Shown: positions 1-30,766 of the stretch, in pieces
Numbering within the stretch: position 1 is the stretch's first letter
Layout of the letters: the number at the start of each line of letters is the position of its first letter
Source of the DNA: a virus
Lineage: Duplodnaviria; Caudoviricetes
Reading direction: 5' to 3' (one strand)
Virus record (IMG/VR): IMGVR_UViG_3300047545_000399
Location: 1-30,766 of that record
DNA length: 30,766 nt
Made by a program: the position numbers and the translations under genes
The notes under the pieces: model-generated
Told to the model about the DNA's origin: nothing
The model's input: the letters and a program-made list of their open reading frames with translations, nothing else
Databases searched by the model: none

Positions 1-1150
1 ATATCCCGCCGAGCAACTGGCCTCCGTTTGCGAGGTCTTGCGTTAGTAGTTTAACCAATTCCGTTAAAGGTGGCACGGCTTCGGCAAAAATCCGGTCTAG
101 ATTCCCGCCAGTTGCAGCGCTTAGCTTTTTGAGCTCGTTATCAAGCTGTGCAACCTTTTGGATTGCATCCTCGGATAACGTGGCCCCCAATGCTTTAGCT
201 TCATCGCGTGCGGCTTTTATCCCTTGCGCGCCAAGCTCAAAGAAAGGTTTAAGCGAAGCACCATTTTTGCCGAGCGTTGCGGTTAAGAATGCTGTCTTTT
301 CCGCGTCGGACCCAAGGCTAACAACCGCGTCTGCGATTTGGTCTAAGACTTGTTCTGTAGCCAGCAAGTTACCGCTAGAGTCTCGAACGCTTATACCTAG
401 CTGATTAAACGCATTCGCCGCCGCGCTGCCCTCTTCATCCGCTGCAATCAAATTTTGCTGTAGCTTGCGAGTCGCCGCGCCAAAGTCCGCAAGGGTTGCA
501 TCGGTCTGTCCAAGCACAAAGTTATACTCGGCCACGGCTTGTGCAGTAGTGCCGATCTTTGAGCCAATTTCGCTAAATTTGTCTTGTTGAGCGATAAAAC
601 TCTGAAATCTAGCGCTTAGTTGACCAACTGCGCCCTCCAAAAGGCTCACAGCGCCCTGCGCTAGAGCAATTGCACCTGTTAGCTTACCAAACCCTATTGA
701 TGCGCCTGATGTCGTTTTGTCGGCTGCTTGCTGTGTCCGGCCTAAAGCATTGTCAAATGCTGTCTGATCAATACCAAGCCCAGCCGCAGCATCAGATCCA
801 CTTAGACCGCCACGTCGTGCCGCTGCATTGGCTTGCCTTGCCGCCGATACTAGAGCCGCATTTGCTTGCGATGAGCCCTTGCCCGCCGCTGCTGCAACAT
901 CCTCGTAAGCTTTGCGAATCTCTGCTAACTGTGCTTTTACCTGTGCCACCGGAGTAGCACGTAACCTTTTATAAGCTAACTCAAGATCAACTGAGGTTTT
1001 GTTTAATCCGTCTCGCAGAGGTGTTGTCGGGTCTTTAAACGCATCTCTCGTAACGCCGCTCGTGCTTGCAATCTTAGCTTTGAGCTTATCGACTGCTGCA
1101 ACAGCTTCGCCAACATCTGCACTAATCTTTAGCTTTGACTCTAGCGCCAT
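1..1150 (-). CDS. Tail tape measure protein (5' part; runs off window edge)
   Basis: ATG at 1150 (MALESKLKISADVGEAVAAVDKLKAKIAS...), Ala/Ser/Gln-rich helical sequence, directly downstream of the frameshifted chaperone pair. Absent from the ORF track, consistent with no stop inside the window. Confidence 0.85.
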   Translation of the reverse strand, partial: MALESKLKISADVGEAVAAVDKLKAKIASTSGVTRDAFKDPTTPLRDGLNKTSVDLELAYKRLRATPVAQVKAQLAEIRKAYEDVAAAAGKGSSQANAALVSAARQANAAARRGGLSGSDAAAGLGIDQTAFDNALGRTQQAADKTTSGASIGFGKLTGAIALAQGAVSLLEGAVGQLSARFQSFIAQQDKFSEIGSKIGTTAQAVAEYNFVLGQTDATLADFGAATRKLQQNLIAADEEGSAAANAFNQLGISVRDSSGNLLATEQVLDQIADAVVSLGSDAEKTAFLTATLGKNGASLKPFFELGAQGIKAARDEAKALGATLSEDAIQKVAQLDNELKKLSAATGGNLDRIFAEAVPPLTELVKLLTQDLANGGQLLGGI

Positions 1151-1151
1151 G

Positions 1152-1394
1152 TTATCCCTCGACTACCTTGCCCGCAACGAGTCCACCCAGCAACCCACTT
1201 GAAGCCGCCGCCATTCGCTTGGCCTGCGTTTCCTCTTGGTCTGCTATGGCTTCTAGCTCATTCTTAAGCCTGCGTAGCGTGTATTTGCGCATGTCGTTGT
1301 CAGTATGGCCATTAGCTCTTAAGGTACTAAAGATACGGGTCCAACTATGAGTCGCTCGATCCGGTTGGCCCATGTCGGATGAGCTGCGAAAAAA
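1152..1394 (-). CDS. Tail assembly chaperone, -1 frameshift extension (lambda gpT-like part of G-T fusion)
   Basis: The -1 frame after the slippery site reads FFRSSSDMGQPDRATHSW..., continuous with track ORF 1152..1373. Canonical position before the tape measure gene. Confidence 0.8.
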   Translation of the reverse strand, partial: FFRSSSDMGQPDRATHSWTRIFSTLRANGHTDNDMRKYTLRRLKNELEAIADQEETQAKRMAAASSGLLGGLVAGKVVEG

Positions 1395-1657
1395 TCCGAA
1401 TTGACCTCCATGATCTTCTCAATTAAAGCCAAGAACGCCTTAGCCTTCATCGCTTTAACTTTATCAACTGGCAGATCAGTCAGCTTTGCAATAAAGTCAT
1501 AACCGTCATCGTTAAACCCAAGCGCAACCCAGCTCGTGAAGTTACTTGCTTTGCTAAAGTCCTCGGCCCTGAATTGTTTAATCCCCAGCTTAGTCTTTCC
1601 AAGCTGAATAATCACCGGCTCATCGCTTGCAAAAATGTCGTCTAATTCAGTAATCAT
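1319..1657 (-). CDS. Tail assembly chaperone (lambda gpG-like)
   Basis: ATG at 1657 preceded by AAGGACAAC (SD-like). MITELDDIFASDE...EVNSDFF. Lies between the tail tube and tape measure genes. Confidence 0.8.
   Translation of the reverse strand: MITELDDIFASDEPVIIQLGKTKLGIKQFRAEDFSKASNFTSWVALGFNDDGYDFIAKLTDLPVDKVKAMKAKAFLALIEKIMEVNSDFFAAHPTWANRIERLIVGPVSLVP
1388..1394 (-). promoter_or_regulatory. Programmed -1 ribosomal frameshift site T TTT TTC
   Basis: Minus strand TCG GAT TTT TTC GCA contains an X XXY YYZ heptamer in the correct phase, and the -1 frame is open into 1152..1373. Confidence 0.8.
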
Positions 1658-1665
1658 GTTGTCCT

Positions 1666-2190
1666 TTAATTGGGTGCAGCAACCCAAGCAGAACCCGTGT
1701 TAAACACTTGCAAAGGCGCATTGCAAAGCGTTACTGTTACGGGCTGGCTTACGGTAGCATTTGTCGAGTCGGTGACGTTCACAGTGTAGGTGTGCTGATC
1801 GCAAACCGCATTGCCGGAACGTCGAATTTTTAGCCCTTGCTTGGGCGAATAAACGCGCCATTTGCAGTTGTTGTAAACCGCATATTGGCCGGTCTTAGAA
1901 TCTATTTGAACTTCGCCTGATGTGCCTTTGTGCGTCGGTGGCATGGGCGCATCCAATGTGTATTGCATTGCTTGGTGATCGCGCCAGATTCTCATATTCA
2001 TGGCTAGTGCCTCAGTGATTTTGCAGCATGGATTACAACCGTCTGAAACCGGTAGATCGGGCATGTCATTCAACCCGCCAAAGATCGGCACGCCAACATC
2101 AGCATCGATCATGCTTAGGGTTATGTTCTGCGAGGCAGTCTGACCACCTGCCGCCGTTGCTATAACTGTGTAGGTATGAGTCGCGGCCAT
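1666..2190 (-). CDS. DUF2793-like virion protein (head-spike base-like) carrying two Ig F-G hairpin-like segments
   Basis: Core ...LAMNMRIWRDHQAMQYTLDAPMPP...YAVYNNCKWRVYSPKQGLKI...VFNTGSAW resembles DUF2793. HTYTVxxT...SQxxTxxL segments lie at the N-terminus and inside the domain. Paralog of 2192..2611. Confidence 0.6.
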   Translation of the reverse strand: MAATHTYTVIATAAGGQTASQNITLSMIDADVGVPIFGGLNDMPDLPVSDGCNPCCKITEALAMNMRIWRDHQAMQYTLDAPMPPTHKGTSGEVQIDSKTGQYAVYNNCKWRVYSPKQGLKIRRSGNAVCDQHTYTVNVTDSTNATVSQPVTVTLCNAPLQVFNTGSAWVAAPN

Positions 2191-2191
2191 G

Positions 2192-2611
2192 TTAAGCCAC
2201 CACCCATGCAGCCCCAGTATTAAGCCATGTAAGACCGGTTGCAGTGCTTACGATTTGCAGTCCTGACTTAGCCGGATAAACCGCCCAAGTGCCGTTGTTA
2301 TAAACAGCATAAGCACCGGTCAAAGAATTGATCTGGCCTTGACCAGGAACACCAGACCCGCTCGGAGGCATTGGCCCATCCGAGCTAAAGCTAAGCCCGA
2401 TGTGATCCTGAATAATTCTTAGGGTCGCGTTCATGCCTTCGGGCATTCCGCAGCAAGTGCCTTCGTCTGCAAAGTCCGATGTGAAGCCGTTAAGCTGCGT
2501 TGAGCCCGAACCCCACGAACCCGGCTGAGACAGCGCTACGGTGATGTTTTGGCTTACTTGCGCGTTATTTGCGTCTGTTACCGTGACGGTATAAGTGTGA
2601 TTGTTTGCCAT
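2192..2611 (-). CDS. DUF2793-like virion protein (head-spike base-like) with N-terminal Ig F-G hairpin-like segment
   Basis: GMNATLRIIQDHIGLSFSSDGPMPPSGSG...YAVYNNGTWAVYPAKSGLQI...WLNTGAAW matches the DUF2793 pattern as I recall it. N-terminus is MANNHTYTVTVTDANNAQVSQNITVAL. Confidence 0.65.
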   Translation of the reverse strand: MANNHTYTVTVTDANNAQVSQNITVALSQPGSWGSGSTQLNGFTSDFADEGTCCGMPEGMNATLRIIQDHIGLSFSSDGPMPPSGSGVPGQGQINSLTGAYAVYNNGTWAVYPAKSGLQIVSTATGLTWLNTGAAWVVA

Positions 2612-3460
2612 TTAGACGCTCGCAACCGCGGGGAATATTTTATAGGCCAACCGCTTCGAGCCGATCTTGACCGATTCAATTTTGCCGGTCATCGGTTGGT
2701 TAAATAGCTCGGTATGGATTAGCGAAAACTGCGCCGGTCTTTGTAATTGAACGCGGTAGAAGATAGCCATAACGCTCAAAGGTTTACCGCAACTGTCTTT
2801 AAGCAAAGACTCACCTTCAAACACTAAAGAAACCGGAGGTAATTTGCTATCAGTTGATTCATGCTCAACCGTTCCCGACGCAAAGTAACTTGCACGCAAA
2901 ACCTGACGGTCTGTTAAAGCGCGGTCACGCATCATTCGTGGGCCTGCAACGGTCATTACGTAATCAACGCCTTCAACTAGGTTAACCGTGGCTAAAGTTT
3001 GAGTATCAAGCGCTTGGACCGTGTAAGGCTTTAACTTGTTGACTGGCGCTTGTGGTAAGGGGATTAGCTCACCCGCGCAAAGGTTTTGAGCGCACGCCGT
3101 AAAGACTTGTTCATTGACTTGCGTCTCTGATCGATCAGCCCCAGCAGTACCAAACGCGCGTTCAAAATTAGACTTGCCAAAGCAATGCAGTGTAAAGCTA
3201 ATGTTGCGTGCGTTTACCCACTCACCCGAGCAACCGTTACCGTCGTTTGTGTAGTCGTTAACCGAACTTGAGGCAATCTCAGTCTGCACATCTAACTGAC
3301 TAACATTGCCTAACGCTTGTTGTGCCGGTAGCTGTACATAATTTGCAGGCAGCACTAAACCCGTTGAACACTGACCGTCGTAGCCAGTGCCATCGGTTTT
3401 TAGTGCAGGGCCAGCATAAACCCGACCCCGCCAAACAATGCAGCAGTTATCTGTTGACAC
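2612..3460 (-). CDS. Second tail tube-like protein (paralog of major tail protein)
   Basis: Likely GTG start at 3460, 1 nt after the upstream stop. Shares motifs with 3462..4271: CC..RGR, LGNVSQL/FGNASDF, DYT/DYQ, GVDY, LVFEG/LAFDG, FYRV/FYRI, SLI/PLI. Confidence 0.75.
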   Translation of the reverse strand: MSTDNCCIVWRGRVYAGPALKTDGTGYDGQCSTGLVLPANYVQLPAQQALGNVSQLDVQTEIASSSVNDYTNDGNGCSGEWVNARNISFTLHCFGKSNFERAFGTAGADRSETQVNEQVFTACAQNLCAGELIPLPQAPVNKLKPYTVQALDTQTLATVNLVEGVDYVMTVAGPRMMRDRALTDRQVLRASYFASGTVEHESTDSKLPPVSLVFEGESLLKDSCGKPLSVMAIFYRVQLQRPAQFSLIHTELFNQPMTGKIESVKIGSKRLAYKIFPAVASV

Positions 3461-3461
3461 A

Positions 3462-4271
3462 TTAGACCAAGGCGAACGTACCGTACTGACTTGCACCCTG
3501 AGCTGTTACGCACAAGTCTTTAAGCACAGTGGCTTCAAAGTTAAACGAGGCTAGGTCATCACTGATTAAAGGAATGCCGCCGTTAGGCTTTGGCTTGATG
3601 CGATAGAACATACCTGAGAATGGCGAACCGTCGACAGCATTGAAGCCGTCAAACGCGAGCACGAACTCTTGGGTTGTTGCGGTCAAAATTTCGACCAAGC
3701 TATAAGCTCCATGCTCATAAGTAGCGGTAAACACTAGACCTAAAGCCGGAATAGTTGGCAAGTTTGGCGCGTTTTGGGTAATCGTGATGCCGTTACCTGA
3801 AACAGTGTAATCAACGCCTAGAACCAAACCAGTTGGAGCGGTAACAATAACGCTGGTTGTGTCGATGTTGGTTACTACGCGGCCCTGTGCGTCCTTGAAC
3901 GGGATGTACTGACCCTTAGCAACGATACGACCGCTAAACGTTGCGGCAGCGCTTGCGGCTTTAGATGCTGAAGTACCTGCATATTGGCGAGCAAAGTTAT
4001 CCGGACCTAAACAGCGACCGGTCAGCGAAATAGTAACGCTGTCAATCTCGGTTACTGAGCAAGAAATACCGCCGGCCGTTTGGTAATCTTTTTGCTCGGT
4101 ATCAGTGACCGTAGCATTGACGGTAAAGTCCGAAGCATTGCCGAAGTCAAGCAAAGGATAAGCGACTGGATCGCCGTTTTCGTCGATGCCGCAGCATGGA
4201 TCATATAAACCAAGTTTAATCTTACCGCGACCGCGAAAGCAGCATTTGTTTGTAGTTACGCAATTAGCCAT
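3462..4271 (-). CDS. Major tail (tube) protein
   Basis: Follows the terminator-like gene with a GGAG SD. Motifs FRGRGKIKLG, FGNASDFTV, LAFDGFNAVDG, FYRIKPKP, LISDDLASFNFEATVLKD are typical of siphovirus tail tubes. Confidence 0.8.
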   Translation of the reverse strand: MANCVTTNKCCFRGRGKIKLGLYDPCCGIDENGDPVAYPLLDFGNASDFTVNATVTDTEQKDYQTAGGISCSVTEIDSVTISLTGRCLGPDNFARQYAGTSASKAASAAATFSGRIVAKGQYIPFKDAQGRVVTNIDTTSVIVTAPTGLVLGVDYTVSGNGITITQNAPNLPTIPALGLVFTATYEHGAYSLVEILTATTQEFVLAFDGFNAVDGSPFSGMFYRIKPKPNGGIPLISDDLASFNFEATVLKDLCVTAQGASQYGTFALV

Positions 4272-4285
4272 TTTTAGGGCTCCTA

Positions 4286-4744
4286 TTAAGTTTGGTAATC
4301 CGAAAGGATCAAGGTCGAAACAGAAAAGCGAACGAGCGCATACGGCTTGTCGGCACTCGTTTCGATTTGTGACCCTAGCGGTGTCACGTTGATTTGCTGG
4401 CAGCTCATTCGAACGCTTGTGAGTGCGTTCATAATTGCGCTGCGCTTAGCAAAAATCTGGTCGTAAAAAGGGGATTGGCAAAAGCCATCTGCACTAATTG
4501 CTTTTTGCTGATTGCCCTTGAAAAGAATGTGCGCGGAAACCAAAAACGACAGACGATAATCGGCGCCTGAATCGCTTTGCTTTGTTTCCATCGTAATGAT
4601 GTTGGCGCAGTCCATTTGCTTAATAGACGGAGGATCAAAACGCTCAAACGCAACGCGATTACTAAGAAACTCAAGGCCCATAAGCGCTTCACGCATTGCG
4701 TTAACAATGTCGAGCTCTGCCTGAATCATCCAGTGCATTACCAT
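4286..4744 (-). CDS. Putative tail terminator/completion protein
   Basis: 152 aa, positioned between the head-tail joining gene and the tail tube gene. Assignment is by synteny only. Confidence 0.55.
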   Translation of the reverse strand: MVMHWMIQAELDIVNAMREALMGLEFLSNRVAFERFDPPSIKQMDCANIITMETKQSDSGADYRLSFLVSAHILFKGNQQKAISADGFCQSPFYDQIFAKRSAIMNALTSVRMSCQQINVTPLGSQIETSADKPYALVRFSVSTLILSDYQT

Positions 4745-5052
4745 GCTGAAACCGCCGGCTCTAGCGACTCAACAATATGCAGCTCATATTCTGTTAGCCC
4801 TGCAATGGAACCTTTGGGAGCATGGACTCGATACTGCGAATCGTTGTGAACGATCTGATCGCCTTGCGAAAGGGTTGCGGCAGTTTTTATAGAGTAAGTA
4901 AACCCCACAAAGTCGGGGGTACGAGTAAATGATTTCTTAAAAACTCCGCAAGACTGGTAGGCGCTGCCGTGGCATGGCGAAATGATGATTTGCTCACCAA
5001 AGACAGAGCCCAAAGACTGATTCAAGAGGCGATTGATTTCTTTACGAAACAC
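4738..5052 (-). CDS. Head-tail joining (stopper) protein, lambda FII-like
   Basis: 104 aa. VFGEQIII...QGDQIVHNDSQYRV...GLTEYEL resembles FII-like proteins, and the synteny fits. Confidence 0.6.
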   Translation of the reverse strand: MFRKEINRLLNQSLGSVFGEQIIISPCHGSAYQSCGVFKKSFTRTPDFVGFTYSIKTAATLSQGDQIVHNDSQYRVHAPKGSIAGLTEYELHIVESLEPAVSAW

Positions 5053-5401
5053 TGATGCGCCCTTGACGTAATACGATTGGATTACCCGCAGTAGTGCTTG
5101 CGGTAATCTTGTAGTTGTAGCGCAGCAAACCGTTGCCCATAGCCGTGGTTTGCGTTGCTGTTAGGTCAAAGCAAACCTTGGCCGGTACGCCCGCCGTATA
5201 AGTGCCGACAATCTCAATCGGGCCATTGATCGGGCAGCCGCAGTTACCCAAAATGTCATCGATAACTAGCTTGGGATTTACTAACGGACTAGGCCACTGG
5301 CAACCCGTGGAGTCAAAGCAAATAGCCATGTTATCGGCTTCAAGGTATGAGCTACCTTGCTTGATGCAAAACACCTGCTGATCGCATCCGCAGCACTTCA
5401 T
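5042..5401 (-). CDS. Small beta-sandwich virion protein (BppU-N-like fibre/adaptor), Cys-rich
   Basis: IKQGSS...CFDLTATQTTAMGNGLLRYNYKITA...LRQGRISVS resembles common phage beta-sandwich adaptor proteins. 9 Cys in 119 aa by hand count, beginning MKCCGC. Confidence 0.5.
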   Translation of the reverse strand: MKCCGCDQQVFCIKQGSSYLEADNMAICFDSTGCQWPSPLVNPKLVIDDILGNCGCPINGPIEIVGTYTAGVPAKVCFDLTATQTTAMGNGLLRYNYKITASTTAGNPIVLRQGRISVS

Positions 5402-5673
5402 GGCGTCTCGCCTTTGACCTTTTGGCCTTCTTTGTATTCTTCGATTTGTGCCTTTTGTGCGATGCGTACTATTGCACCCATGAAGACAACTAAAGCAGCA
5501 GCCATTACGCCAAGACCGACAAAGCCAAAGAAGCTATAAGCCAGCGCTAGGAGCATGACAAAGAACACACGGTAAAACCCGCAGAACGCGCAGCCATTAC
5601 CAAGCCAATAGACGAACTTGACCGCCGGTAACGATTCGTCGCCGCCGTTGAATAGGTATTCTTTGACGGTCAT
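5398..5673 (-). CDS. Small membrane protein with CxxCxxxR motif (DsbB-like motif)
   Basis: GCAFCGFYR is followed by a long hydrophobic stretch (about two TM helices) and a charged C-terminal tail. Confidence 0.6.
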   Translation of the reverse strand: MTVKEYLFNGGDESLPAVKFVYWLGNGCAFCGFYRVFFVMLLALAYSFFGFVGLGVMAAALVVFMGAIVRIAQKAQIEEYKEGQKVKGETP

Positions 5674-5843
5674 TAGTGCAAAACGACCGGATAAACAGCC
5701 GCGCCGCGCAGTACCAATGCAAACCAGACAGCATCTAGGGTTTGCTCAAGCTGGGCGTCGGTCATTGACTCAACGTCGATAGGCGCACAGCTACCACCGC
5801 CGCGTTTTCCGCAGGCTTCTAAAACATTTTGATTGTCGAACAT
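5673..5843 (-). CDS. 56-aa hypothetical protein with C-x7-C Gly-rich loop (not in ORF track)
   Basis: Hand translation: MFDNQNVLEACGKRGGGSCAPIDVESMTDAQLEQTLDAVWFALVLRGAAVYPVVLH*. The TAA overlaps the next ATG (TAATG), and it is the first ORF after the 20-bp motif. Confidence 0.7.
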   Translation of the reverse strand: MFDNQNVLEACGKRGGGSCAPIDVESMTDAQLEQTLDAVWFALVLRGAAVYPVVLH

Positions 5844-5873
5844 AGCAAGAACTTTGAAAAGTTAACTTGCCTC

Positions 5874-5919
5874 AAAATAGTCAAAACACGCTTATGTTTC
5901 TAGGGTGAAAAACCTACCT
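5874..5919 (-). promoter_or_regulatory. Conserved 20-bp motif (copy 1) plus -10-like TATTTT; putative late promoter
   Basis: AGGTAGGTTTTTCACCCTAG at 5900..5919 (minus strand), then 20 nt, then TATTTT. Confidence 0.7.
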
Positions 5920-6288
5920 CTACTTGCCACGCTGAAAGTGCGGGCCATCGACTATTCGCTTCCAGTCACCGCCCCAAACATTTTCGGGGTCGAGTGACTT
6001 CCAATACTCGCCCATTGGTCTGATTTCTTCGGCAGTGCAAAGTTTCCCGTCCTTGAACACGTTGAAGTCAATCGCTAGCCTCTCAATGTGCTTGCTGTTC
6101 ATCGTTAATGATCGGCCTGCATTAAAATGCAATCGTTGCTGTTCTACTGTTCTTGCGGCTTCCCCAAATGTCAGTACGTAGCCGTTTTGGAACGCCCAAA
6201 TAATGAGGTATGCCGTGTGCACAACGAATCTTGCTTGATCGCTTACCCGCTTGGTGTACGGGTCAAAGTTGATCGGGTTAGCCATCAC
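5920..6288 (-). CDS. Endolysin, M15-family metallopeptidase
   Basis: RTVEQQRL, SKHIERLAIDF (SxHxxxxAxD), WGGDW and DGPHFQ are Peptidase M15 motifs. Confidence 0.9.
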   Translation of the reverse strand: MMANPINFDPYTKRVSDQARFVVHTAYLIIWAFQNGYVLTFGEAARTVEQQRLHFNAGRSLTMNSKHIERLAIDFNVFKDGKLCTAEEIRPMGEYWKSLDPENVWGGDWKRIVDGPHFQRGK

Positions 6289-6817
6289 GCCGGCCCATCA
6301 TTTCCGTTACCTTAGCGATAACATCGTCCTTGCCCTTGCTCGAGCTGGTCGAGCCGAAGTAAAACCCAAGCACCAAAGTCATTAAGCCAACAACAGCCGT
6401 GCGAACGTCAGCCTCTTTGGTTATGTATAGAATAATCATGCCTGTGCTGATAACAAAAATTGCCAACATTGCAGCGATGTTTTTAGTTAGCCAGGATGCG
6501 TGAACCGACTCATTAACGCGAGTGTTCATATCACGCGCCGATGCTCGATCTTGCATGGCAATCTTATCGCGTTCGATACTTTGCTTTTCAGCTTCAAGCG
6601 TATAGCTTAAAAGATATTCCTCGTGTTTAGTCTGTAGCTCAAGTAACCTGTACCGGCCCTCCTCGGTCTGCATTGTTTTTTCAATGTCAACGCCAAGCTT
6701 TTCTTCAATAACTTGCTTGCCTTTAGCCTTGATCGCAGAAGACAAAAGACCTAAGCCGGATTCAGCTAGGTCTTTTAGTAGTGGTATCGCGATTGCCGCT
6801 ACCAGTGGCGCTACCAC
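6278..6817 (-). CDS. Putative holin (3TM-holin-like)
   Basis: Amphipathic N-terminus, coiled segment with DRASAR, two TM segments ending in GFYFGSTSSSKGKD. Directly upstream of the endolysin. Confidence 0.7.
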   Translation of the reverse strand: MVAPLVAAIAIPLLKDLAESGLGLLSSAIKAKGKQVIEEKLGVDIEKTMQTEEGRYRLLELQTKHEEYLLSYTLEAEKQSIERDKIAMQDRASARDMNTRVNESVHASWLTKNIAAMLAIFVISTGMIILYITKEADVRTAVVGLMTLVLGFYFGSTSSSKGKDDVIAKVTEMMGRRDG

Positions 6818-7167
6818 TAAGACTCATCCTTCGCCTGAATACCATCGGCTAAAACAACGTGACGCTCGATGAGCATTTTCGTGATCGTGTCGTAGGCTGT
6901 CTTTACTTCATTGTACTGAGCCCGCATAACGTCAAGCTCCACCCGCATAAACTCAAGGTCTTTTTTTAGTTTTTCAGTCTCAGACTTTGGGTCGCCAACT
7001 AGGTTAGGGATTGCGGCACTGCCAGCGCCAACTAAAACACCTATGACAGTAATAATAAGTTCTTTGTTAGATGGCGGAACGGGTATAAAAGTTAGATACG
7101 CTACAAGCGCAATCAATACCAATACCAAAAAACCGGATGCTAAAAACTTGCGCGTATCGTTACCCAT
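6817..7167 (-). CDS. Membrane protein with two TM segments and coiled coil (holin/antiholin-like)
   Basis: Two hydrophobic segments followed by a heptad-like C-terminus, within the lysis cassette. Confidence 0.55.
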   Translation of the reverse strand: MGNDTRKFLASGFLVLVLIALVAYLTFIPVPPSNKELIITVIGVLVGAGSAAIPNLVGDPKSETEKLKKDLEFMRVELDVMRAQYNEVKTAYDTITKMLIERHVVLADGIQAKDES

Positions 7168-7176
7168 TCACTACTC

Positions 7177-7512
7177 CTACTTGATGGCTTTTGTCGAAGC
7201 CGCTGATTTCTTAGCCTTGTTCGCCTTACGATTTTCGCGGTCAGCTTTACGTGCGTCTCGACGTGCCTTGCGTATTGCAGGCGGGTCAATGCCTAGCGCT
7301 AGACTCAGAGCCTTCTCGGATACGCCTAGCTTTTTAAACGCAGCAAATACTTCGTCTAGTGCAGTATCCGACTCTAGCTCTTGTGCATCAATAGTACCGT
7401 CGTCGTTAAAGTCCATCTCAGCAAAAACCTCCGCTACTACCGGAGGCAACTCCGCTAACTTGATAGGCTCACCAAAAGGTGTTTCGTATTTGATTGGTTT
7501 GAGTTCGCTCAC
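7177..7512 (-). CDS. Hypothetical protein with EF-hand-like loop and basic C-terminal tail
   Basis: GTG start with AAGGA SD. Contains DFNDDGTIDAQEL and a Lys/Arg-rich tail. Confidence 0.7.
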   Translation of the reverse strand: MSELKPIKYETPFGEPIKLAELPPVVAEVFAEMDFNDDGTIDAQELESDTALDEVFAAFKKLGVSEKALSLALGIDPPAIRKARRDARKADRENRKANKAKKSAASTKAIK

Positions 7513-7521
7513 GATTCGTCC

Positions 7522-10494
7522 TTATGCGTGTGGCAAGATTAACGGGCCAAGTGATAGCCACTGTGGGATACCGGCTGCTTGCGCTCCACCGTTAGGGCCA
7601 AGTGTGGCGTAATCATTTATGGTATCGCCAGAACCGCCGAATACTTGGACTGCGACGCCTGTCTGTCCGTTAATCGTCTGATTGACAAAACGCATTTGAA
7701 CGGGGATAGGCTGCGCATCTGCACTTGTAGACCGTTGCATCTGGCCCATATAGATCGGCTGACCGCGAACTTGAACGCCGTTAAGGAATGCAACCGTCTG
7801 CGTGCCTACGATATTCCCATTGAGCGTAATCAGCCCTTCAACTTCAATCTGACCGCGAGGATCGCTTTCTACTGTGTTATAGCGATAGAACGCCGTGAAT
7901 GGCGCAGCATAAGGGCCAACAACACCGGCCACCGCAGGTAAGGCGGCAGTCATGCCCGGAGCGGTTTGCCCCGCCACGGTTACCAACCGCCAATCGCCAG
8001 AGCCTTGAGCGTGATCGTTCTGGACACGCAAAGCTGGGGTTGCGGAAGCGAGCGCAATACCGGGCTGTGTAATTGTGCCATCAGCCCATGCAACTCTTGC
8101 TTTACCGTCGCCGGTACTGATATTAGCGCCCCTTGAGCCGTTGTAATGCGCAACGCGGACAGCACCAGTTGGCACAGTAAAATTTCCGCCTTGGTAGTTG
8201 GTGATAACGAAATCGCCAGCGACGGAACCCGTTCCGGATATATATGCGGGCGGGATAAACCATAGCGTATCCCATACGCCGAGCGGAATATAGGGCCTAC
8301 CTGAGATTCCTTGTACGACACGAGTAAGCGCAACAGCGCCGTTCGTCAAGGCAACTGGGATCGCGGTACCAATAGCGGGAGGGTTAATGTACAGATACTG
8401 AGCGCCCCATGATGCGTACATATCTGAGATGCCGTACATCATTTGGTTGGCGTCCCACGACACCATTACACCATCCGGGAAACCAATCAATCCATTAGCC
8501 CCAGCTCCTGCAAAAATGCCGCCATGAGACCAGCGAGTGTATTTCAAACCTGTGTGAGTAACACCCATTCGGCGATGTAGGCGGTCTAAGTCGCCATCAG
8601 CCTTGCCCATCCAGATAGCATCACCCGCACGCAGACTACGCTGTACGCCGCCAACCAAAACTTGGGTTGTTGCGTTAGCTCCGGTCAGTTGATAGCTCAT
8701 CACAGGCAGCCAATTTACTGGGATAACTACACTGCCTGCATATCCTGCAACATACCATGACCCTGCGTTAACGCCGCCGGTATCGCTAGCTGCATAGTAC
8801 AAAGTCTCGTTGTCGTTTAACTGCACAACAGTAGAAGTCGCCGTAATCGGAAAGGTACCACGCTGCGCACCACCAAACTTAACAATCGCATCAGCCGCCG
8901 TAACAGTTTCCCATGTACGATTAGCTGCACCATTGACACCAATGACCACTGTACCTGCCGCACGACCAGCTTGGTTTACATCGACAAAACCATTTGCATT
9001 GATGTATGAACGTTGGCCACCATCAATCCATCGAATGCTTCCGGTAAAGCCAACGCGCTGGGGCGTAGATGTTGCAAACGTAGCGTAGAAATAACCCTCG
9101 CCCTGAGCACGGTTCTTCATTGCTGTCCACAAAGCTGCGGTTACATCTGTACCGCCGCCGAACTGTCCACCCAAGCCAAGAACATCTTTAGTTCCCCAGT
9201 AGAACATATTGTTGTCATCGCGGCTAACAATTCTAATCCACTCGCCGGGGTGGGTTCCGGGGTAACTCGTATTATTCAACAGGCTTGGGGTTGCGCCCAC
9301 AGCCGAAGATGTATACGGCGTGATTAAAAAATTACCCGCAATTGTGGCAAGTCCAGTGCCGCGTGTTGCGCGATACCAAAGAGTCTCCCATGCATTTAGC
9401 AAAATACCGCCTGTAGCCGCAACCTGACCTACTGTAGCTGCAACGACTGTCCGAGTACCGCCGCCTTGAACTGGAACAGTAGCCCCGACCGCTGGCATAA
9501 TAATGTCATGATAACCATTCGGCTCTTGAATTGTAACTCCCGCCGTCATCGTAATTAAACGACTCGTCCAAGCAACCTCACCCGCCAACGATACGCGAGC
9601 CTGACCATTCATCTGCAACAAGTCTTGCAAGTTGAACTCGGTCTGAACCTGAGCCTCGTACTGCCACGGCCCCCATGTAGTTGCGCTTGTGCCTGTACGA
9701 TAAATCTTACGGCCATCATCAAGCGTCACGCGCTGGAATACTTGGCCGCCGGAAAAGTCAGCCGCATTTGAATAACGACGCTGAGTCTCTAAAAGAACAT
9801 AGGTCTGCAAGCCCGGAAACTGCGTAGCCGTTAAGCCAATCGCCGTTGCGGTCTTGAATGTATAACTATCGCCCGCCGCATAATCTTGCGGGTTAGGATT
9901 GGTCGCACGCAGATCGGGCACTGACACGCCATTTGCTAGACGCACTTTACCCAATAGGTCTACGCCGATTGCAGTCATGTTGGTGTCAGTTACGCCACCA
10001 TCACCCGCTGTTAATTGAACTGAATTACGCGAACGAAGGTCGTCTAGGGTTAGGCCGGAGTCACCGTTTACGCCGGTGTCTACAACAGTTTGACCCGAAC
10101 GAAAAATCGCGTCTTGGGTATCTGTGGCGCCGTCTGGGGTTAAGCCAGTCAGCGAACCAGACCTCCAAAAATCTGCCGCTGATTCTTGTGGAACCGATGG
10201 GCTGTGCCAAGTATTATCTTCCGCACCCCAAATCAACTCAACATACTGACCGGCCTTGACCGAGTTCGCGTACATTGTGAATGTGTTCGTCCCCGTATTG
10301 GTAATAATAACAGCTAAACCGGATCGAGTATCTGTGGGGTTAGGTAGAGTGAACGATAGGTTAGCCGCCGACGCATTAACGCCGATGTTACTAACAATAT
10401 CTACCGTGGCCACCGCTGTACCGACCACGCCACTTGCAGCAAGGGGGGCTAGGTTTACGCGCTCACGAAGTAGTGCCGAGTTTATCTCTGCCAT
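7522..10494 (-). CDS. Long fibre / receptor-binding protein
   Basis: 990 aa, rich in G/T/A/V. Has a pyocin-knob-like segment (DLRATNPNPQDY...GGQVFQ...IYRTGTSATTWGPW), three divergent internal repeats (ETLWY/ETLYY/DTLWF) and an RBP-head-like C-terminus. Confidence 0.7.
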   Translation of the reverse strand: MAEINSALLRERVNLAPLAASGVVGTAVATVDIVSNIGVNASAANLSFTLPNPTDTRSGLAVIITNTGTNTFTMYANSVKAGQYVELIWGAEDNTWHSPSVPQESAADFWRSGSLTGLTPDGATDTQDAIFRSGQTVVDTGVNGDSGLTLDDLRSRNSVQLTAGDGGVTDTNMTAIGVDLLGKVRLANGVSVPDLRATNPNPQDYAAGDSYTFKTATAIGLTATQFPGLQTYVLLETQRRYSNAADFSGGQVFQRVTLDDGRKIYRTGTSATTWGPWQYEAQVQTEFNLQDLLQMNGQARVSLAGEVAWTSRLITMTAGVTIQEPNGYHDIIMPAVGATVPVQGGGTRTVVAATVGQVAATGGILLNAWETLWYRATRGTGLATIAGNFLITPYTSSAVGATPSLLNNTSYPGTHPGEWIRIVSRDDNNMFYWGTKDVLGLGGQFGGGTDVTAALWTAMKNRAQGEGYFYATFATSTPQRVGFTGSIRWIDGGQRSYINANGFVDVNQAGRAAGTVVIGVNGAANRTWETVTAADAIVKFGGAQRGTFPITATSTVVQLNDNETLYYAASDTGGVNAGSWYVAGYAGSVVIPVNWLPVMSYQLTGANATTQVLVGGVQRSLRAGDAIWMGKADGDLDRLHRRMGVTHTGLKYTRWSHGGIFAGAGANGLIGFPDGVMVSWDANQMMYGISDMYASWGAQYLYINPPAIGTAIPVALTNGAVALTRVVQGISGRPYIPLGVWDTLWFIPPAYISGTGSVAGDFVITNYQGGNFTVPTGAVRVAHYNGSRGANISTGDGKARVAWADGTITQPGIALASATPALRVQNDHAQGSGDWRLVTVAGQTAPGMTAALPAVAGVVGPYAAPFTAFYRYNTVESDPRGQIEVEGLITLNGNIVGTQTVAFLNGVQVRGQPIYMGQMQRSTSADAQPIPVQMRFVNQTINGQTGVAVQVFGGSGDTINDYATLGPNGGAQAAGIPQWLSLGPLILPHA

Positions 10495-10495
10495 G

Positions 10496-10744
10496 TTATA
10501 CGTCCACTGAAATTCGTGCGCTGGCTACAGCCACTGGCACAAACAAAACAAAAGAATTGGTTGACTCTGAAATTACGCGAGCCGTAATAATTGCGCCGTT
10601 GGAGTTGTTGCGAACTTCGACCTGTCGAGGCGCAAACCCCGCATTGTCAGTTATCGTATTGTTTCCCGCAACAAGGGGCTGAACCAGACGAATGACATCT
10701 GGGTTCTGTATTTGTACGGACATTGCACCTACGGTAGCTGACAT
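10496..10744 (-). CDS. Small beta-rich virion-associated protein
   Basis: 82 aa with an AAAGGGG SD. N-terminus MSATVGAM resembles the upstream gene. Confidence 0.65.
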   Translation of the reverse strand: MSATVGAMSVQIQNPDVIRLVQPLVAGNNTITDNAGFAPRQVEVRNNSNGAIITARVISESTNSFVLFVPVAVASARISVDV

Positions 10745-10757
10745 TTCTTATCCCTTT

Positions 10758-10786
10758 AATAAGCGCCCACCATTGCTAGTGAGCGC
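10758..10786 (-). terminator. Possible weak intrinsic terminator
   Basis: Minus-strand RNA GCGCUCAC-UAGCAAUG-GUGGGCGC-UUAUU: 8-bp stem with one G-U pair and a short U-rich tail, in an intergenic gap. Confidence 0.4.
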
Positions 10787-10805
10787 CATTCTAAATCACA
10801 ACCTA

Positions 10806-11252
10806 TTAAGCCGTACCAAAGTTGATAGCAACATGACCTGCAAACGTGCTCGCTGCTGCGGCCAAGGTCGAAGCCTCAACAACACCTGCCGCGCTTGGAA
10901 CCGCTACGGCAATAACAGAAACACTGTCAATCGCGTTGATCGCGCCAGTCGCGTTATCGGCATCACCACCAACATCAGACGAATCGTAAGTGTAAGTGCC
11001 GAATGGAGGCACAAGGAACACGCGGGTAGCTGCAGAACCTAGCGAATTTATACCGCCGCTAAACGTGATGGTTCCACGAACCCAGTTTTGTGAAGCATTA
11101 AACGCAGTCAAAGACTGTTGCGGTTGTGCTGGATTATGCACACCGGCTACTGCGGCTGCGCCGGCTGCGATAGTTTGGATGGTACTTTCGTGTTCCTTAG
11201 TTAAATCCGGCTGGACTGGAACTGCGCCCATTGCGCCATTAGTTGCACTCAT
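10806..11252 (-). CDS. Hypothetical virion protein (148 aa, jelly-roll-like)
   Basis: ATG at 11252 with a TAGGA SD, after the upstream stop at 11269. Starts MSATNGAM. Confidence 0.7.
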   Translation of the reverse strand: MSATNGAMGAVPVQPDLTKEHESTIQTIAAGAAAVAGVHNPAQPQQSLTAFNASQNWVRGTITFSGGINSLGSAATRVFLVPPFGTYTYDSSDVGGDADNATGAINAIDSVSVIAVAVPSAAGVVEASTLAAAASTFAGHVAINFGTA

Positions 11253-11268
11253 ATTTATTCCTATAAAG

Positions 11269-12327
11269 TTAAGGTATATACAGAGCGGTGATTCGTTGCT
11301 CACCGCTGCCTGCATCAAGTGAAAGCGCAGAAGCGCCTAAATAATCCCAAGCGTCAGAGCCGGTGATTGCCGACCACGACCACGTTTCGCCAGTCGATAG
11401 CGGTACGCCTGAACCTGAATCGCCGCTAACCGATCCAGTACCGGCGATTTGCTTGACCGTTACCGATTGGATTTTGTTAGTGCCCACAGCAGATTCAATG
11501 TCAGCCATAGATACAACACCGCCATTGCGCTCTAGGTAAATCAATACTTTGCGCTCAGGCACAACCGCCGGGCAATCGCCCAGCACAAACCCAGCAGGTG
11601 CAGCAGCCGATACAACACCAGCGCTATCTACCCAATCAACTAGCTCTGACTCAAGCGCACCAGTCTCAGCATCAAATCGTGCTGTCTCGCGCATGTAATA
11701 CGACACACCCGCTGCGCATCCTAAAACGGCAGTGCGAGTAACATTAACTTGTGCGGTAACAGAGGTAAGGTCGGTTGGCAAAGTACCTGTAAACGGAGTG
11801 CCGTCTAGGTTCTCATAGCGCAATGTCCATACGCCGGTGTCCTCGCTGTATTCACGAATGCGGAATAAGCCAAGCTCACTGGACGCTGAATAAAGTTTAG
11901 TCTCGCTGAACTCGATCTTAAGAGGTGGGAGCGGATCGCAAAACTTTACGTTCTGTACAAAGTCTGGGTGTGGGACCGTTTGAACTGCTTGTGATGCAAT
12001 AGCAGGCTGCAAAGAACCATCGCAAACCATGCCCTGAACTGGCAGTGGCGCGGGGATAGTTTTGTTTTCTTTAATCGCAGCAACTACATCGGCCAAGCTA
12101 TTTGGCGGGCTTACTTCTTCGATAGTCCCTGTTAAAGCTGTAGTGCAATCTTGACTGTCAAAATACGAGACTGTCTTTACACCAGCAGCGCTTGTAACTG
12201 TTTGGCGAAATGCAAGTTTCTTGTCGCAACAGTCCTCTTTAATCCAAACGCAAGCAAGCGCAGTACCAGCCACAAAGCTAGGCGCAGCGCTACCGGCAGT
12301 TTGAGGCTCGCAGTTAGTACACTTCAT
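11269..12327 (-). CDS. Cys-rich fibre/decoration-like virion protein
   Basis: 352 aa, starts MKCTNCEPQ. N-terminal region resembles 19318..21825. First gene after motif copy 2. Confidence 0.6.
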   Translation of the reverse strand: MKCTNCEPQTAGSAAPSFVAGTALACVWIKEDCCDKKLAFRQTVTSAAGVKTVSYFDSQDCTTALTGTIEEVSPPNSLADVVAAIKENKTIPAPLPVQGMVCDGSLQPAIASQAVQTVPHPDFVQNVKFCDPLPPLKIEFSETKLYSASSELGLFRIREYSEDTGVWTLRYENLDGTPFTGTLPTDLTSVTAQVNVTRTAVLGCAAGVSYYMRETARFDAETGALESELVDWVDSAGVVSAAAPAGFVLGDCPAVVPERKVLIYLERNGGVVSMADIESAVGTNKIQSVTVKQIAGTGSVSGDSGSGVPLSTGETWSWSAITGSDAWDYLGASALSLDAGSGEQRITALYIP

Positions 12328-12352
12328 AGGCCCACCAATTTCATTTGCATCA

Positions 12353-12398
12353 TTTTTACCTTTTCCATAATTGAGCCGCTAGGGTGAAAAACCTACCT
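12353..12398 (-). promoter_or_regulatory. Conserved 20-bp motif (copy 2) plus TAAAAA; putative late promoter
   Basis: AGGTAGGTTTTTCACCCTAG at 12379..12398, overlapping the upstream TAG, then 20 nt, then TAAAAAT. Confidence 0.65.
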
Positions 12399-14613
12399 AA
12401 GCCAAACTCGGCGAAACAGTTACTTGGCCCGTGGTTGGGTTAATCGAAATAGCAGGATCATTATTTGCAAGCGAGTAAGTGATAGCACCCTGCCCACCAA
12501 CTGCTTGATGCAAAAAAAAATTGTTCTGCCCATGCGCGCCAGTCCATGCCGCCGCTGTTACAAAGTTGATCGGGTAACCTACTAAAACCGTCAATGGCTT
12601 AACTTGGTTATTCGTTCCAGCGTTGTTCGTTAGGGAAAACGTTAGATTTGTTGTGCCGATAGCAGACACCGGAGCCGTGCCCGATAACGTCCAAACAGTT
12701 TGACCGCCAACGACGCTACTCGTAACAGTGGCCCAGCTAGGGCTCACCGTAACCGCGGTTGGGTTGTTGCTGATCTGCAAGACCTGACTGAATGGGATGC
12801 CAGCTTCAACAGCTATCAGGTTATTAGTGACCTCTGACGGTACGGGCGCAGCGCTTTTGCTTATCGTAAACAGCTTGTTGTCATCGGGGCTTATCCCGTT
12901 AGCAACAACGATTTGCAATGTCGTATTACCAGCAGGCGCAGGCAGTGACGGATGCTGTAAAAGACCGGTAGAGCTAAGCGTAAAGCCTTGCGTCGCGCTT
13001 ACAATAGACCAGACTTTAGGGTCGGTTCCAGTCGCATTTAACTGCACGCTAAACGGCTGCCCTACCTGACCTGTTAATGTCAACGGACTGGTAATAACCG
13101 GCGGCGTCCCAACTAAAACCTTATTGATCGTAAATACTTGATCGACAAATCCGGCTGAATTGCTAAGCCTAAACGTTACCGTTTCCGGCTGAACGTTATT
13201 AGGCGTAACAGTCGGGCTATAAAGGATCGGAGCGCCCGCTTGATTAAAGTCAAGCCATGACGGCAAAGGGCCAACAATAGTCCAAACCAATGGCCCGCTA
13301 CCCGTACCAGTCGGGCTAAAGGTAAACGCCTGACCAATAGCGGCTGTGGTGCTGTTAGCGCTTGTAATCTGCGGGGGTATGACCTGCGCACTCACCGTCA
13401 CCGGTATTGTTGCTAAGACCGCGCTTGTCGGAGTTCGTAGGCTTATTGTTGCCGACCCATCCACGCCAAAGTTAACCGGTATCTGTGCAATGCCGCTGCC
13501 ATCAGTATTAAAACCGCTAAAAACATCAGAGATAGTAACCGCGTTACTGCTGCTCAAAAAGTTAAACCGGTTAATAACAAACTCAGAAAAGTTATCTACA
13601 ACCGTTGCAGATACGTTTTGCACAGGGCCAAAATACGGACTTGTTAATGAGGTTGGGTTAACTGTGATTGAAACTACGTTTGCGATCTTGACCTGCTGAT
13701 CAACCGTAATTGATCCAACAGTGAAACGAAAAACGGTAAACCCGACATAAGCACCGCTTTGCCCATAAGTAAAAACGGCACCGGCAGGCGAGCCACCCGT
13801 GACTGCGGTTAAAGACGCAACCGTTGCTGCCCCTTGCACAACACCGACCGTCACCGTAACGCCGCTCATGATCTGGCCTTGCGTATCGTAAACAATCACT
13901 CGGATTGACCCGTTATCGCTAAACTCAGGGTAAATCTTTAGCGAAGAATTCGGAACGTCAACCGCGATTGATCCGACCACAGAGTTAACAACAATCGGCC
14001 GTACATGGGTTTTGTTTTGGACCGTCTCACGCGCTGTTAAATCCTCGCCAGATCCTGCGCTATTTGCTGTAACACTAAAAGTTATTCGGCCACTCGCATT
14101 TGTGTTGCCACTTACCGGAGCGTTGATTGTAAACAGCGCGTTTGCACCATCATCAAACAACTGGACCGGATGATTAGGACCGTCTACGTTATTGGCTACG
14201 TCATAGACTCGATATTGCAAAGTCCTTGTTTGGCCAACAGAAAACGATACAACGCCTGGTGCAGGCGGGGAACCATCAACCAAGTCAAGAAATATCGTCC
14301 AGTTTGGGGCTAACGAGCTTGCCGATACATTGATCGGGACCGTGACAGACGACGCACCTGACGATCCAAATGTAGCGGTGGTACTGCCTAGACTAAGCAG
14401 CGAAAACGGAATGGCTACTAAGCCATCTATGTCCGTTATGAATGGCCCCGATCCTTTCTGCGCAATCGAAGTATTTGCAGTGCTTACCGTGACGGTAACA
14501 CCGCTAAGTGTAACTCCGTTGTCATCAGTTACGGTGACATAAGCCGTCAGACTGCCGGGGTTTGGATAGGTCCCTGTTAACGGCTGCGGATTTACAAATA
14601 CAAAGTTAGGCAT
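12397..14613 (-). CDS. Multi-Ig-domain protein (Big_1/invasin-like plus He_PIG-like repeats) ending in a truncated Ig domain
   Basis: VTVTDDNGVTLSGVTVTV (Big_1-like) and PPQITSANSTTAAIGQAFTFSPTGTGS / PPVITSPLTLTGQVGQPFSVQLNATG (He_PIG-like). Ends ...INPTTGQVTVSPSLA*. Confidence 0.8.
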   Translation of the reverse strand: MPNFVFVNPQPLTGTYPNPGSLTAYVTVTDDNGVTLSGVTVTVSTANTSIAQKGSGPFITDIDGLVAIPFSLLSLGSTTATFGSSGASSVTVPINVSASSLAPNWTIFLDLVDGSPPAPGVVSFSVGQTRTLQYRVYDVANNVDGPNHPVQLFDDGANALFTINAPVSGNTNASGRITFSVTANSAGSGEDLTARETVQNKTHVRPIVVNSVVGSIAVDVPNSSLKIYPEFSDNGSIRVIVYDTQGQIMSGVTVTVGVVQGAATVASLTAVTGGSPAGAVFTYGQSGAYVGFTVFRFTVGSITVDQQVKIANVVSITVNPTSLTSPYFGPVQNVSATVVDNFSEFVINRFNFLSSSNAVTISDVFSGFNTDGSGIAQIPVNFGVDGSATISLRTPTSAVLATIPVTVSAQVIPPQITSANSTTAAIGQAFTFSPTGTGSGPLVWTIVGPLPSWLDFNQAGAPILYSPTVTPNNVQPETVTFRLSNSAGFVDQVFTINKVLVGTPPVITSPLTLTGQVGQPFSVQLNATGTDPKVWSIVSATQGFTLSSTGLLQHPSLPAPAGNTTLQIVVANGISPDDNKLFTISKSAAPVPSEVTNNLIAVEAGIPFSQVLQISNNPTAVTVSPSWATVTSSVVGGQTVWTLSGTAPVSAIGTTNLTFSLTNNAGTNNQVKPLTVLVGYPINFVTAAAWTGAHGQNNFFLHQAVGGQGAITYSLANNDPAISINPTTGQVTVSPSLA

Positions 14614-14614
14614 A

Positions 14615-16450
14615 TTACGGCAAGCTTGCTGGCAGAGTTACAACGCCAGTTGACGGGTTAATTGTGACCCCTGCATCTTGTCCGCTAATCGACCAGGTAT
14701 AAGGTGGCACCCCTCCAGTTGCTGTGTGCTGGAATGTATTGATCTGAGCGTGAACACCCGACCAATTGTTAGGCGTTGCAATCGCTAAACTTGTTGGCGT
14801 TGCGGCGTTCACTTGCAGGGGCAAAGTACGCACAACTGGTGTGCTCGAGGCTGCATTAGTCATGCTAAAGCTAACCGTTGGGATGGTTCCTGCTGCACTC
14901 GCCGGAGGTGTACCACTTAATACCCAATTCCCCGATACATAAGCAGCACTTAACCAACTTGGCGATGTTACGGTAATTGCCGTTGGCGAACCAATTGTAG
15001 TTAGAACCGCTGAGTACGCTTGACCTTCGGTAGCTGTAGGTAATGGCCCCTGTACATCAGGTGCAACGCTTGCATTGGCGATGGTAAAGGTCAGTGTCTG
15101 AACAATATCAGGTGCGCAACCATTACTGTATGTAGCCGTAGCAGTCGATGTTCCCGCAGTAGCAGCGCTTGTAATACTCGCTGATCGGTTAGCACCAATC
15201 GTTACCCACGCAGGCCCGCTAGTCTTAGTCCACGTTCCCGCTGTGGCTGAGTTCACCACCGGCAGAATTTGTGAACTAAACGCATTGCCGATTCCAGCGG
15301 TACCGCTAAAGCTAGTCGTACCTGCACTTGTCAGAGTAGGCGCAACGCATGGCGCAGCACTAATGGTAAACGTTAGTGTCTGTTGTAGGTTAGGCGCGCA
15401 TCCGTTGTTGTACTCACGGACAGCAGTGTATGTACCTACAGGAGCGGCAGCGCTAATACTTGCAGCACCGTTTGCACCAATCGTAACCCATGATGCGCCA
15501 CTAAACTTTGACCACGTTCCAGAAGGAGTCGCGGGATTAGCAGTCGGCAATACTTGCGAGCCAAAGCTATTAGCTGTGCCGGATACACCGCTGAATGATG
15601 TTGTGCCGACTGTGTTAATTGTTGGCGCAGTGCAAATTACAAGCGTATCAACTCCGCGAATCACAACTTCTCCAAGTTGTATCAGTCCCGCATGACCTGT
15701 GCCTGATTCAACAGAGCCATCGTTTTGGTCAATCAAGAATCTATACTTGGTAAAAACTAAGTTAGTGTTGCCAGTGACTGTATAAAACTTTGTTTGTGTG
15801 CGAGCAGTCCATTGTTGGTTGGTCTGCGTGTCAAGCGTTACCCACGTTGAGCCATTCCAGCCCTGCAAACGCCAATCTTTTGGGTCGCGTCCAAAGTCAT
15901 CGTTAGCGCTAGTTAGTTCATAGCTTGTTGCGTAAGTAGCAACGCCTGAAGCAAGGGCGTACTCAACGACTAAGCCACCGGGATTGGTCACACTTGATGG
16001 GGAGCTAGTGCTTGGAGCTAGGCCAAGCCCTTTGCTTATCAACGATCCATCGAACCAACCGCCGATTTGCTCAACGCCGCTCGGTGTAACAGGCGTGCTC
16101 GTAACCGTACCATTAACCGAAATAATCGGGTCAGGAACGGTTCCGCTAACCGTGATGTTAGTAGTTGTGGATGTTCCTGTGCCATTGCGGTTGCTAACAG
16201 TAACAGTGCTTGTGCGGTTAGTCCCCGGCGTCGCTAGTATCTCCACCGACCAATTACCATCAGCGTCAACCAATGCCGCCTTCTGTGTAGCAAGGCCATT
16301 CTCAACCGTAACGACAGCGCCCGGCGTCCCATTTCCCGAAATAATTAACGGGTAGTTACCGCTGAACGAAGGCGCAACCGTTACAGTCGGCAATACGTTG
16401 TCTCGTGCAACTGGAATTAAAGACGATACAATTAGTTGTACAGTAGCCAT
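14615..16450 (-). CDS. Ig-repeat protein with discoidin/F5-8-like carbohydrate-binding domain, ending in a truncated Ig domain
   Basis: N-terminal Ig domain (ISGNGTPGAVVTV...VDADGNWSV). YELTSANDDFGRDPKDWRLQGWNGSTWVTLDTQTNQ...IQLGEV is discoidin-like. Two tandem 94-aa Ig repeats. Ends ...INPSTGVVTLPASLP*. Confidence 0.8.
   Translation of the reverse strand: MATVQLIVSSLIPVARDNVLPTVTVAPSFSGNYPLIISGNGTPGAVVTVENGLATQKAALVDADGNWSVEILATPGTNRTSTVTVSNRNGTGTSTTTNITVSGTVPDPIISVNGTVTSTPVTPSGVEQIGGWFDGSLISKGLGLAPSTSSPSSVTNPGGLVVEYALASGVATYATSYELTSANDDFGRDPKDWRLQGWNGSTWVTLDTQTNQQWTARTQTKFYTVTGNTNLVFTKYRFLIDQNDGSVESGTGHAGLIQLGEVVIRGVDTLVICTAPTINTVGTTSFSGVSGTANSFGSQVLPTANPATPSGTWSKFSGASWVTIGANGAASISAAAPVGTYTAVREYNNGCAPNLQQTLTFTISAAPCVAPTLTSAGTTSFSGTAGIGNAFSSQILPVVNSATAGTWTKTSGPAWVTIGANRSASITSAATAGTSTATATYSNGCAPDIVQTLTFTIANASVAPDVQGPLPTATEGQAYSAVLTTIGSPTAITVTSPSWLSAAYVSGNWVLSGTPPASAAGTIPTVSFSMTNAASSTPVVRTLPLQVNAATPTSLAIATPNNWSGVHAQINTFQHTATGGVPPYTWSISGQDAGVTINPSTGVVTLPASLP
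15075..15636 (-). repeat. Tandem duplication of a ~94-aa Ig-like unit (282-bp period)
   Basis: CTAPTINTVGTTSFSG...WVTIGAN...NNGCAPNLQQTLTFTI versus CVAPTLTSAGTTSFSG...WVTIGAN...SNGCAPDIVQTLTFTI. Boundaries are approximate. Confidence 0.85.
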
Positions 16451-19038
16451 TAGATTGCCCCCGCCGTGGTTTTAGGTGCGCCCGTTGGAATCGGTGGTAA
16501 CGGCGATCCGTCTAATGCTGGTCGTGTCGGCCAGCATCTTGCAGTTGGCGAACTAATAACAGTGTTACTCAACCCATTAGGCACACAAATTTCAGGCGCT
16601 TGCCCTGTGTGGCTTGGTATCGTTGTTAATGGCGTTAAGTTCGGATTTGCAAAAGTTTGATTGGTGAAAATGTTGCCACCGTGAATGACATTGCCGGATA
16701 AATTCTTGCGCGTTTGATAAAGCGGGTCGGTTGGCCCTTGTACTTCCGCAGTAAACCCCGGAGTTACGGGCAAATGATTGTTAGCAACCACGACAAAAGG
16801 CTTTGTTGACCATCCATAGGGAACTGGGTCGGTGTCCGAAGCGAACGCCTTTGGCATGGGGTCAGCAAGGCCACCAACAAAGCCAACAACGTTGTTAGCG
16901 TAATAACATGATGTGATCTGCCTGCGAAACCTAGCAAGAGATGTTAGTCCCATATTTTGCGGGTTTGTACCTACGTAAAATTTGGCTGCGTCATACAAAA
17001 ATGAGTTGTAAGCAATCCAGTTCTTACCCCATGTATGGCTCACTGAATCGCCGCCAGTGACAAACGCAAATCCATGCGTAGCAATAATCACATTGCTGTA
17101 AATTAAATTAGACGTCGTTCCTGTTTGATCTTGCGAAAACTCATCATGACCGCCGAAAAATAGCGGGTATCCAGATCGACTATTAAGAGGCGCAATATAC
17201 GGAGTGTTGCCGATTGGAGGGTAAATTTCAGTCCCAGCCTCAATCCAATTTGAATAAACCTCATTTTGCTTTGAGCGACTAGCCAAGCCGTTGCCACCAA
17301 AGTCATAAACAAAATTCCCCCAAAATTTTAATTTGTGATCAGGGTAGCTGTAGTTATCAAAGTTAACGTAACAATTATGGCTGTATGGCTCGGTGGTTTG
17401 CCAATCGCCAAGGCGAATCATTTTATTTCTGTAAATCTCTATTGACCCAGTGCCGAATTCGGTTTGCAAAACACCACCACCTGCGTCGTGCATGTAGCAA
17501 TCACGCACAATTGTATTGGCGCAAGTCGGCACTAAACACTGGACGCGGTTCTGGTTTACCAGTCCAACTCTTAAGGTGTACATGCCAACACTGCCGCTTG
17601 TAAACGCTGTTTTTGGCGGCAAGCTTGCGTCGTAGGTCTCGACAAACCCATCAGCTCTCGTTGCCGTGTATGGCGCGGCCCCCGGAAACACACCACCGGC
17701 AGCGCCAACCCATTTTAATACTGCGGTACGAACAGGAGCAGACGTAGCAGAGTGAATGGCTTTTAGACTAATCGCCGAATTAGCAGGAACTGTAATAGTC
17801 TGAGTTGTGCCGCCTTGGGTAATAGGTACAACAGGTGTTGTAGTTCCCCCGCTTGCAACAACATTAACCGTTACAATGCTATGACGCTCATTGGCGACGT
17901 GATGGCCGCTCGCTGCGGTAATCTCTAAGTTCTCAACAATGATGTGGTTGCCACGCAAGAATACTAAACGATACACGGGGTAGTCAGGGTCTCCCACATT
18001 TATATCAGATGTAGTCACCCCAATAACCGCACGCTGCGGATATGGTGTCGCCGACCTAATAGTGATAGGCATAGTCGCATGACCACAACGACGAATTTCA
18101 AACTGTTCGTAAGGAATCCCGCCGTTGTAATCAATTTCTACAGTATCGCCTGCACGAAGTAAATCTCTGCATTGATTGACTTGCGTATAGGTACGCGTCG
18201 GCCCAACTTGAAAGGTTTGTACTGCATTGCCAGCGCGTCGGTTATCATAAAAAGCGCCCCACCCACCTTGGCCGTAGTTAATCTGCCCTGATGCGGTTCT
18301 CGAATAAAAGGCCAATCCTGAACTTTGTCCATTTAACGCTGAGGCATCATTTGGGCCTGCCCCCGTGGTAAATCTGACGCGAAACTTATCGCCTTCGTTA
18401 ATTGGGTGAAATACGCCAGCCGCTAACCAGCCTGCATTGTTTATATTTATCCCTGCGCCCGTACCCGTTACTTGTATTTCTTTTACTTGCGAATAGTCTA
18501 AGCCAAGGGCGACAAACTCATCGCTCGTAATTTGCGTATTAGGGGCCACATCTAAAACAACAGGCAACCCAAATGTAAACGAGTTTGCGTTGACCCCCGG
18601 CATCCCCACGTTATCACTAGGCCCAAACCAAAAATACTTTTCTTCAGTTTCAACAAATCGCACCGCGACGTCTAAAGCAGCAGTATCACCAACAGTAATC
18701 GGCGCATCAGCAAAACCATCTACGCCAACACGCGAAATGCTCGCCTCTAAGTATTTGGTTGCATCACTTGCTGCTGCAATACGAATTACAACATCGCCCG
18801 CTGAAGCGGTAAAGGTTTGACTTGGCGTAACAACCCAACGAACTACTGTGTACTGCGCCCATTTCCGTTCGCTTAATTGATCTGCAATAGCAGGAGCAAC
18901 CGAAGTAGCCGTACAAATTACCGAGCCGCCACTACGAACAGTGATTGTGCTATTTGCTAATTGAGTCTTGAGTATTGATGCTCTTGCAGATGGCGCGCCG
19001 ACTAGCAAAGCGTTTAGTGCAGGACTAAATGTAATCAT
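16450..19038 (-). CDS. Right-handed parallel beta-helix protein (putative depolymerase/tailspike-like) with N-terminal virion anchor
   Basis: VGPTRTYTQV...LRAGDTVEI...PITIR, IIVENLEIT, IVRDCYMHD, SHNCYV and SRSKQNEVYSNWIE are typical of pectin-lyase-like beta-helices. Confidence 0.7.
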   Translation of the reverse strand: MITFSPALNALLVGAPSARASILKTQLANSTITVRSGGSVICTATSVAPAIADQLSERKWAQYTVVRWVVTPSQTFTASAGDVVIRIAAASDATKYLEASISRVGVDGFADAPITVGDTAALDVAVRFVETEEKYFWFGPSDNVGMPGVNANSFTFGLPVVLDVAPNTQITSDEFVALGLDYSQVKEIQVTGTGAGININNAGWLAAGVFHPINEGDKFRVRFTTGAGPNDASALNGQSSGLAFYSRTASGQINYGQGGWGAFYDNRRAGNAVQTFQVGPTRTYTQVNQCRDLLRAGDTVEIDYNGGIPYEQFEIRRCGHATMPITIRSATPYPQRAVIGVTTSDINVGDPDYPVYRLVFLRGNHIIVENLEITAASGHHVANERHSIVTVNVVASGGTTTPVVPITQGGTTQTITVPANSAISLKAIHSATSAPVRTAVLKWVGAAGGVFPGAAPYTATRADGFVETYDASLPPKTAFTSGSVGMYTLRVGLVNQNRVQCLVPTCANTIVRDCYMHDAGGGVLQTEFGTGSIEIYRNKMIRLGDWQTTEPYSHNCYVNFDNYSYPDHKLKFWGNFVYDFGGNGLASRSKQNEVYSNWIEAGTEIYPPIGNTPYIAPLNSRSGYPLFFGGHDEFSQDQTGTTSNLIYSNVIIATHGFAFVTGGDSVSHTWGKNWIAYNSFLYDAAKFYVGTNPQNMGLTSLARFRRQITSCYYANNVVGFVGGLADPMPKAFASDTDPVPYGWSTKPFVVVANNHLPVTPGFTAEVQGPTDPLYQTRKNLSGNVIHGGNIFTNQTFANPNLTPLTTIPSHTGQAPEICVPNGLSNTVISSPTARCWPTRPALDGSPLPPIPTGAPKTTAGAI

Positions 19039-19325
19039 TACTTGCGAACTCCTGCGCCATTATTTTGTTTTTCAGCTTCTTTTTGTACTGCAACTTCTTT
19101 GACGTACTGACGCAACCGCTCTAAAGACTTTGCATTTTGCAAAATCTCGTCTGCAATTTCCTTAGGGGTGCGGTGTTTCCCGCCGACACTTACGACCGTA
19201 TTAACATACATATTAGCGTGTTCATCGGGTGCGCCTTTGTGAGAGAGATCGACTCTTATTACCTTACCGGTAGGCTCATACGTTTTGAAAACGCCATTCC
19301 TAAAACTAAAATCAAGCTTAGACAT
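19038..19325 (-). CDS. Hypothetical protein (possible fibre chaperone)
   Basis: ATG at 19325 is preceded by GGAG (alternative ATG at 19340). Overlaps both neighbours. Confidence 0.6.
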   Translation of the reverse strand: MSKLDFSFRNGVFKTYEPTGKVIRVDLSHKGAPDEHANMYVNTVVSVGGKHRTPKEIADEILQNAKSLERLRQYVKEVAVQKEAEKQNNGAGVRK

Positions 19326-21825
19326 TTTTGAGTTCTCCATTTAAAACGTAAGGCGATACAGTCAGCGTTGAAGTTGCAACGTGATTTATACACTCAACAA
19401 ATACGCGGCCTGTCGCCGTAGCTACATCGCCACCCGATAGCAGTCCATTTAAGTAGTACGAAGGAACAGATGGCGCTGGAACTGCGAAAGGCTGTGCTGT
19501 TGCCGACGTATTGCTCAGAACCAATTGGCCGACCTCATAAACCCCTGCCGCTGTATTGAGTTCATAGCGAACTTTGTACTGAGCGCCCGCGCCTAGCGTG
19601 CCTGTGAGAGAGCCGCCGCCCATTGACACCAAAGCGGAGTATTGGTTGCCACAACTACTTGGGGCTGTTAGCGAAAGTGAAGCGTCAAGATTGGTAGCGT
19701 ATGCGCCTGCCGCATCAGACTTGGCTTTGAACGCAAGACCTACATAAACATCACGGCAGCATGAGTCTGCAAAGGTAGTTATGTTGCCGTCAACTTCCAT
19801 CGTGATAGTGCCGGTCGCACTATAAGCAGACGACATATAGGCGTTACAGACTGTTGTGGCAGTAGTTCCAAAGGGTCCTAGTAATATGTTGCCGCTATTC
19901 ACATCGGTAAGTTTTGTACCTCCAGTCCACGTCGCACCAAGACCGCCCGAGGAATTCCCAACGTGCCGAGAAGCAAGAACCCAATAAGTATTTGCATCGA
20001 ATGTAGGTAAGGACGCTGTTAGCGGAGTTTTCCCTGTTGTGTTAAGTGGGCCTGTTGAAAAGTTACCGACGCCGCCGGTAGAACCAATAAGCGCACCTGC
20101 TACTGTGCCCGCGCTAACATCGGCGTCGTTGGTTTTGTCAATAGTCCAAACGCATTGCGAAACATGATATATCCCTCCTTGAGCAGTGTTTGGATTAAAT
20201 TGCAAATTAAAGCCGCCAGTACCACCTCCCGGCCCAACTATGCCTGCCCATACTTGAATATATGCCCATGTTGGAAAGGCGACACAATTATTGGCCGCGG
20301 TACAAGTAGAAGTGGGATTTGTTTGGTCGCCCGCAACCTCTCTGCGAATCAGAGCAAAGTCAACAAGGTTTAGGCTTGCGTCGGCGGAGAATGGCGGGTC
20401 ACGCCCGTGATCGTTATAATCACTCGGTTGCTGCATTTCGATAGAGACAACAACCAAGTCACCCTCTGCATAAGTGGCAGAGCCGAATGGCACGTTAGTA
20501 ATTGCAGGCCAACCCTGAATTCCAGACCATGGCGTTCCCCAAGAATCAGCGCCAAATGCACCTTGCGCAACATTTTCCCACTCAATAGTTTTCTTAGGCG
20601 CAGCAGCACCGCAAACAGCAGCTAAATCAACAGCGCCACCGCGTGTTACTTGTGCAGGTACGTGAGCGATTGTCTGCTTGATTGCAAACTTCTGCGGAAC
20701 CATCTCGCCTGCAACGCAAGTCAGCCCAACGAACTCGTCCGCAGGGCACAACTCCACCGCTACCGCAGCAGCATCAGGGCATACCAACGGTGCAGGTACA
20801 GTAATATCATATCTACGATTAGTAGCAGACGGATCGCTATCAGGAACAGCGACGCCGTTAACGTAGACTTCGGTAGTCTCGACCGCAATATCTACTATAT
20901 GGCCTAGCGTACCTGATTGGACTACTCCGTCAGTCGAACCGTTCTTTGTTACTACTAGAGCGGGGGACGCTGGGATATTTACCTGATGCGTTTGCCCGTC
21001 AGTCTCAGTTAATAGTAGGTTACCGGCTGCGTCTAACGTTAAGTTACTTACGTTTACATCTACAGTTTGGGGTGGTAACGTAATCTCTGCAATGTGATTA
21101 GCAGTACCTGATTGAATAACGTTAGTCGCAGTGATGTTGTTACCCGCCGCGTCCTTGAGAATAATCTGCAAGGGGGGCTCAACTGGATCTGGTGGCAACC
21201 TTACCTCAACCGTATGATTAGCCGGTCCTGATAGCGTAACGTTTGTTGCAGTGATGTTGTTACCTGCACCGTCAATCAATCGAACACTAAGAGGCGTTTC
21301 AACCCAAGGGCCAATCTGCACTGAGAACGGGTAAACATCGCCGTTTGTTTCTGTAATGCTAAATGTCAGTTGTCCCGTGGCTGGGTTATAAACCGCGCCA
21401 ACAACCGACTGAATTTGAATATCTACAAGCATTGCCGACAAATCGACAATTGCGCACGAACCATCGTCACGCACAACCTGAATCTTATCTGTGCCTACTG
21501 GTGTAACAACCGTCGCGCCAGCAATAGCTGCTTTGACTAAATCGCAAAGTTCAGGCGTCGGAGCACAATTAAAGCTGCGATCTGGGCACGCTATCGTAAC
21601 GATTGCGTCCCATTGCGCTTTAGTAATTGCCTCCCCTTCACCATCAACATACGAAAACGCAAGGACCGTGCAGTCTTTATCAACAGTGCGCGTGTAAATT
21701 GCTTTACCTGCGCAACTATTGCCAACCGCATAGCACTTTTCTTCTGTGTATGTACCAGCAGCGCATTTAATGTCGCTTGCCGCACCTAAGTCTTGGGGCT
21801 TACAGCCCTTGCATTTCATAGTCAT
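19318..21825 (-). CDS. Large Cys-rich fibre-like virion protein
   Basis: 835 aa immediately after the major capsid gene. Starts MTMKCKGCKPQ, has internal 40-aa repeats and beta-rich C-terminal domains. About 22 Cys by hand count. Confidence 0.65.
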   Translation of the reverse strand: MTMKCKGCKPQDLGAASDIKCAAGTYTEEKCYAVGNSCAGKAIYTRTVDKDCTVLAFSYVDGEGEAITKAQWDAIVTIACPDRSFNCAPTPELCDLVKAAIAGATVVTPVGTDKIQVVRDDGSCAIVDLSAMLVDIQIQSVVGAVYNPATGQLTFSITETNGDVYPFSVQIGPWVETPLSVRLIDGAGNNITATNVTLSGPANHTVEVRLPPDPVEPPLQIILKDAAGNNITATNVIQSGTANHIAEITLPPQTVDVNVSNLTLDAAGNLLLTETDGQTHQVNIPASPALVVTKNGSTDGVVQSGTLGHIVDIAVETTEVYVNGVAVPDSDPSATNRRYDITVPAPLVCPDAAAVAVELCPADEFVGLTCVAGEMVPQKFAIKQTIAHVPAQVTRGGAVDLAAVCGAAAPKKTIEWENVAQGAFGADSWGTPWSGIQGWPAITNVPFGSATYAEGDLVVVSIEMQQPSDYNDHGRDPPFSADASLNLVDFALIRREVAGDQTNPTSTCTAANNCVAFPTWAYIQVWAGIVGPGGGTGGFNLQFNPNTAQGGIYHVSQCVWTIDKTNDADVSAGTVAGALIGSTGGVGNFSTGPLNTTGKTPLTASLPTFDANTYWVLASRHVGNSSGGLGATWTGGTKLTDVNSGNILLGPFGTTATTVCNAYMSSAYSATGTITMEVDGNITTFADSCCRDVYVGLAFKAKSDAAGAYATNLDASLSLTAPSSCGNQYSALVSMGGGSLTGTLGAGAQYKVRYELNTAAGVYEVGQLVLSNTSATAQPFAVPAPSVPSYYLNGLLSGGDVATATGRVFVECINHVATSTLTVSPYVLNGELKNV
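21070..21305 (-). repeat. Tandem 120-bp (40-aa) coding repeat
   Basis: VETPLSVRLIDGAGNNITATNVTLSGPANHTVEVRLPP / VEPPLQIILKDAAGNNITATNVIQSGTANHIAEITLPP. DNA gcagtgatgttgttacc recurs 120 bp apart. Boundaries are approximate. Confidence 0.85.
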
Positions 21826-21828
21826 TTG

Positions 21829-22908
21829 TTACACCGTGATAGGTACGTTAATCAAAGTTGCAGGACGCTTAACAATCGGGATGGCATTCATCTCGACTTG
21901 CGAACCCCGCCCTACGACCTGACGTGACTGGTCCTCAATGTCCCAATCGCGATAGAAGTAAAGCTGTGTTGGAGCCTGATTAACAGTAGCCAAGGTCATT
22001 GGCGAAGCTGCCAACAATTCGTACATCTCAACGCCTTGCGCCATGATCGGGATTGCGTGAGCCACGCCTTCGGCAATGAACGAAATAGGGTTAGCTGCAT
22101 CAAACGGATTGCAAACTTCTGGCTGCCATACTTCGCGGAACTCAACAGCACCGACTTGGAATCGACGAGCTAAACCGTTACCGATTGCAGCGCCTTGAAC
22201 CGCAGCCGACAAATCGCAGCAACGCTTCCACAACTCAACGTAACCAGGCAACGCAACAAGCTTGTCAAAGTCAGCGCTTGACAAGAACACCTTAGCACCG
22301 ATTACCGGAGCGCCCTTAGCTGCGTAGACCATCTTCTTGAGCAACTCGCTAACCCAGCCGTGCAGGTAGGTAGGCGCACTGTTGTTAGCTTGCAGGTCTA
22401 ACGGCAAGGTGTTTTGCGTTACGCCAAACTTTGCAAAGAGGTCTAACATAACAGTGCTTGCATCAGCATCTAAAACGATACCGCGAGTAACCGCCATCCA
22501 TTTGCGATAGGCTAAGGTCCACTCGATCGAGTCGCGCATAGTCATCACGCGCTTAGGCAAAATGTCGGTTAAGTCCATTAAGCCGGTTTGCGCAAAGCCA
22601 ACGGCTAGTTCAACATTGCCAGCAATATCGCACGCCATGATCTGATCTTTAAGAACAGTATGGGGTACATTGATTGGGCCAAAAACGAACTCATCAGTTG
22701 CTTTGACGTGCTGAACGTCAGATGGGCAGCACCACTTAGAGCTTGGTACTAAGCAGCGGTCCATCCCACTCACTTTAATCCACGCATCGCGGGTTGGAGT
22801 TCCTTTGAATTCAAACAAGTCAAGGTCTGCCAATGGGTCAACTCCGACCGGCATTTCGTTGATCATGTTGCTGATAAATTTTGCGTCATACGCACAGGTA
22901 AAAGCCAT
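21829..22908 (-). CDS. Major capsid protein (lambda gpE-like, HK97 fold)
   Basis: 359 aa after the decoration gene, with a strong AAGGAG SD. MRDSIEWTLAYRKWMAVTRGIVLDADASTVMLDLFAKFGVTQ and the C-terminal NAIPIVKRPATLI resemble the Phage_cap_E family. Confidence 0.88.
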   Translation of the reverse strand: MAFTCAYDAKFISNMINEMPVGVDPLADLDLFEFKGTPTRDAWIKVSGMDRCLVPSSKWCCPSDVQHVKATDEFVFGPINVPHTVLKDQIMACDIAGNVELAVGFAQTGLMDLTDILPKRVMTMRDSIEWTLAYRKWMAVTRGIVLDADASTVMLDLFAKFGVTQNTLPLDLQANNSAPTYLHGWVSELLKKMVYAAKGAPVIGAKVFLSSADFDKLVALPGYVELWKRCCDLSAAVQGAAIGNGLARRFQVGAVEFREVWQPEVCNPFDAANPISFIAEGVAHAIPIMAQGVEMYELLAASPMTLATVNQAPTQLYFYRDWDIEDQSRQVVGRGSQVEMNAIPIVKRPATLINVPITV

Positions 22909-22920
22909 TTTTTTAACTCC

Positions 22921-23328
22921 TTAAGCTAACTTGTTTACGCCGATGTTCAGCGTAAGCGCTTGTGCAACCAGCGCGTCTTTTTGAGCTGCGGTATAGCCCA
23001 CAGGAAACTTGATTTGCGACATACGCAATTTGCTCTCACGAACAACTACGCAAATGTCATTGCAAGCAAATACCGATGTTGCAGAACGATCAGCCGAACC
23101 GTATGCAAAACCAATTAACAAGTTTGCAGCATCAGCAGCGAGCAAAGGCTCGACGTTTACGCCGTTGAGCTTCAAAGGTTGTCCGTACTCGATAACGGTA
23201 GGTGCAACGACTGGGTAGGACTGGGTTGGGTTGAGTGGGCACTCGTTCCAGCAAAGCACTAATCCATCAACAGGTTCGCGGTCGCATTTTTGGGTGCCGC
23301 AGTCCCAGCTCGGTAATCCGTTAGCCAT
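22921..23328 (-). CDS. Head decoration protein (gpD position)
   Basis: 135 aa between the protease/scaffold and MCP genes. C-terminal IKFPVGYTAAQKDALVAQALTLNI resembles decoration proteins. Confidence 0.75.
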   Translation of the reverse strand: MANGLPSWDCGTQKCDREPVDGLVLCWNECPLNPTQSYPVVAPTVIEYGQPLKLNGVNVEPLLAADAANLLIGFAYGSADRSATSVFACNDICVVVRESKLRMSQIKFPVGYTAAQKDALVAQALTLNIGVNKLA

Positions 23329-23329
23329 G

Positions 23330-23737
23330 TTATTTCACTCCTTGAATAGTACGACCAGCCGCAGCAGCAAAACGTTTTTTCAAATCGTCTTTGCTTTCGG
23401 CTTTGGGTTCTTGTTTGGTTGCGCTTGCACCAGCCGACAAAGACGCTAAAAGCGCATCGGTAGTGGCAGCGGCTGAATTAATTGCTTGTGAGGCTTTCGG
23501 CGATACGCCTAAAATCTTCACCGCATCTTCAGCGCTTAAGTTCATGTCGAAAGCGAGTGTGTGCGCGAGTTGCTCGCGGCCTTCTGCTTCGGGGGATTGC
23601 ACGATCTGTTTAATACGATCACGCTCTTGGCTTGCACCAAGTTGTAAACCTTTTGCTTCGGCAGTCGCAGCAGCCTGTTGAGCGCTTGCTTGCGCCTCGG
23701 CCACCGCAACCATGTCAGCGTTTGCTTCTGTGGTCAT
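23330..23737 (-). CDS. Nested in-frame scaffold protein (lambda Nu3-like)
   Basis: Internal AAAGGA-N6-ATG (MTTEANADM...) right after the protease domain. Contains ERDRIKQI...EAEGREQLA as in Nu3-like scaffolds. Confidence 0.7.
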   Translation of the reverse strand: MTTEANADMVAVAEAQASAQQAAATAEAKGLQLGASQERDRIKQIVQSPEAEGREQLAHTLAFDMNLSAEDAVKILGVSPKASQAINSAAATTDALLASLSAGASATKQEPKAESKDDLKKRFAAAAGRTIQGVK

Positions 23738-24685
23738 GGTTTGTCCTTTGGAGGATTGTTGAGAAATAAACGCAGAAACTTTCGTGCTAACCGCTGCGTT
23801 AAACCGGTCTAAAACTTCATCAAACGACGCGATACCATCGATCATTCCTATTTGCAAAGCTTCTTCGGCGTCGTACACCTCGGCCTCGGTTGCCATCGCT
23901 GAATCTTTGTCAAAGCGTGAGCCGCGACCCACACCAACAGCCGCCGCAAACTTTGATCGAGTCTTGTCCAAACTCATCTGGATTTTGTCGGCCACGTCTT
24001 GAGGCAATGGCCCGAACTGGTTGCCATCCACCTTGTGTTTGCCGCTATGCAATAGGGTTACGGTACGGCCTGACGCTGCGAGCTCCGCGCTTCGATCAGC
24101 ATGAGCCACCACAACACCAATCGAGCCAATAGAAGCCGAATCTGGCGCGTAGATCATCTTTGCTTGCGAACCTGTAAGGTACGCAGCAGAGGCCATCAAT
24201 TCGTTCGCATAAGACCAGATAGGCTTGGCGTTAGCGTTGATGATGTTGGCCAACGCAAAAGCGCCGGATACTTCGCCGCCCGGCGAGTCGTAGTCAAGCA
24301 AAATGCCTTTGACGGTTTCATCTGCGTTTGCTTTTTCGATCTTTGCGCGCAGTCCGTCATATCCCTGCACGCCACTACTAGCATCCATAGAGCCGCCCTT
24401 GTGAACCAGCGAACCTTCTGCGCTGATAACAGCAATGTCGCCAAACTTTGCATAAGGCATGTACTTGTAGCCACCGTCTTGCTTTAGTTCAAAACGACGC
24501 TCGCGAACTTGATACGATTCCGCATATTCCGCAGGCTTTTCGATCACTGCATCAGCAGTCACCAATTGCCCAAAGCCTTCGCGTCCGGTTAAGTATGCAA
24601 TTGCAAAAGCTGCATAACTCGGTTCAAGTAAAAGCGGCGTGTTAAAAGCTCGCTGCATGAGGCGCATGTGAATGTTTTTACTCAT
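23330..24685 (-). CDS. S49-family capsid maturation protease/scaffold (lambda gpC-like)
   Basis: AFNTPLLLEP, ILLDYDSPGGEVSG, MASAAY, IGSIGVV and HSGKHKVDGN motifs, with an Ala/Gln-rich scaffold C-terminus. Confidence 0.93.
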   Translation of the reverse strand: MSKNIHMRLMQRAFNTPLLLEPSYAAFAIAYLTGREGFGQLVTADAVIEKPAEYAESYQVRERRFELKQDGGYKYMPYAKFGDIAVISAEGSLVHKGGSMDASSGVQGYDGLRAKIEKANADETVKGILLDYDSPGGEVSGAFALANIINANAKPIWSYANELMASAAYLTGSQAKMIYAPDSASIGSIGVVVAHADRSAELAASGRTVTLLHSGKHKVDGNQFGPLPQDVADKIQMSLDKTRSKFAAAVGVGRGSRFDKDSAMATEAEVYDAEEALQIGMIDGIASFDEVLDRFNAAVSTKVSAFISQQSSKGQTMTTEANADMVAVAEAQASAQQAAATAEAKGLQLGASQERDRIKQIVQSPEAEGREQLAHTLAFDMNLSAEDAVKILGVSPKASQAINSAAATTDALLASLSAGASATKQEPKAESKDDLKKRFAAAAGRTIQGVK

Positions 24686-26258
24686 CTTCTGTTCCAGTTG
24701 TTCCGTTTTGACCCGACTCGTTTACAGACTGGCGACTCACAGCGGTTGCGGACAATCCACGACGCTGTAACTCGTTGTTCCATTCTTCATGGTCATCGAG
24801 CATGTCGTCCATCGACACGCCGGCCTCGTTTGCTAATTGGTATGGGCTGATTGTTTTATTCATGAGCCCGATGTTTTGTGCAGTACGTTCGCCAACAGAA
24901 TCCCAGACGGGCTTGGGTGATCCGATCCAATCGCAATTAGTCAGCAAGTCCCGCGATTCCATCCAGTTAAGACCAGCAGGCGGGGTAATGATTCCGCGCA
25001 GAATCGCCTCGTCTAACCACGCCTTAAACATGCCGGTTGCAAGCGGGTTAATCAGCAGCGCTCGATCTGACTTGCAGCGCTCCCAAAACTCGGCCTGCTC
25101 TGCTTTTAAAGAGCTAAAGCTTGCGCCAGTCCAATCTTGTGAAACGCTTGAATAAGAGCCACCAAAGCCGCTGCTAATCTCTCGCTTTAGTTCTTTGTTG
25201 AACTCCCCGATAACAGCAGATCCGCGTTCGCCTTTTAGCTGCCCGATCTTTTCGCCGGGGAACAAATGCGTGATTCGAGCACCGTCATATTCAATCGCGT
25301 TGAGTTGTGCCCACTGGCTTTGTGATTCCCATTGGGCTTGGAATGTCCCGTCTTGAGCCCCTAACGCTTTAAAGGCCGACTCTTGACCAAACTGCGACTC
25401 GACGTAAAAGCTCATCATCGCGTTAACGATTGCGCTCTCAAGTTCTGCGCTTGTCATCTGATCGGCTTGTTTGATACGCTCGATAACAGACGATAAACGA
25501 CTAATTCCGCGAGTCTGTTCACCGCCCTTTGATAGCTCAAAGACGTGGAAAACGTTCTGAAAGTCGCCGCTAAACTTTGGGTAGTAAGCGGGTAGCCTGT
25601 TGTTGATCTGCTTAGCTAATCCATTGGGCGAATTGGGCAAAATGTAATAACCAATCGCCTCGCCAAAAGGGCCAACATGGATACCTCGACGAACGTCACG
25701 GTTCGCAACCTCTGCACCTTGACTCGATAGACGGTCGCCATCAATTAAATTAAACGAGGTCGCATACTTAAAAGACGATCTGCGCTGTAATCGGTTTGGC
25801 AAAAACTCGCGCATGGCAATTGCATCACCCGATAGCCACGCATCAGCATAAGCCGCACGCAAAAACCCTACGAGGTTAGTCCGACCGCTCGCATCGATCT
25901 GGTTATCGTTGCTCATTGCGTAGCTGTTCCAGCGCCGCTGTACTGCTAAAGACCAGTCGGTTGCTACCTCTCGACTAATCCCAAGAGTGCGATAGTCAGG
26001 ACGCAAATCTAATTTGTATTGGTAACCGACGACGCGATCACAAAGAGTCCGAAGCGCACCTTGAATCAATCCGCTGTTTCTGAACAAATCATGCGCACGA
26101 GCAATTAAGGTATCGCTGTCTTGGGTGATTGCTTTTTCTGACGTAACAAGCTTTGGACGCCAGTTGGCCATCGTGCGCTTAGTGCGGCTCGCCCCGTCAT
26201 AGCCGATCTTGCTAGCTGGGAAAGCTTGGCCGTTTTGATCGAGCAACGAATCAGCCAC
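24678..26258 (-). CDS. Portal protein, lambda family
   Basis: Likely GTG start at 26258 (MADSLLDQNG...). GYDGAS, LIARAHDLFRNS, EQTRGISRL, SQDWTGASFSS and WIGSPK motifs. Confidence 0.93.
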   Translation of the reverse strand: MADSLLDQNGQAFPASKIGYDGASRTKRTMANWRPKLVTSEKAITQDSDTLIARAHDLFRNSGLIQGALRTLCDRVVGYQYKLDLRPDYRTLGISREVATDWSLAVQRRWNSYAMSNDNQIDASGRTNLVGFLRAAYADAWLSGDAIAMREFLPNRLQRRSSFKYATSFNLIDGDRLSSQGAEVANRDVRRGIHVGPFGEAIGYYILPNSPNGLAKQINNRLPAYYPKFSGDFQNVFHVFELSKGGEQTRGISRLSSVIERIKQADQMTSAELESAIVNAMMSFYVESQFGQESAFKALGAQDGTFQAQWESQSQWAQLNAIEYDGARITHLFPGEKIGQLKGERGSAVIGEFNKELKREISSGFGGSYSSVSQDWTGASFSSLKAEQAEFWERCKSDRALLINPLATGMFKAWLDEAILRGIITPPAGLNWMESRDLLTNCDWIGSPKPVWDSVGERTAQNIGLMNKTISPYQLANEAGVSMDDMLDDHEEWNNELQRRGLSATAVSRQSVNESGQNGTTGTEDE

Positions 26259-26574
26259 AGTGACGGCACCCCATACGTGACTCCATGTGCATACCGGCAT
26301 ACGTCATGTAAGCAGGGCCACGGTTCATCGGTGCAAGCAACGAGTGAGCCTCGCGGCATGGGCACGCTTGGTTTAAGCTTCGGATGTACTCTAAAAGCGA
26401 TTCCGGCTTCAGTAAATTGTACTTAGCGGCACCAAATGTCACCGATTCGTCGCCATTGCGAACGCTCGTGATCTCTGCACCACCGATCATCAGATCGTGA
26501 TAGCGTGCAAGAGCCGCCTGAAGCTTCTCAGCGCAGGTACTCGGTGCAAGAATTTGTCTGTCACAGGTATTCAC
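26251..26574 (-). CDS. Head completion protein, gpW-like, Cys-rich
   Basis: ARYHDLMIGG...SVRNGDESVTF...LLEYIRSL resembles gpW, and it sits just before the portal gene. Confidence 0.75.
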   Translation of the reverse strand: MNTCDRQILAPSTCAEKLQAALARYHDLMIGGAEITSVRNGDESVTFGAAKYNLLKPESLLEYIRSLNQACPCREAHSLLAPMNRGPAYMTYAGMHMESRMGCRHCG

Positions 26575-26581
26575 CGCTACA

Positions 26582-26627
26582 AAAATACCCGCTTGCCCCA
26601 GATGGTTCTAGGGTGAAAAACCTACCT
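26582..26627 (-). promoter_or_regulatory. Conserved 20-bp motif (copy 3) plus -10-like TATTTT; putative late promoter
   Basis: AGGTAGGTTTTTCACCCTAG at 26608..26627, then 20 nt, then TATTTT. Confidence 0.7.
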
Positions 26628-27010
26628 CATGACCAGCGACGTTGGTTCTTTTCTGCCCGACTCATTAAATCTTTGGGAAGCCACTCGTCAAAAATAGCCT
26701 TGGCTTTATTTGCATTGACCTGACCAAACCGAACGCGGATAAACTCGACAAGCCCGTAAACATCGGCTGCCTTGGCCTCAGAGATGCCCTCTCTAATATC
26801 CGTTACTGCATGGCGACCTTTTTGCAGCATCCAGTCTGCAAGGGCCGACGGCATGATCTTATGTTCGTTCATAACCGTTTTAAACGCGTGACACTGGCAT
26901 TTGAATTGCGCCTCTTGGCACGACTCGATGACCTGCACTTCCGGTTTTACCGTTTCGTCGATTATTGTTTTCTTTAAAGTTATGGTGCCGCGTAGTTTTT
27001 GATTGCTCAT
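26627..27010 (-). CDS. Hypothetical protein (CxC motif)
   Basis: ATG at 27010 (MSNQKLRG...). In the reconstructed pre-insertion allele this ATG overlaps the terL stop (ATGA). Confidence 0.7.
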   Translation of the reverse strand: MSNQKLRGTITLKKTIIDETVKPEVQVIESCQEAQFKCQCHAFKTVMNEHKIMPSALADWMLQKGRHAVTDIREGISEAKAADVYGLVEFIRVRFGQVNANKAKAIFDEWLPKDLMSRAEKNQRRWS

Positions 27011-27145
27011 CAAGGGTGTCCGTTAGATTATCCATCTAGTATTAGCGCGGATACCCCTAGCTTTAGCTATGGGGAGGAAGCGCTGCCTTTCTTTGTTTAT
27101 TAAAAAGAATATTTCGCAAGCCTCTTTCGAGTTAGCGCCACTTGC

Positions 27146-27174
27146 TTGACGCGGCCCATAATATTCTATAGACT
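27146..27174 (+). promoter_or_regulatory. Sigma70-type promoter for tnpB (probably leaderless mRNA)
   Basis: TTGACG-N17-TAGACT, with the ATG 7 nt further on and no SD. Confidence 0.6.
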
Positions 27175-27181
27175 GTACAGC

Positions 27182-28246
27182 ATGATAGTTGTTTACAAAT
27201 ACCGAGTCAAGTCCAACGAAAGAACATTGAATAGATGGTCTCGCGCCGTCAACTTCGTGTGGAACTATTCCAACGACAGGCAGAAGGATGCCCTGCGGTT
27301 TGGTCGTCGATGGCTCACCGGATTTGATCTGAACAAACTTACAAGCGGTTCGAGTAAAGAGCTTGGCTTGCATAGCGGCACTGTTAATGCGACTTGTGAG
27401 CAGTACGCCAAGAGCAGAAATCAATTTAAGAAGCCGTACTTGCGATACCGTGGCAAGCGCTCCCTTGGTTGGGTTCCGCTCAAAGGGCGCGACCTCAAAG
27501 CAACCAGTAAAGGCTTTTCGTTTTACGGCACTGAGTTCCGCGTAGCTTTGAGTCGCCCCATTCCTGACGGCGCTGTTGTCAAAGATGGAACTTGCTTCGC
27601 TCAAGACTCGCTCGGCCATTGGTACGTTTGCGTCGTTCTCGAAATTCCCAAGGTAGAACTTCCCGTCAACGATTTGCAAGTCGGTATTGACCTTGGCCTC
27701 AAGGACTTTGCTACTCTGTCCGACGGGGATGTAATTGAAGCGCCAAAGATTTACAGAAAGACCGAAGAGGCGCTTGGCAATGCTCAGCGGGCTAACCATT
27801 TGAAACAAACGAAAAGAATCCACGCTCGAATTGCCGATCAGCGTAAAGACTTTTTGCATAAACTTAGTAGGAAAATTGTCGATAAATACGGCGTTATCGC
27901 CGTGGGCAATGTCAACGCATCTGGTCTGGCTAAGACCAACCTTTCTAAATCCGTCCTTGATGCTGGATGGTCGTCCTTTAGGACAATGTTGCGATACAAA
28001 AGCGAGTACGCGGGTCGCAAATATGCCGAAGTGAACGAAAGATTTACCTCCCAAGTCTGTTCGGATTGTGGCGCTTTGCCCGATTCGAGGCCGAAAGGTA
28101 TCGCAGACCTTGGAATAAGGAAGTGGGCTTGTTGTGAATGTGGCGCTGTGCATGATCGTGATGTAAATGCGGCTCGCAATATTCTATCTAAGTACGTTTC
28201 CGGTCTCGGACATGAGACTCCCGCTGGGGGAATCCCCTGCCTTTAG
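27182..28246 (+). CDS. tnpB: RNA-guided endonuclease TnpB
   Basis: YKYRV, NFVWNY, RuvC-I GIDLG, DFLHKLSR, DAGWSSF, VNERFTSQVCSDC...CCECG zinc finger, RuvC-III HDRDVNAARNI. ATG at 27182 preferred over TTG at 27146. Confidence 0.95.
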   Translation: MIVVYKYRVKSNERTLNRWSRAVNFVWNYSNDRQKDALRFGRRWLTGFDLNKLTSGSSKELGLHSGTVNATCEQYAKSRNQFKKPYLRYRGKRSLGWVPLKGRDLKATSKGFSFYGTEFRVALSRPIPDGAVVKDGTCFAQDSLGHWYVCVVLEIPKVELPVNDLQVGIDLGLKDFATLSDGDVIEAPKIYRKTEEALGNAQRANHLKQTKRIHARIADQRKDFLHKLSRKIVDKYGVIAVGNVNASGLAKTNLSKSVLDAGWSSFRTMLRYKSEYAGRKYAEVNERFTSQVCSDCGALPDSRPKGIADLGIRKWACCECGAVHDRDVNAARNILSKYVSGLGHETPAGGIPCL

Positions 28247-28260
28247 GCATGGGGAGGATG

Positions 28261-30231
28261 TCAAGACTTCATCCTTTGTGCGGCCCTTAATAGCCAGTCG
28301 TTAGCAGTGGCCTTGTTAGCCTCTTGGTTAGTATGTCGCCGCGCCCATGCAGGCGGGTTATCCCATTTGATCGAAGGCGCACCAAGTACGTTATGCACCG
28401 CCAAAGCGTAGACAAACAGAATCCATGCCTCGTTAGCCGCCTTGTCGTTTTTGCGCTCGTAGCCGCTCTTACCGTCCCATCGCATCGACGTTAGCTCAGC
28501 AAAAAATGGCCGGTTCGTTTTGTGCAGCCATTCGGGGAAATGAATATAGTTGGTTCCGTACTCGGTACGGTTGAGCATTTGCTCGAGCTCGTTACCTAGC
28601 CGTGTTACATCGCAAAAGTGAAGGGGCAATAAAGAGCCTTGAGGTACTTTTTCCGACACCTTCGTTACATCGCCGGTCGCTCTACGCTCGCCCTTGCCTA
28701 GCATTAGCCTTGCCAAGAACGGTTTAGTCTCTGCCTTGCTTGCTAAAAATCGGGTAAACGCATAAGCATTACTGGTTGCGTTATCCTTGCCGCCGGTGTC
28801 GATCCAAACCTTGACCGGCAGTAACCCATCATAAGATCGAGTAAAGACTTTTACTAAGTCCTCCCAATCTTCGGTGTGAGTAAAGGGTGACATTCTTAGC
28901 CGCTTACCATCCATGCCGGACCGGTGTGACTCGCTCATGTTGTACCGATCAATCAACCACGTCTCGCGGTTTTTACCAAAGCCCACGATCTGGATAACAA
29001 AGCGATTTATCTGCTGATCGATGGTTGCCACTAAAAACTCCACGCCGGCCGGCACCACGCCACGCTCGAACGCCTCAACCCGTTCCTCAATCGCGCCCTG
29101 ATCCCTTGCGTCTTCGGGCTTTGGAGGTAAGAACGGTCTGCCATGATCCGTGTTGACTACAAGCTTCCAGTCATTCATTGCCCGCTCACGGTCGAACGTT
29201 TTCAAAGATTCATAAGTGGCAATGGCAGAATCTGTTTTCTGCAAGAGCGAAGCCCACGATTGATAAGCCGCTGCCGGCCCCTCCATCCAATAGCTAGACC
29301 ATCGCGGATTGTTTACAGGGCCATCATCTGCAACCCATGTGCAGCCAATGTTAAGCATTTGTTTTTGTGACTCATCGATAAACGCACCGCAGACCTCACA
29401 CACTAATTGCGGTTGACCGTCAACCATCTTGAGGAATTCCATGTCTGGCCGAGTAAGCGACTGGCAATGCGGGCACGTCCAGTAAAGCTTTTTCCGGTCG
29501 CCCTGATTGTAGTATTTGCAAAGACCCTCGGTCGGCGGGATTTCATGCTTGGTAACAAGTCCGGCATTTAGCCTGGCCTCCCACTCGATCAGGTTCACTT
29601 CAAAGCCGGGTGATGTTTCTGCAATGCACTTGCCGCTAGACTTACTCGTCGTGGTTCGCTTGAGTCCCATCAGGAACTTTGACCCCTCGCCCTCAACGTC
29701 GTCGTCTCGTCGGTCATAATCAGGGAAAACTACCTTCTGAAAAGCATCGCCCGACAATTGAGACGCGGCGTGCCACCCAAACCGGATCAACTGGCCATTT
29801 CTTAATATCTTTTCGTGGATCGAGTCGTCGTCGGCACGCAAGCTGATCTTTGCTTTTAACTCGGGACTGGCTTTGACCATGCGCGGGAATCTAATCTTGC
29901 CAAACCGTCTTGCTCGGTCTTCGGTGGGCTCGCTTATAAGTACGTCACCGCCTCCGGTGTACATTTGATGCGCTAGGACCGTCTCAGTCAACCCAGCGGT
30001 CTTTCCGCTACGTGCAGGTCCAACAAAGATTACAGCCTCAACACGCCGGTCTGTAACGTCTCGCTGGGGCTGTTTCATGTAAGGGGTTAGATCAGGGTTA
30101 TACCGAATCGTCGTTGCGCCATCTCCAGCGATAAACACGTGTTCCTTGGCTACCTCTGTAACGCCCATGCGCAAAGGTGGCTTTAAGCCCTCTAGCAGTT
30201 CAAGTGCTAGTTCTCTAGGGCTCAGGTACAT
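28261..30231 (-). CDS. terL: Terminase large subunit, lambda gpA family
   Basis: Walker A GPARSGKT, TPYM, DYDR, ETSPG, CPHC/CEVC zinc motif, ATIDQQ nuclease motif, NEAW. Confidence 0.95.
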   Translation of the reverse strand: MYLSPRELALELLEGLKPPLRMGVTEVAKEHVFIAGDGATTIRYNPDLTPYMKQPQRDVTDRRVEAVIFVGPARSGKTAGLTETVLAHQMYTGGGDVLISEPTEDRARRFGKIRFPRMVKASPELKAKISLRADDDSIHEKILRNGQLIRFGWHAASQLSGDAFQKVVFPDYDRRDDDVEGEGSKFLMGLKRTTTSKSSGKCIAETSPGFEVNLIEWEARLNAGLVTKHEIPPTEGLCKYYNQGDRKKLYWTCPHCQSLTRPDMEFLKMVDGQPQLVCEVCGAFIDESQKQMLNIGCTWVADDGPVNNPRWSSYWMEGPAAAYQSWASLLQKTDSAIATYESLKTFDRERAMNDWKLVVNTDHGRPFLPPKPEDARDQGAIEERVEAFERGVVPAGVEFLVATIDQQINRFVIQIVGFGKNRETWLIDRYNMSESHRSGMDGKRLRMSPFTHTEDWEDLVKVFTRSYDGLLPVKVWIDTGGKDNATSNAYAFTRFLASKAETKPFLARLMLGKGERRATGDVTKVSEKVPQGSLLPLHFCDVTRLGNELEQMLNRTEYGTNYIHFPEWLHKTNRPFFAELTSMRWDGKSGYERKNDKAANEAWILFVYALAVHNVLGAPSIKWDNPPAWARRHTNQEANKATANDWLLRAAQRMKS

Positions 30232-30766
30232 AGCCTAGACTTTCCTGAGCCTGCAAAGCCATACTCATGCGCACGTCATCAATGATCTGCTCAACCGCGG
30301 AAACCTGAAACGGAGTGAGACTGGCCTCGACCTCCATGCGGTCCGGCAACGTCAGCAGCGACTGAGTGATAACTTTCTGCGCCATCCCCCAAAGCCGACG
30401 CATAGCCTCGACTTCGACAACCTGACCTTTTAGCTCTTCAACCTCGATCCGCTTTTTCTCCGAGTCCCAAAAGTCTTTGCGGTCTTTAGGCTCCAGTGAC
30501 TCCGGATCAATGTTGCCGCTGATCGTCGGTCGCTCTTCTTGCCCTTTGACAAACGCACGAGCAACTGCGCATTGCAACACGCTCTCAATGGTCCACGCCT
30601 CGGCGCCCTCGATCACAAACGCCATGCTGCCGCTCAACAACTTTCTGGCCTGCGTGGTGTTGGTCCCCATAAGCATTGCCGCGTACTGCAAGCTAACCAT
30701 ATTGGCCTGACCGCTAAACAACAACAGCGGCTTGCGCTTGGCAACACTCAGCGCCTCGCTAGGCAA
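30215..30766 (-). CDS. Terminase small subunit-like (DUF1441-like); start uncertain
   Basis: DPESLEPKDRKDFWDSEKKRIE...LLTLPDRME...LTP...IIDDVR resembles DUF1441. Overlaps the terL start. The true start may be ATG 30700 or lie outside the window. Confidence 0.75.
   Translation of the reverse strand: MPSEALSVAKRKPLLLFSGQANMVSLQYAAMLMGTNTTQARKLLSGSMAFVIEGAEAWTIESVLQCAVARAFVKGQEERPTISGNIDPESLEPKDRKDFWDSEKKRIEVEELKGQVVEVEAMRRLWGMAQKVITQSLLTLPDRMEVEASLTPFQVSAVEQIIDDVRMSMALQAQESLGYVPEP

Follow-up and report, generated by a model that had tools for sequence, protein, structure and literature searches.

In the window (the whole 30.8-kb stretch of DNA that was analysed), two Ig-repeat proteins, A611 and A738, appear to finish with a He_PIG-like domain from which strands F and G are missing. 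Two small proteins, D139 and D174, would serve as tipless DUF2793-like anchors whose F-G hairpins complete these acceptors in trans (Table 1). Profile matches and structure prediction make it probable that the hairpins supply, from a second chain, the strands absent from the truncated domains and hang both A611 and A738 on the tail; the split-Ig joint is likely to be real. The large and probably adhesive A611 and A738 would thereby be suspended from the tail through a predicted two-chain Ig fold, and the anchors may be trimeric, like the solved DUF2793-family fibres, and seated on a ring built from the tube paralogue. An earlier note on this DNA had suggested that adhesins attach to the virion by Ig completion in trans. 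This proposal is favored by a conserved stop, the absence of a self-hairpin and a weak pass in complex prediction, but not by co-occurrence of the halves on a second contig.

Table 1. Features of the proposed split-Ig joint and of the neighbouring tail genes
Feature	Position in window	Strand	Description
Tape measure protein, cut by window end	2..1150	-	Several tape-measure PHROGs, best E 3e-15
Tail assembly chaperone	1319..1657	-	phrog_1442, E 1.4e-4
D174, 174 aa	1666..2190	-	D139 paralogue (40% identity), two candidate donor hairpins, without C-terminal fibre
Donor hairpin 3, in D174 anchor loop	about 1723..1803	-	Profile columns 62-85 of 88 (match at 1726..1797)
Donor hairpin 2, D174 N-terminal	2113..2187	-	Profile columns 60-84 of 88
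D139, 139 aa	2192..2611	-	N-terminal candidate donor hairpin, linker, Cys-Cys, DUF2793-like anchor; without C-terminal fibre
Donor hairpin 1, strands F-G, in D139	2528..2605	-	Profile columns 61-86 of 88
Tube paralogue	2612..3496	-	phrog_807, E 7e-15; 25% identity to tube protein
Major tail (tube) protein	3462..4271	-	phrog_807, E 1e-38
A738, 738 aa	12397..14613	-	Big_1/He_PIG-like repeats, C-terminal end is acceptor 2
Acceptor 2	12400..12570	-	A738 residues ~682-738
A611, 611 aa	14615..16450	-	Ig-repeat protein, C-terminal end is acceptor 1
Acceptor 1, He_PIG-like, strands A-E only	14618..14794	-	A611 residues ~553-611
A611 cargo domain, likely carbohydrate-binding	15716..15952	-	7NSN match

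A611 is comprised of a Big_6-like start, a domain resembling part of GH92 mannosidase, He_PIG-like repeats and acceptor 1. The cargo domain matches residues 133-208 of the GH92 alpha-mannosidase 7NSN (E 1e-14) and is presumably discoidin/CBM32-like; A611 also matches phrog_17517 (tail protein). The last ~180 aa are common to A611 and A738 (38% identity, E 2e-17), and both proteins stop at the same motif position. The two ORFs and their coincident C-terminal stops, as described in the earlier note, were confirmed by the ORF coordinates, by this shared end and by an independent, 99.9% identical assembly (L001/G001) in which both stops are present. The acceptor side reached a feature score of 0.96 to He_PIG (PF05345) clusters, and a Pfam scan gave no He_PIG hit for either window acceptor alone. 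For a custom profile of 88 columns, 207 complete He_PIG-like domains were taken from 104 other proteins; on this profile, acceptor 1 covers columns 2-55 (50.6 bits) and acceptor 2 columns 11-58 (29.3 bits), with 5 and 2 residues, respectively, left to the stop. The He_PIG-like domain is not complete in one chain, as the acceptors end at about column 60. Self-completion by the acceptors' own N-termini was rejected: a scan of six acceptor proteins with the tail profile (the last 29 columns) found no spare hairpin, and every hit above 3 bits was preceded by, and belongs to, its own A-E strands.

Segments resembling the missing strands occur in D139 and D174, with tail-profile scores of 16.8 (hairpin 1), 14.9 and 9.1 (hairpin 2) bits; none of 1000 shuffles per donor protein reached 8 bits (maxima 7.7 and 6.2). 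In a six-frame scan of 40,090 residues, no hairpin-only hit besides these three exceeded 5 bits, and the profile match thus bears out the earlier observation of three F-G-like segments in two proteins about 10 kb away. Hairpin 3 is a loop insertion within the DUF2793-like domain of D174, between Cys130 and Cys156, and aligns with positions 72-94 of 96 of Pfam He_PIG (E 0.021). Because Ig topology would bring the acceptor C-terminus and both hairpin ends together at one pole, a loop-inserted hairpin could also act as a socket. Anchor relatives carry one to two hairpins, N-terminal or in the loop, and P0155, the D174 orthologue, retains both. The D139 chain stops together with its anchor domain, the end of D174 lies no more than a few residues from that of its anchor, and neither protein has a fused receptor-binding part.

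The placement of the donors in DUF2793-like proteins, also claimed in the earlier note, is supported by structural resemblance but not by the Pfam score. For DUF2793 (PF10983), D139 scored 19.4 bits, under the 27-bit cut-off, and D174 gave no hit; hairpin-less relatives were also under the cut-off (16-20 bits at best). In a look-alike search with predicted models, D139 residues ~34-139 matched five DUF2793 clusters with TM 0.49-0.58, one of them closely enough for the search to assign a name; the label for D139 and D174 is based on this structural match, not on the Pfam score. The fold begins at D139 residue 34-35, after hairpin 1, and 44 of the 48 related representatives have no such hairpin (best tail-profile score among them, 0.7 bits). 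Judged from these alignments and models, the hairpins do not belong to the DUF2793 fold itself, contrary to the possibility raised earlier that they are integral to it. The AlphaFold model of D139 is of low confidence (pLDDT 51), and Foldseek with this model found no match at E 0.001.

With regard to the site of attachment, the gene order tube, tube paralogue, DUF2793-like gene was observed in 17 of 17 control phage loci and in the window. The DUF2793-like slot is occupied in the control loci by a single ORF of 561-1088 aa encoding a long fibre (16/16 scored) and in the window by two anchor-only genes with hairpins; by gene order and content, the usual long fibre gene is replaced by these two. 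The tube paralogue is likely to be the mount of the anchors. Given the joint, it is possible, if less probable, that the anchors are attached to the baseplate hub, as in RcGTA and R4C, which would change the place only. It was reported, in the sections cited here, that R4C and RcGTA fibres bind the megatron protein's fibre-binding domain in the baseplate hub (PMC10276861, PMC7296036), and for the low-confidence D139 model Foldseek ranked chains from the R4C baseplate-tail complex at the top (E 0.61). However, the pair of tube genes ahead of the DUF2793-like gene in all these loci argues for the ring, as do two cultured phages with one tube gene, which have no DUF2793-like gene before the tape measure. 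In addition, the part of the T5 report cited here describes a duplicated tube gene, p140, forming a ring that bears the side fibres, with p132 as collar (10.1101/2022.09.20.507954).

The acceptors fall within profile columns 2-58 and the hairpins within columns 60-86, the halves meeting within about two columns, and the tail-profile scan found no further orphan hairpin above 6 bits in the window. At the level of sequence, the split is complementary to a degree that is more than chance. Prediction of the acceptor-donor complex had been suggested in the earlier note as a check; one pair, acceptor 1 with D139 residues 1-34, passed at 0.54 versus 0.01 for the best control, but weakly, the mark being attained overall by 116 of the 157 solved pairs and by 2 of the 215 mismatched ones, at 0.60 or under by just 18 solved pairs and both mismatched ones, and split-domain halves being prone to pass through resemblance to solved Ig folds. 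The runs of this pair showed at least 96% contact agreement and a partner pLDDT of at least 74, and the acceptor reached a pLDDT of 75-76 with the donor versus 44-48 with unrelated chains. Single-sequence AlphaFold of A611 residues 363-611 gave an uninformative mean pLDDT of 41 (acceptor ~28-36, the complete upstream domain also 26-42), and sequence searches of the PDB returned generic Ig hits only.

It is unlikely that the two halves have different partners, the acceptor associating with itself or with a protein of the head or neck, and the hairpins binding a protein encoded outside the window or each other. The near-contact of the halves in the profile, the lack of another orphan hairpin and the gain in acceptor pLDDT with the donor all speak against this reading. 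On its side, the acceptor genes lie among head-proximal genes, near those for the capsid and 10-12 kb from the anchor genes, and the genome is incomplete: the window is a fragment in which baseplate genes are missing, which leaves room for other partners. The failure to find both halves together on a second contig also counts in its favor. In support of the proposed joint, no acceptor was present in the 17 control records, including 0 of the 8 near-complete ones, but this is weak evidence because the control phages, obtained together with 14 of the 44 hairpin-less proteins, are of one subfamily and the head families in the one record scanned for head genes differ from those of the window.

Co-occurrence of acceptor and hairpin in related phages, the other check put forward, was sought in viral, metagenome, genome and phage collections, none of which yielded a second contig carrying the two together. 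With D139 or anchor alignments as queries, viral contigs gave 17, 66 and 116 pattern matches, metagenome contigs 110 and genome contigs 67, none of which was confirmed, and a tube-protein search of viral contigs gave 0 of 34. The acceptor alignment recovered from viral contigs only the 99.9% copy, which is without the anchor region. The acceptor motif pattern was absent from metagenome and genome contigs, a result of little weight since JGI proteins carry the motif. Among GenBank phages, neither D139 nor the A611 end nor a hairpin-less anchor had a match. In sequencing runs from two other studies there is related sequence that covers both anchor genes as well as the end of A738, which is not counted as linkage because it lies on separate short contigs. 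The sequencing runs listed for the window sequence include no RNA run.

The point of truncation is shared by other acceptor-type proteins. All eight of their domain hits above 90 bits stop at the same column and differ in upstream cargo, and 359 of 370 domain hits of at least 15 bits run on for more than 20 residues; the eight represent only three acceptor lineages, because three are profile seeds and four are 93-98% copies of seeds. A611 and P0018/P0063 share 64% identity over the acceptor with no BLAST hit upstream, and the A738 orthologue P0067 is 70% identical. From these comparisons, the acceptor is the conserved part of proteins with varying cargo, and it may be a portable module fused to different cargo. 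That both halves are functionless remnants of an Ig gene that was broken or shuffled is highly improbable: the stop column is preserved across acceptor lineages 40-64% identical, hairpins are retained in anchors 35-77% identical to D139, and 17 acceptor columns are invariant across 7 aligned rows, against the mobility of phage Ig modules and the finding that run contigs share internal A611 repeats with a match that ends or diverges before the acceptor. Each half has unusual residues at columns of the domain core: His at acceptor columns 14 and 22 occurs in 1 and 0 of the 207 complete domains, and the donor His at column 63 is found in 10 of 11 hairpins versus 2 of 207 complete domains. With regard to isopeptide- or ester-cross-linked Ig domains of the tag-catcher type, which have a reactive residue pair and a catalytic acid in the core, neither half contains an invariant Lys. 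The acceptor-hairpin joint would be non-covalent.

The least credible explanation is that the halves are joined into one chain by DNA rearrangement, splicing or readthrough, as the start of the donor almost exactly at the acceptor's stop point might suggest: in-frame readthrough meets a new stop after 2 and 5 codons and cannot supply the missing strands, as noted earlier, no acceptor-donor joint was seen among 15 listed of 22 in four DNA runs, and donor hairpin 3, inside a loop, cannot continue the acceptor chain. Recombination sites at acceptor ends and donor starts were discounted, the shared DNA words being 6-9 bases long against a background mean of 7 and maximum of 10.

Several known systems are comparable. 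The earlier note knew of no such arrangement in phages; in Lactococcus phage Tuc2009, however, the crystal structure, as presented in the part of the report cited, has a hairpin of the virion anchor BppU completing the last domain of BppA (PMC4742702). Within that account, a ~25-residue beta-hairpin of an anchor, a C-terminal ~57-residue beta-sandwich and a separately encoded accessory carbohydrate-binding protein are combined in a way that the proposed window joint would share. The Tuc2009 domain is an Fn3 split after the first two strands (BppU 300-319 at fn3 positions 2-21, BppA 239-279 at 42-82), whereas the window domain is He_PIG-like and would be split before strand F. The Tuc2009 anchor supplies the first strands from its C-terminus, and the window anchors would supply the last strands from the N-terminus or a loop; a single adjacent pair contrasts with a set of two acceptors and three donors that are separated by 10-12 kb. 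No sequence similarity to the BppU/BppA joint was detectable (best 1.3 bits), and on this comparison the window joint would work like the Tuc2009 joint and is not a member of its family.

In chaperone-usher pili, an Ig fold without its C-terminal end is completed by the N-terminal extension of another chain. That system uses one G strand and a chaperone, whereas the window would use a two-strand hairpin, with no chaperone seen and no polymer; chaperone or usher families were absent from the 30 window ORFs scanned.

DUF2793 tail-fibre anchors are known, in the descriptions available, from RcGTA (Rcc00171), the R4C fibre and DMS3 gp49/JBD26 gp59. They share with the window proteins the fold, by structural look-alike, and the role of a module by which variable receptor-binding parts are attached to the virion. 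Elsewhere, these anchors normally lie at the N-terminus, fused to a variable C-terminal domain that does the binding, and one report places their gene after that for the central fibre; the window proteins differ in ending with the anchor, in their added hairpins and in following the tube paralogue. The RcGTA protein is described in the cited sections as a tail fibre (PMC5026251, PMC8265664), not as the head-spike base or fibre that the earlier note had named, and the base of the head spike (Rcc01079/Rcc01080) as a jelly-roll (PMC7296036). A head-spike role of D139 and D174 was rejected, as they resemble DUF2793 tail-fibre anchors and sit in the tail cassette, with Rcc01079 set apart by its described fold. 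The T5 source, in its cited part, has a separate Ig collar protein and describes no split domain (10.1101/2022.09.20.507954). In the A1002 nozzle, the portion cited has two virion proteins, gp39 and gp42, rebuilding one fold by strand complementation (PMC13730344); this is a structural, split beta-propeller, whereas a cargo socket is proposed here. A search of open PMC papers and bioRxiv found no report of a He_PIG/DUF2793 joint. What would be new is the He_PIG domain split before strand F, on DUF2793-like anchors; the principle of the joint is already known from Tuc2009.

If true, a split-Ig joint would have evolved in phage tails for a second time, independently and with a polarity opposite to that of the one solved case, and 'truncated' Ig domains at phage gene ends should not be written off as broken. 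The ~58-residue acceptor and ~25-residue peptide would then be a small tag-and-socket pair of natural origin with which proteins could be displayed or phage tails re-equipped. A more extended scheme, rather doubtful when all its parts are taken together, is that D139 and D174 trimers on the tube-paralogue ring offer three and six hairpins each, into which any protein with the portable acceptor end can plug. The invariant acceptor His, Asn and Trp would form with the donor His a polar or metal site, buried in the joint, which it locks while excluding ordinary Ig repeats; virions might bear mixtures of adhesins, and co-infecting relatives might swap cargo as protein, without genetic exchange. 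The proposed joint would also make visible a route in which the fused tip of a widespread fibre anchor was lost and hairpins were acquired as sockets. One relative, P0158, consists of a hairpin, an anchor and its own fibre, and looks like an intermediate between a fused-fibre anchor and a hairpin-socket anchor.

In the window, the split-domain feature is real and conserved, and a docking joint is its likely role. Two Ig-repeat proteins, A611 and A738, end in "acceptors" (He_PIG-like domains comprising strands A-E), while two DUF2793-like "anchors", D139 and D174, carry donor hairpins resembling strands F and G. The homologous ends described in the earlier note were recovered: A611 and A738 resemble each other over their last ~180 residues (38%, E 2e-17), their stops fall at one and the same position, and both stops are also present in a 99.9%-identical assembly. 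Readthrough reaches the next stop after 2 and 5 codons and cannot supply the missing strands, as that note held; joining of the halves at the DNA or RNA level is disfavoured.

Features of the window (profile columns are of 88; bits are on the profile of its last 29 columns)
Feature	Position	Strand	Remarks
Transposase-family gene	27146-28246	+	phrog_506, E 1e-72; against operon, between terminase and portal genes
835-aa protein	19318-21825	-
862-aa protein	16450-19038	-	no family match, no acceptor
A611	14615-16450	-	acceptor 1
A738	12397-14613	-	acceptor 2
352-aa protein	11269-12327	-
111-aa protein	7177-7512	-	EF-hand-like motif (E 6e-5, below cut-off), basic C-terminus
Endolysin (Peptidase_M15_4) and two membrane proteins	5920-7167	-	inside virion operon; accessory genes on one side, head-tail genes on the other
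Tube paralogue	2612-3496	-
D139	2192-2611	-	anchor
Hairpin 1 (D139)	2528-2605		columns 61-86; 16.8 bits
D174	1666-2190	-	anchor
Hairpin 2 (D174)	2113-2187		columns 60-84; 9.1 bits
Hairpin 3 (D174)	1723-1803		columns 62-85; 14.9 bits
Mosaic regions	7000-11500, 14900-15700		many divergent contigs, loose ends, raised summed depth in 4/4 sequencing runs

A He_PIG-like profile (88 columns) was based on 207 complete domains, drawn from 104 other proteins, with acceptor-type and DUF2793-like proteins excluded. Seven matches above 5 bits were obtained in six frames of the window, namely two complete domains of A738, the two acceptors (columns 2-55 and 11-58), and three hairpins. An acceptor profile gave 370 domain matches of at least 15 bits reaching column 55 in 154 proteins; 359 of them are followed by more than 20 further residues and 3 by 9-20, and the remaining 8 all terminate at one column. 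These 8 are exactly the matches above 90 bits (next best, 41.9) and represent only three lineages (40-64% identity between them), because 3 are profile seeds, 4 are near-copies of the seeds (93-98%), and the last, P0067, has 76% identity to A738. The truncation point is a conserved trait. The acceptor also appears to be a portable part with varying cargo, since A611 and P0018/P0063 are alike in the acceptor alone (64% identical), with no BLAST match upstream. The A611 cargo includes a domain that resembles a portion of a GH92 mannosidase (E 1e-14), and P0063 has a CBM96-like start, near cut-off. In six acceptor proteins no spare hairpin was found, since every tail-profile match above 3 bits follows its own A-E strands, which argues against completion of the acceptors by their own chain.

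The three F-G-like hairpins noticed earlier in the DUF2793-like proteins were confirmed, and 0/1000 shuffles of each protein reach 8 bits. The DUF2793 score of D139 is below cut-off; DUF2793 clusters, detected as predicted-structure look-alikes, align to its residues 34/35-139, a span that excludes the hairpin. When 1.84 billion representatives were searched with a profile, 354 matches were returned, and among the best 150 the anchor core is present in 48 of 147 new proteins, 4 of which carry the hairpin and 44 of which do not (tail score at most 0.7 bits). Homology between the two groups extends over D139 residues 50-139 (probability 99.6%). The hairpins are therefore not integral to the DUF2793 fold; they are add-ons to the anchor. 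One N-terminal hairpin occurs in D139, P0002, P0156, P0164, and P0158, two tandem hairpins in P0003, and one N-terminal plus one loop hairpin in D174 and P0155. A Cys-Cys pair is common to all hairpin-bearing forms, and two further Cys, which may form a disulfide or metal staple, flank non-terminal hairpins. P0158 (492 aa) unites hairpin, anchor, its own 350-residue fibre, and an S74 chaperone on a single chain and thereby resembles a form intermediate between an ordinary DUF2793-like fibre and the anchor-only type.

Acceptor columns 10, 14, 18, and 22 are Trp, His, Asn, and His (in 0, 1, 3, and 0 of 207 complete domains), and donor column 63 is His in 10/11 hairpins versus 2/207 complete domains, counts that are inflated by shared ancestry within each half. 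These core-position deviations in both halves fit a putative co-adapted interface. The complex prediction proposed in the earlier note gave 0.54 for acceptor 1 with D139 residues 1-34 versus 0.01 for the best control, where the score mark is reached by 116/157 solved and 2/215 mismatched pairs (at 0.60 or under, by 18 solved pairs and both mismatches) and halves of split domains tend to pass through likeness to known folds. Contact agreement between runs was at least 96% and partner pLDDT at least 74, and acceptor pLDDT was 75-76 beside the donor versus 44-48 beside unrelated chains. A single-sequence model of the A611 end had a mean pLDDT of 41. The modelled complex is weakly supported.

It was previously supposed that such an arrangement was not known from phages; however, a 25-residue hairpin of BppU is reported to complete a sheet of the last BppA domain, yielding a titin-like composite (PMC4742702). 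A split-domain joint is thus already known in phages, and the He_PIG split on DUF2793 anchors, of which no report was found in the open PMC and bioRxiv literature, is a variant. The BppU-BppA joint differs in being a split Fn3 by Pfam whose anchor carries the first strands, and it has no sequence similarity to the present halves. DUF2793 is described as an attachment domain at the N-terminus of proteins whose C-termini vary (10.1101/150227) and in RcGTA belongs to the tail fibre Rcc00171 (PMC5026251, PMC8265664), not, as the earlier note had it, to the head spike, whose base is described as a jelly-roll (PMC7296036).

With regard to gene order, 14 of the 44 hairpin-less proteins were aligned, and 17 viral control loci were retrieved with this alignment. 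In L002-L018 (17/17, many being 36-38 kb proviruses), a cassette comprising tube, tube paralogue, and DUF2793-like fibre is conserved at about 8300-13000, and the DUF2793-like gene comes immediately after the two tube genes (in L006, the first tube was detected by tblastn only); no description of it was found in the open literature examined. In the 16 loci scored, the DUF2793-like gene forms a single ORF (561-1088 aa). That of L017 (about 10001), outside the score, matched query residues 4-63 only, with no scored ORF, and may be broken. In L002, the gene is annotated as tail fibre and is followed by the tape measure gene, and 2/8 scanned fibres contain an esterase-like domain. The window has the same cassette, but with two anchor-only genes in the DUF2793-like slot. 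In two cultured phages that have a single tube gene, no DUF2793-like gene precedes the tape measure gene, which suggests that tube paralogue and anchor travel together; in T5, side fibres are reported to be mounted on a tube paralogue (10.1101/2022.09.20.507954). An acceptor was found in the positive control (the 99.9%-identical assembly, G001) and in 0/17 control records, including 0/8 near-complete ones; these 17 are a weak control because the phages are distant.

We consider it probable that anchors assembled on the tail, which by analogy with RcGTA and R4C (PMC7296036, PMC10276861) would be trimers, offer F-G hairpins with which A611 and A738 complete their terminal domain. Their mount, the tube paralogue or the baseplate hub, is less certain. 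In the Ig topology, the end of strand E, the start of F, and the end of G all lie at the same pole; therefore, the cargo chain would extend outward from the anchor, and a hairpin inserted in a loop would be usable. As to co-occurrence in related phages, a check suggested earlier, no second contig with both an acceptor and a hairpin-bearing anchor was found in viral, metagenome, genome, and phage collections. In runs from two other studies, sequence related to the anchor genes (one contig being 87% identical across both) and sequence related to the A738 end lie on different contigs, and some run contigs share internal A611 repeats without continuing into the acceptor. The run listing contained no RNA run.

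On the minus strand of the 30,766-base record, family scans place the virion operon of a tailed phage of lambda-like type, comprising terminase, portal, S49 protease, major capsid protein, a block of large accessory proteins, a lysis module, tube genes, tail chaperone, and the start of the tape measure gene; baseplate genes lie outside the window. The C-terminal half of the 862-aa protein gives a beta-helix-like impression. The 835-aa and 352-aa proteins, neither matched in family scans, resemble each other in their Cys-rich first ~120 aa (28%, E 0.01-0.02), which may be a second common attachment module, this one on the head side. In addition, divergent contigs, loose ends, and higher depth mark the 990-aa protein and the central part of A611 as mosaic modules that other phages share.

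Follow-up and report, generated by a model that had tools for sequence, protein, structure and literature searches.

The closest described relatives of the element reported here, as set out in the available portions of the papers cited, are IS605B-1_MA and IS605B-1_HM (PMC4810608). Like the present element, they carry tnpB as their sole gene, have hairpin ends, and insert without target duplication directly before ATGA (N, then ATGA), with a TT terminus on the opposite side; mobilisation in trans is a further likeness. Those portions of PMC4810608 make no link between ATGA and either overlapping stop and start codons or a frame left open on the reverse strand. IS608 (PMC5934647, PMC3201880) has the same right guide, GAAT, with site TCAA, and, on the left, a tetranucleotide guide located 5' of its subterminal hairpin, the guide/cleavage pairs being those of PMC5934647; its left guide is AAAG, its target TTAC and its linker 15 nt, whereas here they are GATA, TCAT and 39 nt, with no tnpA. 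In ISDra2 and ISGst (PMC8612924, PMC10097598, bioRxiv 2023.03.14.532601), as here, an omegaRNA overlaps the tnpB 3' end and the right end, has a pseudoknot near its 3' end and draws its guide from the flank, and the transposon-associated motif (TAM) is the left target. Unlike those systems, the TnpB described here has a RuvC-II Gly with a downstream Glu and a putative 4-nt TAM. The same Gly, with a Glu about 45 residues on, is found in TvTnpB and the TnpB2 / RIIr-5 group (PMC10530073, PMC10691335), and TnpBs with such a rearranged site do cleave (PMC10530073), but TvTnpB has the TAM NTGAC and its own tnpA. IStrons (PMC10690162) and phage homing endonucleases (PMC13565253) are likewise selfish nucleases that limit harm to host genes.

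The window, a 30,766-nt stretch of viral DNA, carries a comparable element in the phage head-packaging region (Table 1), a location that, together with a left end 25 nt longer, sets this copy apart from the IS605B-1 elements. Unlike IStrons, it lies antisense between genes, 171 nt separate its left cut from the tnpB start, and there is no group I intron (no Rfam match above threshold); any harm limitation here would be translational, without splicing. Our literature search found no publication on a TnpB with TCAT and, by title and abstract start, none with TnpB/IS605 at a phage terminase junction. As an insertion the element is ordinary: its target, its guide logic and the cutting of empty alleles have all been published.

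Table 1. Features of the element and its surroundings (window coordinates)
Feature	Position	Strand	Details
TnpB-only IS200/IS605 element	27011..28264		1,254 bp; antisense, between terL and the 127-aa gene
TCAT target tetranucleotide, putative TAM	27007..27010	+	Reverse complement ATGA carries the 127-aa gene start
Left-end extension peculiar to this copy	27011..27038	+	25 nt past the usual boundary 27036, plus 3 altered bases
Shared left end	27039..27074	+	Guide GATA 27050-27053; subterminal hairpin 27054-27074
tnpB, 354 aa	27182..28246	+	Pfam PF01385 and PF07282; C4 zinc finger; fold match 8H1J
omegaRNA scaffold, 3' part, and right end	28202..28264	+	Stems 28202-28219 and 28220-28229; pseudoknot 28209-28213 with 28258-28262
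Right-end parts		+	Guide GAAT 28230-28233; hairpin 28234-28254; terminal TCAA 28261-28264
Predicted omegaRNA guide, about 16 nt	28265..28280	+	Antisense to the last terL codons; conservation boundary
terL, lambda gpA type, 656 aa	28261..30231	-	Element's TCAA end supplies the stop codon and the final base of the Ser codon
127-aa gene lying between terL and gpW, of no known family	26627..27010	-	Start codon inside the target
Stop-free reverse frame, codon-aligned with tnpB	27023..28183	-	First ATG 28153; 376 aa; TAA 27023-27025

We consider it probable that this is a TnpB-only IS200/IS605 element, likely inserted by a host transposase between 27010 and 27011, and that its TnpB would cut only element-free copies keeping both TCAT and the exact terL end. 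The target, both guides, both hairpins and the terminal TCAA are present in the sequence, the target, left guide and TCAA as the earlier note had described, giving the guide/cleavage pairs GATA/TCAT and GAAT/TCAA at subterminal hairpins. The guide/cleavage pairing rule of IS608 includes a fourth-base pair. Four plasmid-collection regions that carry no annotation entered the analysis as DNA alone. In a pattern search of relatives, the left-end pattern recovered the hairpin in 20 of 58 loci (a stricter first pattern in 0/58), and TCAT preceded 19 of these 20 left ends. TCAT as the target is thus supported across the clade, and its role as TAM is predicted. At the other end, conservation across 14 aligned elements stops at GTCAA, which places the right end, and contigs with other flanks beyond 28264 were present in 4/4 metagenome runs searched (one in X1, one in X2, three in X3 and four in X4; X1 and X2 are one sample, which may be that of the window). 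In runs X1-X4, copies of the element, as recognised at their ends, have different flanking sequence on the left and on the right, which points to mobility, and copies 92-95% identical to the window element occur with different flanks. tnpA is absent from the element, and no Y1 transposase was found in the virus record, itself about 41% complete, so that the phage may carry a tnpA elsewhere.

Empty alleles provide a further line of evidence. Two element-free contigs, found in one of the four runs (X3), are about 89-90% identical to the window on the left flank and join the flanks exactly 1,254 nt shorter, the length predicted for the empty site. These contigs support a cut between TCAT and 27011 and, with TCAT at 19/20 left ends, fit insertion on the 3' side of one constant tetranucleotide, with no duplication of the target. 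The exact junction predicted earlier, GCTCAT joined to GACTTC, was found neither in viral_contigs (0) nor in runs X1/X2; the match of the two relatives' empty junctions is in length. A degenerate form of the junction gave 20 matches in metagenomes, rejected as chance because none had TerL, gpW or the 127-aa gene nearby by tblastn. In viral_contigs, the filled junction, the 127-aa gene and the left-end motif were found beyond the window in just one twin contig.

Deleting 27011-28264 ends terL in M-K-S-stop with ATGA overlapping the next start, as had been proposed. TerL ends MKS-stop with the element as well as in the predicted empty site, so the protein is likely unchanged by the insertion, judged against a parent allele that is itself predicted. 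This placement is a generic outcome of the TCAT target (reverse complement ATGA) and the TCAA end (TTGA on the opposite strand): wherever such an element inserts antisense at an ATGA overlap, the start is preserved and a TGA is given back. Across the relatives' sites, an open frame of 100 or more codons begins at the target ATG in 11/16, against 129/503 background TCATs, and one stops at the right-end TGA in 6/14, against 45/503. The insertion parts the 127-aa gene from its ribosome-binding site AAGGA. The 127-aa product has two homologs (99% and 59%) and no usable match in the ESM Atlas; a 51-aa ORF (26880-27035) is also present. Promoter and terminator scans were at chance (2 vs 1.9 and 2 vs 2.7), and the minus strand showed nothing resembling a terminator. 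A 20-nt motif at 26608-26627 is a candidate promoter; if it acts as one, expression of the head genes would not require read-through across the element. The last TerL codon varies freely across relatives (S, R or none): TerL ends MK-stop in the 99% identical relative, MKR in two others and MR-stop in another, and both X3 empty contigs end in M-K-R-stop. A further 26 distant TerL loci (33-37%) are uninformative on the junction, since they have no homolog of the 127-aa gene.

The tnpB start is most likely ATG 27182, as in homologs, rather than TTG 27146. At the RuvC site, alignment gives D170, G242 where a Glu is usual, E286 44 residues on, and D327. G242 aligns with the ISDra2 RuvC-II glutamate in an alignment of PDB TnpBs, so that the canonical TnpB1 Glu is missing, and the Gly at RuvC-II, followed by a conserved Glu roughly 45 residues later, is the pattern of TnpB2 / RIIr-5. 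Both G242 and E286 are invariant in 14/14 aligned homologs. The structural model has pLDDT <50 at residues 286-289, and the putative active-site position of E286 is taken from published models. By sequence motif, this TnpB is of the rearranged RuvC-II type.

Support for the omegaRNA comes from covariation, as folding of the whole region (200-nt window) gives a z of just -1.0. In the scaffold, 97% of 308 cells are paired and 13/22 pairs show double changes (0/500 shuffles), for a structure derived from the same sequences that were tested, with controls leaning in its favour; in the pseudoknot, 1/5 pairs shows a double change (3/14 sequences). The best Rfam match was HgcC, at 18.9 bits, below its 50-bit threshold. 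That the guide would start at 28265, as the earlier note had it, agrees with conservation among elements ending there, and a guide of 16 nt drawn from the flank is known for ISDra2 (PMC8612924). The window holds no second guide target (TCAT with <=6 mismatches in 16).

The strand opposite tnpB is poor in stops. TTA, CTA and TCA codons, which would read as stops in the reverse frame, occur once in this tnpB against 12.1 expected and 64 times against 343 over 38 distinct elements (this one included), and 26/38 have none in codons 1-325. TCA makes up 3% of its codon box (ACA 10%, CCA 17%, GCA 16%), and TTA 8% (CAA 44%, GAA 52%); an AT-rich member has 2 reverse-frame stops vs 19 expected. The reverse frame reaches the target ATGA without an intervening stop in 14/16 relatives' sites, the target TCA being in the aligned frame, and a Shine-Dalgarno (SD)-like motif is present in 12/16; a binomial p of 1e-5 is too optimistic because the 16 sites are related. 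We found no description of a stop-free reverse frame of such elements in the full-text literature (subscription journals largely uncovered).

These observations raise the possibility, to our minds a doubtful one, of a translational bridge, in which ribosomes translating the reverse frame would pass on to the downstream gene at the left end; that gene would still be made and transcription would not be curtailed. The codon depletion and the aligned targets speak for it. However, the same codons are scarce in flanking ORFs too (119 vs 291 expected), so the expectation model overshoots, and three relatives are undepleted, with 9-10 stops. Here and in most relatives the first three reverse-frame starts have no SD-like motif. 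In this copy, a TTG overlapping the terL stop runs into TAG after 26 codons, and the frame ends 12 nt ahead of the downstream ATG, with which its TAA is in frame; in the twin contig a 1-nt deletion ends the frame within the left hairpin. The reverse-frame product has no Pfam or PHROG match. A shade more doubtful still is the fuller reading of a clade readable both ways, which would land harmlessly at ATGA and return a stop at its right end while selection keeps the reverse frame open, as a splicing-free counterpart of IStrons. If this were true, the captured 25 nt would have placed the hand-over at a stop 12 nt ahead of the start and within a hairpin, which would conceal the start region until opened by a ribosome, and the varying final terL codon among relatives would be an escape from the TnpB guide.

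The earlier note had further proposed that TnpB cuts IS-free alleles in related or co-infecting phages at the empty terL junction. The mechanism is published: TnpB cuts transposon-less alleles (PMC8612924, bioRxiv 2023.03.14.532601) and propels an IS across populations of plasmids (PMC11870625). Gene and scaffold appear intact, and from guide positions 3-4 onward the X3 empty contigs agree with the guide for 20-37 letters at an 85% setting. Nevertheless, in both sequenced empty contigs guide positions 1-2 or 1-3 are mismatched, and the TAM of one is TCAC. TAM-proximal double mismatches abolish cleavage by ISDra2 TnpB (PMC10097598), so that cutting of related phages is unsupported beyond exact siblings. 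The 99% identical TerL ends MK-stop and, judging from the protein, its gene therefore differs at the first guide bases. With such mismatches in empty relatives, homing would reach no further than exact siblings. The filled junction, found in this thin sampling only in the window and its twin contig, gives no sign of spread to divergent backgrounds, and active homing among related phages is in our view unlikely.

The left end of this copy is unusual. Its 39-nt linker is longer than that of IS608 (15 nt), as noted earlier, and than the 11-18 nt measured in more distant relatives (16 distinct sites). The window and its close copies diverge at 27039, where the copies read TCAT or TTAT plus three bases, a 14-nt linker. 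The boundary first assigned at 27011 agrees with the equal-length empty contigs but is not the usual left end of other copies. The 25-nt extension is found in viral_contigs only in the one twin contig and has no second copy elsewhere in the window. It is likely a captured flank, judging from the sequence; flexible spacing and flank capture are known (bioRxiv 10.1101/2023.03.14.532601). The extension contains two alternative sites, TTAT (27028-27031) and CCAT (27032-27035), and a left cut after either (between 27031 and 27032, or between 27035 and 27036) would make the 21-25 bases toward 27011 a phage spacer. Linkers of 18 and 14 nt would then fit the clade and the close copies, one of which, in a sample possibly the window's own, stands behind TTAT; a TTAT cut would also yield TerL MKS-stop (with a TAA stop) and leave GGA 8 nt ahead of the next ATG. 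But in both empty contigs stop and start overlap by 4 nt with no spacer between the genes, a CCAT cut would imply a TerL extension WII that is absent in 4/4 TerL relatives checked, and neither cut restores the usual left end, as the window differs from close copies at 27037-27038. We regard such a cut as quite improbable. The extension is able to pair with the GATA guide and the hairpin foot (z -2.47 on the mRNA strand, picked post hoc).

An immobile relic, with a TnpB that is inactive or not expressed and an extended left end that can no longer be excised, is equally improbable: the canonical RuvC-II Glu is missing, the extension can pair with guide and hairpin foot and the record has no transposase, but G242/E286 is common to 14 homologs and fits an active class, the ORF is intact, and copies at 92-95% identity bear different flanks.

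Returning to the preferred reading, a TnpB-only element probably inserted by a host transposase, we envisage that host TnpA would paste a single-stranded circle 3' of TCAT and that insertions within packaging genes would be lost, leaving survivors at gene junctions. The donor copy may have had a non-cognate CCAT at the usual boundary and been cut at a TCAT 25 nt farther out, bringing flank along. TnpB, with E286 as the alternative catalytic residue, would load an omegaRNA that terminates in the guide taken from terL; its cut would fall on the joint left by excision or on an exact sibling lacking the element, whereupon recombination would restore or spread the element; relatives with a different last terL codon would escape. 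More tentatively, the clade-maintained reverse frame may let ribosomes cross and restart at the 127-aa gene, which lost its AAGGA.

The locus adds a candidate rearranged-site TnpB with a putative TCAT TAM and a natural case of likely left-end flank capture, and its natural empty alleles make guide escape testable. Specialists would be most surprised by the maintenance of a reverse frame that is free of stops and ends on the start codon in the target; if translated, this frame would explain how such elements persist in tight phage operons without splicing.

By sequence, the right end of the element consists of GAAT, a hairpin and then TCAA finishing at 28264. Past this position, contigs lead into unrelated flanks in all four metagenome runs compared (X1–X4; X1 and X2 are one sample, possibly the source of the window), and in an alignment of 14 elements conservation reaches GTCAA and then ceases. 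Four helices, read from this alignment itself, are paired in 97% of 308 cells, compared with 81.5% for shuffles and 36–53% for slid helices, and double changes occur in 13 of 22 pairs. One of the four is a pseudoknot, with both sides changed in 3 of the 14 sequences; ISDra2 omegaRNA is described as having a 3' pseudoknot (PMC10097598). Because foreign flanks, conservation limit and covarying helices back the right end, the omegaRNA guide very likely starts at 28265, as the earlier note had proposed.

The target and TAM proposed there, TCAT, was found at 19 of 20 recognised left ends (of 58 loci, 20 showed a recognisable hairpin, three of these being the window or duplicates), and N/ATGA is already published as a target of TnpB-only elements (PMC4810608); TCAT thus stands as the target and putative TAM. 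In run X3, from a different study, two element-free contigs join both flanks, with four and one letters replaced. Since their total length equals that of the predicted empty site and both keep the 4-nt stop/start overlap (terL ending M-K-R-stop), a left cut between 27010 and 27011 is supported at the sequence level, although the exact predicted junction is absent from both. Against this boundary, close copies part from the window at 27039 and carry TCAT (X4) or TTAT (X1, X2) 14 nt upstream of the GATA guide, and linkers between cut and guide measure 11–18 nt at 16 distinct sites of relatives (56–69% identity). In the window CCAT occupies the usual position, and TTAT and TCAT are found 18 nt and 39 nt from the guide, respectively. 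A cut at TTAT, 18 nt from the guide, is possible: it would give a usual linker but not the length of the empty contigs. With a cut at CCAT the parent TerL would end WII, as do none of four checked relatives (MK-stop, 649/655 identical; MKR; MKR; MR-stop).

For the cut at 27010/27011, the simplest account of the long left end would be flank capture via cleavage at a more distant TCAT, as shown at a right end (bioRxiv 10.1101/2023.03.14.532601). Among viral contigs, the extension is present only in one twin contig. It can pair with the guide and hairpin foot, which may mask the guide from TnpA (as DNA) and the start region (as mRNA), or may be due to chance. An X1/X2 contig has the same left end (27040–27074), directly followed by TCAA, 11 nt, TTAT and a second left end, likely a mini-element beside another IS605-type element of the same sample.

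The neat fit to the terL junction arises because TCAT and TCAA read ATGA and TTGA on the other strand: an antisense insertion at any ATGA overlap preserves the start codon, restores a TGA stop and changes the last codon at its third position alone. An element inserted at ATGA within a phage gene has been reported (PMC11237433). The target ATG opens 100 or more codons at 11 of 16 sites (background 129/503) and the right-end TGA closes as many at 6 of 14 (45/503), as expected if junction insertions survive. By this logic TerL is likely unchanged, still ending MKS as claimed, although the exact parent allele was not found; its terminal residue varies among relatives anyway.

Coordinates of features in and around the element
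Feature	Position	Strand	Remark
terS, terL (lambda gpA type), 127-aa gene, gpW, portal, protease, capsid, tail genes		minus	
127-aa gene	26627–27010	minus	no family assigned; two homologs found
tnpB	between terL and 127-aa gene	plus	PF01385 + PF07282
Pairing region of extension, GATA guide and hairpin foot	27012–27058		inner 5-bp hairpin 27024–38
Reverse-frame TAA	27023–25	minus	12 nt before start of 127-aa gene
Pseudoknot	28209–13 with 28258–62		loop with 3' end
20-nt motif	5900–5919, 12379–12398, 26608–26627		exact copies
Promoter-like match	27210–27182	minus	10/12; points at 127-aa gene
Promoter-like match	27146–27174	plus	9/12; before tnpB

TnpB retains D170 and D327. The RuvC-II glutamate of ISDra2 aligns to G242, and E286 to an ISDra2 proline, both unchanged in 14/14 homologs; judged from the alignment, this is the rearranged active site of TnpB2/RIIr-5, a tested member of which is described as cleaving DNA, with collateral activity absent (PMC10530073, PMC10691335). 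The predicted structure, a weak model (mean pLDDT 65.6), best matches TnpB structures (8H1J). No Y1 transposase was found in the virus record, which the window covers in full (30,766 bases) and which is ~41% complete. The closest elements in named genomes (55–66% identity) are nearly all from Betaproteobacteria, and the stretch occurs in metagenome runs from freshwater and algae.

Almost every gene of the window lies on the minus strand. In lambda-type head modules, terL usually leads straight into gpW. The three copies of the 20-nt motif, against 0 expected by chance, sit at or just past the stops of the endolysin, 738-aa and 127-aa genes, all on the minus strand; outside the window the motif was found only in the twin contig. 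It may be a late promoter or an RNA-processing site; as a promoter, the copy past the 127-aa gene would confine any polarity from the insertion to that gene. The number of promoter-like matches is at chance level.

Without the element, the ATG of the 127-aa gene has AAGGA 7 nt in front of it; the insertion separates the two by 1.25 kb. On its reverse strand the element contains an ORF of 376 codons, codon-aligned with tnpB. Codons of tnpB that read as stops in this frame (TTA, CTA, TCA) number 1 versus 12.1 expected; for 12 of the window's phage genes the figures are 282 versus 247. Across 38 distinct elements, the window's included (from 53 full-length of 58 loci), 64 were counted versus 343 expected. 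Flanking ORFs are also deficient (119 versus 291), and host codon bias may therefore account for roughly half of the shortfall. A codon-specific deficit is seen as well (TCA 3% versus ACA 10%, CCA 17% and GCA 16%; CTA 3% versus GTA 11%; TTA 8% versus CAA 44%), and codons 1–325 are free of reverse stops in 26/38 elements. Three undepleted elements (L044, L082/L083, L098; 9–10 stops each) have unrecognised left ends and may have been freed from the constraint. With left ends found blind to frame, the target TGA lies in the reverse frame with no intervening stop at 14/16 sites (93–501 nt), an optimistic statistic as the sites are related; an SD-like motif occurs at 12/16. GGAG precedes the target ATG by a few bases on the reverse strand at nine left ends (L030, L035–L037, L042, L069, L085, L095, L106), possibly a built-in ribosome-binding site, missing from the window element's usual left end.

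In the window copy, too, the usual boundary falls in this frame (150 nt ahead of the tnpB start), yet with CCAT there the frame continues as far as a TAA inside a predicted mRNA hairpin covering the start region (z −2.47; 4/200 shuffles; chosen after the fact). Several observations count against translation: no SD-like site precedes the first reverse-frame starts; a TTG that overlaps the stop of terL shares the frame, yet meets a stop after 26 codons; and in the twin contig (L001) a 1-nt deletion near 27079, the sole difference over 6.5 kb, cuts the frame short inside the left hairpin. The deletion may be an error or a variant; metagenome contigs match the window there. The frame's function is putative, and it looks degraded here. 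A literature search found no published description of such a frame.

The earlier note also envisaged homing into related or co-infecting phages. Cutting of transposon-less alleles is a published TnpB role (PMC8612924; bioRxiv 10.1101/2023.03.14.532601), shown as drive in plasmids (PMC11870625), and co-infecting phages appear among the target classes in a review table (PMC13565253). However, the exact predicted target was not found in viral contigs, a metagenome junction scan or the X1–X4 contigs, and both empty contigs mismatch the guide start, one at positions 1–2, the other at 1–3 with TCAC at the target; for ISDra2, double mismatches within positions 1–12 are described as abolishing cleavage (PMC10097598). 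In a 99% TerL relative, presumed element-free, the Ser is missing; a single substitution at guide position 1 would account for this. The variable last terL codon (three alleles) may reflect guide escape or drift. We conclude that the TnpB-only IS200/IS605 element is real, that its position, TAM and guide obey known rules, and that its kept-open reverse frame is a feature at the sequence level. The homing claim should be narrowed: because the exact target was not found and the empty alleles mismatch the guide start, TnpB most likely guards the element against excision, and would cut exact siblings only.
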